A DNA stretch of 59,057 nucleotides from IMG/VR virus record IMGVR_UViG_3300033183_000090, positions 1 through 59,057 of that record, one strand, 5' to 3'. The stretch's first letter is position 1, and each line of letters begins with the position of its first letter. The position numbers and the translations under genes are program-made. This document shows positions 1 through 59,057 of the stretch, one piece after another. Origin of the DNA: a virus. Its lineage: Duplodnaviria; Caudoviricetes. The notes beneath the pieces are model-generated. The model was not told where the DNA came from and did not search any database. It was given only the letters and a program-made list of their open reading frames with translations.

Positions 1-151
1 ATACCACAGCGCAGTTCTTTGTGACTTAGCTATGGTGTGTGTCCGAAAGGGGGGTTTTGCGACCCCCCTTTCTTTTTGTCATGCCTGCAAATAATGGCGC
101 GACGCCTCATAGAAATTATCGAATTGGGTAAGCACGACATTCTCAACATTC
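1..151. repeat. Imperfect terminal direct repeat, copy 1 (circular overlap)
   Basis: 1-151 aligns without gaps to 58907-59057 with 10 mismatches. Confidence 0.9.
45..77 (+). terminator. Intrinsic terminator-like hairpin
   Basis: GAAAGGGGGG-N8-CCCCCCTTTC followed by TTTTT; also present in the right-end copy. Confidence 0.6.
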
Positions 152-504
152 TCACCCAGTACGGTTGCACTAGCGCCAGACTTGATTTGACCCGCCACAT
201 AGCCACGATCACCACCGATGTTGTACGAGCCGAACACCCACTCGCCGTTGGCGTAGCCGCCAGACTTGAGTCGCTTGCTGTCGACCCACTCGCCCTCAAC
301 GCCATACATATTCGTCGCGTTCGCTTTGATCGTTGGCGCTATCTTCAGCTTCACACCAGACCTGCGACTAAAACCACCCTTAGTCTTCGCTCTGGCCGCC
401 GCCGGGTTACCACCCAGTAGCTTCAGCCCGTGGTCGACTACGGCTTTCACTTCGTCTTTCGACATACCGCTCATCACGGTGCAAACTGTATCAACGGTAC
501 TCAT
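79..504 (-). CDS. Hypothetical early protein (141 aa)
   Basis: ORF with GAGGAG RBS; differences in the duplicate copy fall mostly at third codon positions, supporting this frame. Confidence 0.8.
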   Translation of the reverse strand: MSTVDTVCTVMSGMSKDEVKAVVDHGLKLLGGNPAAARAKTKGGFSRRSGVKLKIAPTIKANATNMYGVEGEWVDSKRLKSGGYANGEWVFGSYNIGGDRGYVAGQIKSGASATVLGENVENVVLTQFDNFYEASRHYLQA

Positions 505-745
505 GTCCGTTCTCCTCTAGTATTTGACAAACTTTGTCCCTCGCACGACGCATGACTTTCTCTCGCCACTCGTCGTTCTGACAGGCCCACATGACTGCGA
601 ACGCAAGCAGGTGTGTCTTGGTGATGACCTTGTCTACCGCCATGCCAATCTCCACACTCACACCTGCCTCGCTCGTATCGTCTGGCCGAAAGACAAGGAC
701 GACATCGTCCTTGTCCACCTTGATAGTCTTGCGTTCCTCGCTCAC
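491..745 (-). CDS. Hypothetical protein (84 aa)
   Basis: Overlap-coupled to both neighbours in the leftward operon. Confidence 0.65.
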   Translation of the reverse strand: MSEERKTIKVDKDDVVLVFRPDDTSEAGVSVEIGMAVDKVITKTHLLAFAVMWACQNDEWREKVMRRARDKVCQILEENGHEYR

Positions 746-1329
746 TCGCCATCCACCTTGATGACATAGTTGCGACCAGTCTCGTCACGGTACACGCCAT
801 TGGCCTTGATGAAGTCAGCGATGTGGTTGACCAACTCGCCACGCTCCAACGACCACTCGTGACCCGAGCGCCAGTACAAACCACGCGCATCCATGGCTTG
901 GCCTATGAACTGTGCGATGCACTGCGTGAACTCCGACCACTTCTCACGACTGATCTCTGCGTCAGCCTTGCCCTTCGCCATGCTGAAGTCAGAGCCGTCC
1001 ATCATGCGCATCAACTGTGCGTAACGAACACCGAGCTTCAACTCCTGCGTCTCAAGCGGGGTGTGCTTGCCCTTAGTCGCAGTGCGGGTAGGCTTGGTCT
1101 CCTTGACTCGGATGTACGAGCCTTCGTATTCCACGATGCCAGTCGTGGTGCGGCGCTTCTCGTTCGGATAGCTGATGTACTTGCGCATCTCGCCATCGAG
1201 CAGTGATTGTTGCTTGGGTGCATGTGTCGGGCAGGGCTTGGCAACCTTAGTCTTGCGCTTGCCCACGCCCAACTTCTCAAGTTCGCCAGATACAACAGCG
1301 TCAACGATTTGTGTGTTTGAATTTTCCAT
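742..1329 (-). CDS. Hypothetical protein
   Basis: Start moved to ATG at 1329 behind the GAGGACACAC leader. Confidence 0.7.
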   Translation of the reverse strand: MENSNTQIVDAVVSGELEKLGVGKRKTKVAKPCPTHAPKQQSLLDGEMRKYISYPNEKRRTTTGIVEYEGSYIRVKETKPTRTATKGKHTPLETQELKLGVRYAQLMRMMDGSDFSMAKGKADAEISREKWSEFTQCIAQFIGQAMDARGLYWRSGHEWSLERGELVNHIADFIKANGVYRDETGRNYVIKVDGE

Positions 1330-1343
1330 GATGTGTGTCCTCA

Positions 1344-1586
1344 TCAGTTTGTTGAAATGTGCGAGACGCGAATCACGAACTCGCAAGCGGTTACGACTGT
1401 TTCGACTGGCGTGTGCATGACGCACAACCCTTCGCCAACTGCGCAGTCAATTACATCCTTGACCTCGGTGCCATCCGACAGGGTGACATCAACATCAAGG
1501 TCACGAACAGGCAGGTTGCCCTGCCTTGCTTCGTCAAAGAACCGAGCAAGGTACTCGGCTGTACAGTACGCATGATTGTTGCTCAT
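1344..1586 (-). CDS. Hypothetical protein
   Basis: AAGGAG RBS before ATG at 1586. Confidence 0.6.
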   Translation of the reverse strand: MSNNHAYCTAEYLARFFDEARQGNLPVRDLDVDVTLSDGTEVKDVIDCAVGEGLCVMHTPVETVVTACEFVIRVSHISTN

Positions 1587-1587
1587 G

Positions 1588-1812
1588 CTATTTGCTCCTT
1601 TCCAAATGTTTGAGTACGGAAGATATGTCACGATTATGTGACAGATGCAAGTCTAATTCAACTGCGACACCTCGCACACCCCCAACATCGTGTTTCTTAA
1701 TCTTGCGAGCGCGGCAGATGTGGTAGACCGCAACCCAAAAGACGACAGGCTTACGAGGCATGAGGGGATACCAGTACGCAGGGATGTGTGCAGACTTGGT
1801 ACGCTTAGGCAA
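1588..1812 (-). CDS. Possible small hypothetical protein
   Basis: Fills the gap and overlaps the cobT-like stop; weak support. Confidence 0.3.
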   Translation of the reverse strand: MPKRTKSAHIPAYWYPLMPRKPVVFWVAVYHICRARKIKKHDVGGVRGVAVELDLHLSHNRDISSVLKHLERSK

Positions 1813-3922
1813 GTTTCGTACCCTTGCGCACGTTAGTCTGCATCAACTCGCTGTCACGACCATCAGGATCAACCAACAACTTGGCGACCTGATCCACATA
1901 AGTCGTGGCGAACTCTGCGATGTTGTTGATTACGATGTACTCAGGGTAGTAACGACGAACGCTGTCATCGAGGATGCCCAAGCCTACGATGCGGATGCCA
2001 TTGGCACGGCACCACTCGACGCAGTCTCGTGTGTGCTGATGCTCGCACTTAGTCTCCGACGAGTACGCAGGTGAGCCGTCACTCAGCACGAGCATGACCT
2101 TGCGTTCCTCACGTCGATCAAGCAGGCGCTTGGCCGCCATCATAATTGCGTCGCCGTCAGCGTTGGCACCATACGAGTAGTAGGGGATGGCACCCAGTGC
2201 AGAGCGGCAGATGCTCAGCGTGTCATCGTAGCCCTTGAAGATAGGCATCTTGATGTTCTGCAAGCGACCATACTTGGGATCGTAGTTCTCACGATTGGCG
2301 TGCGCTTGCTGTGTCTTCTGCGTCAGGCATGTGTGATGGCCCGAAATCTCAAGCGGTACACCCACGGGATCGAGCGCCTCGGCAATGGCGATGCTTGCCT
2401 GTGCGGACAACTGCAACTTGTCACCCTCCATCGAGCCAGACAAGTCGATCAGGATCGAGAGCGCAGTGTTGACAGCAGTCTCCTCGGTGCGACGACGGAA
2501 GACATTGCCACCGAACTGTACGATGCGTGCGGCGTTACGTCTGACATCCAGTCGACCCGAACGCTTGCCGTTCTCCCAGTAAGTCTGCGCTTGCGCAGTC
2601 AACACACGCTCTAACTTGCGTCGGCATGTACCCAACTGCGAGGACATCATCTTCTTGAGTTCGCCATACTGCTGTGCGAAGCGCTTGGCGTGGTGCTTGA
2701 TGCGCTTGTCGTCACGCCAGTGAACGATGCGATCCTCGCCGGGGGCGAAGACTATGTAGCGTGAAGACTTAGGTCGGTTGGCGTTGATCTCAGCACTGAC
2801 CTGACGGATGACCTGATCTAAGTCTGGGTTCAGCGGTTCAGGCTCGGTGATCTCCGCCTCGCCGTCACCCTCGGTGCCTGACCCACGAGCATTGCCATCG
2901 CCACGGTCATCGTCTGACTGTTGCTCGCCTATCTCTTGACTGTTTGAATAGGACGATGCCTGTTCTTGGTCGCCCTCATTTCCTTGAACATCTCCTTGGT
3001 CACCGTCGCCGGATACGCGAACCCGCCCTGCGCCACCCATATCGTCACCGTTTCCTGACTGGGTTGGCTGTCCGTCTCCACTGCATTGGTTGGCGTCGTC
3101 GCCTTGTCCTTGGCCTTGCTGTCCGTTGCCTTGTCCTTGTTCGGCACTCTTCGCCTCCTGCTCCTGTTGCTGTTGCTTGCGCAACTTGTTCATGTGCTGG
3201 CGCACCACACGCTCGGCTAACTTGGCCGCCTCGATGGAACCATCAAGCGCCTTGGTGCGATTGACCTGACCCATGCCTGCGACACCGTGGTCGAGCGCCA
3301 TGGTTGCGTCCACGATCTTCTCGACTTGCTTGCGGATGTCCTTGGGTAGTAAGTCCAACGCCTCGGTGAGCGACGAGTCGGGGTAGCCTAGTCTGCGACG
3401 GCCTTCCCATGTCACTGCGACTGGCCCGATCTTGCCGAAGTCCTCGACGATGCTCGGGTCTTGCGGGTAAATCTTGTCGATGAACTCGCGGTTGACCTCA
3501 CGAGAAGTCTTGTCGATGGCCTTGGGCATGCCATTGTAAAGAACCTGACCGCCATGCTCAATGCGAACATCCTCGATAGCGTTTGCCATAGCCTTGGTCA
3601 GGTGTCGTCCCTCACGGTGCCATCTACGCATGCGAGGCTTGAGCCTGTCGAAGTCGGTCATCAACTTGTGCAGTGTCTCGTGGTTGGCATAGCCACCCAC
3701 GACTAACGCTTGCCGACGTGTGACCTTGGCGTCGCCGTCGATGGTAGGCAGGATGACGCTGTCGCCATCCGTAGCCGCACCCTCACCAGCGAACGTCACG
3801 TCCGTGTTGTGGTCTCGTGCAATGGTGCGCACGACCGTAGTCGTGGCATCCATCAACTCATTGCCTGTCATAACCTCTGCGTTGAGGTCACCAGACTCAG
3901 GTATGTATGTGACTTTGCGCAT
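1805..3922 (-). CDS. cobT: CobT-like vWA-domain protein with N-terminal HExxH region
   Basis: HETLH...NAIEDVRIE, Q/G/D-rich linker, GRLD, MIDAS DLSGSM and LSDGSP; follows the AAA+ gene. Confidence 0.85.
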   Translation of the reverse strand: MRKVTYIPESGDLNAEVMTGNELMDATTTVVRTIARDHNTDVTFAGEGAATDGDSVILPTIDGDAKVTRRQALVVGGYANHETLHKLMTDFDRLKPRMRRWHREGRHLTKAMANAIEDVRIEHGGQVLYNGMPKAIDKTSREVNREFIDKIYPQDPSIVEDFGKIGPVAVTWEGRRRLGYPDSSLTEALDLLPKDIRKQVEKIVDATMALDHGVAGMGQVNRTKALDGSIEAAKLAERVVRQHMNKLRKQQQQEQEAKSAEQGQGNGQQGQGQGDDANQCSGDGQPTQSGNGDDMGGAGRVRVSGDGDQGDVQGNEGDQEQASSYSNSQEIGEQQSDDDRGDGNARGSGTEGDGEAEITEPEPLNPDLDQVIRQVSAEINANRPKSSRYIVFAPGEDRIVHWRDDKRIKHHAKRFAQQYGELKKMMSSQLGTCRRKLERVLTAQAQTYWENGKRSGRLDVRRNAARIVQFGGNVFRRRTEETAVNTALSILIDLSGSMEGDKLQLSAQASIAIAEALDPVGVPLEISGHHTCLTQKTQQAHANRENYDPKYGRLQNIKMPIFKGYDDTLSICRSALGAIPYYSYGANADGDAIMMAAKRLLDRREERKVMLVLSDGSPAYSSETKCEHQHTRDCVEWCRANGIRIVGLGILDDSVRRYYPEYIVINNIAEFATTYVDQVAKLLVDPDGRDSELMQTNVRKGTKLA

Positions 3923-3934
3923 GTGTGTGTCTCC

Positions 3935-5899
3935 TTATGCAAATACGCGAGATGAAATCTCAAGGATGCGTTGCGTGCAATCCGCAGGTGCGGCGTCGGT
4001 AACCGTAGTCTGCACGGCTTCCTCCATGGCACGCTTGTCACCCATGAGGGGCTTGAAGTGTAGGAAGTACATCGCCATCGCATGCAGGTTACGAGGCGAC
4101 ATGGTCTGGCTGATCTCACCACCAGTGAACGCATTGCGTATCTCGGTAGCGAACTGTGCCATCTCCTTGACCTGACCAGCAGACAGGGCAGGGTACGACT
4201 TAGATAGCAGGCGCTCCTCGTCGTCTTGGTCAAGGTAAGGCACCTCGATGAAGGCACCGAATCGGTTGAGCATCGCAAGGTTCATGGGACGCACGCCCTG
4301 ATACCAACCATGCTCGTCACCCTGACCACGGCTGTTGGCCGTAGCGACGAAGCGGAACAACTCGTGAGGCTTGACCGTGCGACCACCATCCTCGGTCAGT
4401 GTCAGACCCTTGCGCTCAAGCGCCCGCTGAATCACGAACAACACGTCGGGGCGACCCGCATCAATCTCGTCAAGCACGAAGATGCAAGGCTGTTGCATGG
4501 CACGGGGCAGGATACCCTCACGGAACTTAGTCTTGGGCGAACCACCATCGACCGTGATCTCTACACCACCCACGATGTCAGCACGTTCGAGGTTGCTGTC
4601 GAGGTTAAGTCGCTCGATGGGGAAGCCAATGCGTGCGGCGATCTGCTCGGCAAGCGTAGTCTTACCAGTGCCAGTGTGACCGTGAAGCCAGATGTTCTGG
4701 CCGAACTGGATGGCAGACATGAACTTGATGAGGTGACGCAGTCTGAACTGGTACGCAGGGTCAACGTCAGGGCAGTCAGGGTGTTGCACCACATTACCTT
4801 GGTCATCCTTCCACACCAGTGTTGCCACGTCAAAGTCCAACTCCTTGGCAAGCGAACCGTCGGGCTTGGGGAACAGCGTGTTGGCACGCACATGCTTGAC
4901 CTCGTAGGTGAGGGTGCTTGCGTCCACGGTGACCGTGCCAGACTGTGCGACTGGTGCGAACACGGGTGCCGCATTGCGTAGTCGGTCAAGTTCTGCCTGA
5001 AGATCGGCGACGGCAGTCTTGCTAGACACCATCTCGTCGATGAGTGTGTTGATGTCAGACACCTTGCCCTTAGTCGCTTGGCCTAGCAGTGCGTTGACCG
5101 CAGGCAGTAGCGATGCGTCGACGCTCACACCCTGACTGACTGCCGGGGTTGGCTTAGTCTGCTCCGGGGATGGCTCCGGGTCACCAGTTAGCGCACTGAT
5201 GATGTTCTCGACCGCACGACCCTCGCTCGATGGCATGGCCTCGTGATCGGGGATCGAGTTGCCAGACTGGATGTGCAAGTCTACGCCTGCACGCACGGCC
5301 TGTATCTCTGACTCGGTCAGTCGCTCGACTCGGTCAGAATACAACTCAGCCATACGCTTGACGATGTGAGTGCCAATGGTCACCTCATTGCGTGACTCAC
5401 GCACGATGTCAGCGGCTACGAGTACGACGTTGATTGCAGTATCTAGTTGCATGTTAGTTCCTTGTGCTTGGGTTGGTGTGTTGTTGACGATGGCGTCGAG
5501 GTCGGTTGCGATGCGGTTTGGTTGAGTGCAATGCAGGTGATAGCCACGAGCCTTGCCCGAGCCGCGCTCTTTGTTGCAACACTTGCTGTCGTCATTCATG
5601 GCCTCGGTTAGTCGCTCGATGGCCGCCTCTTGGTGACGTGCGTCGTTGTACTCCGCAGACATCAGGATGCCGTGCGCAATGTCAGCGAGTGCATTGCGAT
5701 GGATCATGTCGAGTGTGCGGTTGACGCTGAGACCGACGGCGCTTTGGTACGCCGACCTGTCCTTGTTCTCGAAGACGCCGTTCACCAAGTCACGAGTGTG
5801 CGACTTGATGTGCTTGCGTGCCTCGTTGCCTGACTCTCCGATGACAGCCAGTAGATATTTGGCAAGTGTTTGCGCACTCGCCTTGTCATGTATTCGCAT
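3935..5899 (-). CDS. cobS: CobS-like (MoxR-family) AAA+ ATPase
   Basis: Walker A GHTGTGKT, Walker B FVLDEID, ATANSRGQGD, LNRF, MSPR. Confidence 0.9.
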   Translation of the reverse strand: MRIHDKASAQTLAKYLLAVIGESGNEARKHIKSHTRDLVNGVFENKDRSAYQSAVGLSVNRTLDMIHRNALADIAHGILMSAEYNDARHQEAAIERLTEAMNDDSKCCNKERGSGKARGYHLHCTQPNRIATDLDAIVNNTPTQAQGTNMQLDTAINVVLVAADIVRESRNEVTIGTHIVKRMAELYSDRVERLTESEIQAVRAGVDLHIQSGNSIPDHEAMPSSEGRAVENIISALTGDPEPSPEQTKPTPAVSQGVSVDASLLPAVNALLGQATKGKVSDINTLIDEMVSSKTAVADLQAELDRLRNAAPVFAPVAQSGTVTVDASTLTYEVKHVRANTLFPKPDGSLAKELDFDVATLVWKDDQGNVVQHPDCPDVDPAYQFRLRHLIKFMSAIQFGQNIWLHGHTGTGKTTLAEQIAARIGFPIERLNLDSNLERADIVGGVEITVDGGSPKTKFREGILPRAMQQPCIFVLDEIDAGRPDVLFVIQRALERKGLTLTEDGGRTVKPHELFRFVATANSRGQGDEHGWYQGVRPMNLAMLNRFGAFIEVPYLDQDDEERLLSKSYPALSAGQVKEMAQFATEIRNAFTGGEISQTMSPRNLHAMAMYFLHFKPLMGDKRAMEEAVQTTVTDAAPADCTQRILEISSRVFA

Positions 5900-5986
5900 G
5901 GTGTGTGTCCTCCATTTGCGATGATTTGAAAGTTGATCGAACTGATCGCCGAACTTTCCCCCCCAATCCCCCCTTCGGGGGGATAG

Positions 5987-6199
5987 TTAATCCCCTTCCT
6001 GATTGTCATTGCCGAACATGTCAGCGGTTGGTGGTATGTCGTCGACCATACGGATCGACCACGACTTGAACCTGCCATCGCTCAGTGCGCATTGGCGTGA
6101 GGCGATTGCCTCTGCCTCCTCGTAGTTGAGCGTGTTGACAGTGCCGATGACGACTGGCTCGTCGCCCTCGTGTTCATGCAGGCAGAGTGTGTACCTCAT
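5987..6199 (-). CDS. Hypothetical protein
   Basis: ATGA overlap with the upstream gene, GGGAG RBS. Confidence 0.55.
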   Translation of the reverse strand: MRYTLCLHEHEGDEPVVIGTVNTLNYEEAEAIASRQCALSDGRFKSWSIRMVDDIPPTADMFGNDNQEGD

Positions 6200-6405
6200 G
6201 TGTGGTTCACTCCCTTCTTGCCGAAGTGCGCAATGATGCGCTCGGGTATGACATGGACATCGTTGCATGTGTCGCAACAGCGTCCCTCGGATAGCGGCTG
6301 TGCGTTGTGGCCCCAACCTGAGTAGGTGCATCCGCACAGGATGCAGATTTCTGCCTTGGCTTCCTGCTCACGCAGGGCTTCGGCGGCTTCGTGTAGATCG
6401 CTCAT
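6196..6405 (-). CDS. Small Cys-rich (zinc-finger-like) protein
   Basis: CILCG...GHNAQP...CCDTCN; AAGGAG RBS. Confidence 0.7.
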   Translation of the reverse strand: MSDLHEAAEALREQEAKAEICILCGCTYSGWGHNAQPLSEGRCCDTCNDVHVIPERIIAHFGKKGVNHT

Positions 6406-6415
6406 GGCTTTCTCC

Positions 6416-6928
6416 TTAGTGAAACCAGTGTGGTACTGGCGTGTTAGTCCATTGCATGGACATGACATGCGCTTTGTGGTCACGCATGTAGGTGCGGTAG
6501 GCAGTGACAGGCCAAGTTTCGCTCGTCTTGTACTCGTCTGGCATGCACTGCGGGTGGTCGGTTAAGTCGTGATGCTCGAACATGTCCTCGAAGGCTGTGC
6601 TGTTCACGATGTACCGAAACACGACGCGCAACTTGGTGTCAGTCAGGTGTGTCTTGCGAAACCTGCGCTGATACTCGTCGCACATGGCACTGAACAGCGT
6701 GTAGGCGAAGCGATAGTTCTCGGAACTTAGCCCTGCCCACAGCGTGCATGGGTGCTTGGCGTGTGTTGGTTTGTACAGGTCACCGATGGCGGTGTGTACG
6801 CTTGGCGCGATGTTGTGTATCGCAGTCGAGAGCATCTGAGCCTCCTCGATAATCATCTTGCGCAGGTGCTTATCGCAGAGGTCAGTCGCGCACTCGTCGA
6901 CTACATCTGATGTGATGAAACGGTTCAT
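6416..6928 (-). CDS. Pyrimidine-dimer DNA glycosylase (DenV/Pyr_excise)-like protein
   Basis: CDKH..KM..E.AQMLST, YKPTH..HPCT.W, PQCMPDEYK motifs. Confidence 0.75.
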   Translation of the reverse strand: MNRFITSDVVDECATDLCDKHLRKMIIEEAQMLSTAIHNIAPSVHTAIGDLYKPTHAKHPCTLWAGLSSENYRFAYTLFSAMCDEYQRRFRKTHLTDTKLRVVFRYIVNSTAFEDMFEHHDLTDHPQCMPDEYKTSETWPVTAYRTYMRDHKAHVMSMQWTNTPVPHWFH

Positions 6929-7158
6929 TGGTTGGCTCCGCATGTGCATTGGCATGTGCATGTGGCGGCTGGCTTGACTTCGATGCCAGTCACCTCGAAT
7001 GTGGCGTCCTCAAGCCACCACCCGTCAGCAGTTTCGGGGTCTTCGAGTTCGTGGATTTTCTCTGCGTATTTGTGCGCGTCGTCGACGCACTCGAAGTCGC
7101 CTTCGTATTGCCAGTAATGGGTCACCTCTACGGTGAGCAGATACTTGGATTTAGCCAT
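6925..7158 (-). CDS. Hypothetical protein
   Basis: GGAGGACACAC leader; coupled to the next gene. Confidence 0.65.
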   Translation of the reverse strand: MAKSKYLLTVEVTHYWQYEGDFECVDDAHKYAEKIHELEDPETADGWWLEDATFEVTGIEVKPAATCTCQCTCGANQ

Positions 7159-7177
7159 GATGTGTGTCCTCCATGGG

Positions 7178-7306
7178 TTAGTCTGCGGTTAGGTTGCGTA
7201 AGATGTTCTCGGCCTCACGGCGTGTGCGGCACTTGAACTCGATGTATCCGTCAAGGATGTTGCGGATGGCGTAGCCACGCTTGAGCGTGATGATCTGGTA
7301 CTTCAT
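7178..7306 (-). CDS. Small hypothetical protein (42 aa)
   Basis: ATGA overlap with the upstream stop, GGAGG RBS. Confidence 0.45.
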   Translation of the reverse strand: MKYQIITLKRGYAIRNILDGYIEFKCRTRREAENILRNLTAD

Positions 7307-7629
7307 GCCTGCATATCCTCCTCGGTGATGAACTCGATGGTCACGCTGGCGATGCGCTTGCCAAGGACAGGGTCGTCGATGATGTTTGCGACTACGGGAT
7401 ACATGCCGTCGCCGAACCCAGTCGTGACGCAAACGCCTAGACCCTCGTGGCCCATGGCGTAGTAAAACTGTTGCGAGAGTTGACCACGCATGCCTGCGCA
7501 GAAGATGTCCCAGTCGTTGACCTCGCTACGCTCAGACGCATCGTCTGGCAGGACATAGCAAGGGTCGCCGATCCAACACAGACCTGCGTCAACACCGATG
7601 TGGCCGATGATTTGAGTTGTCGTGCGCAT
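7303..7629 (-). CDS. DUF4241-like protein
   Basis: VDAG...IGDPCY and TGFGDG.YPV motifs; TAATG overlap start. Confidence 0.65.
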   Translation of the reverse strand: MRTTTQIIGHIGVDAGLCWIGDPCYVLPDDASERSEVNDWDIFCAGMRGQLSQQFYYAMGHEGLGVCVTTGFGDGMYPVVANIIDDPVLGKRIASVTIEFITEEDMQA

Positions 7630-7871
7630 TACCATGTACCCCGCTCGATCTTGTTGTCTTGGAATACGCACTGGTTGGTTTGCCATGTGTGGTCGGCGTA
7701 GTAAGTCACCTCGCCACAGCCTGCGAGCCACTCGATGGCGACGACTGCGAAGACGATGGCGATTAGTAGCGTTACGCATGCACCGCCAACGAATGACCAG
7801 ACTTTTGCCCAGACTTGGGCGCGTGCCTCTGCTTCGAGGCGGGATTGGTATGAACGAATACGAGTAGCCAT
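7629..7871 (-). CDS. Small single-pass membrane protein
   Basis: Hydrophobic stretch FVGGACVTLLIAIVFAVVAI; GGAGGACAC leader. Confidence 0.65.
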   Translation of the reverse strand: MATRIRSYQSRLEAEARAQVWAKVWSFVGGACVTLLIAIVFAVVAIEWLAGCGEVTYYADHTWQTNQCVFQDNKIERGTW

Positions 7872-7978
7872 GGTGTGTCCTCCTGTTAGGCTAGGGTGCA
7901 TCGGGTGGTCTGCGTTGAGACCTGCGATGTGTGTGTCATCTCACGAGAGCGCACCACGATGCGTTGGATATGTCACAG

Positions 7979-8007
7979 ATATTAGACAGCGTCGTCTTCG
8001 ATGTCAA
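7979..8007 (-). promoter_or_regulatory. Sigma70-type promoter
   Basis: TTGACA-N17-TAATAT on the minus strand, adjoining a TATGTCACAGAT box. Confidence 0.7.
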
Positions 8008-8206
8008 CGAACACAGCGAGGCCGATGTCGTTGGTGAAGTCGCGCAGTTCGCGGGTTCCGATGCCGACTTGCACGAAGCCGAACATCTCGAAGTCGTCAG
8101 CGTGTTGCGACGCGGACTTGTCGCCGTGGAAGCGCAAGGTGTTGCGCACGGCTGATTTCACGTTAGGGCGAGTGTTGCCATACTGGCGGTTGATGATAGT
8201 TGCCAT
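7982..8206 (-). CDS. Hypothetical protein
   Basis: GGAGGACACAC leader before ATG at 8206. Confidence 0.65.
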   Translation of the reverse strand: MATIINRQYGNTRPNVKSAVRNTLRFHGDKSASQHADDFEMFGFVQVGIGTRELRDFTNDIGLAVFVDIEDDAV

Positions 8207-8227
8207 GGGTGTGTCCTCCGTTTGGGC

Positions 8228-8254
8228 AAAAAAAAGCCCCGCACTAGGCGGGGC
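8228..8254 (-). terminator. Intrinsic terminator
   Basis: GCCCCGC/GCGGGGC stem followed by U8 on the minus strand. Confidence 0.8.
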
Positions 8255-8268
8255 GTTGAGCGCTGTCA

Positions 8269-8625
8269 TTACGCAGACAGCATTGCGATGAGTTGAGCCT
8301 TGGTCATGCGCTTGAGTTTCGCTTCGCTAGGCAGTGCAGGCTCAGCCGAAGGCTGTGCAGGTGCGGCTTGGGTCATCGGGAAGATGGTGAAGCCGAAGGC
8401 TTTCAGCACATCGAAGGCTTTGGCCGAAGACTTGCGGGACGCGACCTTGCGTGTGGCGTCGTCACGGCGAGCCTTGATGGCGACCAGAGCATTGCGAAGC
8501 AATGTGCGGTTGTCGTCGGACGCAGTGTCGCCGATGGTCTTGCAGACGAAGTCTACGACTTCGGTTGAGGTGAAGCCAGCGATGTTGCCAGCGTTGATGG
8601 TGTCTACAGTAAGTACATTTGCCAT
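8269..8625 (-). CDS. Hypothetical protein, first gene of the early arm
   Basis: AAGGAG RBS; C-terminal LKRMTKAQLIAML helix resembles Rho-N/HeH motifs. Confidence 0.7.
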   Translation of the reverse strand: MANVLTVDTINAGNIAGFTSTEVVDFVCKTIGDTASDDNRTLLRNALVAIKARRDDATRKVASRKSSAKAFDVLKAFGFTIFPMTQAAPAQPSAEPALPSEAKLKRMTKAQLIAMLSA

Positions 8626-8729
8626 GATAGTTTCTCCTTGCATAGCAGTGGTAGGGAAGGTTCCCTGTGAACCCCGACGACCGCCGCCGAGGCTCGGCCA
8701 ACTTTCCACCCCAACCCCTCCTTCGGAGG

Positions 8730-8762
8730 GGGACGACTAGTTCTCTAAGTCTGTGAAATGAT
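8730..8762 (+). promoter_or_regulatory. Putative late promoter GGGACGAC-N19-AATGAT
   Basis: Same motif and spacing as 20840, 22209, 34925 and 54553; upstream of terS. Confidence 0.55.
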
Positions 8763-9043
8763 TAGAGGTAGGTCTCTCAACACCAGTAGACTGGAGACAT
8801 CTCACCACTGTTGGGAAACGAGAGAGGTCTCAGTACCAAGAAACATCCCTATGAGGGAGATGAAACGCTAGGAAATTCAATGGGTTACGAGACTCAACGG
8901 ACACAACCTGACCAAACACAAGGGCTGTTTCGAGGGATGGGGGCCGTAGGGGGGTATCCCGCCGTCGGCTTTTCGTGATCGCCATGTCCGGCCCCTCGAA
9001 ATTTCGCGGCAAAATTTGAAAATGACTGTTACGGAAATAAGAC

Positions 9044-9451
9044 ATGCCTAAGTACCGCAAAGACGCAAACCCAGAAAAAGGATCAGGGGGGCTGGCACCA
9101 GTTACACCAATGCAAGTCGATCGCGTGCGTCGATCTGTACTGGATGTTGTACGGAAGAACATTCCAGAGGTGAGGGAGGTGTTGGCTGGTACGCGCAAGT
9201 GGGACGCTCAGCAGACAAGACTATTCACTGTTCTACTAAACAAAGTCATGCCAGACCTGCATCACTCGTTCAACGAACACACCATCGAGAACAAGCCGAC
9301 CCACGAGCTAACCATCCAAGAGCTTGAGGCCATTGCCGCGCAGGCACAGCGGGACGACCCACAGGACAATATCGACGATACTACTGAAGAAATCAGCGAC
9401 GCTGAAATTATCGAGATGATTGACGAGGCAGAAGATGGGAAGCAGACTTAG
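9044..9451 (+). CDS. terS: Putative terminase small subunit
   Basis: Position upstream of terL; LLNKVMPDL and ELTIQELEAI patterns. Confidence 0.6.
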   Translation: MPKYRKDANPEKGSGGLAPVTPMQVDRVRRSVLDVVRKNIPEVREVLAGTRKWDAQQTRLFTVLLNKVMPDLHHSFNEHTIENKPTHELTIQELEAIAAQAQRDDPQDNIDDTTEEISDAEIIEMIDEAEDGKQT

Positions 9452-10163
9452 CGACGCTATTGGCGAAGTGGACTGGCTGGGGCCAATCGAGGGCGAGGGC
9501 GCACTCCATATCACGCCACAAACTGCCGCCGTTGCACGCGGCGTAGTCGACCCCGGCGGTGGGGCCATCAGTCTGCGCGGTGACGTAGCCCTAGAGTCCC
9601 ACATGGACAACGGCGCGTTCGTTGGCGCTGGTGTGCGTGGTCATGGCGGACTAGCCAATGGTCGCATCCATTACGGTGGAAACCCGTACCTCACAATCAA
9701 CAACCCAGTCTCTGCCATTCCCGCCGAACATTGGATACGCCGCGACGGTGCAGACCATCGCAACTTCATGCCCGGCGAAACCTCTATGGGTATCAACGGC
9801 AACAACATGGGCGTCCACTACAGTCGCACAGACGAGGCAGACTACCAGCCACAGATCGACCATATCCGCCTGATGTTCAACCAAGCCCTGAAGAGCGGCA
9901 TGCTCGAAGGCTACATCGAGAAGGTGCGCACTGGCGACTTCAACGGCTGGGATGGCTCAACAGAAACAGGCGCTGGCGTCAGTTACCGTGGCGATCACTT
10001 CGGTGCCAGATACGACACCCGCCGCCACGGCGACGGCACTCGCTCTCACTCCGTTGGGGCAGACTATGCAAAGGGCGGCTTCAGCGCTGGCATATCCGCC
10101 GACCAGTACGGCAATGAACGCCCAAGCGTAAACGCTGGGATCAGATACGAGGTACAGTTCTAA
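9435..10163 (+). CDS. Gly/aromatic-rich beta-barrel-like protein
   Basis: Alternating amphipathic strands, ends YEVQF; ATG at 9435 follows GAGG (track start 9420). Confidence 0.6.
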   Translation: MGSRLSDAIGEVDWLGPIEGEGALHITPQTAAVARGVVDPGGGAISLRGDVALESHMDNGAFVGAGVRGHGGLANGRIHYGGNPYLTINNPVSAIPAEHWIRRDGADHRNFMPGETSMGINGNNMGVHYSRTDEADYQPQIDHIRLMFNQALKSGMLEGYIEKVRTGDFNGWDGSTETGAGVSYRGDHFGARYDTRRHGDGTRSHSVGADYAKGGFSAGISADQYGNERPSVNAGIRYEVQF

Positions 10164-10483
10164 TGTCAGAAAACTTCCACAACAAAATCTATTACCACCA
10201 AACAGACCGTCCCCGCGACGAAGTCACCCACTACGCTGGCAACACCCAGCAGAAACCACTAACCCGCACACCAGACGGCGGCCAGCAGATGGGCGACCAA
10301 CGCGCTTGGCTCCATGTGGCTAACTCGCTGAGAGCGGAATACGACCACTACGGCCCTGAAGAGTTTGAGCGCCGCCACGGTGTCTCGTGGGAAGAGGTTT
10401 CAAAGATGGTTACGGACGCACTGGACAATGCTCCGACATCCCCTTTCTACATGGCACCTCCACGAAACATGCGCGACAGGTAA
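10163..10483 (+). CDS. Hypothetical protein (106 aa)
   Basis: TAATG-coupled ORF. Confidence 0.6.
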   Translation: MSENFHNKIYYHQTDRPRDEVTHYAGNTQQKPLTRTPDGGQQMGDQRAWLHVANSLRAEYDHYGPEEFERRHGVSWEEVSKMVTDALDNAPTSPFYMAPPRNMRDR

Positions 10484-10490
10484 CCCCTTA

Positions 10491-12110
10491 ATGTCACTAT
10501 CACCCCAAGAAGCCGCTCAATATCTACTGCGCCTCAAGAAGGCGCAATCATCGTTTAAGGAGTTCGTAAGTGCGCTATACCCGAATTTTGAACTGGCAGA
10601 TTTTCAACTCGAACTCATTGAGACGTTGGATGCTCTTGAGCGCGGTACGCTTGGATGTCAGCGTTTGCTTATTACGATGCCGCCTCGCCACGGCAAATCT
10701 TGGATCGCGTCGACGCTCTTCCCGGTTTACTACCTTGCTCGAAAGCCTAATCGAAACGTACTTGCAACCTCTTACAACCAAGACTTGGCGAAAACTTTCG
10801 GGCGTCAAACGCGAGACCACGCCAGAGAGCCGCTCGTAAGCCAAGCCTTTCCAGACTTCCGCATGTCAGACGAGTCTAAAGCCGTCGACGACTGGCGCAC
10901 GACTCTGGGCGGTTCTTACTACGCAACAGGTATGGGCGGCTCCACAACTGGCCGCGCCGCAACATTACTCTTAGTCGACGACCCTATTAAAGCCCGCGAA
11001 GAAGCGGACTCAGCAACTCAACGTAATAAAACTTGGAGCTACTATGTCTCTGCACTCACTACTCGTAAACAGCCAGAACCTGATGGCACAAAGCCTATCG
11101 AAATCGTTATCCTTACTCGGTGGCATCCTGCCGATCTGGCAGGTCAAATTATGGATACAGACGACTGGAAAGAAGGAGCATGGCACCACGTCAACTTCCC
11201 AGCCATCCGAAGAGTTAAGGGAACCATCAAGCAATCCGTCGCCAGCCTCCCCGAAGACGACCCGCGCTACATCCCGCAAGGCGAACTCAGCAAAGTCGCC
11301 CCCGGCAAACGGCACTACTACCCGGAAGAGGAAGCCGCGCTCTGGCCCGAACGCTTCCCGCTCGAAGAACTCAAGAAGCGCGAAAGACTAGACGCCCGAG
11401 AGTTTGCGTCTCTCTACCAGCAGTCGCCATACATCCAAGGCGGTAACCTGATCCGCCAGCAGTGGTGGCGTCAGTACAAGGTAGACGAAACGCCATACTG
11501 CCCGACCGTCATCATCGCTTGCGACACAGCCTTCAAGAAGACTGAGACCGCAGACTACAGTGTGATGATGACGCTGGGCATGGATCAGTCTGGCGACATC
11601 TTCATCCTCGACATCCTCCGCGACAAGCTCGACTTTCCCGAACTCAAGCGAGCCGCAGTCGCACAGAACGCAAAATGGCGAGGACGCGGCCTTCGTGGCT
11701 TCTACATCGAGGACAAAGCGTCAGGCCAATCCCTAATCCAAGAACTCCGCAACCAGTCTGGCATCGCAGTCATTCCAGTAAAGATCGGTAGCGACAAAGT
11801 GTCCCGCGTCAACGCCGTACTGCCTCTTATCGAAGGGGGACGAGTTTTTGTTCCAGATCAGGCAGAATGGCTGGACAAGTTTATGGATGAGGCACAGACG
11901 TTCCCGAGTGGTGCGCATGACGACATGGTCGACGCCTTATCTATTGGACTTGACGCAATTTCACGGATGGGCGGCCAAGTGTCTGAAATGCTTAGCGGCC
12001 CGATCCATGTAGGGAACTCGTTGAACGCCCAGATGAAAACCACGGGCGGCAAATGGTGGGAAAAAGAGATGAAAGTCGAGCCACAATTCAAAGGTTGGGG
12101 AGAGGTATAA
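10491..12110 (+). CDS. terL: Terminase large subunit
   Basis: MPPRHGKS Walker A, LLLVDDP, TRWH, DTAFK, IEDKASG, HDDMVDA. Confidence 0.95.
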   Translation: MSLSPQEAAQYLLRLKKAQSSFKEFVSALYPNFELADFQLELIETLDALERGTLGCQRLLITMPPRHGKSWIASTLFPVYYLARKPNRNVLATSYNQDLAKTFGRQTRDHAREPLVSQAFPDFRMSDESKAVDDWRTTLGGSYYATGMGGSTTGRAATLLLVDDPIKAREEADSATQRNKTWSYYVSALTTRKQPEPDGTKPIEIVILTRWHPADLAGQIMDTDDWKEGAWHHVNFPAIRRVKGTIKQSVASLPEDDPRYIPQGELSKVAPGKRHYYPEEEAALWPERFPLEELKKRERLDAREFASLYQQSPYIQGGNLIRQQWWRQYKVDETPYCPTVIIACDTAFKKTETADYSVMMTLGMDQSGDIFILDILRDKLDFPELKRAAVAQNAKWRGRGLRGFYIEDKASGQSLIQELRNQSGIAVIPVKIGSDKVSRVNAVLPLIEGGRVFVPDQAEWLDKFMDEAQTFPSGAHDDMVDALSIGLDAISRMGGQVSEMLSGPIHVGNSLNAQMKTTGGKWWEKEMKVEPQFKGWGEV

Positions 12111-13997
12111 ATGGATTACAAAAGTGATTTGACGATCCCCCAACGTGACGTAGTCGTCGACTTGTCGAACTTAGCTGAGAAGCTAATGAACTATGACGAC
12201 ATCTCGGACATGCTCTCGGAAGAACAAGAGCAGAAGCTAATCAACTACGTCCACTCAATCTCGAAGATGTCGCATGACCGCATCTCACGCCGCTACGACC
12301 ACTGGCGCGATGCAGACCGTGCGCACGACGTATGGGTGCCTGCTGACAGTACAAAGTTCCGAGAGAAGATCGTAGTCGCGGACACACGCGCAATCGCCGA
12401 CACAGTCCTCACTTACCTCATGGCGGCCCTCACGGGCCGCAACCCTATGTTCCAACTGGAAGGCTTGAACCGCAAGTCTCGCCAGTCGTCCATGATCCTT
12501 GAGCGTCTGCTACACCAGCACATGCGCCGCACAGCAGGCGAGGCACGCATCGCGCAACTCCTGCTCGACTCGATCCGCTACGGCTTTGCTCCTACAAAAG
12601 TAGTATGGAACCCGCAGACTAAGACTAACGACATCGTGAACTTCGACCCACGTCGCTGTTTCCCTGACCCTCGTGTCAACTGGGGCGACTGGGATCGCAT
12701 GCAGTTCATCGTCTACAGCGACCACATGTCGACTGGCGCTCTCATCGGTTCGGGCCTTTACCCGAAGGTAAGCAAGTACCCAGCGCTCCGCCGCAAGATG
12801 CCAATGCGCCACGCATGGGAATCACACGGTTGGTTCAAAGAGGAGGGCCGTGGCCTCAACCTCAACCCAGAAGACCCAATCGCTACAGCAAACAACGGCT
12901 CGTACTTCTCGCTAGACAGTTCCCGTATCGTCGACGAGGCGTGGATACGCTTCAACGGCTACGAGTTGAACATCCCGCAAGTCGAGCAAATCTGGATGCT
13001 TGTCACCGTCCTCGACGAACAAGTCGTAATCCGCGCACAGCTAAACCCTTATGGCCGTCAGTTCCCGACGGTCATTGGCGGCCTGTACCATGACAGCCAC
13101 AAGACTTACGCCCAGTCGCTATATGATCTTCTCCTCCCACTCCACGAGATCAGTACTTGGCTCCTCCGCAGTCGCGTGGACAACGTGCAGGCCGCCCTCA
13201 ACAACCTGATCTTCGTCGACCCGACCTCTGTGTCTGTACCCGACCTGATCGACCGCAATCCTTGGGGTCTCGTTCGCACATTGCCGGGTACCAAGCCCGG
13301 TGACGGTGTGTTCATCGCCGAGGTGCCAGACGTAACTCGCGGCCACTGGAACGACATCGGTGCGATGTCTGAACTGAAGCAACGTGTGTCTGCCGCCTCA
13401 GACGCCCAGCAGGGCATGCCAACCAGTGACGGTATCCGTACCGCCACCGAGATTGCGCGACTAACCCAGCTTGGCTCGCAACGCCTTGGCGTTATCGCCC
13501 GTATCATGTCGTCCACCACCATCCGCCCACTTGTGCGCATGATGGTTGGCAACCTGCAAGACGCGCTCGAATACGAAGGCTCACTCCGCATCCTTGCTGA
13601 CGACAGCCCCGGACAACTGAGCGGCCTCATCAAGGACGACTATCTCGACTTCGACGTAGGCATGCTTCAGGGCGACATCGACTACCTAGTCGTAGACGGC
13701 ACACTGCCAATCGAACCAACGCGGAACGCAGAGACATGGATGAACATCCTGCAAGTGATGAACGGCGCTGGTCTGAACATGGAATACAAGGTTGGCAAGA
13801 TCGCCGAAGAAGCCATCCGCTCGATGGGCGTCAGCGACCTTGACCAGTTCAAGATCAGTTCCCAAGAGCGCCAGCAAGGCATGACCCCATCACAGCAGAT
13901 GTCGATGATGGAGCGTATGCGTGGCGCGAACGTGATGCCTCAAGAGCAGATGCAGAACGAAATCCAAAAAGGCAACCTGAAGAGATTGGGGGAGTAA
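12111..13997 (+). CDS. Portal protein
   Basis: 628 aa directly after terL; RTATEI motif of P22/SU10-type portals. Confidence 0.85.
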   Translation: MDYKSDLTIPQRDVVVDLSNLAEKLMNYDDISDMLSEEQEQKLINYVHSISKMSHDRISRRYDHWRDADRAHDVWVPADSTKFREKIVVADTRAIADTVLTYLMAALTGRNPMFQLEGLNRKSRQSSMILERLLHQHMRRTAGEARIAQLLLDSIRYGFAPTKVVWNPQTKTNDIVNFDPRRCFPDPRVNWGDWDRMQFIVYSDHMSTGALIGSGLYPKVSKYPALRRKMPMRHAWESHGWFKEEGRGLNLNPEDPIATANNGSYFSLDSSRIVDEAWIRFNGYELNIPQVEQIWMLVTVLDEQVVIRAQLNPYGRQFPTVIGGLYHDSHKTYAQSLYDLLLPLHEISTWLLRSRVDNVQAALNNLIFVDPTSVSVPDLIDRNPWGLVRTLPGTKPGDGVFIAEVPDVTRGHWNDIGAMSELKQRVSAASDAQQGMPTSDGIRTATEIARLTQLGSQRLGVIARIMSSTTIRPLVRMMVGNLQDALEYEGSLRILADDSPGQLSGLIKDDYLDFDVGMLQGDIDYLVVDGTLPIEPTRNAETWMNILQVMNGAGLNMEYKVGKIAEEAIRSMGVSDLDQFKISSQERQQGMTPSQQMSMMERMRGANVMPQEQMQNEIQKGNLKRLGE

Positions 13998-14294
13998 ATG
14001 GCTACACCTAAAGCGGCGCAACTAGAACAAGCCACAGGCTTCACTCCCAACCAAAAGGCTTGGGTGAAAGCACTTGTGTCTGAAGCAGTGAGCGCGACAA
14101 CCACAGCACTGCAAGCGGAAATCCGCGCAGAGATCGCCAAAGCACACAGCGGCAGTCAGGCGACCGCCTCGACTGGCACAAAAGTGTTGGAAGATCGTAT
14201 TGAATCCCTCGCTCAAAGGTTCGAGGAGGACGACAAGTATAGCCTTACCAAGGCAAAATTGGTTCGTCTAATGAAGCAGATGGGGATTGACTGA
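13998..14294 (+). CDS. Hypothetical protein
   Basis: GGAG RBS, coupled ORF. Confidence 0.7.
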   Translation: MATPKAAQLEQATGFTPNQKAWVKALVSEAVSATTTALQAEIRAEIAKAHSGSQATASTGTKVLEDRIESLAQRFEEDDKYSLTKAKLVRLMKQMGID

Positions 14295-15331
14295 TGGCAA
14301 TCACGTCACCAACCACAGAGCAACTACGATTTCGCTCTTCTAAAACAGGTATTCACAACCTCGACGCCTATTTAGAGGCCGCCGAGAAAGGTGGCCGTGA
14401 GCTTCCCGATCTGCTTGATGACCTCTTCGATGCCAACGGTGACATCGACCCCAACCTGTTTCAGTTCCGCGTAAACAGTTCGACCTATAAACTTCAGGTT
14501 CGTGTAGGCCAGTTTGGCACCTCAAACGCTGGCTATGTAGATGTGCCGGACGGCACGTTCTTCCGCCCAACTGGTGCGTTCATTACTGGCACCTCATACG
14601 AAATCCACGACTTGTTTGAGGACGGCGGTAACCTTTACATGGTCACCGTCGCTCACGTCGGCGGCGCTATTCCTGACGTAACGAAGACACAGATTGTTCT
14701 GCGCGGCGGTGCGGGCGCTGTCCCCTCAACAACCACTCGTCTCGCGGGTCACAAAGGCCACTTCTTGCAAGTGGACTCAACCCAGTCTGGGTACAACCTA
14801 GTTCCATTTGCTGACAGCAACATTTTTTACGGCATCAGCGTGAACGCCAGCAACGAGTTCGAGATGACTGTTGTAGGCAAGACGCTTCAGTTGGCAGAGG
14901 CCGCAGTCATTACAAGTCTGCAAAACTATGTCACTGGCGACATGACTGATCCTTTAGTCGCAGTCGGATTCTGGGATGAATACTATGTCTACAACGGCAC
15001 GCAACGCCGGATGTTCGACGTAAACAACGACGGCGCGACCGTACCAGACTTGGACGACGTGATCGACTTAGCAAAGGTAATCGCTGGTATCACGACTAGC
15101 GGCGTCGCTTACGACGCATACGCTCTGCACATTAAGCCGACGCTCGTATCACGCGAAGCCGCGTACTCTAACTACGACGTGAATACAGGCGTAGACGTTG
15201 AGAAACTATTCAACTGGGCGCTTGATCCATCTCCTAACGCCGTCAATCCCAAAGACTACGACGCCTATTTCATCGGCAACGGTAGCGCCGACTTATCAGT
15301 CGTAAACAACGAATTGGTGCTAACGCTATGA
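14294..15331 (+). CDS. Virion/tail-associated protein with an EF-hand/dockerin-like loop
   Basis: Structural context; DVNNDG...DDVIDLAKVIAG. Confidence 0.65.
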   Translation: MAITSPTTEQLRFRSSKTGIHNLDAYLEAAEKGGRELPDLLDDLFDANGDIDPNLFQFRVNSSTYKLQVRVGQFGTSNAGYVDVPDGTFFRPTGAFITGTSYEIHDLFEDGGNLYMVTVAHVGGAIPDVTKTQIVLRGGAGAVPSTTTRLAGHKGHFLQVDSTQSGYNLVPFADSNIFYGISVNASNEFEMTVVGKTLQLAEAAVITSLQNYVTGDMTDPLVAVGFWDEYYVYNGTQRRMFDVNNDGATVPDLDDVIDLAKVIAGITTSGVAYDAYALHIKPTLVSREAAYSNYDVNTGVDVEKLFNWALDPSPNAVNPKDYDAYFIGNGSADLSVVNNELVLTL

Positions 15332-17049
15332 CAATAGATATATCGAATCTCGGACAGAAATGGCGTGGGCTTTACTCAGACAGCGCCGAGTACAAGAAAG
15401 GCGATGTCGTCCGCAAGGACGGCCACCCGCAGGTGTACAACGGAACCAACTGGTCTAAGATCGGCGTCAGCCAACTCAATGCCACGACTAAGGGCGAAAT
15501 TCTTTCGCCGGGGGCTACGCGCTCTATCAACGGCGTTAGCGGGCAAGAGCTAGTCGTTGGATCGGGCGGCGTCATTCAATTCGCGTACAAAGAAGGCCGC
15601 CACGGCAACACAGTCTACAAACTGGCACGCACTCAGCACCGCGCCGCAGAAGGCGAAGTATGGAACAAGGGCATTAGCAGTTCCTTGTACGGTCTTCCAC
15701 ATCAGAACTTCGGCTTCATTATGACTGACGGCTCCGTCCGCATGATTGGCCGATCAGACAACGGGACACTAGGCACTGGCAACACAAACGACATCAGCCG
15801 CGCCTTCCCGGTAACCGCCGCTTTCCCTCCGGGAACAGCGCCAATCGTTGACCTTGTCATGGGGCCACACGCCGCAACAACAGCCGCGATTGACGCAGAC
15901 GGTCAACTTTGGATGTGGGGCGAGAACAACTACGGCCAATGCGGTGTTGGCAACACAACAGACGTGCGCGTCCCAACGCTAATCAATGGTCGAGGTCAGC
16001 TACCAGCAAACGCCAAAGTCACTTCTGTTGAGTTCGGCACTGCTCCTTGGTGGGGCTACCACTGCACAATGCTCCAGTGTGACGATGGCCGAATCTACGC
16101 TATGGGTTCCAACAGATATGGCGCTCTTGGTTTTGAAAACGGTAGCTCATCAGACACATATTCGCCGACTTTAGTTCCGATTAGTGAGCGACTGAACATT
16201 GTTCGCTACTATCCAACGGCACAATATCACCAGTCTACAGTCTGGATCACGGACGAAGGCCACGTCTACATGTGCGGCGAGTACAACTCGATTGGCCGCA
16301 CAGCCACAGACAACGCATCTTACAGCTACCCACGCTTGTGGGCGCAGTCGATTATCGACCCAATCAAACACTTCTCTAACGAGGAAAGTGACTCGCACGC
16401 TCGTACTGGCGACCAATACTACCGCCACTACACATTTACCTCATGGGCTGGGAACACTTACCGCTGGGGCCACACTCAGATTTATTCTGGCACAGGGCCG
16501 TCGTATCCTTCGGCTGAAGCATGGGTTCCTTGGCTAGATGACCGCCATGGACAGCAAGCCGCAGAATACTATGGCACTCAAGGCGATTACCCAACCAACA
16601 TGCTTCGCACAAAAGACGGGCGCATATACGGCATTGGGTACGGCGGCCACGGTGCCGCAACATTCGGTAACGGCAATCAAAGCCAGTGGCTCGAACTAAC
16701 CGATCTCGGAAGTGACAACAAATATCTGTGGCACGGCGGCGCTCGTTACGGCAAAGCCGCGCTAGTCTGGAAGAACGATGGACGTATTATTTATTGGGGC
16801 ATGGCTCGTAATGGTGTTGCTGGTATGGGAGCAGACTTTAGTGGCACAAACACAGAGCCAGTAAAGTTGAACAGGAAAATCGTAGATTTCCAAATTGCCG
16901 GGTATGGGTACGACGACACCGGGTACAACAGGTTATATTTCCTTGACGAGCATGGCGTGGCCTATGGGTGCGGCCAGAACAACTACAACGTACTAGGCTT
17001 CGATGATGACAATGAAAGCATCTACACGCCGACGACCGTGATCTTTTAA
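15328..17049 (+). CDS. RCC1/BLIP-II-repeat tail/receptor-binding protein 1
   Basis: Repeats such as GQLWMWGENNYGQCGVG; N-terminal W.G.Y.....Y..GDVV motif. Confidence 0.8.
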   Translation: MTIDISNLGQKWRGLYSDSAEYKKGDVVRKDGHPQVYNGTNWSKIGVSQLNATTKGEILSPGATRSINGVSGQELVVGSGGVIQFAYKEGRHGNTVYKLARTQHRAAEGEVWNKGISSSLYGLPHQNFGFIMTDGSVRMIGRSDNGTLGTGNTNDISRAFPVTAAFPPGTAPIVDLVMGPHAATTAAIDADGQLWMWGENNYGQCGVGNTTDVRVPTLINGRGQLPANAKVTSVEFGTAPWWGYHCTMLQCDDGRIYAMGSNRYGALGFENGSSSDTYSPTLVPISERLNIVRYYPTAQYHQSTVWITDEGHVYMCGEYNSIGRTATDNASYSYPRLWAQSIIDPIKHFSNEESDSHARTGDQYYRHYTFTSWAGNTYRWGHTQIYSGTGPSYPSAEAWVPWLDDRHGQQAAEYYGTQGDYPTNMLRTKDGRIYGIGYGGHGAATFGNGNQSQWLELTDLGSDNKYLWHGGARYGKAALVWKNDGRIIYWGMARNGVAGMGADFSGTNTEPVKLNRKIVDFQIAGYGYDDTGYNRLYFLDEHGVAYGCGQNNYNVLGFDDDNESIYTPTTVIF

Positions 17050-17061
17050 TGGAGAGACAGA

Positions 17062-19125
17062 ATGGCAACAGTTAATCTAGGGAAGGTATCCTTTAGTTGG
17101 AAGGGGGCATACGACGCAACTGCCACTTACAACGAACAGGACATCGTGAATTATGAAGGCTCGTCGTATGTCTGTACGACTGACCAGACCACTGGTGTTA
17201 CGCCTGTCTCCAATGTGTTCTACAACGTAAACCCGCAGACTATCTCCTATGTAGTCACGGTGGCGCAGGACGCTGGCGGGATTGACCGTCTGTTTATTGA
17301 TGGGACTCAACAGCAAGTTCTCACGCTTCAGCGCGGCAACACTTACATCTTCGATGTATCTGACCCCTCAAACGTAGGCCACCTGCTTGATTTCAATGAC
17401 GGCGGCGTCCAGTACACTGGTACGGGTGTTACCCGGAACGGCACTGTTGGCACTGCAAACGCGAATGTAACCTTTGTTCCGCCATTAACACTGGTCACAT
17501 CTAGCTTTGAATATGTTTGCGCCAACCACGCAGACGAAGGTGCTTCGATCACGATCAACTCAACAGCTTCAAACACTGGTTACATCGCCGCATCTAATTG
17601 GGATTTGTTCGCGCAGGGCGTTGAGGGCATCACTACTGACCCTAACGACATCCTGTACTACGACGGTAATCAACTACAGAAACTGTCCGCTGGTAACGTC
17701 GGCGACGTGCTTTCTATTGGCAATAACGGCCTCCCAGAGTGGAGCGCACACAAGGCTCGCACAGGCGTGCGCGTCACAGCAATCAACGACCATCGCACCA
17801 TGATGTATCGCAGAGGGTGCGCTGTTATGGATGATGGCTCTGTGCGCTGGTGGGGCAGGGGCGAAAACTGGATGTTAGGCCAAGGGTCTTACACCGCTGA
17901 CCGCTCATACCCAATCCGCACGGCGTTCCCGCATGACGCAAAAGCCATCAAGTACATCTGTGGTCAGTACGACTACCAGTCCATCGCTATCGACGTTGAT
18001 GGTGGCCTCTACGTCTGGGGACAGAACGATTATGGTGATTGCGGCACTGGCAACACATCAGATGTCTGGACGCCATACTACGCATCCGGCAACAACGCGA
18101 ACTCTATATACGGCAAAGTAGTGACAGACTACGCGCCGATGTGTTCAAACCAAAACTACAACTCGACTTTGGTTCTGTGCGACGACGGTACGGTACACGC
18201 TTCTGGGTACAACGGATACGGCCAACTGGGCGTTGGCGATACGACTAACCGCTCAAACTTCGTCGAGCTACAGCTACTCACTGATGCAAACAATAAGGTA
18301 GTCCAGATTGAGCGCGGCAACGAGCGCTACACTCACTGCTTGGCATTGCGCGAAGATGGCAATGTGTGGTCTTGGGGCTACAACACCAGTGGTCAGTTGG
18401 GTCATGGGAACACTACACAGCTAAACATCCCACAGCGCATCCAGTATTTCGTGACCAATAACATCACGATCAAGAAAATTGGGTGCGGCAACGGTACTTC
18501 GTGGGCAATCGACACCAACGACAACTTGTATGTCTGGGGCTATAACGGCTACGGCAACTTGGGCCACAACGGCACAACCACTAACGCTGTTACATACTCA
18601 CCAGTCCTAGTCCTGACGGATGTGGCTAACTGCTACATGTGCCAAGCCGACTACGACTTCACGATTGCTCGCAAGACAGATGGCACTATCTGGGCAACTG
18701 GCGACAATAGCTATGGATGCCTCGGCGTTGCGGCTGACACAACAGACCGCTCTGGCTTCACACAATGTTGCAGAAACGGAAGCACCACCGACTACATGCA
18801 AAACATTGTGAAAGTCGTACATGGCGGCACAGGGTCGTACAACTACGCAATCGCGCTAGACGCTGACGGTGTTGCTTGGTCTGTAGGCTATAGCGGCAAC
18901 GGCCAGTTGGGGCGTGGCACAAGCGACGCAACAAACTACTTCTATTACCCAGTCCTGCTTAACAAAACTATCGTCGATATTTGTTGTGTAGGAACAGGCT
19001 CCGAAGGCGGCACCTGCTTCCTTTGCGATGATGGCTCAATGTACCAGTGTGGTTACGCAGGCGAATCTCAGTTGCCTGAAGACGACGACGAGTACATTCA
19101 GACACCAATGCCTGTGATCTTCTGA
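17062..19125 (+). CDS. RCC1/BLIP-II-repeat tail/receptor-binding protein 2
   Basis: Multiple WG.N.YGQLG.G repeats; CBM5/12-like N-terminus; cupredoxin-like insert. Confidence 0.85.
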   Translation: MATVNLGKVSFSWKGAYDATATYNEQDIVNYEGSSYVCTTDQTTGVTPVSNVFYNVNPQTISYVVTVAQDAGGIDRLFIDGTQQQVLTLQRGNTYIFDVSDPSNVGHLLDFNDGGVQYTGTGVTRNGTVGTANANVTFVPPLTLVTSSFEYVCANHADEGASITINSTASNTGYIAASNWDLFAQGVEGITTDPNDILYYDGNQLQKLSAGNVGDVLSIGNNGLPEWSAHKARTGVRVTAINDHRTMMYRRGCAVMDDGSVRWWGRGENWMLGQGSYTADRSYPIRTAFPHDAKAIKYICGQYDYQSIAIDVDGGLYVWGQNDYGDCGTGNTSDVWTPYYASGNNANSIYGKVVTDYAPMCSNQNYNSTLVLCDDGTVHASGYNGYGQLGVGDTTNRSNFVELQLLTDANNKVVQIERGNERYTHCLALREDGNVWSWGYNTSGQLGHGNTTQLNIPQRIQYFVTNNITIKKIGCGNGTSWAIDTNDNLYVWGYNGYGNLGHNGTTTNAVTYSPVLVLTDVANCYMCQADYDFTIARKTDGTIWATGDNSYGCLGVAADTTDRSGFTQCCRNGSTTDYMQNIVKVVHGGTGSYNYAIALDADGVAWSVGYSGNGQLGRGTSDATNYFYYPVLLNKTIVDICCVGTGSEGGTCFLCDDGSMYQCGYAGESQLPEDDDEYIQTPMPVIF

Positions 19126-19136
19126 GGAACGGGAAA

Positions 19137-19394
19137 GTGACGGATACAGTGACCCTCTCACAAGCCGAACTAGAAGTCCTTCTCCAGCAAGCCGCGAAGC
19201 GGGGGGCGGAGGAGGCTCTAAACAAGCTCGGCCTGCATGATGACAACGCGGGCCACGACATCCGGGAACTCCGCCAGCTTATCGACAGTTGGCGGGAGGT
19301 AAAACTAACTGCGACTAAGACCCTAGTTAAGTGGCTTATGCTCGGTATCATCGGCATAATTTCGCTTGGCGCTTACCTTAACATTAAGCCGTAA
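19137..19394 (+). CDS. DUF6127-like small membrane protein
   Basis: AAKRGAEEAL.KLGL.D..A..DIRELR.LID.WR plus C-terminal TM helix. Confidence 0.7.
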   Translation: MTDTVTLSQAELEVLLQQAAKRGAEEALNKLGLHDDNAGHDIRELRQLIDSWREVKLTATKTLVKWLMLGIIGIISLGAYLNIKP

Positions 19395-19396
19395 CC

Positions 19397-19690
19397 ATGA
19401 CGAACAAGCAAAAGTATGAACAACTTGAAAAACTACTGAAGACGCAAGGGTGGACAGTCCTCCAAGAGGAAATGCGCAAGTCTATCCTGCAAGCGGCTTT
19501 TCAACTGTCTGAGAAATCAGAGATGTCAGTTGATGAAATACACTTTCGACGCGGTGCCATGTGGGCCGCGAAGAAGTTTCTCGATCTGCCCGAAGCTGTT
19601 AAGGCGCTCCTTAACAATGAAATACTGATGGAAGCAGTGCAGAAAGGCGAGATCAAAACCGATGAGCGCTACGGCCCTCAAAACATGTAA
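19397..19690 (+). CDS. Hypothetical head-module protein
   Basis: GW..L...M / F.RG pattern; lies just before the scaffold gene. Confidence 0.7.
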   Translation: MTNKQKYEQLEKLLKTQGWTVLQEEMRKSILQAAFQLSEKSEMSVDEIHFRRGAMWAAKKFLDLPEAVKALLNNEILMEAVQKGEIKTDERYGPQNM

Positions 19691-19721
19691 CGTCCGCTAC
19701 GGCTGACAAAGGAGTAAGAAA

Positions 19722-20822
19722 ATGGCTACAGTAAATCCACAAATGGATCAGGCAATGATCCAAGATATGGCGGCTAAACAGTTGGGCGCTCCGGCCCCCG
19801 AAGGTGCAATGCCCCCTCAAGGACAGCCAGCGGCACCTCAAGCCGCACCACAGCAACCACAGCAAGACCCTCGCAAAATGGACAGCCCGCCGACTAATCA
19901 GGAGAAAGCGGCAGAGGCACTAGGCCCACAGACTGAAGGTGATCGCGCTCGTGAGGAAGCCTTTATCGAGGTCGATTTTGGCGACGGCAGAAAAGAAGTA
20001 ATGTCAGCCTCTCAGATTGCTGGCATGACAAGCAGGTACAAAGACCTAAACCACAAGAACGCTACCCGTTACAAACCGATGGAACCAGCCATTGGCTTGA
20101 TCGAGCAGATGATGAACAACGCCCGTGCGGCTGGGCATGAACCCAGTGGCAACGACGTTGCTCAATTCCTCGAAGCGGCTATCCGCGCTTACACGTCTAA
20201 CCCGACTATGGGTGACCAGCGCGACCCAACGCCAGATCGTCCGGGTAAGAACAACAGAGATTTCGACAGCCAAATCGAAGCAGAAATCGCTCAATGGGAA
20301 TCTGACAACGCAGTCAACCTCCCGCCAATGTACCGTCAGGGCATGAGCCTCATCCGCCAACTCCAAGCCGAGAACAACGAGATGAAGCAGATGATGTCTG
20401 GCTTCCTGCAACAAGCTCAAGGTGTGAACCAAGAAGCAATGCAGGCAGTTCAAGGTGCCAACCAGAACGCAGACAACGCCTATCGTCAGCGTGCGGCTAA
20501 CAACCTGAACGAAGCCCAGCGCAAGCTAAACCTGCCAGATGACGCAGAAGATGACTTCTTCGATTTCGCTTTTGGTCGTGGTTACACGGTCGAAGACTTT
20601 ATTGATCCAGACTTGACCATGAAGGTCATGTCGGATTTTGCCAACAACCGCGCTACTCCAGAAATGGAGCGGTTACGCGCACTCAACCAACGCCGCCAAG
20701 CGTTCACTGGTATCTCTGGGGCCACGCCTTCTATGGGCGGTCAGTCTCCAGCCGGAGACCCGAACTCAGACTTTATGAACAACGTCGCGGCACAGGCAAT
20801 GCGCAAGCGCGGATTGGCGTAA
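19722..20822 (+). CDS. Putative capsid scaffolding protein
   Basis: Q/P/A-rich, coiled-coil-like, immediately upstream of the major capsid gene. Confidence 0.7.
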   Translation: MATVNPQMDQAMIQDMAAKQLGAPAPEGAMPPQGQPAAPQAAPQQPQQDPRKMDSPPTNQEKAAEALGPQTEGDRAREEAFIEVDFGDGRKEVMSASQIAGMTSRYKDLNHKNATRYKPMEPAIGLIEQMMNNARAAGHEPSGNDVAQFLEAAIRAYTSNPTMGDQRDPTPDRPGKNNRDFDSQIEAEIAQWESDNAVNLPPMYRQGMSLIRQLQAENNEMKQMMSGFLQQAQGVNQEAMQAVQGANQNADNAYRQRAANNLNEAQRKLNLPDDAEDDFFDFAFGRGYTVEDFIDPDLTMKVMSDFANNRATPEMERLRALNQRRQAFTGISGATPSMGGQSPAGDPNSDFMNNVAAQAMRKRGLA

Positions 20823-20830
20823 AATAAATT

Positions 20831-20872
20831 TCAGGAACAGGGACGACAAATCACCTGTTCCTGACTTTTAAT
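20831..20872 (+). promoter_or_regulatory. Terminator-like hairpin with embedded GGGACGAC-N19-TTTAAT promoter
   Basis: TCAGGAACAGG/CCTGTTCCTGA stem then CTTTT; motif at 20840-20847. Confidence 0.65.
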
Positions 20873-21021
20873 ACAGGTAAGGAAGCACGAGTCGCTACGG
20901 CCACCCGCCTTTCTGTAAAAGGGAAATGCAAGTCTTCACTGTGGCTGGAGTCCAGAAGATGAGCAGTATGCCCAGCAAAACGCAACATGTTTAACCAATG
21001 CACGTCTGAAGGAGATTCGTT

Positions 21022-22200
21022 ATGACTGCAATCACTGGTTTGCGTGGGACTGGTCAGTTTAGTGTTGACTTCCGCCCCACCAATTATCGAGAGTTGTTTA
21101 CTCTCTTGGAGCCTAACGGTACTGCACCTTTGCAAGCTCTGCTCGCAATGGCTGGTTCCGAGGCAACTGACGACCCTAAGTACAACCACTTCCGTGATGA
21201 ACTGCCTGATCGTAAGTTGACCGTCAACGGCGCAATCGCATCTACCTCTACTGGGGCAGTTGTGGTGAACTCGTCTGACGACCTTAACTTCGTCGTATCG
21301 GGTGCTGTCATTGTGAACGTAGACACTGGCGAAGTTATGCACGCCACTGCCAACGCAAACACTGGCACGAACACCATCACTGTAGACCGTAACATCGGCG
21401 GTACTTCACATCAGATCGCGGATGGCGCGAACCTGATTATCGCTGGCTTTGCGGACTCTGAAGGTGGTTCTAGCCCGACAGCTATCAGCTTCGATCCGAC
21501 CACTGACTACAACTACACGCAAATCTTTAAGACTGCGGTACAGGTCAGCGGCACCTTGCAGAACACTTATCTGCGCACTGGTGACAAGGAGCAGGAGCAA
21601 CTGACTAAGGCACTGAAACTTCACATGGGCGACATCGAACGCGCCATGTTCTTCGGTGTACGTCACGAAGCTAACGGCTCGTCTGCTTCGCCGACTCGTT
21701 ACACTGGCGGTCTGAAGAACCAGATCACTAACGTAACTGACGGTGCATCTTACGGCGCTACTGCTAACACCATCACTGAGAAAGAGTTTGACCGCCTGTT
21801 GATCGAAGACATCTTCGCTTACGGCGCAAACGAGAAAGTCGCTTTCTGTGGCGCTCGTGTCATCTCCAACTTGATGGAAATCGGCAAGAACCGCTGGCAA
21901 CCAACTCAGATCGACAACGCATACGGCGTATCGCTTTCGCGCTACACCACTTACGCTGGCGACCTGTTGGTTTACATGCACCCAATGTTCCGTCAGGTTC
22001 CGGGCATGGATCAGGAAATGATCGTTCTCGATATGGCAGAACTGAAGTACCGCTACATGCAGGGTCGTGACACCCAGCTTATCCGCGATATTCAGGCTCC
22101 TGACTTCGACGGCGTCAAGCACATGTACCAAACGGAGTGTGGTCTGGAAATGACCCAAGCCAAGGTACACCACCGCATCAAAGGCTGGGCGGCAGTCTAA
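21022..22200 (+). CDS. Major capsid protein (SU10/DUF5309-like)
   Basis: NYTQIFKTAV.VSGT, K..IERAMFFG, RYTGGL, ECGLE; flanked by strong RBS and terminator. Confidence 0.9.
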   Translation: MTAITGLRGTGQFSVDFRPTNYRELFTLLEPNGTAPLQALLAMAGSEATDDPKYNHFRDELPDRKLTVNGAIASTSTGAVVVNSSDDLNFVVSGAVIVNVDTGEVMHATANANTGTNTITVDRNIGGTSHQIADGANLIIAGFADSEGGSSPTAISFDPTTDYNYTQIFKTAVQVSGTLQNTYLRTGDKEQEQLTKALKLHMGDIERAMFFGVRHEANGSSASPTRYTGGLKNQITNVTDGASYGATANTITEKEFDRLLIEDIFAYGANEKVAFCGARVISNLMEIGKNRWQPTQIDNAYGVSLSRYTTYAGDLLVYMHPMFRQVPGMDQEMIVLDMAELKYRYMQGRDTQLIRDIQAPDFDGVKHMYQTECGLEMTQAKVHHRIKGWAAV

Positions 22201-22208
22201 TCCCGATA

Positions 22209-22241
22209 GGGACGACTTCCAGAGCCTTGTGGCGATAAACT
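22209..22241 (+). promoter_or_regulatory. Putative late promoter GGGACGAC-N19-TAAACT
   Basis: Intergenic copy of the repeated motif. Confidence 0.65.
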
Positions 22242-22268
22242 GGGGCAGGAGCAATCCTGCCCCTTTTT
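22242..22268 (+). terminator. Intrinsic terminator after the major capsid gene
   Basis: GGGGCAGGA-GCAA-TCCTGCCCC-TTTTT. Confidence 0.85.
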
Positions 22269-22285
22269 GTATGTAGGAGATAAGG

Positions 22286-22606
22286 ATGACCGAATCCGAA
22301 GTCGAAACCGTTACTGAAACTAAAGTTGACCGTAACAAGGAAAATACCAAGGCGGCTACGGCGGCCAAGAAGACTGCGGCTATGAAGACTGCGGCGACCG
22401 TCCCACCTAAGTCTGAGGTGGTTCTGTTTGTTTCTGCGGGCCAAGAAATCCGCCAATTTGACATCACCGTCGCAGGCCAGCGCATCGACGCTTTCTGGGA
22501 CGAGAAGCACGAACACCTATGCTGGCGCGTACCGACCGCACTGGCTGATCGGTTCGCAATGCACGAGTTTGTCGTGCGCGGACGCATCCTACGCGCAGAG
22601 GGCTAA
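22286..22606 (+). CDS. Hypothetical virion-module protein
   Basis: AGGAG RBS; K/A/T-rich N-terminus. Confidence 0.7.
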   Translation: MTESEVETVTETKVDRNKENTKAATAAKKTAAMKTAATVPPKSEVVLFVSAGQEIRQFDITVAGQRIDAFWDEKHEHLCWRVPTALADRFAMHEFVVRGRILRAEG

Positions 22607-22609
22607 CCT

Positions 22610-23248
22610 ATGGCAACGGCACCAAGAACTTACCCACTCGCCTCGATTAGAGGCGACAAACCAAAGAATGACGACCCCCGTCACACTGGTAGCGACGGTA
22701 CGTCTCAGGTTGGTGCCATTGACCTCAAAGGCCCGACTAACGCAAACACTTCGCAGACTGCTGACAAAGCATGGCGCGAGAATGAGCAGGCTCGTGAGAA
22801 GCGTAACCGTTACTCGTCTAACAACCCGTATCTCAAGGAGCCTTACTCACCTCTCGAACCACTGGTAATGCAGGCGCTTCGTCGCTATGGCGACATGCAC
22901 CCCGGCACAGTGGACGGCGAAGTGATGATGATGTTTATCGAATTTGCGAACCTCATCATTGAAGACTTGCGTGCGCATCCATACTGGGACAACCCAGAAA
23001 TCGACTACTACACACACCCCACAGAGTGGCGGGCGATCCCAGATAACATCATTGTTTCTGGCCTCCTCTATCACTACGCGGTGCAACAGCAGTCGAACAA
23101 GATCGAAGCCTACGGCCCGATGTACTTCAAAATGATGAACCGTGTTCTGTACAACCGCAAATACGGCTCTGGCAAAATCGAGATGTCGCCTTGGGATAAG
23201 TCTCAGGCTCCGACTGGCTCGATGACATACGATCAGCGCAGGAGTTAG
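22610..23248 (+). CDS. Putative head-tail adaptor
   Basis: Size and position between capsid and nozzle genes. Confidence 0.55.
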   Translation: MATAPRTYPLASIRGDKPKNDDPRHTGSDGTSQVGAIDLKGPTNANTSQTADKAWRENEQAREKRNRYSSNNPYLKEPYSPLEPLVMQALRRYGDMHPGTVDGEVMMMFIEFANLIIEDLRAHPYWDNPEIDYYTHPTEWRAIPDNIIVSGLLYHYAVQQQSNKIEAYGPMYFKMMNRVLYNRKYGSGKIEMSPWDKSQAPTGSMTYDQRRS

Positions 23249-23251
23249 TGA

Positions 23252-24742
23252 ATGTCGACGACGTATGCTCCGTCAGGCGTAAACATCAAAGTCTACCCCT
23301 ACGAAGACTTTCAGGGGATTGATGCTTCGCGTGACAAAGGCGCACTCGACACAGGTCAGAAACAGCACCTAGTCGAAATCAAAGACGGCTTCGCAGACTG
23401 GCGTGGCGCATTGGTGCGCGATCCCGGAGCCTTGCCGCGCACAGAGGGCAACAAGTACATCAAGCGCGTCAGCTTCTTTGGCCGCGACTTAGCAGTATGG
23501 GCGCAAGTAGACGGCGGCGGTACAACGCTAAAGTCTGAGCGCGACCATGTACAGTATGAGGTTTACCCGAGAAACGCTGTCGTCACGTCAACTGTTTACA
23601 ACAGCAAAGTGATATTTGGTTCACGCGACTATCCAATGTACCAGTATGATGGCTTCTCATGGAAGGTTATCGACGCCAACTCTGATCCTCGCCCTGCTTA
23701 CATTGTGTCCATCCAGCGCAGACTAGCGATTGCCGGGATGCCCGGTAAGCGCACGATCATCGACTTTAGCCGCGTAGACGAAGAAAATGTTTTCACAGAT
23801 GATGAAGATGATACGAATGTGGCTGTCACCAAGGCCGCAGACATCGACGTTGCGAACATTATCGGCACGGCGGACGAGATCAAAGGACTTGGAGTATTTG
23901 AGAACAGCCGCCTTGCGGTTTTCACAAACGACCAGACTCTGGTCTACCAACTACACCCAGACTATTCACTTTGGCAGATCGACGACAAGGCCAACATCAA
24001 GATCGGAACCATCTCGCACAACACAATAGTGCAGGCTGGAACCGACCTGATGTTCTGTTCTCGGGACGGCGTACACTCCCTGCGCCGTTCCGAGACGAAC
24101 GGTATCACCATCTATACGGTGCCAATGTCCAACAAGATCGACTTGATCTACCGCGACCTTCTGCGCCAAGTCGACGACCTAGAAAAAATCAGCGCCTTCT
24201 ACGACCAAGACGAAGGCCAGTATCACATATTCTTCCCCGTCTCCACGCAGATCACAAAGAGACTTACTCTGTCCCTCAACCCTGTTCAGGGCGGCGAGTC
24301 AAAGTGGTCAAGTGGAGAGTTCCTCAATGCAACCTGTGGCGTCCAGCTAGGCGGTAAAACCCTGCTCGGCACTCCGGGTGGTATCTGGGAGCGCTTCCAA
24401 ATTGAAGACGAGGTTGAATTTAGCCCCGAGATGGTAGTTACCACGCCAATCCTTTGGCAGGGTGCCATCAACGACATCAAAGAAAGCTACAGCTTTATCT
24501 TGCAGGCAACTGGCAAAGGGGAACTGCAAGTCGAAGCATTTGACGAGAGGGGCCGATACTTATCAGCGATGCAGTTCCTGATCGAAGATGGCGGTGCGGA
24601 CGACAAGTTCCCCGATGTTCCGCTATCAAGGCAGTATGAGCGAAAGTTTGAACACCGCTACCGTGGTGTACAGTTTCGACTTACGACCCGAGGAAAGGGA
24701 TTGCTCAAGATTATCGGCTTCGCTGTGACTGTGAGGAGTTAA
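23252..24742 (+). CDS. Putative tail nozzle/stabilisation protein (P22 gp10-like)
   Basis: Beta-rich, 496 aa; G..S..TIV...DL.F.S.DGVHSL pattern; position. Confidence 0.65.
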   Translation: MSTTYAPSGVNIKVYPYEDFQGIDASRDKGALDTGQKQHLVEIKDGFADWRGALVRDPGALPRTEGNKYIKRVSFFGRDLAVWAQVDGGGTTLKSERDHVQYEVYPRNAVVTSTVYNSKVIFGSRDYPMYQYDGFSWKVIDANSDPRPAYIVSIQRRLAIAGMPGKRTIIDFSRVDEENVFTDDEDDTNVAVTKAADIDVANIIGTADEIKGLGVFENSRLAVFTNDQTLVYQLHPDYSLWQIDDKANIKIGTISHNTIVQAGTDLMFCSRDGVHSLRRSETNGITIYTVPMSNKIDLIYRDLLRQVDDLEKISAFYDQDEGQYHIFFPVSTQITKRLTLSLNPVQGGESKWSSGEFLNATCGVQLGGKTLLGTPGGIWERFQIEDEVEFSPEMVVTTPILWQGAINDIKESYSFILQATGKGELQVEAFDERGRYLSAMQFLIEDGGADDKFPDVPLSRQYERKFEHRYRGVQFRLTTRGKGLLKIIGFAVTVRS

Positions 24743-24743
24743 A

Positions 24744-26603
24744 ATGGCACGTCTAAGACAACAGCATCCCCAGAACTATGTGAACTCGGGGAACATTCAC
24801 ACGGATTTCGAGAACGTCATCCGTTACATCAACGCGGCAGAACTTGGCGACAAAACAGTCGGTGAGCTTTTTGCCATCCTGTTTAACGAGGAAGGTGTAT
24901 TCCGTGGCCCAGTCCAGATGCGCGTTGACTCTACCAACGGGCTTCAGTTCCGCGTCGGTATGTACGCAGGGGAAGATGAAGGCTGGCAAGACCTCGTCTC
25001 GATCACAGACTTGCGCGGCCCTTCTGGCTCCAACGCAGGCGTGGTCGAAGGCCCGTTCTTCTACAACCGCCAAGACTTCAACATCACCACGGGTGTCTCG
25101 GTAATCATCCTAGACCCTGCTGGCGGCGGCAGTCTTTACTCAGCGGTCGATAACCCGACGGTTTCTTTCTCCGCACCAGAAGACAGCAACGGCTCGGTTC
25201 CCACGGCAACCGCGACTATTGATCCTGTAGCAGGGACAGTAACAGCCATCACGGTGACATCTCCCGGCTCTGGCTACCTCAACGCGCCGACTGTTACCAT
25301 TAGTAACCCTGTGAACGCAGGCGGCACAGCCGCAACAGCAACAGCGACGCTGGCGGCTGTACCTGCAAGCGCGGCCACTATTGGTTACAACTTTGACGCC
25401 GACACCGACGATGTTGTTGTATATAAAAACGGCCTACTCCTCGCCGAACTAACAAACGCTGGCACAAGCGAGTACACAAAGAACTCTGCGGCTAATCAGA
25501 TCGTGATTGACCCAGCGGTAGGAGCGGCGCTCGCTGACAAGTTTACGATCTATTCTGTACGCTCGCAGTCAGTTACCAACTTCCGTCGTCAGGATACGGA
25601 TATTAACGGTGCTACTTCGACCGTCCCATTCGTACACACAGCAGAAGAGAAAATCCTAGTCTGGCGCAACGGTATCCTTCAGGAAGAAGGTGGCGCGGCT
25701 GACTACTTGGCTAACCCGAACTCAAACACCATCACCTTCCTCGACGCTGGCGGCCTAGTCGTGGGCGACAAGATCAGCGTCCTGACTGTTGAGAACCAAG
25801 CGCTCAAAACAGTTGGCGGCCTGATGTTTGAGGAGGAGTACACCGATGCTTCCGGCTTTATCAAATGGGCAAAGATCGCGGTGCTTGATGACGAGATTCC
25901 GCAATCGAAGGTATCTAACCTCTCTGGCTCTCTTGCGACTAAGGCAAACATTAAGTCGCAGTCGACCTCGCCAGCATCGCCGACTACTGGTGACTTGTGG
26001 CTGGATACTTCTCTTGCGCCTTCTATCCTGAAGTTCTACGACGGTACTCAGTGGCTCGAAACATCGCCTGAATCCTCACTGCCGACATTCGTTCAAACGA
26101 ACGCAAACCAGTACGTCCGTGTAAATGGTACTGGTACGGCACTTGAGTATGGCGACATCGACTTCTCAGCACTCGTTCCTAAAACCTACATGGGCGCGGC
26201 GAACGGGGTGGCTACTCTGGACACTGGCGGTAAGATGCCAGTCAGCCAGTTGCCTGAGACTTTCTCGACCACCACGATCCCGTTCTTCTCAGTACACGAA
26301 GACAGCGCGGCTGGCATTGGTAATAAGACTTACTTTGTTACACGCCTGTTCAAGCAGACTATCCGCATCGACGGCATCGCCTACAAACTGAACGCAGGCT
26401 CTTGCACGATACAGTTGTCTGTAGATGGTGTGCCTGTTGGCAACACTTACGCTGTAACGACTACTGAGCAAAGTGAGAACCTAGCTACGGTTATCGAGAT
26501 CGACTCCACCGCAAACAGTAAGCGTCTGGAGTTGGTGGTTACTAACAACAGCGGAGGCCAATCTCTTGAGGTGGCTATCGCGGCGGCAACGGTGAACGTC
26601 TAA
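24744..26603 (+). CDS. Tail fibre/appendage protein
   Basis: ITVTSPGSGY..APTVTI, VYKNG, TGDLWLDT...LKFYDG.QW, GVATLD..GK.P..QLP motifs. Confidence 0.75.
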   Translation: MARLRQQHPQNYVNSGNIHTDFENVIRYINAAELGDKTVGELFAILFNEEGVFRGPVQMRVDSTNGLQFRVGMYAGEDEGWQDLVSITDLRGPSGSNAGVVEGPFFYNRQDFNITTGVSVIILDPAGGGSLYSAVDNPTVSFSAPEDSNGSVPTATATIDPVAGTVTAITVTSPGSGYLNAPTVTISNPVNAGGTAATATATLAAVPASAATIGYNFDADTDDVVVYKNGLLLAELTNAGTSEYTKNSAANQIVIDPAVGAALADKFTIYSVRSQSVTNFRRQDTDINGATSTVPFVHTAEEKILVWRNGILQEEGGAADYLANPNSNTITFLDAGGLVVGDKISVLTVENQALKTVGGLMFEEEYTDASGFIKWAKIAVLDDEIPQSKVSNLSGSLATKANIKSQSTSPASPTTGDLWLDTSLAPSILKFYDGTQWLETSPESSLPTFVQTNANQYVRVNGTGTALEYGDIDFSALVPKTYMGAANGVATLDTGGKMPVSQLPETFSTTTIPFFSVHEDSAAGIGNKTYFVTRLFKQTIRIDGIAYKLNAGSCTIQLSVDGVPVGNTYAVTTTEQSENLATVIEIDSTANSKRLELVVTNNSGGQSLEVAIAAATVNV

Positions 26604-27583
26604 TGGCTACAACTATCCCCGGAATGTCAGACTTAGTACCCCACCATCTAGCGATGGAAGGTGGGGATGACTCGCTAGTCTACGCAGAGACTGGCGAACT
26701 TGTTATCCCGCTCAAAGTCCAGAGAGAACACCCGGCTCTGGTTCTTGCGGCGATGCAAGCCATCCAGAAATCTGGGGGTAACCCATCCCAATACTTCGTT
26801 GGCTCTAAGCAGGGCAACTACAACGACAAGACTGGACAACAGCAATTCGGGTGGGAAGATTGGATTATCAACGGGGTCGACTGGCTGGCAGATTCTCGCG
26901 TCGGTCAATCAGTAGCAAGCGCGGCAGTAACTTACGGAACCTCAAAACTAACTGGTGCATCAAACAAGCAAGCCCTAGCCTCCGCCGCAGGCGCTGGCCT
27001 TGGCTATTACGCGGGCGATGCAATCGGACAGGGCTTTGAGAACCTGACCTACAACAGGGACAACAAAGACGCGATTACTGCTGGGACAATGGACGAGCGT
27101 GGCTTCTTTTACACACCAGAGGCCGCCGCACGAACAGCGCCATCTGGCGGGGTGGGCGATGCCTTCTTGAACTTGTACGAGAACATGTCGACTGCTGGTA
27201 TGACAGGCGCTGGCCTCGGCGCTTCTGCTGGCTACATGCTTGGCGCACCAAAGCCAAACATTCCAAAACTAGACCTGTCACCAGCCGATAGTGAACTGGA
27301 TAACATCCCAACCAGTACGCCGACTGAGACCATCGACACCTACTTCAATGACAATGAAGCGGCAAACCAGAGCGCGACTCTTCCGACTGCTTACCCTGTG
27401 GGGGCAATGACGCCATCAGGTTTAAGCGGAAATGTGAACTACAAAACCAAAGTAAAAGACCGCGATACTGGTCAATACAATTACGTTAATCTTGACAACA
27501 ACGACGCGGCGGCCTTCTCGCGCTCTTTGCAAAATGCAAACAGGCGTAGACGGATCGGCTTCGGGGACAGAATCATTATATGA
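26603..27583 (+). CDS. Putative internal virion (ejection) protein
   Basis: GGDD.LV...GELVIP...N.KTG..QF N-terminal motif; Gly/Ala-rich hydrophobic segments. Confidence 0.6.
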   Translation: MATTIPGMSDLVPHHLAMEGGDDSLVYAETGELVIPLKVQREHPALVLAAMQAIQKSGGNPSQYFVGSKQGNYNDKTGQQQFGWEDWIINGVDWLADSRVGQSVASAAVTYGTSKLTGASNKQALASAAGAGLGYYAGDAIGQGFENLTYNRDNKDAITAGTMDERGFFYTPEAAARTAPSGGVGDAFLNLYENMSTAGMTGAGLGASAGYMLGAPKPNIPKLDLSPADSELDNIPTSTPTETIDTYFNDNEAANQSATLPTAYPVGAMTPSGLSGNVNYKTKVKDRDTGQYNYVNLDNNDAAAFSRSLQNANRRRRIGFGDRIII

Positions 27584-28023
27584 TCCGACTTGCAACGCAT
27601 GACGATGTAGAAAAAAGTGTAGAAATAGGCATCAAGTTCGCACAGGACAGCTATTACGGCACGATGCCTATAGACCGCCAGAAGATGCTAGACATGGCAG
27701 ACTGGGCGGTAGAAGCACCCGACTGGTTATTCCTAGTCTCAGAAGAAGACGGGGAGCAGGTCGGGTTTTTTTCTGCCTACCTCGACACTTCGATGTTCGG
27801 CCCAGCCGTCATCGCCATGCAACACCTCATGTACATACTTCCAGAACACCGTCACGGCATGACTGCTGTAAGGTTTCTGAAAGAATTTGAGAAGTGGGCA
27901 AGGGAGGTAGGAGCAGACAATCTGTACTTTGCGACTAGCGCCTTCGTCGACAACAGGTTCCACGCCCTAGCGGAGCGAATGGGCTTCGACTACATCGGGC
28001 CACAATTCGGCAAGAAGTTATGA
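27580..28023 (+). CDS. GNAT-family acetyltransferase 1
   Basis: MIRLA..DD, YI.PEHRHG..A.R.L..FE.WA, RMGF. Confidence 0.85.
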   Translation: MIRLATHDDVEKSVEIGIKFAQDSYYGTMPIDRQKMLDMADWAVEAPDWLFLVSEEDGEQVGFFSAYLDTSMFGPAVIAMQHLMYILPEHRHGMTAVRFLKEFEKWAREVGADNLYFATSAFVDNRFHALAERMGFDYIGPQFGKKL

Positions 28024-28466
28024 TTAGACTGGCTAAGCCTTCGGACATAGAACAGTCAGTAGAGCTTGGTCGTCAAATGTACCAACAGAGCATCTACTCA
28101 AAGTACCCATGGGACAACGAGAAGGCCACCAACATGGCCCTTCGCTATGGGAAAGATTCTGACAAATTATTTCTTGTGAAAGAACACGACGACAGGATCG
28201 TCGGGTTTCTCCTTGCGAACATAGGCTACCACTTCTACGGGCCAGCCAAAGTCGCATACGAACAGTTGTTCTATATACACCCAATGCACCGTGGCGGCAG
28301 TACCGCTGTTCGCATGATGAAGAAGCTCGAACACTGGGCCAGATTTAACGAGTGCGACCTTATCTGCTTCGGACAATCTGCCGAAGGGGTGGACGACAGA
28401 TGGAACAAGTTTTGCCAAAATCTAGGCTACAGCCCTGTGGGGACAACTTTCTTTAAGGATTTGTGA
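28020..28466 (+). CDS. GNAT-family acetyltransferase 2 (paralogue)
   Basis: MIRLA..DI, FYIHPMHRGG..AVRM...LE.WA, LGY. Confidence 0.85.
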   Translation: MIRLAKPSDIEQSVELGRQMYQQSIYSKYPWDNEKATNMALRYGKDSDKLFLVKEHDDRIVGFLLANIGYHFYGPAKVAYEQLFYIHPMHRGGSTAVRMMKKLEHWARFNECDLICFGQSAEGVDDRWNKFCQNLGYSPVGTTFFKDL

Positions 28467-28467
28467 G

Positions 28468-30372
28468 ATGTGCGGAGAATCCGGCTCTGACAATAGCGGC
28501 AACAACGACAGCACCACAACTGGTGTAGGCTCGTCGCCGAATAACGTCACGAACGAAACCGAAGTCGGCAAATCCGGCGGCGTCACTTCGTCGTCTGGAG
28601 TTGGCTCACGCGCAGACTTGGAGTCTCAAGGCTTCGACATGACCACGTTTGAGGATGTGTGGGACGACCCAGACTGGGCTACCGCAGATACACCAGACGT
28701 AATCGGGTACGAACAGCGAGAGGCAAACCGCGCCGCTAACCCGTTCGACAGGGACGGCGACGGTTCGATGTTCACGTCGACCTCCCTATCCGGCGTCGTA
28801 ACTGGCCCGTTCGGAAACGTACAGTCTTACCCCGGCCCAGACACGCTCAACAACGGCGTAACTAAAGACCAGTTCGTCCAAGACGCTCTGACCGCCAAAG
28901 GGTTTAGCGATACCTATAAAGGTGTAAGTAGCGGCAGGAACGCAGATGGCTCTTACAACGCTGTCCTTGACGGCAACGGTAATCCTGTACGCTCCGGCTC
29001 ATACGCCGCGACAGAGGCGCAGGCCGCCGCAGAATACGATGCGATGGTGGGCTATCAAAACGCCCGCTCATACGCCGAGCAACAATGGAACATGGAGCAA
29101 GCCGCCGCAATTAGAGACGGCTTATTCATCAGCCAAGACCTGATTGACATGGCTACTGGCAAAGTAGCTGGCGCTACTCAGGCACAGATTGCCGCCGCAC
29201 AAAACGAGTTTGGCGACCTCTATGGCCGTGGCTACGCAGTGCAAGGCGGGACATTTGACGACCCGCTGGGTCAGTATATGGATTCCACGATTGCGTCTAT
29301 GAACGCATCGAACTTCCTTGGCTCTGACATCGGCGCGAACGCCTTCACCAACAATTTCATGCAAGGCTACAACGCCAGAACATCGAACAAAGACACTGGC
29401 GGTCTTAGGATGGAAGTCGACCAAGCAGGCAATGTAGGGTTCAGCACCCGAAGCCAGCGCTTTGGCGACGCCGCAGGTAACGTAGTTAAGAGCCTAATCG
29501 GCTCCTCGCTTGGCCCTGTCGGAGGTCTGCTTTTAGGTGGCGTGAACAACAACACCATGAACGCCTATGGCGCTAACGTCCCCGGCTATGGCCCAGTTAC
29601 AAGCACCATGTCGTTCGGCCCCGGCGAAGTCTTGGGTAACTTCTTGGGCGGCCAAATCGGCAACGCTGTTGCGCCCCAAGTCGCACAGGGCATTTACGGC
29701 CAAACTGGTAACGTAGACTTGGCGATAGCAGGCGGTGTAGCTACTGGCGTTGGTTCATCGGTCGGCGGCCAATACTTGGGCGGGTATGGTGCTAACCTTC
29801 TTGGCATGAAAGATTTCGTTATCGCTTCCGACGTTGGTTCTCCATACGCATCGCAGATGAACTCTGCCCTAGAGGCGCAAGGCTTAGACCGCAACGGGTT
29901 TAGCCAGAACCTCGGCGAGGAAAGCGGCAGTGGAACCCCAGCGCAAGCGGCGTCTGAAGGTGGTATTCTTCAAGTGCGAGATCAGAGCCTAGACGCCCCG
30001 CAAGATGGCGGTGGTCAACCTACTGGTCAACCAATCCAATATGTCGGCGCGTCTCAAAGCACAGACTTGGCGGCAGGAGATTTACCATCTGACGGGACAG
30101 AAAGCTATTTCGATGCCGACTACTGGCGTCAGATGCAACTCGCAGGGATGAACCCGAACGCCCAACAAGTAACGGCTTTGAACGGGACTTCATACGAAAC
30201 AGACCCAAATCCTCTGTTCAGCATGGGTACGCCCCAAGGCGTACAGTACGTCTCGAAGGGACGACAGAGGGACTATGGTAATGCTACATATAGCGTAGCA
30301 GAACCTTTACAACAATATCGCGGCGCTCGACGCCGAGGAATCGGCGACCGCTTGGTCGGGATCGTAGTCTAA
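28468..30372 (+). CDS. Putative internal virion (ejection) protein
   Basis: Starts MCG; Gly-rich with GxxxG hydrophobic segments. Confidence 0.65.
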   Translation: MCGESGSDNSGNNDSTTTGVGSSPNNVTNETEVGKSGGVTSSSGVGSRADLESQGFDMTTFEDVWDDPDWATADTPDVIGYEQREANRAANPFDRDGDGSMFTSTSLSGVVTGPFGNVQSYPGPDTLNNGVTKDQFVQDALTAKGFSDTYKGVSSGRNADGSYNAVLDGNGNPVRSGSYAATEAQAAAEYDAMVGYQNARSYAEQQWNMEQAAAIRDGLFISQDLIDMATGKVAGATQAQIAAAQNEFGDLYGRGYAVQGGTFDDPLGQYMDSTIASMNASNFLGSDIGANAFTNNFMQGYNARTSNKDTGGLRMEVDQAGNVGFSTRSQRFGDAAGNVVKSLIGSSLGPVGGLLLGGVNNNTMNAYGANVPGYGPVTSTMSFGPGEVLGNFLGGQIGNAVAPQVAQGIYGQTGNVDLAIAGGVATGVGSSVGGQYLGGYGANLLGMKDFVIASDVGSPYASQMNSALEAQGLDRNGFSQNLGEESGSGTPAQAASEGGILQVRDQSLDAPQDGGGQPTGQPIQYVGASQSTDLAAGDLPSDGTESYFDADYWRQMQLAGMNPNAQQVTALNGTSYETDPNPLFSMGTPQGVQYVSKGRQRDYGNATYSVAEPLQQYRGARRRGIGDRLVGIVV

Positions 30373-30384
30373 AAGGAGAACATC

Positions 30385-31245
30385 ATGTGTGGTGGCGGCG
30401 GTAGCAAGTCTGGAAGTAGCGCTCCAGTAGCACGAAACAATTCAGGTGGCGGCGGTGGCGGCGGTGGCGGTAACGCCCGTAGCACTCCAGCGGCAACCAG
30501 CGTAAGAGGCTCACAGCAGTTCGTCGATAATACGAGCAACGGCAATACTGGTGCGCAACTCCAGCGCCAAAACAGCAGGCCATCTTCTCCAGAAGCGAGC
30601 GGCGGTGGGGCTTCTTCGGCTGTACCCGGCGCATCTGCCGCACCGCAGACTTTCGTAGGCAATACAGGCGTCTCTGTCCGTGGCCCATCTATGACCGACA
30701 AGTCTTTGTCGTTCATTCCGGGTCAAGGTGAAGTCGGCGCTGATGCGGCGATGGAAGCGATCCTGCCTGAGAACGTAACAATGATGACTGGCCGTAGCCC
30801 ATTCGCTACGGGTCGCCGTCAGTATCTAGCCTCAGACTTCCAAGCAAACCCTGAAGTCCCCGGCGGCGACGCGACAGTTGGCGACCAGCAATTCGCTCCA
30901 GCAGTTGGCGGTGGTGAACCCGGTGTAGGTGTACAAGGCTTCGGCCAGCGTGCATTGGTCGGTGGCGAGGCACAAATCGCGCAAGCGGGCGGTGCTGAGT
31001 CGAACGCAATGGAGACTGGCCTACCAGCAGAAACTGCTCCGGCAGACTTGCAGGCAGACCCGAACTATGTAACTCCAGCGCCCGGTAAAATCTACATTGG
31101 CGATCAGCAATATAACCTGCCAGCAGGCGGTCAAAATATCGCGGCACTTATCCCGAACTCAAGGGAAGCAATGATGCGTGCAGTCGGCCCAATTTCTCGT
31201 GGCCTTATGTCTGCGCGTTCTGGGTTTGGCCGACGCTACAGTTAA
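30385..31245 (+). CDS. Putative internal virion protein, low complexity
   Basis: AAGGAG RBS, starts MCGGGG, poly-Gly tract. Confidence 0.65.
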   Translation: MCGGGGSKSGSSAPVARNNSGGGGGGGGGNARSTPAATSVRGSQQFVDNTSNGNTGAQLQRQNSRPSSPEASGGGASSAVPGASAAPQTFVGNTGVSVRGPSMTDKSLSFIPGQGEVGADAAMEAILPENVTMMTGRSPFATGRRQYLASDFQANPEVPGGDATVGDQQFAPAVGGGEPGVGVQGFGQRALVGGEAQIAQAGGAESNAMETGLPAETAPADLQADPNYVTPAPGKIYIGDQQYNLPAGGQNIAALIPNSREAMMRAVGPISRGLMSARSGFGRRYS

Positions 31246-31257
31246 GGAGTCTGAGGC

Positions 31258-32157
31258 ATGGCTTACGGCGAAGCTATTGGGCGCATAGGGGGTAGCTTCT
31301 ATGAACCCGGCTCACAGGGACAAGCGAAATGGAACCTGATCGGCGGTGTCGCCGATCTGGGGCTTTCGTTTATCCAGAACAAAAGAGATCAGGACATGGC
31401 CGAAGCGGCCATGGCCTATCAAACACAGCTTGCCCAAGCACAGTACAACCTAGCCGCTAAGCAGGCCGCAGACGAAGCGGCAATTCGACAGCGCGTACTC
31501 CAACGCGCATCAGAGCTAGACTACGCAATGAAGACTGCGATGGCTAAGCTAGGCACACCAGCAATGGTGAACGCGGCTGACATCCAGCAGAACTACAACA
31601 CGTTCTACAACCAAGCCCGCGAGGACATGGATCGCACCGTAAGTCTGGTGGCTTCCAAAGGTCACGCCGATGCAATCCGCCGTGGCATGGATAACTCGAC
31701 CCAGCGTACAGACCAAGAGGCAGAGCTTGTTCGCAAGACTGCTCAGTCTATTCCGCAACTCCAGCAGGCCGCATGGGATGCCGCAATCGCTCGAAGCAAG
31801 GGTTATGCAGATACGCTCAACTATGGCCGCGATGCTGTTTACGACGACATCAGCACTGCATACGGCGCGGCGGCTAACCTTGAGAAGGGTATGCTGACCA
31901 ACAACGCTCCGTCTTACATGCAGACTGCGTACAACAACAGCGCAGACATTGCTAGTGGCGCGGCGGCTCGTGCGTCTGACTCTCAGACTTACCTCGGCAC
32001 AGCCGTTGGTAACTTTACTGAGCGTGTTGCTCCAAACGTAGGCTTCGCCCTGACAGGCAACGGATCGTTTGTCGATCCTAATGCCCAGCGCATACTAGAC
32101 TTAGAGCAAGAAAATGCACGCTTGCGTGGCGTTAGAGCAGGGACGACAACAGGATGA
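31258..32157 (+). CDS. Putative internal virion protein
   Basis: Ala/Gln-rich helical, AAGGAG RBS. Confidence 0.65.
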   Translation: MAYGEAIGRIGGSFYEPGSQGQAKWNLIGGVADLGLSFIQNKRDQDMAEAAMAYQTQLAQAQYNLAAKQAADEAAIRQRVLQRASELDYAMKTAMAKLGTPAMVNAADIQQNYNTFYNQAREDMDRTVSLVASKGHADAIRRGMDNSTQRTDQEAELVRKTAQSIPQLQQAAWDAAIARSKGYADTLNYGRDAVYDDISTAYGAAANLEKGMLTNNAPSYMQTAYNNSADIASGAAARASDSQTYLGTAVGNFTERVAPNVGFALTGNGSFVDPNAQRILDLEQENARLRGVRAGTTTG

Positions 32158-34925
32158 GACTAGAGTCTGGATTCTTCAAAGCCTACAACGAGGAGATCGA
32201 CAATCTCCGTAGACGCCGTGGTGAAAATGCACAGGCGTTTCAGGCTTTTGTCAATCTCAAGCAGGAGCGCGGCGAAAAGGTCACAGTCGAAGAACTGGAG
32301 CGCCTGCGTGCTGGTCTCGCAAATGGGGACATGTACTTCGGCGCAGTCCTGCCGCAGGGCGCTGAACTAAACGAGATTAAGAGACGCACTGATGCGTCGG
32401 CGGCGGCTAAAGTCGCCTCGGAATACTCGACTGTTCTGGCAAACCGCAACACAGAGCTTCAGCAAGTAAACAGCTTGGTTGGTCAGTTTGTCGACCAAGA
32501 CATCACGACTGAAGAAGGCCGTAAGACTGTGCGCGAGCAGTTCGAGCGAATGGGCATGGGCGCTCTATTTGAGCGCTACAGCCCCATGCTCGGCTCGATG
32601 CAACAGAACGCCCGCTTCCAACAGCTTCAAAATGCGAAGGACACAATCGGGTTCGATAACATCCGTAGCGAAGAAGAACTTGGCATCCAGATCGCCACAC
32701 TTCCAGCATGGATGCGCGAACCTCTTCGCGTTCAGTGGGGGCAGGCAGATGATGTACGGGTACGAGCATCACATCAAGCCGCCATCACTCAGCTTAACCT
32801 ATCTGAGATGGCAACCACCGCTCGCGGTGATCGCCCAACGATGATAACGCAGGCAACCAATAGATACCGAATCCTGCATGGACAGGAGCCTACACAAGAA
32901 GCCCGTATTGAAATCGAGCAACTGGTCGACGGCGCTATTGGTATGTACAACTCTGGCGTAACAACTCAAGCTCTGGCTGGATTTGTAAACACGATCCCAG
33001 AGGCAGACTTGATTGAAATGGTCTCGAACCCAGAACGTGCGCGTGAAGTCACACGCCAAGCTCTGCTGGCACAAGGTATGCCTGCAAGCGCCATCACACC
33101 TGCCATCCTAACCCAAGCGATGGCGCAGGCTAACCAAGCGGCCAATACCAAGTTCACACAAAACATTCGTTATCAGATTGCACCGACCATGCGTGAGGCG
33201 GTGAACAATATGACATACGAGGAGTTGAAGCTGATTGATAGCGACTTAGAGCTTGACCAGCAAGTCGAAGCTATCATGGCTAACTCGCTGATCCCATACG
33301 CGACTTGGCCTGTGACAGAGCAAAACCGTGTGCGTGCTGAGATCAGAGCGTCGCTTCGCCGTCGAGTAGACTTAGCCAATGAGCGCGAAGGCAACGAGGC
33401 TGAAGTCGCTCTCGATACTGAAGTATTCGGTCAGAATAGCCCGATCCTCCGTCGCATGAACCTTGCGTCTGTTGGCTCGCCCGGCGAGGGCGGCAGAAAA
33501 GAAATGGCCTTCCGTGAGTACAACCTGTTGCGTGAGCGCAGGGGTCTTCAGGCTATGTCGCAAGCAGACTTCGACACAAAAATCTGGCCTCGCCTTGAGA
33601 ACGCATCTTACGATGCCTCTGCTCAGCGTTACGAAAACTCTATTGCGGCGATCACGCAACAAGTTTCCAGCATTGTGGAAACCACCCTCAACGGGCAACA
33701 AGAAGCTCTTGAGGGGATGATGGCTAACGCCACCCCACAAGCGGTCGCACTGGCCCGCAATCTGTCGGCGCGTTACATGATCCCAGAGGAGTTACGCGCC
33801 CAAGCCACAGAGATTATCGCTTTGATGGCTGGAGATACGACCTTTGACCCGAACAATCAGCAAGCACTCAATGCGACCAGCGCTCTAATCGCTCAACGTC
33901 TACGACTGGTGAGTAGAGCGGATGCACCTCGGAGACTACGCGCCGAGTTGCTTGCAGAGGCGGACTTGATCCAGCCCGGAACGAACGCGACTAGGTTCTG
34001 GAGCGAACACACGCAGGCGACACTTGCAACGGAAGCCGCCGCATACGCCGCGACTATTGCATCAATCCCAAGCGACCGCCCAGAAGATGCGGCGGCAAAA
34101 GTCGAAGAGTACCGTCAATGGGCGCAACGCTGGCGCGATGCTATGTATGAAGATGTCCAAGACACCAAGTACATAACACTGCTTTCGGGCCACAACCCTG
34201 TAGCTATTCAGCAAATGATCGAGGCTCAGTTGGCTCAAGCCCTTGAGTCTGTGACTAATGCTCAGCCTCTTGGTAACCCATCCTACTTCTCGCAAGCTCA
34301 GAATGGCTACTTTGTGGTCATGTCTTCTAGCGGCCCAGATGCTGAACGCGCTCGTGCGGCAGGCATCATACCGAACCGCTACTACCAGAAGATCGTTGAC
34401 GCAAACGGCACTCGGTTCGAGCTTGTCAATCAGGTGATACCAGACGCAACGGGCGGCACAACTTCTGGAACTGGCCCGCGTCGCTATGGCATGGGCTACG
34501 ACAACGTCATTGATCCTGCGACTAACGCTCCGATCTTCCAGCAAATCAACATCACAACCGACAGGCCGGAAGACATTAGTCGAGCAAATGCCGAAAACCA
34601 TGAGCGCATGCTTACCGTCACCGCACAAATCATGCGTGACTTCATGCAGGCGTTGCCAGATAACCATAACCCAACCAAGGGCGGTCTCTTTGGGAATGGT
34701 CGTGGCATAGCAGGATGGGCAGACCCGTCTAATGAGGCTGTTCGTAGATCGGTTCAAGAACTCAGAAATTGGACAAGGATACAAAACCCCGGCGGGGCGG
34801 CCACGGTTCAGGCCATGGGTTCAGACGCTACAGACTACTTCACACGCAATCCCGGCCAGCTACTTGAGTTTAGAGCAGACCCTCTAGGCTGGTGGATGGC
34901 GAACGGCGCATCAGTCCAACGATAG
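32154..34925 (+). CDS. Putative internal virion protein (923 aa)
   Basis: Large helical ORF before the giant gene, the usual podovirus ejectosome order. Confidence 0.65.
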   Translation: MRLESGFFKAYNEEIDNLRRRRGENAQAFQAFVNLKQERGEKVTVEELERLRAGLANGDMYFGAVLPQGAELNEIKRRTDASAAAKVASEYSTVLANRNTELQQVNSLVGQFVDQDITTEEGRKTVREQFERMGMGALFERYSPMLGSMQQNARFQQLQNAKDTIGFDNIRSEEELGIQIATLPAWMREPLRVQWGQADDVRVRASHQAAITQLNLSEMATTARGDRPTMITQATNRYRILHGQEPTQEARIEIEQLVDGAIGMYNSGVTTQALAGFVNTIPEADLIEMVSNPERAREVTRQALLAQGMPASAITPAILTQAMAQANQAANTKFTQNIRYQIAPTMREAVNNMTYEELKLIDSDLELDQQVEAIMANSLIPYATWPVTEQNRVRAEIRASLRRRVDLANEREGNEAEVALDTEVFGQNSPILRRMNLASVGSPGEGGRKEMAFREYNLLRERRGLQAMSQADFDTKIWPRLENASYDASAQRYENSIAAITQQVSSIVETTLNGQQEALEGMMANATPQAVALARNLSARYMIPEELRAQATEIIALMAGDTTFDPNNQQALNATSALIAQRLRLVSRADAPRRLRAELLAEADLIQPGTNATRFWSEHTQATLATEAAAYAATIASIPSDRPEDAAAKVEEYRQWAQRWRDAMYEDVQDTKYITLLSGHNPVAIQQMIEAQLAQALESVTNAQPLGNPSYFSQAQNGYFVVMSSSGPDAERARAAGIIPNRYYQKIVDANGTRFELVNQVIPDATGGTTSGTGPRRYGMGYDNVIDPATNAPIFQQINITTDRPEDISRANAENHERMLTVTAQIMRDFMQALPDNHNPTKGGLFGNGRGIAGWADPSNEAVRRSVQELRNWTRIQNPGGAATVQAMGSDATDYFTRNPGQLLEFRADPLGWWMANGASVQR

Positions 34926-34957
34926 GGACGACTACTATATAGCCACGGCGTTATTAT
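34925..34957 (+). promoter_or_regulatory. Putative late promoter GGGACGAC-N19-TATTAT
   Basis: Intergenic copy upstream of the giant gene. Confidence 0.7.
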
Positions 34958-34993
34958 TCCAGTGTCACCAATTACGGAAACTGGAGTACCGCC

Positions 34994-37900
34994 GTGGCTT
35001 TACGCTCTTCTCAGATTGCATCTACCCTTACTACGACCACTAATCCCGTACAGGAACAAGGGTCGCAGTCTCTTGGCTACGCCGCCAACCTAAACCCAGA
35101 AAACGTCCGCAACGTCCTGAATAGCCGCGAGTTTATTCAAGACATCATGGACTACTACGGCGAGCGGGATGGCCGCTCTTTCCAGAGTAACGCTGAAGCC
35201 ATCGACTACTTCATGTCCGACCGTCGTTGGAAGAACATGAACACCGTTTCCATGGCGAAGGAATTGATGAGTACGGGGGCCGACTCCAATGCTCAGAACG
35301 GTAGACTTGCACGTCTACAGACAGTCTTCGACGCCGCACCTAGCTTCTACGAAGAAGGTGGTGACGGCTTCGCTGGCTTTGCAGAGAACGCGGCGGCGGC
35401 AGTCCTTGACCCGATCAACCTGATCGGTTTCGGCTCTGGTGGAGCGGCGGCTAAAGCGGCGGCGGCAGGTGTCCGCGCACAAGCGGGTCATGCTCTTAGT
35501 CGTGAAGCCCTTAACGCAACTCGCCGAGAAGCAACCAGAGCGGGGCTGCGAGCAGGTATCGCAGGCGGTGCGCGTGCAGAGGGTCTCGCTGAAGGCTTCG
35601 TCTCTGGCACACAGAGCGCACTAACTCAGAACCGAAACATCAATATCGGTCTCCAAAACGAATTTAGCTACGGCCAGCTTGCCGCAGATACAGCCCTTGG
35701 CACTGTCATGGGTGGTGCGATTGGCGCTCCTATGGGTGCCGCTGGTGCTGTACTCCCGAATCCTCTGGTGCGCGGCGCGAATGGCGAACGCTTCACCATG
35801 GAAAACTCGATCACTCGCGGTATCCGTGAGGGGCAACAGCAAGTTCGAGCAGACCTGCGAGCAGGCCGTGAGGCAGATGCACTAGACGCAGAGGCTAACG
35901 CCACTCCGGCTCGCACTCCAGAAGAAGAAGAAGACGTAGCATTTAATGACACTGCCGCTCGCGCTCGCGCTCGCGCAGAACGTCTGACCTCTCAGGAGGC
36001 TGAAGCCGCCGCTGATGCACAAACTCGTGCGGCGGCTGAGTCTGACTCTACTCCTACTGTCGGCACTCCTGACCCCAATCAGCCACGTCCCGACAGCGAA
36101 GGTACACGCCTGCGCTTGTCCGCTCAGACTATGCTTGATGCCCGTCGTGCGGCAGTTGCTAAAGATGCGCAAGCGGCAAAGGCGGCAGAGTCTGGCGATG
36201 TAGCGAAGGCAAGCGAACTTCGTGCAGAGGCCGAAGCTCTTCGCCAAGGCTCGAATGACATCAAGCAGACCCTAGATATTCTCGACTCTGACGCTAACGC
36301 CAGAGAGAAGCAGGCGGCAATGGATGCGCTTGCAGAGAAGCAAAAAACTACTGTCCAACTTCTTTTGCCTGCGCCAGAAGCGCGTCAGGCATTGCCTGCG
36401 CCAGACCCGAACAACCCGATCCCATCGACTGGGCAAGTCTACGACGAGGCTGGCAACCCAATCATCCAGCTTCCTGATGGCTCTCCGGGTCGCAACTTAA
36501 ACGAAGACGAACTGCTTCGTAAGCGTGCGATCATGCCCGAGGTTAAAGTCGACGGCCAGCCGATGCGCACCAACGAGGCAGGTGCCGCCGCAATTCAGGC
36601 AGAAGCTGACGCGGCTCAAGCTCAGCGTGACCTTGAACTGGGTGTCCAGCAGGGCGAACGCCCCGGAACATCTCGACCAGATATGGTTGAAGAAGCTCGT
36701 CTCGAACAAGAGATTGCCACAGACAAAGACGCCTTAGTCGCGGCTGACCAGTCTATTCAAGAAATCAATGCTCGATTTGAGGCAGAGCCTGACCCAGAGA
36801 AGAAGCCTGCAATACAGGCCGAACTGGATCAGGCACTGGCAAGCCGCCAAGAAATTGCAAGTCGCATCAACACCAACGAGTTGCGCACTGCCCAGATTAA
36901 AGCAGAGCGCATCCAGAACGGCGCTGAAAGACAGAAGGCTCTCGACGCTGTCGCAAGCCAAGAGGATGCGCTGGCAACAGAGGCAAGCACCGATGGCACC
37001 CGCGTCGAGGCTGGCGCAGAGGATGGCGACGCACCAACCGTTGAGTTCACCGATGCGGACATCACACCAGAAGCCATAGCTGATGCGACTGGCACTAACA
37101 CCAATACATTGTTGGATGTTCTGGAGTCACTGGGTCACAACCGTAACTACGAACAGCGCGTCCTCAAAGGGCTTGGCGATGCACGCACAACTGCGGGCAA
37201 GACTAAGCGCCGCGAGTATCTAGTCGACAGACTAAAGCGGGCGAAGGCACGCGAAGTTACAGCGTCAAACCTGAAACTTCTGACTATCGACAACAAGTTC
37301 AACCGCAATATTGTTGAAGCCATGCTTGAAACGGCTGGCTTGGATGATGCCGAACTCGCTCATGCTATCGACATTTACGACAAGTTCTTGGAGCGTGCCG
37401 GATACAGCCTATTCCTTGAGAAGATGGCAGACCTTGGCCCGCTTGGAACACCAAGTCGCGTCCTGTCTGTGTTGCGCGAGACTGTTGGGCCAGATGCTGT
37501 TGCGGCTGTTGAGAAAGCAATCGCAAGTCGTGGCGCACTGCATGCAGAAATCCCACGCGATCAGTTGGTCGGCATCTACAAGTTGCTGTCGCCTGAACAA
37601 AAAGCGAAGATGACGCAGTTCAAAGCCATCTACCTCAAGAACATCAAGATGGATAACCCCGGCATCTCAGAAGCAGATGCCGAGCGCATGGCGAAACACG
37701 CCGTCGAACAACTCGTAAAAGTCCAGCTTCAGCGTACCATCGGACAAGACCCTAAAGCGGCTACCGCATTGGGCTTGGGGCAGGACATCGTTGACGACAT
37801 TCTCAGCCGTACCGAAGGCGTCCACATGGGCAAGCAGGTACGCGCAGGTTCTGGCTACTACAACCAGAATGGCCGCCTAGTTAAGGGCGGTGATGTTGTA

Positions 37901-40900
37901 AACAAAGCCCAGCGCATGCTTCAAAGCGCAAACAGCAAAGGCTACATCGGCAAGCTGATTATCCAAGGCCGTAAGCGCGACGCAGGTGGCAACACCATTC
38001 GCACCAGCGCTGGCTTCACAGCCCTAGATCAGTTGCTCGACGCGGCAATCCAGCGTGCGACTAACCGTGGTGGCGAGGCTGACCCGATCAAACGCGCTCG
38101 CGCAGTTGAGCAGGCTAAAAAGAATAACAACGACGCCATGAACCCAGAGGTTCTGGAGCCAATCGCCAAGGAATTGAACCTTGCGAATGGCATGCTTAAC
38201 CGCTGGCTGAAGGCGCAGGAAAATTACGATGGCCCAGTTGAGGGCGCTGAGATCGCCAAGATCGAGGGCAAAATCGACGAAGCGCGTATCCGGCTGGGTG
38301 ATGCTATTGTTGCCGCTCAACAAATTCTTGGGGCGAAGGGTGGCGAACATGCAGACGGCATACTGAAGGCGCTTCGTGAGCGCATCTCGATGCTCACTAA
38401 GTCTACTGGCAAAGAAGCCGCCGGAAACCGCAAAGAAAAAGCGATGGCCGAGTCGGCTCGTTCGATGATTACAGTCGAACTCAATGCCCGTCGTGCAGAG
38501 CTTGGCGCTAAGATTCGCCGTCACAACCAGCAAGTCGCAAGCGGTCAGAAGACTGATATGAGCGATGCGCAGGTTGCCGCACTGCAAGAGCAGATCGTGC
38601 AACTTGGCAAAGACCTAGACCAAGCCATCTCCAAGGTGGGCGTGGCAGAGCGCCGCATCTTCAAAGAGATGAAGAAGACACTGGCGGCTGAGCGGATTGC
38701 TCAGAACAAACTCGACATCAACGCAGGTCAGATGACTGAGGCTGAAGCCCGCGCTTCAGACGAGGCATACGAAGCGTGGCTGATGGAAGGTCTTGATCGC
38801 CAAGAGGTCGAGACCATGGCGTCAGACATGGCCGACAATGTGAACCGTGTTGAGTCTGCAAACCGCCAGCACGCGAAAGTAGTCAACGAGGAAATTGCTC
38901 CAGACTACAACAAAATGACTAAGGCGGAGTTGATCTCTCGCCTCAAAGAAGCAGAAGCCAAGCGCCAGAAACGTCTAAGCGCTGTCTCAGACATCAACAC
39001 GATGCCTGCTGGCAAGCGTTATAAGCCTTTTATGGTGAGCGTTCGTGGTGTTGAAGTCGACGTACATAACGACTTCACATTCACAAAAGGCACCGATGGA
39101 ACCGTCGAAGTTCGGATGGCTGACTCTCAAGAAGTTCTTGGGAAAATCCAAACCATCGAAGGCCACGGCTTTGTGTTCCACAAAACAGCCGACGCGGCTG
39201 ACGCGCCGAAGACTTTGTTCACAACCAATGACGCACTGAAGCGCCAGCTTCCTGTCATGTTCGAGGCTCGCATCAAGAAGCTGAACGAAGACACCTCGAA
39301 CTTCGATGTGCGTGAGAACGAACCAGACCTCGTCTACTATGAGCCAGACTACAAGCAGTCTGAGACTTATGCTGATGCGCCAGTGCGTGAGATCACTGAA
39401 GCAGACATCGTCGATCCAATCGCTCAGCCCCGCGTAGTCGGCGACCCAAGTAATCCTCTGTCAATGACAGAGGATAACTTCGATGTCCCAGCAGGACGCA
39501 AGTTGGCCGTTCAGATCATCGACCCTGAGTCTGGCAAGTCGTTCAAGTCTGTCCGGGTTTTGAGCTACAAGGGCAACCAGTCTATTGGCGATGTTCTCAA
39601 GACATCCGCCAAGTACAAGTACGTCGTCGGCCACGTTGAGGCACCATATAAGTCTGGCTCTATCGGTGCAGAAGAAACCTTCCGCCCGCTCGATCCTGAA
39701 GACGCCTTCTACCCAGCCAACGCGACTGAGCCAGTGCTTGGTGCTGAGTACGCACCGACTAGCGGAAACGACCGTAGTTCTCGCCGCATGCGCAAGAACC
39801 GTCCGCACAAGCTGGAAGATTTAGCTGGCAAGGCGATCATTGGCGCACCAGAGTTCTACGCTGATGCTGGCATCCGCAGTGTCGCAGACCTAGTCCAATA
39901 CGTCGCAAACCTTGAGATGATCCCTTGGGCGCAACTCAAGGACAAAGCCAACTACGACTTGTTCGTACAGCGCCGCATCGAGGCAGGCCAACTCCTTCAG
40001 CGCAATGCGCCTAATGGTATTGACCGTCCAGTTGCTGACGCCCGTGTAGCAGTAAACCAGTTGCGCGAAGTGTTTGCTGGCGCGGCTGACGATGAGATCG
40101 TAGCGGCAGAAGCGTTCATCATGCGTCTGGCATCGAAAAACCAAGGTCAAGCTCCGCTTATCAAGGGCGGCCTTGAGAGCCAGTACATGCCGAACACGCT
40201 TGGCGCACCGGGCGCTGAGCGTAACCGCATCTCGATTGGCGACCAAACACTGCGCGTAGACGAAGACGGCAAGCGTTACCGCCCAGCCGTTGGTGATCTT
40301 GTGCATGAAGTCGGTCACTGGATTTACATGAACCTGATGACCGAGTCCGAGAAGTTGCAGTTCTGGGATTCTGTCGGCAAGTACATGACAGAAGACGGCT
40401 TTATGATTGACCACATCCAGCGCCGTGTCGTGGATGGCATCTATTCAAACGCCATTGAGTCTCCTGCCGAGATGTTTGCCCACCAGTTCTCTGGTTGGGT
40501 TGTCGGCAACGGCATGATTAACAACACTTCGCTCTGGACTAAGATCGCTCGCAAAGCGCAGGCAATCATCAAGAAGTTCATCAAGCGCGAAGAGTTTGAA
40601 ATCGACCCAGACTTGGTGCCAATCTTCCAGAAGTACATGCCTGTACTTGAGATTGACCCAGTAACTGGTGCATCAAACGGTGGCGTTAGCCGCTTTGCAC
40701 ACCTCGAAGAGTTCGGTGCCAAGGTCGGCAAGAAAGAAGGTAAGGGTGCGGCACTCGCAGGTAAGCAACTGCGCGTACTAGACGAACGTCGCATCGAGCT
40801 TCTTGATGTACTCAACACTAGCTCAAGCGAAGCGACCGACTCACTCAGTCTGATTATGACTTTGGAGCGCGTGCAGAAAGCACTGTACGGCGACTACGGT

Positions 40901-43900
40901 GGCAAACAATACGCAAGCAACCACAAAGTCTACGACGGACAAGAGGGCAGTGGCTCTACACGCATCATGGCGTTGGACGGCAAGCCTGCGCTTAACAAGA
41001 TCATGCAGGCTCAGTACCAAGTACACGACTTCCTGCGTGACCTTCGTGCCGCTGGCGCATATCGCTACACAGATAGCGGTCTCGCTGGGGAACTGGACAT
41101 CGACGATGCAGGCCGCTCAGTTATTACCAAGTCTATTGCTGACCAGATGGAGGCGATGGATGCGGAGGCTGGCACCAATTCGTTTGAGGCACAAATTCGT
41201 GCGCTTCGTAACTCGAAAGCCGCATACGACGCACTGGACTGGGAGACAACAGCCCACCTGCATCGCCTTGCAAACAACTTAATCTTCGCCATGGAAGCGG
41301 GGATGAAGGAGTACAAGGCGATGTTTGTGCGCAATATGCCGAAGGACGCTCGTCAGGGCGGACTCGACATCGAGTTCGACACGGGCAAAGCCTTCCTGCG
41401 CAAGCCTTCAGCCAAGTCTTTGCAAGCGATGCGTCGTAACAAAGCCAAAGCAGAGCAAGAACTTCAGGAGATGGTCAACATCCAGACCCTGATCCGCGCA
41501 ATGAACGAGGCAGACATTGGCATCTACCTCGACGAAAACTCACTGGCAGACGTGAAACTGGACGTAGCTCCGGCCCGCATGTCTACCGCCGAGATCGTCA
41601 CCGAAGCCAGCGCACTGCCGAAAGATAATAAGCGCTATGTCGACTTGGCTAACGAGATGCGTAACCGCGAGAACACTCAAGGCCCATCAGCCGAAGAGCT
41701 TATCGCAGACTTGAGCGACGACGAGCGCTTGATCTTCGACACGATGGTCGACCGTGAGTCAGCCCAGCGCATCCTCGATCTGGCATCCAACGGTACTATT
41801 GCCAGCGGTAAGTTCCAGATCATTGCCGCAGACTACCTGCGCAAACTTGGCGTGGAGAACCCACTCAAGCCTACAAGCACCACAGTAAACAAGGCGATCA
41901 ATCGTCTGGTTGAGGTATCTGACGGGACTGACACTGGCAACGGTATCCCGCACGGCCTGCCTTCCTCCATGAAGGATCACATCGCTGGCCTGTCTCACCG
42001 CGAGAAGCGTGTTGAGCATAACCAGCGTTCGATCTTCACCAAGCTGATGCTGTTGATGGGTAAGAATGGTGACGACGAGATCATCAGCGAATACGATCTA
42101 GGCACGCTAGTCGGTCAACCCGGCGGCGACTTGGATGACACACTGCCGATCCCGACTAACCATCCACTTTACAACGATGTCCGTGACCGTATTCGCCTAG
42201 TCGCCCGCCTTGCAAAACAAGGCAAGCAAGATGAAGCGATCATCGAGGTTGCAGAGATTGCGTACCACATGATGTCAGGAAGCGAGCGCGACTTGCTTCG
42301 CCGAGTGGCTCGTGTCGACATCCCAATCGGCCCTAACGGCACGAAGATTGGTGGCCTCGATCCTAACGTGGAGGCAGATCAGGTTGCCCGCATCAAGGAA
42401 ATGGTTCTCGAAACCATGGAGAACGGTCAGCCGAACTGGATCGACATTGACCAAGTTCCTAAATTAGCAACTGCTAATAAGCTACTTCGGAACCTTGCTG
42501 AACACACCAGCTTCGTACTGAACGGCGTGTTTGATGGCGGCCCACAGAAACCTATGATGGCGGCGCATGGCGACATGCTTGCAGGCGCACGCAACAAGAC
42601 CCCGACCTTGTCGGCGGCTCGTGGCGTAGACGTTAAGAACATGCACCCAGCCGTGGCACCACGGGCTGTTCGTGAGTACATCAGTAACATTCCAGTGCGC
42701 ATCGAGACGGCGGTTCGCTCGTTCTTGGGTATCGACTCTGCATCGAAGTTGATCGACCACACATTCGTGAACGTGTCGAACAAGGCCAACGTGCGTGGCA
42801 TTACTGCAACAAACGAAGGCACATTCGGCTCCGGCATTTACATCCGTAGACTAAAGGATGCGGAAGCCGGGTACGATCCGCAGGCCACGAAGACCCAGCT
42901 AGAAGCTGAGATCGACAAGTCTAGCCTGTCCACCGAACAGCGTGGCGCGGCGACTGAAGTGGTTCAGGACATTCTCGGATTGCGTGAGCGCATCAAGTCT
43001 GCATCACAGGCAGGCTCGCCAAGTGCGCCAGCACTACCTGAGTTGCTACGTCGTGAGGCGCGTGCATGGTCGATCCTGAAGGACATGTTGCCAAGCATCA
43101 AACACAACAAGGTATCGCCTGTGTTTGCTCGCATCCGCAACCCGTTCCGCATGGATAGCCAGTCTAGCTACTCGCTTGTTTCGACAGACAGCAACAACAT
43201 TGGTTGGCTGATGGCTGAAGCGGCGAAACGCGGTCTGTTTAATGCAGAAGGCGCAACGAACCTACGACAAGCACTGCCACAGCAGTTCCACGGCGCAGAC
43301 CTGTTCAACGCATTGACCAGTGAAAACGGAATCATGGTTCGCCACGGCGAGGCGTCGTCATCTGCGGAAGCGAAAGACCAGTTGGCCTCCTTCTTGAGTG
43401 ACCAAGGCTTCGACTCACTTCAAGTCGACGACGGTTACATGATGTTCAATGAAGGCTCACTCCGTGAGCTTCAGGGTCAGTGGGCTGAGTCTGACATCAC
43501 AATGCACGGCGGCGAAAAGATTGGCGGCGATCTAAAGATCGGCGCACAAGTCGCAGAGGAGATGGTTGCTACAGGCGAAGTCCTAGACCAGAACATGTTT
43601 GTCGGCCTAGTTGCGCAAGCACAAAAAGCTGGCATGCCAGACGCGGCTATCCGTCCACTTCGCCGCATGGCGAAAGGCAGAGAGCTTGGGCCAAGCGACG
43701 TTGAGCGCGTTGGCCTCTTCTCATCTGTCCTGAACTACTTCAGTGAGAACTCGAAGTATTTCAGAACGATTGGTGCTAACTGGTTCGGTGACAAGATTAA
43801 GCCAGCCAACGGTACGGGCATCTACGAGATGCACGATGTTGAGCTTAATAACATCCTGTCTCCAATCTTCCTTGGTCGCAATCGTCAAGACGCATCGCTG

Positions 43901-46255
43901 AACAACCTACCTGATAGCAAGCAAGGCTTCGGGCGTTGGATGAACAAAAACCGTGGCCTATTGATGCAGGACATCAAACAGCCAGAAAGCCACATGCGCA
44001 TCCTCCAAGCACTGCGTCGTGGCCGCGCATACGTCAACAGACTTAACCCGCAAGAACGTGCAGTTGCTCTGAAGATTGCCCGTGCTTTCGAGCTTGAACT
44101 CAACAAGATGCGCGAACTTGGTATCCAAGTCGGCGACACTCGCAAGTACGGCATGGACTTCTACGTTCCACAAGTCTGGAACACAGATGCTATCCGGGCC
44201 AACCCGGCGAAGTTCGAGGAGGCGATGGTCAGGTTCTTGGCACGCGAACAGCGTAGCCCTGAGTTCTTGGGCAACGTCCTCAACGAGGCTGAGTTGCGAG
44301 CCAAGGCTAAGCGGCTGTTCTACACAATGTCTGGCGACGAAGGCATCCTAGACTTGGTGGGTGATGAGGTATCCAAGGCGGTGTCCGATCCATTCCACCA
44401 GCGTATGTTGCGCCTGTCGCCTGAAGACTACCCTGAACTTGAGGGCTTCTTGCAGAACGACCTCCAAGCACTGATGGCTAAATACTTCGACCGTACCGTT
44501 CGCAAGCGCATGCTTACCAAGAACTTCGGCGTAGAAGGTCACGCTCTGGAGGCTTACAAGGCAGTGGCTCGCGGCGGTCGTGACGCGGCGGTAGAAATCT
44601 TGTCTAGCCCGCGCATCCAAGTAATCGAGTACGACACGATCCTTGGTAAAGCTGGCAGTGAAAACATGATTGTGCCTCGCCTTCCGGGCGGTCGTGAGAC
44701 CATTATGAAGGTGGTTGCTGACATCGACCGTGTTCTAGGTACTGATCCTAATAAGCGTACCCTGAACAAACAGGCGGCGATGAACGTCATCATCAACGCT
44801 CAAGAAGCGGCGTTCCGCACAGACCCCAACTTCCTGCTCCGCGCAGAGGCTGTGGTCAACGCTATGGTCGACTTCCAGAAACCAGCGCGACTAAGCGTTA
44901 TTCAGGACATCGACAAGTTCAACGCTGTTCTCAACAAGCGCCCAATCGACGGTAGCTCTGGTCACGAGATGAAGCACAAGTTCAGCCGTGGCGTCCGTTC
45001 GTTCAACTCAGTCTCACTACTGGCTTACACCACGCTTTCGTCTATCCCTGACTTGGCGCTACCGCTCATCCGCAGTGGCAACATGACAGCGTTTGCGAAG
45101 GCTTGGTCGAAGTACGCATCAGACCCAGACTATCGCCACATGGCGAAGCGCATGGGTACTGGTATCGAGAACCTGATCCACGACCGCATGGTGCAGATGG
45201 CAGGCCAAGGCGAACAGAAGTTCACCAACGCCTTCTTTAACTTCACCCTGCTGACAGACTGGACAAACATGAACCGCGAAGTGGCGGCCATGGTGGGGTT
45301 CGAGGCGTTCAAGACTGAGATCGACCGCGCATCCCGCCTTCGTCGTGAAGGCCGCATGGACAGCATGGCATACCGCAAAGCAGTTCGCTTCCTAGAGCGT
45401 TACGGCCTGACTGGCCCCAACGCTGAGCATGACTTCTTGCACAAGAACAGCTTCGCGCTGGACTCATTGCCTCAAGATGAAGTCATCCAGAACCAGCTTA
45501 AAGCGGCGATGTTGCGCTTCACAAACGAAGCCATCTTTACGCCTAATCCGAATGACGTACCGATGTGGGCGCAAACCCCATACGGCGCGATCATCTTCCA
45601 GCTGAAGTCGTTCCCGCTGATGATGTCCAGACTTTCCAAGGACATCCTCAAGGAAGCCTTTGTACACGGCAACATGAAGCCGCTGATGTACATGGCAACG
45701 GCTGGCGTTGGTCTGGGTATGGTTTCGCTTGGCCTCAAAGACTTCGTGCAATCTCGCGGCGGCGAAGATGAGAAGTCTAGGGCGCTACGTCTACGCGACA
45801 GCGGCAAACTCGGCGAGCTTATCGGCGTCGAAGAGGGTGGCGATGTTGATGCACGACTTGGCTGGTATCTCGAAGGCTTGCTCGCAATGGGTGGTCTCGG
45901 TCTGTTCGCTGAGATGATGTACAACACATCTGCTCAGTTGGATAACGGAGCCTACGGCCAGATGCGCACAATGAGTGCGGTGTTTGGCCCAACGGTCGGC
46001 CTGATGCAACAAGGTCTGACAGTCGCGGCTGGCGCTCAAGAGGCCGCGTTCGGCGACCCAGACAAGAACTACAAAGAACGTGCCGCAGTACGCGAAGCGG
46101 CTCGCCGCATACCAATCGCTGGTGGATACCGTCCATTCGTGGAAGGCACCACAGACTTGGTGGCCGGGGAGCGTGGAGGTGACGGCGATGCACCGACTAA
46201 CAACTGGCGCAGGTCAAGCACAAGCGCTTGGTCAAAAAGGGATAGCAACTGGTGA
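34994..46255 (+). CDS. Giant polyvalent internal virion protein (3753 aa) with zincin-like and ART-like segments
   Basis: GTG start with GGAG RBS; HEVGH...EMFA; FGSGIY...VSPVFARIRNP...GFDS. Confidence 0.8.
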   Translation: MALRSSQIASTLTTTTNPVQEQGSQSLGYAANLNPENVRNVLNSREFIQDIMDYYGERDGRSFQSNAEAIDYFMSDRRWKNMNTVSMAKELMSTGADSNAQNGRLARLQTVFDAAPSFYEEGGDGFAGFAENAAAAVLDPINLIGFGSGGAAAKAAAAGVRAQAGHALSREALNATRREATRAGLRAGIAGGARAEGLAEGFVSGTQSALTQNRNINIGLQNEFSYGQLAADTALGTVMGGAIGAPMGAAGAVLPNPLVRGANGERFTMENSITRGIREGQQQVRADLRAGREADALDAEANATPARTPEEEEDVAFNDTAARARARAERLTSQEAEAAADAQTRAAAESDSTPTVGTPDPNQPRPDSEGTRLRLSAQTMLDARRAAVAKDAQAAKAAESGDVAKASELRAEAEALRQGSNDIKQTLDILDSDANAREKQAAMDALAEKQKTTVQLLLPAPEARQALPAPDPNNPIPSTGQVYDEAGNPIIQLPDGSPGRNLNEDELLRKRAIMPEVKVDGQPMRTNEAGAAAIQAEADAAQAQRDLELGVQQGERPGTSRPDMVEEARLEQEIATDKDALVAADQSIQEINARFEAEPDPEKKPAIQAELDQALASRQEIASRINTNELRTAQIKAERIQNGAERQKALDAVASQEDALATEASTDGTRVEAGAEDGDAPTVEFTDADITPEAIADATGTNTNTLLDVLESLGHNRNYEQRVLKGLGDARTTAGKTKRREYLVDRLKRAKAREVTASNLKLLTIDNKFNRNIVEAMLETAGLDDAELAHAIDIYDKFLERAGYSLFLEKMADLGPLGTPSRVLSVLRETVGPDAVAAVEKAIASRGALHAEIPRDQLVGIYKLLSPEQKAKMTQFKAIYLKNIKMDNPGISEADAERMAKHAVEQLVKVQLQRTIGQDPKAATALGLGQDIVDDILSRTEGVHMGKQVRAGSGYYNQNGRLVKGGDVVNKAQRMLQSANSKGYIGKLIIQGRKRDAGGNTIRTSAGFTALDQLLDAAIQRATNRGGEADPIKRARAVEQAKKNNNDAMNPEVLEPIAKELNLANGMLNRWLKAQENYDGPVEGAEIAKIEGKIDEARIRLGDAIVAAQQILGAKGGEHADGILKALRERISMLTKSTGKEAAGNRKEKAMAESARSMITVELNARRAELGAKIRRHNQQVASGQKTDMSDAQVAALQEQIVQLGKDLDQAISKVGVAERRIFKEMKKTLAAERIAQNKLDINAGQMTEAEARASDEAYEAWLMEGLDRQEVETMASDMADNVNRVESANRQHAKVVNEEIAPDYNKMTKAELISRLKEAEAKRQKRLSAVSDINTMPAGKRYKPFMVSVRGVEVDVHNDFTFTKGTDGTVEVRMADSQEVLGKIQTIEGHGFVFHKTADAADAPKTLFTTNDALKRQLPVMFEARIKKLNEDTSNFDVRENEPDLVYYEPDYKQSETYADAPVREITEADIVDPIAQPRVVGDPSNPLSMTEDNFDVPAGRKLAVQIIDPESGKSFKSVRVLSYKGNQSIGDVLKTSAKYKYVVGHVEAPYKSGSIGAEETFRPLDPEDAFYPANATEPVLGAEYAPTSGNDRSSRRMRKNRPHKLEDLAGKAIIGAPEFYADAGIRSVADLVQYVANLEMIPWAQLKDKANYDLFVQRRIEAGQLLQRNAPNGIDRPVADARVAVNQLREVFAGAADDEIVAAEAFIMRLASKNQGQAPLIKGGLESQYMPNTLGAPGAERNRISIGDQTLRVDEDGKRYRPAVGDLVHEVGHWIYMNLMTESEKLQFWDSVGKYMTEDGFMIDHIQRRVVDGIYSNAIESPAEMFAHQFSGWVVGNGMINNTSLWTKIARKAQAIIKKFIKREEFEIDPDLVPIFQKYMPVLEIDPVTGASNGGVSRFAHLEEFGAKVGKKEGKGAALAGKQLRVLDERRIELLDVLNTSSSEATDSLSLIMTLERVQKALYGDYGGKQYASNHKVYDGQEGSGSTRIMALDGKPALNKIMQAQYQVHDFLRDLRAAGAYRYTDSGLAGELDIDDAGRSVITKSIADQMEAMDAEAGTNSFEAQIRALRNSKAAYDALDWETTAHLHRLANNLIFAMEAGMKEYKAMFVRNMPKDARQGGLDIEFDTGKAFLRKPSAKSLQAMRRNKAKAEQELQEMVNIQTLIRAMNEADIGIYLDENSLADVKLDVAPARMSTAEIVTEASALPKDNKRYVDLANEMRNRENTQGPSAEELIADLSDDERLIFDTMVDRESAQRILDLASNGTIASGKFQIIAADYLRKLGVENPLKPTSTTVNKAINRLVEVSDGTDTGNGIPHGLPSSMKDHIAGLSHREKRVEHNQRSIFTKLMLLMGKNGDDEIISEYDLGTLVGQPGGDLDDTLPIPTNHPLYNDVRDRIRLVARLAKQGKQDEAIIEVAEIAYHMMSGSERDLLRRVARVDIPIGPNGTKIGGLDPNVEADQVARIKEMVLETMENGQPNWIDIDQVPKLATANKLLRNLAEHTSFVLNGVFDGGPQKPMMAAHGDMLAGARNKTPTLSAARGVDVKNMHPAVAPRAVREYISNIPVRIETAVRSFLGIDSASKLIDHTFVNVSNKANVRGITATNEGTFGSGIYIRRLKDAEAGYDPQATKTQLEAEIDKSSLSTEQRGAATEVVQDILGLRERIKSASQAGSPSAPALPELLRREARAWSILKDMLPSIKHNKVSPVFARIRNPFRMDSQSSYSLVSTDSNNIGWLMAEAAKRGLFNAEGATNLRQALPQQFHGADLFNALTSENGIMVRHGEASSSAEAKDQLASFLSDQGFDSLQVDDGYMMFNEGSLRELQGQWAESDITMHGGEKIGGDLKIGAQVAEEMVATGEVLDQNMFVGLVAQAQKAGMPDAAIRPLRRMAKGRELGPSDVERVGLFSSVLNYFSENSKYFRTIGANWFGDKIKPANGTGIYEMHDVELNNILSPIFLGRNRQDASLNNLPDSKQGFGRWMNKNRGLLMQDIKQPESHMRILQALRRGRAYVNRLNPQERAVALKIARAFELELNKMRELGIQVGDTRKYGMDFYVPQVWNTDAIRANPAKFEEAMVRFLAREQRSPEFLGNVLNEAELRAKAKRLFYTMSGDEGILDLVGDEVSKAVSDPFHQRMLRLSPEDYPELEGFLQNDLQALMAKYFDRTVRKRMLTKNFGVEGHALEAYKAVARGGRDAAVEILSSPRIQVIEYDTILGKAGSENMIVPRLPGGRETIMKVVADIDRVLGTDPNKRTLNKQAAMNVIINAQEAAFRTDPNFLLRAEAVVNAMVDFQKPARLSVIQDIDKFNAVLNKRPIDGSSGHEMKHKFSRGVRSFNSVSLLAYTTLSSIPDLALPLIRSGNMTAFAKAWSKYASDPDYRHMAKRMGTGIENLIHDRMVQMAGQGEQKFTNAFFNFTLLTDWTNMNREVAAMVGFEAFKTEIDRASRLRREGRMDSMAYRKAVRFLERYGLTGPNAEHDFLHKNSFALDSLPQDEVIQNQLKAAMLRFTNEAIFTPNPNDVPMWAQTPYGAIIFQLKSFPLMMSRLSKDILKEAFVHGNMKPLMYMATAGVGLGMVSLGLKDFVQSRGGEDEKSRALRLRDSGKLGELIGVEEGGDVDARLGWYLEGLLAMGGLGLFAEMMYNTSAQLDNGAYGQMRTMSAVFGPTVGLMQQGLTVAAGAQEAAFGDPDKNYKERAAVREAARRIPIAGGYRPFVEGTTDLVAGERGGDGDAPTNNWRRSSTSAWSKRDSNW

Positions 46256-46452
46256 CGCTTAAAGAAGTTCTAGCTCAGAAACTTATCCCCCGAGGCATGA
46301 TGATCGCTATGACCATCATGTCTTGGCGGGTAGTCGAGTGGTTTATGACCCTCTCTGACCCAAGCCCGTCTCAGGCGGGCTTGGTTTCTGTCGTAACTGG
46401 CGCAATGACAGGCGCATTTGCCGTGTGGCTTAACCATGAAAAGGACAAATAA
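46252..46452 (+). CDS. Small two-TM membrane protein (lysis cassette)
   Basis: Two hydrophobic segments; coupled to both neighbours. Confidence 0.65.
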   Translation: MTLKEVLAQKLIPRGMMIAMTIMSWRVVEWFMTLSDPSPSQAGLVSVVTGAMTGAFAVWLNHEKDK

Positions 46453-46847
46453 TGTTATCAGCACTCATAGGCCCAGTGACTGGGCTACTAGATAAGTTCA
46501 TCCCTGATGCGGACGAGAAGGCAAAACTCGCCCACGAAATCGCAACACTTGCGACTAAGCAGGCCCACGAAATTAGTCTCGCCCAGATCGAGGTCAACAA
46601 AGCGGAAGCGGCTTCTGGCTCAGTCTTCAAGGGCGGATGGCGTCCTTTTATTGGTTGGACGTGCGGAGTGGCCTTTGCTTACCATTTTGTTATTCAGCCT
46701 CTGCTGGTGTTTGGCGTCGCTATTTCTGGCGTTACTGTCCCTGATCTTCCGGCTTTTGACATGAGTTCTCTTTTAACTGTACTTGGCGGGCTACTTGGCC
46801 TCGGCTCTTTGCGCACGTTTGAAAAGTACAAGGGGGTCACGAAGTAG
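46452..46847 (+). CDS. Holin (3TM/DUF3154-like)
   Basis: LDKFIPD.DEK, N..EA.S...F..GWRPFIGW.CG, LLGLG.LRTFEK.KGV. Confidence 0.85.
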   Translation: MLSALIGPVTGLLDKFIPDADEKAKLAHEIATLATKQAHEISLAQIEVNKAEAASGSVFKGGWRPFIGWTCGVAFAYHFVIQPLLVFGVAISGVTVPDLPAFDMSSLLTVLGGLLGLGSLRTFEKYKGVTK

Positions 46848-46848
46848 C

Positions 46849-47322
46849 ATGGACATCGACAGCGTCAAAACGTATATCGGTATTGCGACTGCCGCTGTTG
46901 GACTAGCGGCTGGCGGCTATCAGGCCGCTGACAAAATCGGGTGGCTACAAAAGCCCATTCTTGAGTGGTATCCCGAGCATTTCAGCATCACTAGCGGGCC
47001 AGCAAACGAGCCGTTCAAGGTGGTAGTCGCACGAGAAAAGCTACGCGACGACTGCACAGTTGAGAACTTCATACTCGATGTGCGCGACAGCGAGCTACTG
47101 GTGCATCAAACAACACCATCTATTACTACATTCATGGGGCCAGCGAACCACAAAGTGGATACGTTTGCCTACACCTTCACCTTCAATGAACCAGAGAAAG
47201 TAAGCGAGGGCGTGGCAACGCTTATCGCCTACATCCACTACGGCTGTCCCGAAGGGCCAGTTGTGGTGCAATACCCAGACCACCCAAACCTTACCTTTAA
47301 CGTAGAAGGAATCTCACAATGA
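46849..47322 (+). CDS. N-terminally membrane-anchored protein (lysis cassette)
   Basis: One TM helix followed by a beta domain with two Cys. Confidence 0.6.
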   Translation: MDIDSVKTYIGIATAAVGLAAGGYQAADKIGWLQKPILEWYPEHFSITSGPANEPFKVVVAREKLRDDCTVENFILDVRDSELLVHQTTPSITTFMGPANHKVDTFAYTFTFNEPEKVSEGVATLIAYIHYGCPEGPVVVQYPDHPNLTFNVEGISQ

Positions 47323-47774
47323 GTTTCAAACTTTCACAGCGCAGTCTCGATAAACTGGAGGGCGTCGACGAGCGATTAGTCGAAACTGTTAAGCGTGCAA
47401 TCGAGATCACCACCGTAGACTTTGGAGTCATCCAAGGCTTGCGAACTCTCGAAGAGCAGAAGGAACTTGTTGCTAAAGGGGCGAGTCAGACTATGAAGTC
47501 GCGCCACCTCGAAGGCATGGCCGTAGACTTAATGGGCTACTTGTCCGGGCGGGCCTGCTGGGAAATCACAATTTACGACGACATCGCAGATGCCATGAGA
47601 CTGGCGGCACTGGAGACAGATACCCCGATCCGTTGGGGTGGGTGCTGGATAGTCGAGGACATCCGCGATTGGAAGCAACCAATGTCAGAAGCCTACAACT
47701 ACTACGTCGATACTCGACGCAAGCAGGGTCGACGACCATTTATTGATGGGCCGCACTTCGAGATACCCGGCTAG
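47319..47774 (+). CDS. Endolysin, peptidase M15 family
   Basis: GLRT.EEQ, SRH..G.AVD, WGG, DGPHFE. Confidence 0.9.
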   Translation: MSFKLSQRSLDKLEGVDERLVETVKRAIEITTVDFGVIQGLRTLEEQKELVAKGASQTMKSRHLEGMAVDLMGYLSGRACWEITIYDDIADAMRLAALETDTPIRWGGCWIVEDIRDWKQPMSEAYNYYVDTRRKQGRRPFIDGPHFEIPG

Positions 47775-48291
47775 TCACGCCCCAAATTAAGTCTAGTTGC
47801 ATGGCAAGCTCACGCTGGCCCATGCTGTTGTGCAGGATAAGATTAGGTTCGGATGGTATCGACTCCGAGCAATGCTCCCCGCCGTCCATTCCCGGACGCT
47901 GAATTAGAACCAGCGTTCCCCCCATCTTCCTGACCCTCTCCGCTTCGTTTGGAAAGCGACAGTCGTCGACTACGACGGGGGTCTGGTCGTTCAACAGGGC
48001 CAGCACCTCGGACTGCCATAGATCGCCCCAAAGATTTTCGTGGATTAAGGTTCGACCCCATTCCGTTCCCAAAGTTTGCATCGCCCATCTTGGTGTTGCT
48101 CCATTCAATAATGCGCAGGGCTGTTCTTTGAGGTCACCCTCTAGCTCGCGCTCAGTTAAACCCAAAGTTCGCAACATGTCCTTGAGTGGCTTGGCGAACT
48201 TGACTTTAGTGTATCCGAAATTCTCGACTAAGTAGTCCGCACAGAAAGACTTGCCACTACCCATGTACCCACAGAAAGCCACGAGCTTCAT
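47740..48291 (-). CDS. Deoxynucleoside monophosphate kinase
   Basis: G..GSGKS, FA.PLK, PR..MQ.LGTEWGR, D.RF.NE, H.SE. Confidence 0.9.
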   Translation of the reverse strand: MKLVAFCGYMGSGKSFCADYLVENFGYTKVKFAKPLKDMLRTLGLTERELEGDLKEQPCALLNGATPRWAMQTLGTEWGRTLIHENLWGDLWQSEVLALLNDQTPVVVDDCRFPNEAERVRKMGGTLVLIQRPGMDGGEHCSESIPSEPNLILHNSMGQRELAMQLDLIWGVTSRVSRSAAHQ

Positions 48292-48293
48292 TG

Positions 48294-48503
48294 TTATTCC
48301 ATTTCTTTGAGCTTCAACTCAACGTCCAGTATCTCGGCCTTGATGTACTTCTGCTTGTCCATCGCCTTGAACCTGTCATCAATAAGGTTGCCCCGCTTAT
48401 CGCCGTACTGCTCAATGTTCCATTCGATGTCGCGGATGCGTTCTTTGATGCTCTGCTCTTGGTGTCTGAGTTCGAGCAACTTTAATTCAAGTTCCTTCTT
48501 CAT
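48294..48503 (-). CDS. Small coiled-coil protein
   Basis: Heptad Leu pattern, GAGG RBS. Confidence 0.6.
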   Translation of the reverse strand: MKKELELKLLELRHQEQSIKERIRDIEWNIEQYGDKRGNLIDDRFKAMDKQKYIKAEILDVELKLKEME

Positions 48504-48714
48504 TCTCTGCCTCTAAGTCTTTGGCCCACCTGACCAAGTCGTTGTACCTTTTGTTGATCTCCTGAACCTTGCGCATCCTGAGTTCTTTGCTACGCAATTT
48601 CTTCGCTTTGACTGCGTCGTCGATCAGCTTCTTGTGTTGATCTCTGACGCCTTGTTTAGTCGCCCTGATTAGAACCGGGTCAACGCGACTAAGAACCTCG
48701 AATAATTCCATCAT
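48487..48714 (-). CDS. Hypothetical basic protein
   Basis: ATGA overlap with the exonuclease stop. Confidence 0.55.
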   Translation of the reverse strand: MMELFEVLSRVDPVLIRATKQGVRDQHKKLIDDAVKAKKLRSKELRMRKVQEINKRYNDLVRWAKDLEAENEEGT

Positions 48715-49505
48715 CCCCTCGGCTTGGGTACATACGCTGTCCAGTCGGCACAAGTCGTGCCGTCGCATTTGTCACAGCGCATCTTCCCGTCATTTGTTGC
48801 GTATGAATTGCCGCAAGTGCGGACACTCCGCTCGTCTGGCAGTGCGCCATTCCAGCATGCGTCGAACTTGAAGCACCCACGACAGCGCCAATCGCTCTCG
48901 TCTTCAGAACATTTAGCCGCATCGTTCACCAGAACGCGCTCAACCTTGGCAGTCAGGTAAGCAAACCTGAACTCGTCGTAGTCGATGTACTCATGGTGGT
49001 ATGCGGAAGTGTTCTTGTTGTAGGCCACCATCACAAACTTCTTAATGCCAGATAGGCCCATCATAAATTGCATCTGGTCGTAGTAGTGTGCGTGACTAGA
49101 CTTGATGCCCTTCTTAACAAACTCTTTGTGCTTGGCATCGTTCATTGATTTGATTTCAACGCCTATAGTATCTGGCCCGACTTCCATCAGACCGTCGGCG
49201 TTACCCATAACCAAGCCGCCGTAGCCTTCAAATCGCCACTGCTTGCCCGACATTGGGTCTTTCTCCATGACATGCAGACCAGCCTTACGCATGTCCTTGA
49301 TGACCACGTCTTCAATGCGGTGGCCGTCTCTGAAAATTCTTTTGAGTCTTGAGTCTGGCGGGGTGTCTGGATAACCCCTAAAAGAAAACGCTATCGAAGC
49401 GTCACATGATTGCCCGATGCCTGACGCACCGATGTACTGCCGAGCCTTCTCGCGCTTCTCTTTGTCGAAAGCATCTTCGATAAGTTGGGTTATGTCTGGC
49501 GTCAT
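48711..49505 (-). CDS. Cas4-like PD-(D/E)xK exonuclease
   Basis: YIGAS.IG..C, G.ADG, EIKS, Q.Q..M, CRGCFK...C. Confidence 0.85.
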   Translation of the reverse strand: MTPDITQLIEDAFDKEKREKARQYIGASGIGQSCDASIAFSFRGYPDTPPDSRLKRIFRDGHRIEDVVIKDMRKAGLHVMEKDPMSGKQWRFEGYGGLVMGNADGLMEVGPDTIGVEIKSMNDAKHKEFVKKGIKSSHAHYYDQMQFMMGLSGIKKFVMVAYNKNTSAYHHEYIDYDEFRFAYLTAKVERVLVNDAAKCSEDESDWRCRGCFKFDACWNGALPDERSVRTCGNSYATNDGKMRCDKCDGTTCADWTAYVPKPRG

Positions 49506-49522
49506 TCTTCATCTTCACAATA

Positions 49523-49550
49523 AGTTAAGGGGGCTTTAGCCCCCTTAACT
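49523..49550. terminator. Perfect 12-bp hairpin (terminator or RNA stabiliser)
   Basis: AGTTAAGGGGGC-TTTA-GCCCCCTTAACT between SSB and exonuclease genes. Confidence 0.6.
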
Positions 49551-49557
49551 CTACTTC

Positions 49558-50037
49558 TTAGAACGGTATATCGTCGTCCATATCGTTGTCAGGCTTGTCA
49601 TCACCCTTTTTCTGGGCAGACTTGCCGATCTCCGCAGGATCAAAGTAACCCTTCACACCTGATCCGGTGCGCTCTTCGCCATCCTTAGTGTACGTCTGGG
49701 AGACAACAGACACACCCGGCATGAGTCCTTTCAGACTAGCAATATCCCCCGGCTTGTCAGGATTTTTATGACCGCCGAAAGTGAGGAGAGCTTTCAACTG
49801 CTCCCGACCGATCCGAGTTGCTTGCTCGGAAGAGGGGACATGGACATTGATCCAGTGGCGTATTTGACCACCAGTGCCTACATCCTCAAGGGTTACCTCG
49901 ACTTGCTTCCCGCCCGAGCGCGTATCTCGTAACTGTGCGCTTACCACTTTGCACTGGTAACGACCGGGTTGCAGTGTGTTGCTGGAACCAGATGCTTCGA
50001 TCCCAGACAGGTTAAGTTCATTGAATGAAAACGCCAT
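49558..50037 (-). CDS. Single-stranded DNA-binding protein (DUF669-like)
   Basis: PG.Y...V N-terminus, acidic DDDIPF C-terminus. Confidence 0.8.
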   Translation of the reverse strand: MAFSFNELNLSGIEASGSSNTLQPGRYQCKVVSAQLRDTRSGGKQVEVTLEDVGTGGQIRHWINVHVPSSEQATRIGREQLKALLTFGGHKNPDKPGDIASLKGLMPGVSVVSQTYTKDGEERTGSGVKGYFDPAEIGKSAQKKGDDKPDNDMDDDIPF

Positions 50038-50852
50038 TATTTGGACTCCTCTTGATGTGCGTCTTGCCATTTCTGGTACTCGTCGTCGTCCATATCCATA
50101 CGCTTGAACAACTCGACGATGTTCCCAGTCTTCTCAACTGCCTTGAGGCGACGATTTTCATCGCGCACCTTGCCTTTCCAGCCACGGACTTCTTCGGTCA
50201 CGACGTAGCGCACGACTTGCTGGCCGCTGTCACGGTCACCAGATGTGCTACGAACACCGCAGAAGACGCAGTCGAAAATGCCGGGCAGTTGTTGCATTGT
50301 CGCTTTACCGCCCACCATGGGCCAGTATTCGACATTGCCATTGTCGTCTTGGTTTTCTTTGGCGAGTGCCGTTACCAAGACGTGCATAGGCATATCCCTG
50401 ATAGCCTTGCATGCACCTATCAACTGGCTTGCGTGGCTCGACCATACTTCAAAGCCGTTCACGTTTTTGCCAGTCTTCTTAGCGTTCGCCTCTGCTTCCG
50501 CTTCTGCGGCTCGCATTGAGTGATCGCTGAGTTCTGTCAGTGAGTCGATGCCAACCCACTTGTAACCCTTCGACTTGAAGTCATCAGTGCGCATCCACTT
50601 GAAGATGTCGACGAAAGAGTATTCGTCTTTGTCTGGGTTGGACGCGCCACTCCAAGATGTGAAGGGCAGGTAGTCAATGCCAGCGGAGCGGACAGACGAT
50701 AGGCCAGACTCACCAGAAATGATGAACCCGTCGCCGTAATGCTCTTGGTAATAGATGAACTGGGTAGTCTTACCCCACCCGTGGTGTCCATACAACATGC
50801 ACTTGCGGTATGACGTTGTGTGGTCACGGGTGTTCCTCGGTGTGAACCCCAT
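50037..50852 (-). CDS. Sak4-like/AAA_24 ATPase (single-strand annealing)
   Basis: LYG..GWGKTT, ESGL, IDSLTE, K.R; adjacent to the SSB gene. Confidence 0.85.
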   Translation of the reverse strand: MGFTPRNTRDHTTSYRKCMLYGHHGWGKTTQFIYYQEHYGDGFIISGESGLSSVRSAGIDYLPFTSWSGASNPDKDEYSFVDIFKWMRTDDFKSKGYKWVGIDSLTELSDHSMRAAEAEAEANAKKTGKNVNGFEVWSSHASQLIGACKAIRDMPMHVLVTALAKENQDDNGNVEYWPMVGGKATMQQLPGIFDCVFCGVRSTSGDRDSGQQVVRYVVTEEVRGWKGKVRDENRRLKAVEKTGNIVELFKRMDMDDDEYQKWQDAHQEESK

Positions 50853-51256
50853 TAGCTAGTCTCCTTTACTGAAATTTTTGCTGGCCCCGGCTTACGAGTA
50901 AGTGCGGGTAGCAAGAGGCGCTTATCTTCGTCGTCAAGCGTTTGAAATCTGCGCTTGTCTACGGTGAGGCGCTTTTTGACATGCGTCGGCAGGTCATCCT
51001 GATTGCCGAACAAGTCGTCCAGCATCTCAGCGTCCCAAGTCCAACGCTCTTGGCGGTTTACAGTGATCGCATAGTGATCTGCGACCATGGTCTGCTCACC
51101 ACTTTCCTCTGAAAACTCTGCAAGTATCTTGTCATGCAGTGCTTCGATCTTTGCTTGGAGTTCCTCCTGCTGTCTTGTCAGCGCTTGGTACTCTTGTGCC
51201 GCTTCAGCTAACCCAGAGTTGGGCGCGGCAGTCTGGTATGTGTCCCAATCAGACAT
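50852..51256 (-). CDS. Hypothetical recombination-module protein
   Basis: GGAG RBS; coiled-coil N-terminus. Confidence 0.7.
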   Translation of the reverse strand: MSDWDTYQTAAPNSGLAEAAQEYQALTRQQEELQAKIEALHDKILAEFSEESGEQTMVADHYAITVNRQERWTWDAEMLDDLFGNQDDLPTHVKKRLTVDKRRFQTLDDEDKRLLLPALTRKPGPAKISVKETS

Positions 51257-51289
51257 AACGGTCTCCGTAAAAGTAATGTTCAGACCATC

Positions 51290-51385
51290 ACATTATCTCA
51301 GTCACACATCTTAGACAACTGTATTTCATGTCAGGAATATGTCACAGATGTTTACGATGTGTCTCGTTTTCGGTACATACTATAC
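51290..51385. promoter_or_regulatory. Divergent promoter/operator region
   Basis: AT-rich gap between divergent operons; contains ATATGTCACAGAT and, on the minus strand, TGTC-TAAGAT. Confidence 0.55.
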
Positions 51386-51413
51386 CTGTTTCCACAGAAT
51401 AGGAGTGAAACCA

Positions 51414-51635
51414 ATGCTGAAATTTAATGCCGCACGTTTGGTCGAGGACTGCGGCGGGGTTTCCGCTGTCGCGCAGACCCTTGGTAAGACGCGCACAGCG
51501 CCTTATCGCATGCTCAAGACGGGCTACATGGGTACGCCCGTCCTCGCCAAGCTACTAGAGAAATACCCAGACCTTAACCTTAACAATTACTTTGAGGAAG
51601 TAACCGCGAATGGACACACACATCAGCAAGGATGA
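51414..51635 (+). CDS. Cro-like HTH protein
   Basis: GGVSAVAQTLGKT..A.Y; first gene of the replication operon. Confidence 0.7.
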   Translation: MLKFNAARLVEDCGGVSAVAQTLGKTRTAPYRMLKTGYMGTPVLAKLLEKYPDLNLNNYFEEVTANGHTHQQG

Positions 51636-53616
51636 GTGGTTTTCTACCCTCTACGACGAAGCCATTGAGGCAGTCGAAAGAGGGTGGAACATCATCCCCA
51701 TATCAGTCGCAAGCAAGAAACCGCTAATCAAGTGGGCCGAGTATCAGACTAGAGCCATCGACAGGGAAACCGTCGACGACTGGTTCGAGAACGGTGTGCC
51801 GAATGATTACGGCCAGAGAATTAAGCCTTTCAATATAGGCTTGGTCACTGGTGCGATCAGTGGTTTGTGCGTGGTGGACTGCGACAATGAGGACGCAGTC
51901 CTGTACGCCATGAACAAGAACATCAAGTCTCCGTTCTCAGTCAGGACGACTAGAGGGCGGCACTATTATTTCCGGCACCCCGGACATGGTGCGAAGTTCG
52001 CCAACAAGGTGGGCGGCACTGGTAGGGATTGGCCCAATGTGGAGGGCTTAGACTTTCGTGGTGACGGCGGCTATGTATTGATGCCGCCTAGCGTGAAGAT
52101 GGTCGATGGCGAAATCGCTCACATGTATCAGTGGGAGATCGGGATCGGCTTAGACTGGGATGACCTTGACGACTTCCCATGGAAGGGAGCGCCGACCGAG
52201 GTCGAGATGCCAGTCGAGGGTGAGTTCAGCTTTGGCTCACTAAATCTTGAGGGCGTCCGCGTCCACAACCCAGATGAAGGGATGCCTATCTGGGATCAGA
52301 CTAAGATGCGCGTCGCACACCTTGGGCGCAAGCTCGGGGCTGGCGATGGCACGGACGCTCTCATGGTTCGCTACTGCGGGCAGAAAGTTCGTCAGGGTTT
52401 ACTCGGAGAAGACCTAGCCAAGTCGGTGATGCAGTATCACGACGAGTTCTTCGATGACTCAGGATATACCCCGGAAGAAACGAAGCGCTGGCTCGAAGAG
52501 AAGATCAGGTCGGCAATCGACATGGATCGCCGCAACTATCGTGAAGACTACGACAGCGACGGCAACCGCATCCAGAAGAGTGCCGAGCAGAAGAAGGTCG
52601 ACCTTGGCAGGCTTGTGCCGATTGTCAGTGGCGACGTTCAACGGTTGATCGACACGCTGGGTGACACAGACTATTGGGCTGACCCGCTAATCCCAGCCGA
52701 GACAATCACGCAGGTGGTTGGCTACAACGGTCACGGTAAGTCTTTCTTCTTAGCCGCACTGCTAACTTCGATGGCCGCAGGCAAGAATTACTTCGGCCCA
52801 TACGAGACAGCAAAGCCAGCGAAAGTCTTTTACTTAGACTACGACAACCCAGCCCGCACAGTTCTGTACCGCTTCCGTGGTTTTATGAACATGTTCGGCG
52901 ACTGCGGAACCAACTTCAACCTTTGGTCACCAACGCTTATCAGTTCTGAGAATGGCGGGGAGATGAACCTCGCAACTGAGGAGGGCTTTCGTCTGCTCGG
53001 CGAGTGGCTGGAAGTCGTGAAGCCTGACATTGTTGTGATCGACACCGTGCGTAACGCCTTTGGCGGCATGGAAGAAGCCAGTGCCAGCGAGTGGTTTAAG
53101 GTCAACCACGTCGCCAAGTCTATCCGCACGAAGTTCAAGGCGTCAGTCGTGCTGGTTCACCACAGAAACAAGCCGGGGGAGCATGGCCTTGGCCGGGAAG
53201 CCGGGTCGACTGCTCAGCTTACGGACATCGACACGCAGATTATGGTGACCCAAGTCTTGCGTGAGAAGCAGGAAGCTAAGTCTAAGGCTGGCCTGCTGGA
53301 CGGCGAGCTAACGATCTACGACTTGAACGAGAAAGAGTGGACGCCGTTCGGCTACCTCGAACAGAGACTTGAGCCGGACTCTCGACTTAAAATGGTATCT
53401 CAGATTTCTTTCGGCAAAGTCCGTATGCAAACCGAGATGCACAAGACGCACTACATTGGGTGGGCTGAGCGCCTTCTCGATGGCAGTCAGTATGTGGTCA
53501 GCACTGCGTCGCCTAAACAGAAGGCGCTGTACTACCATAACCAAGGGATGTCAGCGGAGGATGTCTCGCGGCAACTGTCTCTACCTGTATATGAGGTTCG
53601 GCAGTGGCTGGGTTAA
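51610..53616 (+). CDS. Bifunctional primase-polymerase fused to an AAA_25/RepA-like helicase
   Basis: KKPL..W, NIGLVTG, VVDCD, RGRHYYF, DFRGDGGYV..PPS; GYNGHGKS, VVIDT, LVHH. Confidence 0.9.
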   Translation: MDTHISKDEWFSTLYDEAIEAVERGWNIIPISVASKKPLIKWAEYQTRAIDRETVDDWFENGVPNDYGQRIKPFNIGLVTGAISGLCVVDCDNEDAVLYAMNKNIKSPFSVRTTRGRHYYFRHPGHGAKFANKVGGTGRDWPNVEGLDFRGDGGYVLMPPSVKMVDGEIAHMYQWEIGIGLDWDDLDDFPWKGAPTEVEMPVEGEFSFGSLNLEGVRVHNPDEGMPIWDQTKMRVAHLGRKLGAGDGTDALMVRYCGQKVRQGLLGEDLAKSVMQYHDEFFDDSGYTPEETKRWLEEKIRSAIDMDRRNYREDYDSDGNRIQKSAEQKKVDLGRLVPIVSGDVQRLIDTLGDTDYWADPLIPAETITQVVGYNGHGKSFFLAALLTSMAAGKNYFGPYETAKPAKVFYLDYDNPARTVLYRFRGFMNMFGDCGTNFNLWSPTLISSENGGEMNLATEEGFRLLGEWLEVVKPDIVVIDTVRNAFGGMEEASASEWFKVNHVAKSIRTKFKASVVLVHHRNKPGEHGLGREAGSTAQLTDIDTQIMVTQVLREKQEAKSKAGLLDGELTIYDLNEKEWTPFGYLEQRLEPDSRLKMVSQISFGKVRMQTEMHKTHYIGWAERLLDGSQYVVSTASPKQKALYYHNQGMSAEDVSRQLSLPVYEVRQWLG

Positions 53617-53756
53617 TAGATGTATTAGCTAATTTAGCTACTTACGACAAAACCGAACGGCCTCAAGGAGGCCAGTTCGGCTCTTTGGGTAATTCCTCTA
53701 TTAACTATTATATGGCAGGGCGTCCGAAGGGCGTCAAGGACATTCATGTCAGTAAC

Positions 53757-53783
53757 AAAAACCCCCGTTGATGGGGGTTTTTT
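53757..53783 (+). terminator. Intrinsic terminator
   Basis: AAAAACCCCC...GGGGGTTTTTT. Confidence 0.7.
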
Positions 53784-53803
53784 CTTTGTCGAAAGGAGGA
53801 CAC

Positions 53804-54136
53804 ATGAGCAACCGCAAGCCACTTACTAAACAACAACTCAAGCGGCTTCGGTACATGCTAGAAAACGAATACACTTACCGCGCCATGGCAGTCTATGTCG
53901 GCGTATGCACGGACACACTTAAACGAATACTGGTACGAGAAGGCATGGCCGAGTTTGACGGCGCTAAGTACGCTGTCAGCCCTTACAAGTCATTGCAACA
54001 AACATGGGTGCGCCCCTGCCTCAAGTGCAGGGACGATGCCCCTCGACCTAAGTGGCAATATATATGTGACAAGTGCAAAGCGTCGACCGACGTAGCGGGC
54101 TTGCCAGACAACTGGTTGGAATTTGGCGATGAGTAG
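53804..54136 (+). CDS. HTH plus C4 zinc-finger protein (putative regulator)
   Basis: YRAMAVYVGVCTDTLKR; CLKC...CDKC. Confidence 0.7.
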   Translation: MSNRKPLTKQQLKRLRYMLENEYTYRAMAVYVGVCTDTLKRILVREGMAEFDGAKYAVSPYKSLQQTWVRPCLKCRDDAPRPKWQYICDKCKASTDVAGLPDNWLEFGDE

Positions 54137-54629
54137 ACAAAAAAGAAAAGGGGACGGGTACGAGCGAGAGTTAGCCAAGTGGCTAGACTGGATGCTCTTC
54201 CGAGGAACCGAACGCATCACGCGCATGCCCCTATCTGGGGGCGGCGCACATGTCGGGGGCGGGGGCAAGGCAGACTTGAACGGCACCCCCACCATCTGGG
54301 TGGAAGCCAAGCGCACCGAGCGCTTCACACCTTACGCCGCAATGGAGCAGGCGGAGAAGGGCATCAGCGCATCCAAGTCTGACGACATGCCAGTCGTCAT
54401 CACCCGGCGGAACCGAATGACAACCGAGCAATCTCTAGTCGTGATGCGGCTGGAAGACTGGGCCAACATGTACTCGTCATGGCTAGGCGAGTGCGGCTAC
54501 GACGTGTGGACAATCGAGGACGAACTCAACGAGATAGTCGAAGAGGTGCGTGGGGACGACAAAACCGCTGAGATTGTGCAATTATTCAAGCCAAGATCAG
54601 GAGATTCCGATGGCGAAGAAACCGATTAA
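54129..54629 (+). CDS. Holliday-junction resolvase (Hjc-like PD-(D/E)xK)
   Basis: KG..YERELA, ADL, WVEAK. Confidence 0.8.
   Translation: MSRQKRKGDGYERELAKWLDWMLFRGTERITRMPLSGGGAHVGGGGKADLNGTPTIWVEAKRTERFTPYAAMEQAEKGISASKSDDMPVVITRRNRMTTEQSLVVMRLEDWANMYSSWLGECGYDVWTIEDELNEIVEEVRGDDKTAEIVQLFKPRSGDSDGEETD
54553..54585 (+). promoter_or_regulatory. Putative late promoter GGGACGAC-N19-AATTAT
   Basis: Copy of the repeated motif ending 25 nt upstream of ATG 54610. Confidence 0.55.
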
Positions 54630-54864
54630 CAAAGCAAAGATGGCCTGTAACAAACCCAAGCGGGATGTTCAGGGCGGCAAGAAGTCAGTCGTGAAGGCTT
54701 GCGCCAACGGCAAAGAGAAGATCATCAGGTTCGGCGATGCCAACATGACGATCAAGAAGTCTGACCCAGAGCGTCGCAAGAACTTCCGCGCCCGTCACGG
54801 GTGCGACAAGGCGGGCGCAAAGAACAAACTGACCGCAAAGTATTGGTCGTGCAAGGCTTGGTAA
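54610..54864 (+). CDS. Small Lys/Arg-rich protein
   Basis: IRFGD..M.IK...P.RRK.FRARH.C...YWSC..W; AGGAG RBS. Confidence 0.8.
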   Translation: MAKKPINKAKMACNKPKRDVQGGKKSVVKACANGKEKIIRFGDANMTIKKSDPERRKNFRARHGCDKAGAKNKLTAKYWSCKAW

Positions 54865-54865
54865 C

Positions 54866-55018
54866 ATGTCAAAAAAGAAAGGCTTGTACGCCAACATCCA
54901 CGCAAAGCGTAAGCGCATAGCCGGAGGCTCCGGGGAGAAGATGAGGAAGCCGGGAGCTAAAGGAGCGCCGACTAAGAAAGACTTCAAGGCCGCCGCTAAG
55001 ACGGCCAAGAAAAAATAG
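54866..55018 (+). CDS. Small basic protein (50 aa; below the ORF-track cutoff)
   Basis: Hand translation MSKKKGLYANIHAKRKRIAGGSGEKMRKPGAKGAPTKKDFKAAAKTAKKK. Confidence 0.75.
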   Translation: MSKKKGLYANIHAKRKRIAGGSGEKMRKPGAKGAPTKKDFKAAAKTAKKK

Positions 55019-55028
55019 GGGATGAGAT

Positions 55029-55241
55029 ATGTGGGTGTTGTACGTCATCATAGTCGCGGCACCCTTCTCCGAGAACGTCGTATTCCACGGCAAGTACACG
55101 CAGGAATACAGAACAGAACAAGATTGCAGAGCAGTAGCCGTACCACTGGCTACCGAAATGCTTGAGATGATGCAGACACAAGCGCCCTACCTGCCTATGA
55201 GGGCGGGCTGGCGGTGCCAGAAAGAAGGGGAACAGACATGA
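55029..55241 (+). CDS. Small protein with hydrophobic N-terminus and two Cys
   Basis: MWVLYVIIVAA...C...C. Confidence 0.55.
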   Translation: MWVLYVIIVAAPFSENVVFHGKYTQEYRTEQDCRAVAVPLATEMLEMMQTQAPYLPMRAGWRCQKEGEQT

Positions 55242-55417
55242 GTTGCGGACACGGGTGTGCCACACCCCACACATGCGAGAAGACTGGCTGTCAGATGGGC
55301 CGTGACCCTCGCCACATAGCAGAGAAGATCATGGGTCAGAAGATGATTGCCACGCGCCAAGGCATACAGAAGAAGCGCGTTATCAAGATCGGCGCAACAG
55401 GCAAGAAGCGAAAATAA
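55238..55417 (+). CDS. Small Cys-rich basic protein
   Basis: ATGA overlap; MSCGHGC...C...GC. Confidence 0.45.
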   Translation: MSCGHGCATPHTCEKTGCQMGRDPRHIAEKIMGQKMIATRQGIQKKRVIKIGATGKKRK

Positions 55418-55420
55418 TAA

Positions 55421-55918
55421 ATGGCAGAGGCGAGCAAGACCTGCTCGCTCTGCAAAAAAGACTTACCCTTACATCACTTCTACAAATACAAACGACCGTG
55501 GAAAGACGGGACACCCAAATACTACTCACGTTGCAATGACTGCAAAGTTCTTTCGCGCAGAGCGTCATTCACTAGCGACCCTGAGAAGTTCATCAAGGTA
55601 GTCGTATCCCAACTCAAATACTCACGACGTAGGCGTGGCGGCATTGAGTGCGACTTGGACGCGCAAGACATCATTAACATGTATTATGAACAGAAAGGGC
55701 GGTGCGCTCTTTCGGGTGTGCGCATGACACACTATCGAGACGGACGAGGGAAATGCTTTACCAACATATCCATTGATCGGATCGAGCCGGAACAGGAGTA
55801 CACTCTCGACAACATCCAGCTAGTCTGCGCTGGCATCAACATGATGAAGGGTACTCTAAATGACGACGAGTTCATCCAAGCCTGCAAAGAAGTCGCCGAC
55901 CACGACGGAAGAGATTAG
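55421..55918 (+). CDS. HNH/His-Me-finger endonuclease-like protein
   Basis: CSLC...CNDC; Q.G.CALSG, SIDRI...Y..DNIQLVC..IN.MK. Confidence 0.75.
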   Translation: MAEASKTCSLCKKDLPLHHFYKYKRPWKDGTPKYYSRCNDCKVLSRRASFTSDPEKFIKVVVSQLKYSRRRRGGIECDLDAQDIINMYYEQKGRCALSGVRMTHYRDGRGKCFTNISIDRIEPEQEYTLDNIQLVCAGINMMKGTLNDDEFIQACKEVADHDGRD

Positions 55919-56126
55919 GCACACGGAGACTAATGTGTCATGCGACCGCATGATGCTTGGCATAACTCCAGACTTCAACGTCATGGTTACCCTGTCACCA
56001 GACGACAAGTCTTTCTACTTCATTGAGATGGATTACGAGGGCGCTTGCGAGGTTGCGGAGATGCTTGAGGAGGCGCTTGAGCAGTACGCTGAGTTGATGT
56101 CGCGTCCTGACATGACGATGCACTAG
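55860..56126 (+). CDS. Hypothetical acidic protein
   Basis: ORF ending just before a bidirectional terminator. Confidence 0.55.
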   Translation: MTTSSSKPAKKSPTTTEEIRHTETNVSCDRMMLGITPDFNVMVTLSPDDKSFYFIEMDYEGACEVAEMLEEALEQYAELMSRPDMTMH

Positions 56127-56286
56127 AAAAGGGGGGCTTTGTGGCCCCCCTTTTTTTTGTCGTGACATGTTCACTGGTGTTAAACCGATGCAGGTTGCCA
56201 CATTCGTAGCGCCTATAGACGCTGTTGTTAAGTCGAGACCTAGTTTCTAGTACCTGCGCCCAAGCCCCGCACGTCGGACATTTAAT
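56020..56286 (-). CDS. NrdR-N/Ogr-like zinc-ribbon protein (ATT start or degraded)
   Basis: KCPTCG...VLETR...RRYECGNLHRFNT.E. Confidence 0.55.
   Translation of the reverse strand: MKCPTCGAWAQVLETRSRLNNSVYRRYECGNLHRFNTSEHVTTKKRGATKPPFSSASSCQDATSTQRTAQAPPQASPQPRKRPRNPSQ
56127..56158. terminator. Bidirectional intrinsic terminator
   Basis: AAAA-GGGGGGC...GCCCCCC-T8 between convergent operons. Confidence 0.8.
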
Positions 56287-56524
56287 GTTCGCCAAAGTCT
56301 GTCTTCTTGAAAGCCAACTCATAGCCGACCACCATAAGACACGCAGAAAAAGTACCAAGGTTCGGCATCGTTCTCTTGCGCCACCGAACAATCGTCTCTG
56401 GCGATACACCCGCCAACGCACCTAGTTGTTCATAGGTCAGCCCACTGGCATCGAGTTTATCAAAGAACTCTTTCACCAGTGGATCGACCTTCAACTCCGC
56501 AGTCTTAGACCTTGGTCTTGGCAT
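56282..56524 (-). CDS. XRE-family HTH regulator
   Basis: GLTYEQLGALAGVSPETIVRW....PNL. Confidence 0.8.
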   Translation of the reverse strand: MPRPRSKTAELKVDPLVKEFFDKLDASGLTYEQLGALAGVSPETIVRWRKRTMPNLGTFSACLMVVGYELAFKKTDFGEH

Positions 56525-56921
56525 GAATGGACTCCATGCCAATGTCTAACGCCATGGCTACTAGGTCTTCAACGATTTGCTCCTTGGTCTTCTCGTACAC
56601 AAGCGCCATCCCGTAGATGTAATTGCGCGTAGTCTTAGAAGTTTCCTGCAAGCTGAGAATACCATCCATCAACTGAGGCGCAGTCACTATGTGTGGGTTG
56701 GCGTCAATCGCGTGGCTGTTCGTGCCGATGTACTCAGGCTCTGGCTGTTTTATCTCTGCCGCCTTGGACTTGTAGCGGTAGAACGTCCCCGTTGCGATGG
56801 AATACTTGCGCATGATTTCATCACGCGAAAGTTCGCCATCGTTTATGTCGCGCATGAGTGCGCGTTGGCGTGACTTAGGTAAGTGGGTACGGATTCTTAC
56901 AACATTACTTTGCTGTTCCAT
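56505..56921 (-). CDS. HTH DNA-binding protein
   Basis: SRDEIMRKYSIATGTFYRYK; GAGGACAC leader. Confidence 0.7.
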   Translation of the reverse strand: MEQQSNVVRIRTHLPKSRQRALMRDINDGELSRDEIMRKYSIATGTFYRYKSKAAEIKQPEPEYIGTNSHAIDANPHIVTAPQLMDGILSLQETSKTTRNYIYGMALVYEKTKEQIVEDLVAMALDIGMESIHAKTKV

Positions 56922-57016
56922 GAGAGTGTGTCCTCTGTCGGTTGCCGCCTTGGTCTATGCAAGGAGAATTGCTGGGCCTACCAAGGCGGCGGTAAAACAA
57001 TGTGGCCCATGTCTGG

Positions 57017-57058
57017 AATATAAGACACATCTTTGACATCTGTCAACTATCTGTCACA
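57017..57058 (-). promoter_or_regulatory. Sigma70-type promoter with palindromic operator
   Basis: TTGACA-N17/18-(T)TATAT(T); palindrome TTGACA-TC-TGTCAA at 57033-57046. Confidence 0.6.
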
Positions 57059-57159
57059 ACTTTTTGTGGGTAATATTTTTGACCATAGATGTGTCACCGC
57101 TATGAGAGCGGAGCCATTTATGCCTGATGCCGAGCCGAGCGTAACCCAAGGTGGAAGCC

Positions 57160-57186
57160 AAAAAAAAAGAGAGACCGAAGTCTCTC
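57160..57186 (-). terminator. Intrinsic terminator downstream of the attP core and integrase
   Basis: GAGAGAC-TTCG-GTCTCTC-U9 on the minus strand. Confidence 0.85.
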
Positions 57187-57194
57187 TCAAAGAA

Positions 57195-57210
57195 TGGCTC
57201 CCCGGGACGG
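57195..57210 (-). other. Candidate attP core matching the 3' end of tRNA-Asn
   Basis: CCGTCCCGGGGAGCCA (T-stem 3' strand, acceptor strand, G-CCA) 46 nt past the integrase stop, followed by a terminator. Confidence 0.7.
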
Positions 57211-57255
57211 GGCCACCAGACTAGGGCAACTGCATAGCCCACAACAAATACTGTA

Positions 57256-58332
57256 TCACACATGGCCGGAAGTCTGGCCGCTCACGTCTGCGTCACGTCT
57301 TGCACGTCCCACAAAAGTCCTTGCCCTGCTTTGAATAAAGCCCCGATAGCGCATGGTCATTCCTATGTCCTCATGCCCAAGCAGGTACTGCAAGTCACCC
57401 AAATCTGCACCCGCTTTCGCTGTCAGGTAGGCGAACGTGTGCCGCAGATCATGCACTCGCATTGCCTCTTCACCCTCACTCGGCAGACCGATGGCACCAC
57501 AACCCATCTTTAATACGCTATTGAGCGTCGCTGACGCGCTGTTGCTGTCTCGCCATGGGTCACCACCCTTTGCGACGAAGAGCGCCTCTGTGGGCTTCCT
57601 ACGGGCCATAACGTGGGACAGTCTACCCATCTCCTCGCTCAGTGGTATGTCCCTCGTGACCGTCTTGCCCGTCCGAGCAAGCCGACGACGCACCCGAAGC
57701 ACATCGTTCGAGAAGTTCGTCGACCGCAGACTCAGTAACTCGTTGAGCCGCACCCCAGTATCAATCAGCGTGACGAAGTGGGGGTAGTACATAGGGTATT
57801 CGCCTATGACCCAAGCAAGAAACGCATTGGCCTCGGCCTCGTCGAAGTGTACGTCTCGCGCATCCTTCACGGTTGGCATCTGTATCTCGACACCCGCAAA
57901 CCCCTCGACGTTGCGACGAGCGTGGTTAAGTATGGCGCGAAACGTGTTGAGATACCGACGAACCGATCCCGGTTTCAACCCGGTCAACTCATGCGTGACC
58001 CAAGTCTGCACCGCACCAGACGTAATGTCTGTAAGTTTCACGTCAGCCCAGAACGTGTTGAACCTGTCGACGTGTCGGAACATATCCTTGCTAGTCTTGC
58101 GCTCAATCTTCTTCCAGTCCAAGTAAGCCTTGGCCGCATCGCCGAATGTCTCCTGCGTGACACGGCCTCGCTTACCCTCGATGATTTCCTGCTCGATCTT
58201 GAGCCGCTCTTTCTCGGCAAGCCCTCGATACACAGCAGTGTCGGGCAGTCTAGTCGACTGCCTGACCCGCATACCCATGACACGTCCTTCGACGTGCCAT
58301 ACGCCATTACGCTTAACTAATTTCAGCGCCAT
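57256..58332 (-). CDS. int: Tyrosine recombinase/integrase
   Basis: TGVRLNELL, K, HDLRHTFA, LLGH, MTMRY catalytic set. Confidence 0.95.
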   Translation of the reverse strand: MALKLVKRNGVWHVEGRVMGMRVRQSTRLPDTAVYRGLAEKERLKIEQEIIEGKRGRVTQETFGDAAKAYLDWKKIERKTSKDMFRHVDRFNTFWADVKLTDITSGAVQTWVTHELTGLKPGSVRRYLNTFRAILNHARRNVEGFAGVEIQMPTVKDARDVHFDEAEANAFLAWVIGEYPMYYPHFVTLIDTGVRLNELLSLRSTNFSNDVLRVRRRLARTGKTVTRDIPLSEEMGRLSHVMARRKPTEALFVAKGGDPWRDSNSASATLNSVLKMGCGAIGLPSEGEEAMRVHDLRHTFAYLTAKAGADLGDLQYLLGHEDIGMTMRYRGFIQSRARTFVGRARRDADVSGQTSGHV

Positions 58333-58336
58333 TGTG

Positions 58337-58783
58337 TTACCTCACTTTCGTTCTCAGCATTTTGGTGGTGTCCTTGTAGTCGTCTGGCCTCTCGCACCAG
58401 TCTTTCGGTATGCCTGACGTGCGTCTGTACTCCTCGTCGCTCATCTCCCGCATACATCTCTCGGCCTTCATAGCGATCTGCGCCCTAGTTTTTAGACTAG
58501 CCCTGCGCATCACGCCCTTGATGTGTACCTTGACGGTGGCCTCACTCACCATGAGCATCTCTGCCATCGCCTCGGTACTAAACCCTTGCCATATCATCTG
58601 AATGACTGCGTGTTGTTTCGGTGTAAATTCACGCATCAACGTGCAGTCATCCACACTCATTTGTCTCTGCGTCTGCGTCTGCTTATCGCCTCGAATCATC
58701 TGAGTAATTAACTCTAATTTAGCTTCTAATCCAATTACCTTTGCCTCAAGGCTGGCGACCTTAAAATGTAGGTCGTCAGTCAT
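58337..58783 (-). CDS. LuxR-type HTH regulator
   Basis: FTPKQ..V...I.QG.S...MA..L.VSEATVKVH; AAGGAG RBS. Confidence 0.85.
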   Translation of the reverse strand: MTDDLHFKVASLEAKVIGLEAKLELITQMIRGDKQTQTQRQMSVDDCTLMREFTPKQHAVIQMIWQGFSTEAMAEMLMVSEATVKVHIKGVMRRASLKTRAQIAMKAERCMREMSDEEYRRTSGIPKDWCERPDDYKDTTKMLRTKVR

Positions 58784-58819
58784 CTTACGTCTCCTTTGTT
58801 GTGTTATGGTTGGCTTAAT

Positions 58820-58857
58820 TATGTCACAGATATAAGACAACATGTAATCTTTGTCAA
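58820..58857 (-). promoter_or_regulatory. Sigma70-type promoter/operator for the luxR-int operon
   Basis: TTGACA-N16/17-(T)TATAT(C) overlapping the TATGTCACAGATATAAGACA box. Confidence 0.6.
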
Positions 58858-58906
58858 TAATCCGTGACAACTATGGACTGCGAACCTCGGCTCGGTTACA
58901 GTATAA

Positions 58907-59057
58907 ATACTACAGAGCAGTTCTTTGTGACTTAGCTATGGTGTGTGTCCGAAAGGGGGGTTTTGCGACCCCCCTTTCTTTTTGTCATGCCTGTAAATAG
59001 TGGCGTGACGCATCATAGAAATTATCGAATTGAGTAAGCACCACATTCTCAACAACC
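58907..59057. repeat. Imperfect terminal direct repeat, copy 2
   Basis: Matches 1-151. Confidence 0.9.

Follow-up and report, generated by a model that had tools for sequence, protein, structure and literature searches.

The window, by which we mean the whole 59,057-nt stretch of DNA analysed here, is a complete CRP-810-type phage with the gene order of that family (CobS/CobT, Prim-Pol, LuxR-integrase, giant virion gene); its capsid protein shares 65% identity with the CRP-810 one, and the phage is temperate, as an integrase gene is present. CRP-810-type phages are described in the abstract of Wu et al. (2024, mSphere, PMC11288001) as a new family with 251 uncultured genomes, found ocean-wide around the world and including SAR11 prophages; the main text of that paper has nothing on their transcription, and the terms "promoter", "sigma" and "RNA polymerase" occur in it zero times each. 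Eight genomes were compared, namely the window and seven others that included CRP-810, G001, G002, G003, G007 and G008. A first-pass annotation, made from the letters of the window, had proposed that an octamer followed at a fixed distance by a -10-like hexamer forms a phage-specific late promoter, and the features that bear on this proposal are as follows:

8730–8762, + strand: candidate late promoter 1, with GGGACGAC at 8730–8737, N19 and AATGAT at 8757–8762; predicted start at about 8769.
14227–14259, + strand: ambiguous site, AGGACGAC-N19-CAAAAT, at the 3' end of gene 13998–14294; next ATG at 14294.
20840–20872, + strand: candidate late promoter 2 (capsid), with the octamer at 20840–20847, N19 and TTTAAT at 20867–20872; predicted start at about 20879.
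20890–20903, + strand: small conserved hairpin of the capsid leader, with a UACG loop and the core GCUACGGC.
22209–22263, + strand: candidate late promoter 3, with the octamer at 22209–22216, N19 and TAAACT at 22236–22241, nested in the capsid terminator.
28390–28421, + strand: ambiguous site, TGGACGAC-N18-CAAAAT, at the 3' end of gene 28020–28466; next ATG at 28468.
30258–30265, + strand: uncertain site, a perfect extended octamer (aGGGACGACa) with TACATA at N19 (hexamer score −2.1).
32140–32147, + strand: hexamer-less octamer, perfect in its extended form (hexamer score −0.5), in G-T-T codons, 14 nt 5' of the ATG at 32154.
34925–34957, + strand: candidate late promoter 4 (giant gene), with the octamer, N19 and TATTAT at 34952–34957; predicted start at about 34964.
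53804–54136, + strand: gene of a 110-aa HTH+Zn-ribbon protein, the best candidate reader, close to where the rightward replication operon ends and just 5' of promoter 5.
54553–54585, + strand: candidate late promoter 5, with the octamer, N19 and AATTAT at 54580–54585; predicted start at about 54592.
58337–58870, − strand: gene of a regulator of LuxR/GerE type that has a coiled coil at its N terminus, the weaker candidate, immediately upstream of the integrase.

Numerically, GGGACGAC occurs ten times in the window (nine times on the + strand and once on the − strand), against 2.19 ± 1.55 expected from 100 dinucleotide shuffles, none of which reached ten. Direct counting recovered the five + strand positions of the first-pass annotation (8730, 20840, 22209, 34925 and 54553), the hexamers AATGAT, TTTAAT, TAAACT, TATTAT and AATTAT exactly 19 nt past them, and both claimed variants, at 14227 and 28390; left out of that list were 9351, 28661, 30258 and 32140 on the + strand and 3604 on the − strand, with the copies at 9351 (R-D-D) and 28661 (W-D-D) being in-frame GAC-GAC codons. 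Three octamers are wholly intergenic and another has seven of its eight bases outside a gene, while only 0.055 would be expected in the 2405 intergenic bases of the window (Poisson P for at least three, 2.7e-5). An 8-mer that is over-represented and strongly strand-biased could also serve DNA metabolism, in the manner of Chi or as some other recombination hotspot, replication or packaging signal, and be associated with the hexamer only incidentally, Chi sites being over-represented, strand-biased, host-specific and mostly within genes; we regard this as very improbable, as the octamers here are intergenic, syntenic and directly 5' of genes, are followed at a fixed distance by a -10-like hexamer, and are conserved across phages of different hosts.

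Promoter 1 lies in a divergent region 5' of the entire + strand packaging and structural block; its syntenic counterpart in G001 reads TGGACGAC-N19-AATGAT with identical bases following, and in CRP-810 GGGACGAC is found 39 nt 5' of gp63, the gene with which the block opens. At promoter 2, the octamer forms the loop of a hairpin with arms CAGGAACA/TGTTCCTG, and the capsid ATG follows at 21022. The octamer of promoter 3 begins 9 nt past the capsid stop, with the next ATG at 22286; its TAAACT abuts the terminator stem-loop (22242–22263) and the T-run of the latter, and the predicted start, at about 22248, falls within the 5' arm of the terminator. Promoter 4 overlaps with its octamer the stop codon of gene 32154–34925, and the giant ORF (3753 aa) opens with a GTG at 34994 that is preceded by GGAG. 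The octamer of promoter 5 is placed within the last 77 nt of a PDDEXK gene (as G-D-D codons), with the ATG of an 84-aa basic, Cys-rich protein (phrog_7595) at 54610. The leaders predicted at 22209, 34925 and 54553 would be 18–40 nt long and hold GGAG-type sites. As to the genes downstream, the earlier assignments stand for the major capsid protein (identified as phrog_1328), the giant ORF and the 84-aa protein; "terS" (9044–9451) is so named by position only and has no family match.

Three of the sites (14227, 28390 and 54553) overlap conserved coding sequence. Both elements at 14227 encode conserved residues (EDDKY...AKL), and the protein alone could account for the conservation of this site, which has similar counterparts in G002, G003 and CRP-810 and none in G001. 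The octamer at 28390 scores low (10.5), and the counterpart of this site in G001 reads TGGACGAC-N18-AAAACT. The uncertain octamer at 30258 is 127 nt 5' of the ATG at 30385 and corresponds in G001 to AGGACGAC with a likewise poor hexamer, and the octamer at 32140 is probably not a promoter.

Across relatives, motif, spacing and -10-like hexamer are kept at syntenic places, in line with the first-pass proposal. The consensus octamer is a/g-GGACGAC-a/t, and its core, GGACGA, recurs 5' of the first late gene, on both sides of the capsid gene, and 5' of the giant gene and of the gene of the 84-aa basic protein, as well as 5' of the portal gene in many relatives. Upstream of the capsid gene, exact NGGACGAC stands 156–207 nt 5' of the start in 70 of 80 related loci, the other ten comprising four that are cut short and six with one-base variants. 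After the capsid stop the exact word is present in 53 of the 80 loci, GGACGA+A/T stands there in each of the 17 unique sequences that lack the exact heptamer, and the layout stop, octamer, N18/19, hexamer, hairpin, T run and Shine-Dalgarno is retained in 34 unique related sequences. The giant gene has a syntenic octamer and hexamer 5' of it in G001, G002, G003 and CRP-810, and in G008 71 nt upstream; an octamer in G007 (24641) lies 78 nt 5' of a gene that nothing here identifies as the giant gene. The homologue of the 84-aa protein gene is preceded by the octamer in G001 (2477, 54 nt) and G003 (40046), and in CRP-810 it sits within the structural block. Capsid identity drops to 58–65% among relatives, yet the positions of the sites are still kept; two phages with a distantly related capsid have neither octamer sites nor the HTH-Zn protein.

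The hexamer was modelled from 88 related sites as a position-specific T-A-n-A-A/C-T, a model that was seeded with TAnnnT, a point that the unseeded spacer counts answer in part; the related sequences are not independent of one another. TAnnnT is found at a spacer of 17–20 in 69 of 142 unique strong sites, with ten other 4-nt windows giving 1–17, and at spacers of 17, 18, 19 and 20 in 19, 19, 32 and 14 of 248 unique + sites, respectively, with 0–15 at other spacers. The bases separating octamer from hexamer show no conservation in the aligned related loci. Strand use is far from the equal antisense frequency that the first-pass annotation had named as evidence against itself: the 142 strong sites on the late-gene strand face 4 on the opposite strand, none of which has TAnnnT, and the window has its own nine-to-one split.

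With a TATAAT-like hexamer and a TAnnnT peak at 17–20 nt, the downstream element has the features of a sigma-70-type -10 element, and the octamer, spanning about −39 to −32 with N19, does occupy the -35 place as had been suggested. A consensus -35 element is absent there: no site passes a scan for TTGACA 16–18 bp from the -10, and canonical -35/-10 matches in 8001–28000 number 4 against 11.0 ± 3.6 expected, none of them coinciding with a site. In agreement with the earlier statement, neither a sigma factor nor an RNA polymerase gene could be recognised in the searches made (Sigma70_r2, Pfam, PHROG, PDB and motif). The Sigma70_r2 profile (PF04542), which would miss very divergent sigma-like proteins such as T4 gp55, matched none of five records in six frames at E≤1 and 11 of 14 control genomes, and the only region-4/GerE-like HTH matches were in the LuxR protein. 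The giant 3753-aa protein, in which a very divergent polymerase could escape such searches, has no Pfam, PHROG or PDB sequence match, no D.D.D motif anywhere, and none conserved in relatives.

Since the octamer holds the -35 place with non-consensus bases, it would be read by a phage-encoded factor, and we consider it probable that octamer and hexamer together are the late promoters of CRP-810-type phages, with host sigma-70 reading the hexamer and a phage factor, most likely the HTH-Zn protein, reading the octamer. The 3' part of the octamer, ACGAC+A/T, matches TTGACA in 3–4 of six positions at a spacer of 17–18 nt but lacks both T's, and a match of this degree leaves room for weak recognition by host sigma alone or for repression by occlusion. 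Repression would mean that the octamer is a phage repressor operator occluding the -35 region of promoters that are active with host sigma-70, so that structural genes stay off in the lysogen or at an early stage of infection; the overlap with the -35 position, the temperate lifestyle and the HTH proteins at hand all suit such an arrangement. We nevertheless think it unlikely, given that other bases invariably take the place of TT, the best-conserved pair of the -35 element, and that a degenerate -35 fixed throughout the family has the look of activator-dependent promoters; moreover, we know of no phage repressor laid out as an asymmetric, monomer-type operator at every late promoter. Equally doubtful is recognition of both blocks by a host alternative sigma, or by a housekeeping sigma with an unusual extended -35, in the absence of any phage factor. 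Two blocks at fixed spacing are a typical sigma target and the Sigma70_r2 search found no phage sigma, but the GC-rich octamer is invariant although G+C varies from 0.485 to 0.578 across the eight genomes, and to our knowledge it matches no alphaproteobacterial sigma consensus (RpoH, EcfG, RpoN or FliA).

Where transcripts would begin is suggested by the portal and capsid genes. Among 18 unique relatives, 10 have a portal gene that is preceded by the terL stop, the octamer, N18/19, the hexamer and N5–8 before the ATG, with no space for a Shine-Dalgarno sequence, and the annotation of CRP-810 gives an equal geometry; such an arrangement would be that of a leaderless mRNA. At the capsid gene, the leader hairpin has two covarying pairs (seen across 49 sequences), a C.Y mismatch, and G-C and C-G pairs, all within a variable outer stem. 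Its GC[CT]ACGGC is present in all 76 loci that extend 200 nt or more upstream, and in 44 of the 45 sequences that were anchored correctly the enclosing helix starts 1–13 nt past the hexamer, so that the predicted capsid mRNA would carry the hairpin at its 5' end. A start about 7 nt past the hexamer fits both the portal geometry and the position of this hairpin; the RNA runs consist of assembled contigs of relatives, which cannot show 5' ends. No Rfam family matched at gathering score on either strand of the whole window. At the site that follows the capsid stop, the 3'-terminal part of the hexamer also belongs to the terminator, as its A-tract or as an extension of its stem.

This closeness to terminators raises the alternative that, instead of belonging to a promoter, the octamer works in RNA or co-transcriptionally, where a processing factor or an antiterminator would load on it or recognise it. 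Around the capsid gene the octamer does lie in or beside terminator-like hairpins upstream in many relatives, and 25 nt 5' of the strong terminator downstream. This alternative is nonetheless quite improbable, because the hairpin is missing at many orthologous upstream sites (e.g., L034, L050, L060, L064, L077 and L079), a terminator is absent at 8730, 34925, 54553 and the portal sites, and neither the TAnnnT at fixed distance nor the portal spacing of hexamer, N5–8 and ATG is explained by it. An N4-type hairpin promoter was rejected, as the hairpin around the octamer is missing in many relatives.

Mechanistically, we posit for the promoter reading that a host sigma-70-type holoenzyme would recognise the TAnAAT-like hexamer 18–19 bp past the octamer, and that the monomeric HTH+Zn-ribbon protein, made from the replication operon, would bind the octamer and recruit or stabilise RNA polymerase, activating rather than repressing transcription late in infection. 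Such promoters would be spread along the + strand late block at 8730, 20840, 22209 and 34925; a further one would be that at 54553, and 14227 and 28390 may be others. The capsid gene would form its own unit, with a promoter behind the upstream hairpin, a stable UACG-loop hairpin at the 5' end of the mRNA and a strong terminator at the end; as promoter 3 is nested in that terminator, transcripts beginning inside its 5' arm would escape termination.

Three readers had been proposed, among which the HTH-Zn protein fits best. It combines an N-terminal three-helix HTH (IS30/HTH_38-like) with a C-terminal CxxC-N12-CxxC zinc ribbon, and has homologs in all seven other genomes (45–56% identity), with invariant residues C35, D37, T38, K40, R41, L43 and R45 at or in the third helix (36–45). 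HTH_38 matched 16 of 25 family members at E≤1, and a fold search gave no significant match. Among 50,697 phage records the protein is found in CRP-810 only, where its ORF carries no annotation. It is a candidate whose link to the octamer is co-occurrence within one family, and other small proteins (51339–51635 and 50852–51256) are also family-wide. The LuxR protein scores 41.2 bits against GerE and is above cut-off in four of five records, but is less conserved: G003 and G007 have a weaker match to it or none, and its alignment shows moderate conservation. Its coiled coil and dimer-type GerE domain would go with a lux-box type of site, for which an inverted repeat near −42.5 is expected, whereas the octamer is asymmetric and has no inverted partner. 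The zinc-ribbon ORF (56020–56421), which gave the only Ogr_Delta-like match (18.3 bits, below the 26.3 cut-off), is present in none of the seven relatives and is therefore unable to read a family-wide motif.

Phage factors that substitute for -35 recognition are well known in other phages. T4 middle promoters join a MotA box to a sigma-70 -10 element and are used through MotA/AsiA "sigma appropriation"; as is proposed for the window, host sigma reads a good -10, an asymmetric phage word replaces the -35 at a fixed distance in many copies genome-wide, and the reader, a candidate in our case, is a small monomeric phage protein. The two differ in that the MotA box is AT-rich, of TGCTT type, and at about −30, while GGGACGAC is centred at about −35.5 with a different spacing. 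No MotA or AsiA family was found among the 26 proteins scanned against Pfam, and the candidate reader here has an HTH_38-like domain plus a zinc ribbon, in a temperate phage of an alphaproteobacterial host. P2/P4 Ogr/Delta and Mu C each serve several late promoters with poor -35 regions through one small phage activator, which in P2 is zinc-binding and the product of an earlier transcription unit. These temperate phages resemble ours in having several late promoters along the structural genes, and differ in their dyad-symmetric sites, at about −55 for Ogr and about −30 to −55 for Mu C, as opposed to an asymmetric octamer at −35. In the lambda CII promoters (pRE, pI and paQ) the site of a phage activator overlaps a -35 region without a functional hexamer, as is proposed here; CII is a tetramer acting on a direct repeat (TTGC-N6-TTGC) at lysogeny genes, whereas a single octamer at structural genes is found in the window.

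More tentatively, the HTH+zinc-ribbon proteins could be a new monomeric family that acts as a sigma region 4 surrogate on host polymerase, providing a previously unknown late switch common to a globally distributed family of temperate marine phages whose hosts are Roseobacter, SAR11 and further alphaproteobacteria, with a single type of promoter serving leaderless genes, mRNAs with a 5' hairpin and restarts embedded in terminators. A late-promoter signature of this kind, shared by a whole family, gives a direct handle on operon and late-gene annotation in hundreds of metagenomic genomes, names a candidate lysis-lysogeny regulator that can be tested in culture, with CRP-810 on its CHUG host, and offers promoter and regulator as an orthogonal pair for marine alphaproteobacteria. 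The promoter in a terminator, the predicted leaderless arrangement of the portal gene and the UACG 5' hairpin illustrate in compact form how a phage may adjust the amount of capsid made relative to its other proteins.

At 59,057 bases and 54% G+C, the window is rated 100% complete in IMG/VR, and its closest cultured phage, with which it shares gene order and a capsid identity of 65%, is Roseobacter phage CRP-810 (OR671924.1), which, according to PMC11288001, founded a phage family comprising 251 uncultured genomes. Near-identical DNA to window positions 19700-24700 was sought in a phage collection, and none matched. The window encodes the following:

10365-12110, large terminase (terL)
12111-13997, portal
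21022-22200, major capsid protein (phrog_1328)
34994-46255, giant ORF of 3753 aa
elsewhere in the window, RCC1-repeat tail-fibre-like proteins; a holin and an endolysin; a CobT/VWA protein and an AAA_5 (CobS-like) protein; a Prim-Pol/AAA_25 replicase and a tyrosine integrase

The octamer GGGACGAC occurs ten times in the window, nine of them on the + strand, versus 2.19 +/- 1.55 copies in 100 shuffles of the window, none of which reached ten; the heptamer GGACGAC has 23 copies versus 9.5 expected. The five + strand octamers (8730, 20840, 22209, 34925 and 54553) that the first-pass annotation had paired with a −10-like hexamer are all present, each with its hexamer exactly 19 nt downstream, and the variants at 14227 and 28390 are as it described them, but its list was incomplete, leaving out 9351, 28661, 30258 and 32140 on the + strand and 3604 on the − strand. 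Two of these copies (9351 and 28661) are GAC-GAC codons in frame, and in two others (30258 and 32140) the extended octamer is perfect, with no acceptable hexamer behind it. By our own gene map, 2405 bases of the window are intergenic, and three octamers fall entirely within them versus 0.055 expected (Poisson P for at least three = 2.7e-5), with a fourth overlapping a stop codon. A rival explanation, that the octamer is a Chi-like signal, would leave its intergenic and syntenic placement unexplained.

A capsid-protein scan of viral contigs yielded 80 related loci with capsid identities of 69-88%. Upstream of the capsid gene, 70 of the 80 have an exact NGGACGAC 156-207 nt from the capsid start, the other ten being four loci truncated upstream, three with GGACGAT and three with GGGAAGAC at the same position. 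Downstream, 53/80 loci have an exact copy 4-17 nt past the point where the capsid match ends, and all 17 unique sequences without one have GGACGA plus A or T there. The octamer also stands at matching gene junctions in seven other genomes (G001-G003, G006-G008 and CRP-810), where capsid identity goes down to 58-65%; the conserved junctions are those 5′ of the first late gene, the portal gene, the giant gene and the gene for an 84-aa basic protein, and those on both sides of the capsid gene. In CRP-810, whose CHUG host is FZCC0198, the sites have the reverse-complement coordinates 110, 2708, 15101, 16444 and 26413. Among relatives, conservation does not extend to the bases separating octamer from hexamer. 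In two phages whose capsids are distantly related, octamer-hexamer sites are absent, also beside the capsid genes.

Across the sequences compared, unique GGACGAC sites number 248 on the late-gene strand versus 21 on the opposite strand, and in the 248 a TAnnnT starts at spacers of 17, 18, 19 and 20 nt in 19, 19, 32 and 14 sites, respectively, with every other spacer at 15 or fewer. Strong octamers were defined by a score of at least 14 under a model trained only on the relatives' capsid-flanking sites, and they bear out the strand inequality and the conserved motif and spacing on which the first-pass reading depended: 142 unique strong sites lie on the late-gene strand versus 4 opposite, and TAnnnT is found at spacer 17-20 in 69 of the 142, versus 1-17 in ten other 4-nt windows and 0/4 on the opposite strand. 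For the hexamer, the trained model yields T-A-n-A-(A/C)-T, the pattern of a sigma-70 −10 element. Octamer and hexamer are a real, strongly conserved and strand-specific two-block signal.

At N19 spacing the octamer is placed at about −39 to −32 relative to the predicted start, and its final five bases together with the following one (ACGAC+A/T) occupy the −35 hexamer position with a 17-18 nt spacer, matching TTGACA at 3-4 of 6 positions, with both leading T's always replaced. A consensus promoter scan of 8001-28000 returned 4 canonical sigma-70 matches versus 11.0 +/- 3.6 expected, none of them at octamer sites. From this sequence evidence we consider it probable that the two blocks form a late-promoter class of CRP-810-type phages in which the octamer replaces the −35 element, a phage factor reading the octamer and a host sigma-70-type holoenzyme the hexamer. 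Less likely possibilities are that a host sigma factor reads both blocks directly, or that a repressor uses the octamer as an operator covering a weak −35. In the right arm, the canonical sigma-70 pattern is matched best by TTGACA-18-TATATT (11/12; 57046-57017, − strand) 5′ of the HTH gene 56505-56921, likely an early or immunity promoter of host type, and GTGACA-16-TACAGT (51345-51318) precedes the leftward recombination operon.

The portal gene offers a view of where such a promoter would start, with 10/18 unique relatives having the order terL stop-(T)AGGACGAC-N18/19-hexamer-N5-8-ATG:

portal octamer-N18/19-hexamer-N5-8-ATG, in the related capsid loci L029, L052, L059, L062, L069, L072, L081 and L086, the genome G006 and CRP-810 (reverse complement, 2708-2746)

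In the CRP-810 annotation, the octamer is 38 nt 5′ of gp59, matching this layout. Since the hexamer-to-ATG gap of 5-8 bases leaves no space for a Shine-Dalgarno site, and a start about 7 nt past the hexamer would be the A of the portal ATG, the arrangement suggests that portal mRNA is leaderless in these relatives. In the window, terL and portal abut (12110/12111) and the portal octamer site is absent. The octamer could instead be an RNA-level antitermination or processing site, but this rival leaves both the fixed-distance hexamer and the portal geometry unexplained.

On the 5′ side of the capsid gene, the octamer lies within or beside a hairpin; in many relatives a T-run comes after this hairpin, so that the scaffold-like gene ends in a terminator-like structure, and in other relatives the hairpin is missing altogether. 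On the 3′ side, the conserved order is stop, octamer, N18/19, hexamer, strong terminator, Shine-Dalgarno site and next gene, the terminator in the window being:

22242-22263 followed by TTTTT, capsid terminator, strong

The hexamer adjoins the terminator stem (window 22236-22263), a promoter-in-terminator arrangement kept in relatives, so that a start about 7 nt on would fall within the 5′ arm; transcripts from the post-capsid promoter would then lack the terminator hairpin, and capsid transcripts would end there. Because the A/T content of the hexamer partly serves the terminator, the post-capsid site alone is no proof of a −10 element.

The capsid leader itself contains GC(U/C)ACGGC in all 76 loci having enough upstream sequence. 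RNAalifold predicts a hairpin in which a UACG loop is closed by G-C and C-G pairs, and two covarying pairs flank it, the first (columns 22-35) with both sides changed in 22/49 sequences and broken in 2, the second (columns 23-34) with both sides changed in 21/49 and broken in 3. The element, (C)GCUACGGC, lies at window 20890-20903 and in loci L009-L088, has a C.Y mismatch between covarying and inner pairs, and is surrounded by a variable outer stem. The stability of the window's capsid leader, folded alone, does not exceed that of shuffles (z = 0.28), and the predicted hairpin is supported by covariation rather than energy; Rfam gave no match for the window or for the hairpin. The enclosing helix starts 1-13 nt past the hexamer in 44/45 correctly anchored unique sequences, so the hairpin would be 5′-terminal on the predicted transcript, and the 5′ end of an mRNA is the usual site of stabilising stem-loops. 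Portal geometry and leader hairpin would thereby be two independent pointers to the start site. The scaffold-like gene at 19722 also has (C)GCUACGGC immediately before its Shine-Dalgarno site (19692-19707 in the window), and so does its counterpart in G001, G002, G003 and G008; a further copy often stands 24-28 nt upstream. The hairpin might stabilise mRNA, mark a processing site or be bound by a protein as an operator. In 13 RNA runs, all of them assembled contigs, 5-13% of sampled words were present, and in four runs over 19500-23500 short contigs of relatives span the capsid gene and leader from 20908, 20918 and 20947. None reaches upstream of 20908, and as contigs cannot reveal starts they are neutral for the promoter reading.

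Consistent with the first-pass annotation, no sigma gene was recognised in the phage (Sigma70_r2 in 0/5 records, six frames, with positive controls). The giant virion protein had suggested an N4-like virion RNA polymerase with hairpin promoters, an idea we rejected because searches of Pfam, PHROG and PDB sequences matched nothing in this protein, because it lacks a D.D.D motif, and because some relatives are without the hairpin. Over long stretches it shares 28-36% identity with giant ORFs of 2871-3902 aa in relatives; the CRP-810 annotation splits the region into several genes. Three regulators had been proposed as readers of the octamer, of which the HTH-Zn protein (110 aa, 53804-54136) came out as the best candidate and the zinc-ribbon and LuxR proteins as weaker ones. 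The zinc-ribbon ORF (56020-56421) has a weak, below-cut-off Ogr_Delta/NrdR ribbon match and occurs in 0/7 relatives; the LuxR/GerE protein, encoded upstream of the integrase and above cut-off in 4/5 records, has a coiled coil typical of dimers, to which an asymmetric single octamer seems ill-suited.

The HTH-Zn protein combines a three-helix HTH with a CxxC-N12-CxxC ribbon, has homologs in 7/7 other genomes (45-56% identity), and is encoded towards the end of the replication operon, directly 5′ of the predicted promoter at 54553. HTH_38 matches 16/25 homologs at E<=1 (Pfam), and C35, D37, T38, K40, R41, L43 and R45, which lie in helix 3 or directly ahead of it, do not vary among 25 sequences; such an invariant third helix would suit an invariant DNA word. 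Several of its 48 database homologs are on phage-sized contigs of 56-60 kb, and the contigs from viral scans with P0047 and P0037 (most long ones 55-63 kb, with records shared) appear to be CRP-810-type. As a test of the protein-octamer link beyond the family, genomes were scanned with P0039, a distant homolog; the two short Endozoicomonas contigs recovered carry no octamer sites and weigh neither way. Among 50,697 deposited phage genomes, the protein is encoded only in CRP-810 (14041-14262, − strand; 45% identity over 75 aa), in the gp22-gp23 gap where no gene is annotated, and neither phage with a distantly related capsid is among the records encoding it. The link to the octamer is co-occurrence in one phage family, and we put the protein forward as its reader only tentatively. 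Structurally, an AF2 model (mean pLDDT 77.9) matched nothing in the PDB at E<=0.001 by Foldseek, giving generic three-helix HTH folds only, and the hit 8vd6 (E 4e-5) from a profile search of PDB sequences was dismissed as a de novo designed repeat protein. One cluster of ESM Atlas neighbours has GcrA in 33% of its members, a lead dropped because the Pfam scan matched GcrA in 0/25 alignment members.

In logic, the predicted octamer promoters are like the MotA-dependent middle promoters of T4, the late regulons of P2 (Ogr) and Mu (C), each with several promoters, and the CII-dependent promoters of lambda, but their word, position, asymmetry and candidate protein family differ from each, and they belong to none of these classes. 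In the literature searched, no printed description of the motif was found; the matches listed for GGGACGAC include primers, macrophage texts and aptamers, with the phage-paper match lying within a primer. The main text of PMC11288001 has zero occurrences of 'promoter', 'sigma' and 'RNA polymerase'.

Several features of the window were observed alongside these sites. A stable hairpin, CCCCTCC-TTCG-GGAGGGG (8713-8729), lies directly 5′ of the octamer at 8730, and on the − strand one of its arms provides the AGGAGG ribosome site of gene 8269-8709. The very basic, Cys-containing 84-aa protein (54610-54864; phrog_7595) has its own predicted octamer promoter in the window, G001 and G003, and since its CRP-810 homologue is located inside the structural block, it is possibly a late protein of the virion or one associated with DNA. 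For the adjacent ORFs 27580-28023 (147 aa) and 28020-28466 (148 aa), relatives have one gene that matches both, a sign of tandem duplication. Lastly, about 900 bases including ORF 9420-10163 (window 9420-10365) separate a conserved 135-aa gene (9044-9451) from terL; four relatives have no counterpart of this stretch, the two genes being adjacent there, and the octamer at 9351, with GATACT at N18, lies 5′ of it.

Follow-up and report, generated by a model that had tools for sequence, protein, structure and literature searches.

The head genes of a complete marine phage carry three small RNA hairpins of common design, two of them in tandem ahead of the putative scaffold gene and one in the leader of the major capsid protein gene. 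Comparison with related loci shows, at the level of sequence, that the element exists, that it is confined to the scaffold and capsid leaders, and that it has been strongly selected as a strand-specific hairpin rather than as protein code. We consider it about evenly balanced whether the hairpins are an RNA operator, recognised in a sequence-specific manner, that would set the output of scaffold and capsid protein.

The window analysed here (the whole stretch of 59,057 nucleotides) represents an entire phage of 59 kb that belongs to the CRP-810 type, a family of temperate marine phages; its capsid protein shares 65% identity with the one annotated in Roseobacter phage CRP-810. A global ocean distribution has been reported for this family, whose cultured members include CRP-810 on Roseobacter CHUG strain FZCC0198 (PMC11288001); the main text of that report makes no mention of hairpin, stem-loop, intergenic, promoter, scaffold or RNA polymerase. 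Reported members of the family amount to 251 genomes, and the hosts reported are SAR11, Poseidonocella, Sphingomonadaceae and CHUG. A blastn search of positions 19300-21100 against a phage collection gave no match, and relatives were located via the capsid protein only, not by nucleotide search. The features of the region are collected in Table 1.

Table 1. Features in and around the scaffold and capsid leaders of the window, in order of position.
Feature	Position	Strand	Description
p97 (97-aa ORF)	19397-19690	+	Gene upstream of the scaffold gene; from the ORF list and translation
Hairpin 1 (H1)	19663-19680	+	TGAGCGCTACGGCCCTCA; 4-bp lower stem, C.C mismatch, GC/GC, UACG loop
Hairpin 2 (H2)	19692-19707	+	GTCCGCTACGGCTGAC; 3-bp lower stem, C.U mismatch, GC/GC, UACG loop
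Scaffold Shine-Dalgarno AGGAG	19710-19714	+	Read from the sequence; ATG at 19722
Putative scaffold gene (366 aa)	19722-20822	+	Directly upstream of the capsid gene
Candidate fourth hairpin (H4)	19783-19800	+	Inside the scaffold coding sequence; UCCG loop, C.C mismatch
Terminator-like hairpin	20831-20864	+	After the scaffold stop; 5' arm and loop carry the GGGACGAC box (20840-20847)
Hairpin 3 (H3)	20891-20904	+	GTCGCTACGGCCAC; 2-bp lower stem, C.C mismatch, GC/GC, UACG loop
SL2, three-tier stem-loop	20921-20973	+	Conserved; loop CUGGAGU at 20945-20951; from MFE folds
Conserved single-stranded block	20977-20986	+	ACACGNAAC-like; between SL2 and the capsid ribosome-binding site; alignment columns about 110-125
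Capsid Shine-Dalgarno	21010-21014	+	
Major capsid protein gene	21022-22200	+	
Second GGGACGAC box	22209-22216	+	After the capsid gene
Intrinsic terminator	22242-22263	+	After the second GGGACGAC box

All three hairpins lie on the coding strand and consist of a lower stem of 2-4 bp, a pyrimidine-pyrimidine mismatch, GC/GC and a UACG loop. The original prediction had described them in the window, and direct reading confirmed both their coordinates and their sequences. The CGCTACGGC core occurs five times in the window (four copies on the + strand, one on the - strand) where 0.65 would be expected by chance, and none of 100 shuffles contained five copies. The copies outside the hairpins (12576 on the + strand and 4338 on the - strand) are located within coding sequence and have unpaired flanks. 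When both strands of the window were scanned for Y-GC-N4-GC-Y with at least two flanking pairs, 42 places were obtained, and H1, H2 and H3 are the only ones among them with a TACG loop; the candidate H4, also among them, has TCCG. Folding energies are -7.0, -6.2 and -4.8 kcal/mol for H1, H2 and H3, respectively, with z-scores of -2.2, -2.1 and -0.6. Taken alone the hairpins are modest, and the case for them rests on comparison with relatives, not on folding energy.

Scores under a covariance model (CM) are 27.1, 28 and 18.1 bits for H1, H2 and H3, and a CM search of the window found only hairpin sites, the next best hit scoring 10.6 bits. A terminator scan of positions 18900-22700 called no site at any of the three, and the sequences that follow them on the 3' side (AAAACA, AAAGGA and CCGCCT) contain no T run of the intrinsic-terminator kind. 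At gathering thresholds there were 0 matches between Rfam 15 and the whole window; at E<=10, four weak matches were obtained in 19500-21100, none of which covers a hairpin. Searches of the literature with the motif strings returned no phage paper by title among the matches listed, and the 'UACG tetraloop' as a phage translational operator was likewise absent among the matches listed.

Conservation in homologous leaders was one check set for the original prediction, and the outcome is clearly in its favour: a homologue of H3 is present in all 77 loci that possess the scaffold-capsid spacer, and the tandem H1 and H2 in 65 of the 66 loci that include the end of p97. H1 is missing from CRP-810, which does have H2 and H3; with this variant counted, an H2-type site is found in 66/66 loci. 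The leader sequence around the hairpins is otherwise poorly conserved. All three hairpins had been assigned to head-gene leaders, which holds for H2 and H3 and needs amending for H1, which in the window falls within the last codons of p97. Depending on the phage, H1 lies within or after the p97 coding sequence, and it reads as ERYGP, DATAS or PPATAG, or stands beyond the stop codon. Since it is read in varying frames or outside p97 altogether, H1 is not explained as protein code.

We searched 602 kb of related loci with the CM and obtained 193 hits at E<=1, all on the gene strand and, by reading of coordinates, all at H1-H4; because the model was built from the same sequences its own hits are expected, and what is informative is the lack of any other hit. 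No CM hit was obtained in capsid relatives at <=34% identity, whose scaffold-capsid spacers are all short.

Covariation was assessed in 108 unique 24-mers, which were picked by the core alone with six loop sequences accepted at extraction. The lower stems had been seen in the window to differ in sequence and still pair, and in these sequences all four Watson-Crick types are represented at the covarying three pairs of the lower stem. Pair 7-18 is AU in 37, GC in 29, CG in 22, UA in 13, UG in 3 and other in 4 (n=108), and pair 6-19 is GC in 39, CG in 28, AU in 20 and UA in 15. Lower-stem cells are paired in 85% of cases against 58% when shuffled, the covariation score is 0.60 against 0.12, and either value was reached by 0 of 500 shuffles, a statistic that overstates independence because the sequences share descent within one phage family. 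Shifting the pairing register gave a covariation score of at most 0.18. At the inner two lower-stem pairs, U.G or G.U occurs six times and A.C or C.A once.

The apical 10 nt are nearly invariant across the family. Columns G9, C10, G14, G15 and C16 do not vary, C8, T11, A12 and C13 are at least 90% conserved, and the C-G closing pair (columns 10 and 15) is the same in all 108 sequences, every one of which fits a four-base YNMG loop (UACG in 89, UUCG in 8, CACG in 7, UAAG in 2 and UUAG in 2). The fixed pyrimidine mismatch pointed out originally is equally persistent, with a pyrimidine on both sides of the core in every locus. Among the 108 unique sequences it is C.U in 71, C.C in 31, U.C in 4 and U.U in 2, and all 30 unique H2 sequences have C.U. 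No copy with a closed mismatch was found at any of the three sites in any locus examined. The mean energy of the 18-mers is -5.2 kcal/mol.

H2 is directly 5' of the scaffold ribosome-binding site. The scaffold start codon comes 11-14 nt past the H2 stem in 60 of 65 loci, and in the other five H2 is not adjacent to the scaffold start. In a fold of 19655-19725 the scaffold Shine-Dalgarno is unpaired. GGGACGA is present within 400 nt upstream of H1/H2 in 2 of 60 loci and absent there in 58. The gene that we label as scaffold is putative, the label being based only on its position and on a mostly helical, partly disordered model: its product has no family match and no match to a PDB sequence, and the AF2 model (pLDDT 66) is mostly long helices with disordered stretches. 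The upstream protein, p97, is conserved in the family with W19, M26, R51, R52, G53, A57 and P65 invariant. It has no PHROG or Pfam hit, and its AF2 model, a three-helix bundle (pLDDT 86.6), is uninformative; Foldseek against the PDB gave no fold match at E<=0.001, and nothing below E 0.14 was obtained with the p97 profile against PDB sequences. Four distant capsid relatives whose loci lack the hairpins also lack a match to the p97 profile there; the co-occurrence of p97 and the hairpins is confounded by descent.

H3 opens a capsid leader of roughly 130 nt, and its homologues stand 92-134 nt before the capsid ATG. In 74 of 77 loci GGACGA precedes the H3 core by 35-57 nt, and in 77 of 82 it is found again 0-10 nt from the capsid stop. 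In the window the first GGGACGAC box is followed by CTTTTAAT, and the hairpin that carries this box was not called by the terminator scan because its loop is 12 nt long. The capsid gene product matches, with E 2.7e-38, the major head protein family phrog_1328. When MAFFT alignments of the entire capsid leader were folded with RNAalifold, H3 alone emerged; on the SL2 region nothing was recovered, because the alignment there is out of structural register, and SL2 was assessed by per-sequence folds with a shuffled-flank control. At least 11 pairs enclose the conserved SL2 loop in 41 of 46 unique leaders, and the mean number of pairs, 13.4, drops to 5.9 when the flanks are shuffled. Kissing of the H3 loop with the SL2 loop was considered and rejected, complementarity being present in some clades only. 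In contigs from seawater RNA libraries of two studies, cover of the capsid leader begins only at about 20904 and 20911, and no contig of those two studies bridges the scaffold-capsid spacer, which is bridged in a third run; contigs of this kind cannot show transcript ends, and stretches of the window left uncovered in such runs carry no evidential value.

The invariant apex, the unrepaired mismatch, the covarying stem and the fixed position of H2 together point to an RNA element read by a sequence-specific factor. In this respect the original interpretation, an RNA element for such a factor at the head-shell genes, is supported in part, whereas the boxB-like alternative offered with it fits less well. 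Scaffold and major capsid protein are needed in the largest and most tightly matched amounts. We propose that H1, H2 and H3 would be copies of one RNA recognition element, carried by the mRNAs of the putative scaffold and of the major capsid protein, and that a factor specific for both their sequence and their shape would bind them post-transcriptionally, a protein of the phage head module being the likeliest candidate. Bound to H1-H2, the 3' end of which is 0-3 nt from the scaffold Shine-Dalgarno, the factor would hinder 30S binding. H3 is too far from the capsid ATG to block the ribosome directly; bound at this site, at or near the 5' end of the capsid mRNA, the factor would alter the translation or the lifetime of that message. 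One factor could thereby tie scaffold output to capsid output. We infer the protein binding, the identity of the protein and the direction of the effect. Neither H1 nor H2 ties up the Shine-Dalgarno, and the ribosome-binding site stays unpaired; the two hairpins would be neutral or even helpful for translation without the factor. Pfam and PHROGs identified no RNA-binding domain in the scanned ORFs. For the invariance, a conserved host factor such as an RNase could account just as well as a phage protein.

A narrower form of this proposal, which we put forward tentatively, is a dedicated head-assembly RNA regulon. A phage protein would read the Y.Y-mismatch YNMG hairpin on the scaffold and capsid mRNAs and would couple their synthesis to unassembled subunits. 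Candidate readers are the putative scaffold protein and p97 with its invariant RRG..W..A patch, and on the capsid mRNA the hairpin would be housed, alongside SL2, in the structured leader.

Clearly less likely, though not remote, is the explanation that the hairpins are mRNA stabilisers or processing-boundary structures that would mark or shield the 5' termini of the mRNA segments for scaffold and capsid. In that case H3 would be located at the 5' end of a transcript begun behind the GGGACGAC box, and H1/H2 an end cut by an endonuclease. Head-shell messages would outlive the neighbouring tail-fibre messages with no dedicated repressor needed, and the apex would either serve as the recognition site of an RNase, from host or phage, or be kept for folding. 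There are precedents: the 5'-terminal stem-loops of ompA stabilise E. coli mRNAs, intercistronic hairpins govern segment stability in the Rhodobacter puf operon, and T4 intercistronic regions contain C(UUCG)G hairpins. Hairpins of the ompA and puf type increase the output of abundant structural proteins from a polycistronic unit; they are placed either immediately ahead of a ribosome-binding site, as is H2, or at the start of a message, as H3 may be. In the capsid unit H3 comes a short distance past the conserved box and an AT-rich hexamer, and a strong terminator ends the gene; a succession of this kind is typical of a message that forms a unit of its own and is highly expressed. The ribosome-binding site is not occluded by the hairpins, and the RNA-library contigs that start just 3' of H3 are a weak hint in the same direction. 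However, stability alone needs no fixed apex of 10 nt and would favour a closed mismatch, of which there is no copy, and the hairpins of the window are weak. The ompA leader and puf hairpins, unlike the element described here, have no conserved apex sequence and no obligatory mismatch. As plain stabilisers, H1-H3 would be a tidy but ordinary example of segmental mRNA stability.

It is unlikely that the hairpins are antitermination or RNA-polymerase-modifying sites comparable to lambda nut/boxB or HK022 put, by which late transcription would read through the terminators after scaffold and capsid, with H3 acting together with SL2; on the nascent transcript the hairpin would either recruit a factor to the polymerase or affect the enzyme directly. 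These known sites are also small hairpins on phage transcripts upstream of terminators, and they are recognised specifically. Terminator-like structures do follow each of our sites (20831-20864 and 22242-22263), and H3 and SL2 form a two-stem-loop leader right after a candidate promoter box; put sites have a similar two-stem-loop placement. On the other hand, the loop is a 4-nt YNMG loop in 108/108 sequences and not the GNRA-like pentaloop of boxB, so that both its type and its size differ. In two of the three cases the site is next to a start codon and not behind a promoter, none being detectable before H1/H2 given the rarity of GGGACGA there. The fixed spacing between H2 and the start codon would serve no role in antitermination, and no small arginine-rich N-like protein was recognised.

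That the element acts as DNA (a cruciform or single-strand hairpin promoter, an origin-like signal, or the site of a DNA-binding protein) is very improbable: the window does encode a 3753-aa ORF of no recognised family, N4-like phages have a giant virion RNA polymerase that reads DNA hairpin promoters (5-7 bp stem, 3-nt loop), and the CGCTACGGC core does not vary, which would be expected of a DNA site, but every site is on the coding strand, wobbles possible on the + strand only outnumber their A.C/C.A counterparts, the flanks covary so as to keep pairing, for which a site in duplex DNA has no use, a fixed distance separates the element from a Shine-Dalgarno, the loop has 4 nt rather than the 3 nt of N4 promoters, and the 3753-aa ORF has no polymerase or other PHROG/Pfam match. 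Mimicry of 16S helix 14 was also set aside, as only the loop and the closing pair agree with that helix.

The operator proposed here has counterparts in other phages. In the MS2 and PP7 coat protein operators the irregularity of the hairpin is a bulged A. Translational operator hairpins are also described for T4, as the targets of gp43, gp32 and RegA (PMC3014915). The element in the window resembles the operators of T4, MS2 and PP7 in being a short hairpin whose loop and one irregular position are fixed while the stem covaries, in the placement of H2 at a ribosome-binding region, and in that protein output would be matched to need. It differs from them in belonging to the head genes of a dsDNA phage, in having a Y.Y mismatch rather than a bulged A, and in being present at three sites on two messages, with H3 some 100 nt or more from the start codon and a repressor that is a candidate only. 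Tuerk et al. in 1988 and Proctor et al. in 2002 reportedly described C(UUCG)G, UNCG and YNMG tetraloop hairpins, including those of T4 intercistronic regions. The likeness to these is a four-base loop closed by C-G in phage intergenic RNA. Generic YNMG stability hairpins have a free stem, whereas here the sequence is set at two pairs below the loop, a destabilising mismatch is always kept, and only three places per genome have the element.

Among tailed phages, control of the scaffold:capsid ratio is understood genetically for P22, and we know of no RNA operator or target defined for the control exerted by P22 scaffold. The logic proposed here is similar in that post-transcriptional control would fit scaffold output to the assembly state; for P22, the N-terminal end of the scaffolding protein is described as 'implicated in translational autoregulation' (bioRxiv 10.1101/2022.12.13.520362). 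A difference from P22 is that the putative scaffold of the window has no detectable sequence relation to any solved structure. An element of 16-18 nt on both the scaffold and the capsid messages offers a concrete, mutable handle on ratio control. We know of no RNA operator defined so far for capsid/scaffold stoichiometry in a tailed dsDNA phage; if the head-assembly regulon proved true, the hairpin would be the first, and it would be common to a globally abundant marine family. The motif would also mark the head module of this family in metagenomes and metatranscriptomes, and if a binder were found the hairpin would provide a new orthogonal RNA tag.

A few further sites resemble the three hairpins. 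Two extra CM hits in complete relatives (G001:7526 and G003:12489) fall within long open frames and were treated as chance. The look-alike with a G.G mismatch at 22351-22366, which had been pointed out originally, does exist; with its weak score (CM 8.1 bits, E 4.7) and no counterpart in 81 related loci it was taken as chance and not as a member of the family. The candidate H4 reaches 17 bits (E 0.0044) and -9.8 kcal/mol; its core is present in 16 of 65 loci, the lower stem being paired in 7 only, and it may be a by-product of the peptide LGAPA.

The window, at 59,057 bases, is a complete virus record and encodes an integrase, CobS/CobT-like genes, a Prim-Pol, a terminase and an SU10-type portal. 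Its capsid protein is 65% identical to the counterpart in Roseobacter phage CRP-810, the type of a recently described temperate marine phage family with 251 uncultured relatives (PMC11288001, in the main text of which the terms hairpin, promoter, stem-loop and intergenic do not occur). We found all three hairpin sequences of the original prediction, abbreviated H1, H2 and H3, where it had placed them and in the form described: a variable lower stem, a pyrimidine-pyrimidine (Y.Y) mismatch, a GC/GC upper stem and a UACG loop. H1, claimed as a leader element, in fact falls in the window within the last codons of p97, a 97-aa ORF upstream of the putative scaffold gene, and outside any leader. Folding of H1 and H2 leaves AAAGGAG and AUG unpaired. 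The 9-mer common to the hairpins has five copies in the window (0.65 expected), a number reached in 0 of 100 shuffles. By themselves, without relatives, the hairpins are energetically unremarkable, with folding energies of -7.0, -6.2 and -4.8 kcal/mol for H1, H2 and H3 and z-scores of -2.2, -2.1 and -0.6.

Coordinates of the hairpins and other features in the window
Feature	Coordinates	Strand	Remarks
H1	19663-19680	+	
H2	19692-19707	+	
H3	20891-20904	+	
Candidate fourth hairpin	19783-19800	+	UCCG loop, C.C mismatch, 4-bp lower stem
p85, 85 aa	19137-19394	+	DUF6127, E 1.6e-23
p97, 97 aa	19397-19690	+	
Putative scaffold gene, 366 aa	19722-20822	+	
Three-tier stem-loop (SL2) and ACACGNAAC-like block	20921-20986	+	capsid leader
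Capsid gene	21022-22200	+	phrog_1328
GGGACGAC box copies	8730, 20840, 22209, 32140, 34925	+	
Two RCC1-repeat proteins, 573 and 687 aa	15328-19125	+	tail-fibre-like by PHROGs
3753-aa ORF	34994-46255	+	no PHROG or Pfam match
Lysis cassette	46452-47774	+	GTA-type 3-TM holin PF11351, E 2.5e-23

We scanned viral contigs with the capsid protein and kept 80 of 129 relatives (capsid identity 69-88%). The gene order p85-p97-scaffold-capsid is constant wherever a locus includes those genes. Hairpin sites were chosen within the expected regions by the 10-nt core (the apex) alone. H3 is present in all 77 loci with a scaffold-capsid spacer (75 contigs, the window and CRP-810), and H1 and H2 stand in tandem in 65 of the 66 loci that hold the p97 end, so the hairpins are conserved in homologous leaders. 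The sole exception is CRP-810, which carries H3 and an H2 variant (UAAG loop, C.C mismatch) and lacks H1. Deduplication left 108 distinct 24-mers. Five positions of the core never vary among them, and another four reach at least 90% conservation.

The claim that the lower stems differ in sequence and still pair was borne out in these 108 sequences. Pair 7-18 is AU in 37, GC in 29, CG in 22, UA in 13, UG in 3 and unpaired in 4; pair 6-19 is GC in 39, CG in 28, AU in 20 and UA in 15; pair 5-20 is GC in 50, UA in 27, CG in 6, AU in 3 and unpaired in 22; a fourth pair is mostly missing. Lower-stem cells are paired in 85% of cases against 58% in column shuffles and the covariation score is 0.60 against 0.12, neither value being equalled in 500 shuffles, although these figures exaggerate independence since the sequences are kin. 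A register moved by one, two or three columns scores at most 0.18. The full set of four Watson-Crick types, present at two positions, is hard to obtain absent selection for pairing.

The mismatch below the upper stem is Y.Y throughout, as predicted: C.U in 71 sequences, C.C in 31, U.C in 4 and U.U in 2, with C.U at H2 without exception. Extraction demanded pyrimidines here, so a repaired copy would appear as an absent site; the only locus without a site is CRP-810, at H1. The YNMG definition of a tetraloop class fits all loops (UACG 89, UUCG 8, CACG 7, UAAG 2, UUAG 2). The position of the p97 stop codon varies: it precedes H1 in some phages, separates H1 from H2 in others (the window among them) and follows H2 in a few. 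Translated H1 is read in differing frames, giving ERYGP, DATAS or PPATAG. Judging from these sequences, hairpin conservation is not due to the protein code.

The scaffold start codon follows the last H2-stem nucleotide by 11-14 nt in 60 of 65 loci, the other five having an insertion or another small ORF there, and H3 precedes the capsid ATG by 92-134 nt. A covariance model made from the 108 sequences matches the window at H2 (28 bits), H1 (27), H3 (18) and the candidate fourth hairpin in the scaffold coding sequence (19780-19803; 17), with the next-best match at 10.6 bits. In 602 kb of related loci it gives 193 matches at E<=1, all on the gene strand and all placed by their coordinates at H1, H2, H3 or the fourth site; the model recovers its own training sequences by construction, and the informative result is the absence of other matches. 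In each of five complete relatives the model finds the head-gene sites and a handful of lower-scoring matches, and the two extra matches examined both lie within long open frames. Capsid relatives of at most 34% identity (Vibrio, Microcystis and Caulobacter phages and three MAG contigs) yield no match above 11.6 bits; scaffold-capsid spacers are short in the three annotated distant phage records. No family in Rfam 15 matches the hairpins or the leader. The predicted G.G look-alike at 22351-22366 does exist, but it scores 8.1 bits and is conserved in no relative. Another copy of the 9-mer core, at 4338-4346 (-) on the sense strand of a leftward AAA_5 (CobS-like) gene (3935-5899), has 13 consecutive bases in common with H3 and unpaired flanks, and is probably due to chance.

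The candidate fourth hairpin is located within the scaffold coding sequence, some 60 nt from its start. Its core occurs in the early scaffold gene of 16 of 65 loci against about one by chance, as estimated from the background rate in the loci; the lower stem is paired in only seven, all from the window's clade, and the others have the apex alone. The loop codon encodes T, S or P, and these differing residues hint at RNA-level selection, though in few clades.

Comparison among relatives indicates that the element is real, that selection acts on it as a strand-specific hairpin whose apex is fixed and whose mismatch is obligatory, and that it is restricted to two messages, scaffold and capsid, in a single family of phages. 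The motif is new, though RNA motifs of its kind are familiar. The best supported reading is the operator of the original prediction: a candidate factor would bind the hairpins post-transcriptionally and thereby link the outputs of the two shell proteins, a proposal that we hold to be evenly poised. The hairpins are rather unlikely to be a stabiliser or processing boundary; a mere stability element would not need ten fixed nucleotides and would gain from closing the mismatch. The boxB-like antitermination site, the weaker alternative of the original prediction, is improbable, and a DNA-level signal is very improbable. The main interest of the motif is that scaffold/capsid dosage control becomes directly testable in a cultured marine phage.

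As for a factor that might bind such an operator, no RNA-binding domain was found in the scanned ORFs of the phage. The p97 product, a conserved protein of three helices, carries an invariant RRG..W..A patch and has no informative neighbour by structure or sequence. It is present in CRP-810 and missing from the loci of distant capsid relatives without hairpins, a co-occurrence confounded by descent. The 366-aa protein, with no relatives among solved structures, is modelled chiefly as long helices, with some disordered stretches (pLDDT 66); its scaffold label comes from its position and is compatible with this model. The ORF before p97, p85, ends in a hydrophobic helix and is a membrane-anchored small protein within the head-gene block.

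In the capsid leader, H3 is followed by SL2, a stem-loop with a conserved CUGNANN loop. At least 11 pairs surround this loop in 41 of 46 unique leaders, the other five being leaders with a misplaced anchor (mean 13.4 pairs against 5.9 with shuffled flanks). SL2 is followed by a conserved ACACGNAAC-like block and then by the ribosome-binding site. With H3, SL2 and this block, the capsid message has a structured 5' leader about 130 nt long, which has no counterpart in Rfam.

The GGGACGAC box is over-represented in the window (10 against 2.2 expected), and GGGACGA is strand-biased in the loci (115 on + against 11 on -). The box comes after the scaffold stop codon, with GGACGA 35-57 nt 5' of the H3 core in 74 of 77 loci, and again 0-10 nt past the capsid stop in 77 of 82 loci, overlapping the stop in the other five. 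Further copies stand where the rightward operon begins (8730) and ahead of the giant 3753-aa ORF (34925). An AT-rich, -10-like hexamer usually lies 15-19 nt beyond it. In several clades the box belongs to a terminator stem-loop, and past the capsid gene it stands immediately 5' of a terminator. It may be a phage-specific -35-type promoter element or an RNA signal linked to gene ends; as a -35-type element it would put H3 at the very 5' end of the capsid message. In two seawater RNA libraries from different studies, contigs overlie part of the capsid gene, and their coverage of its leader starts only at about 20904 and 20911, immediately 3' of H3. None bridges the scaffold-capsid spacer, which is bridged in a third run of unspecified kind. 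RNA libraries can contain DNA, and this pattern is at most a weak hint.

Elsewhere in the window, the RCC1-repeat genes separate the portal gene from the head-shell genes, an unusual site for fibres. The 3753-aa ORF and the 923-aa ORF preceding it presumably encode internal virion or ejection proteins. In the lysis cassette, a weak peptidase M15 match lies two ORFs past the holin.
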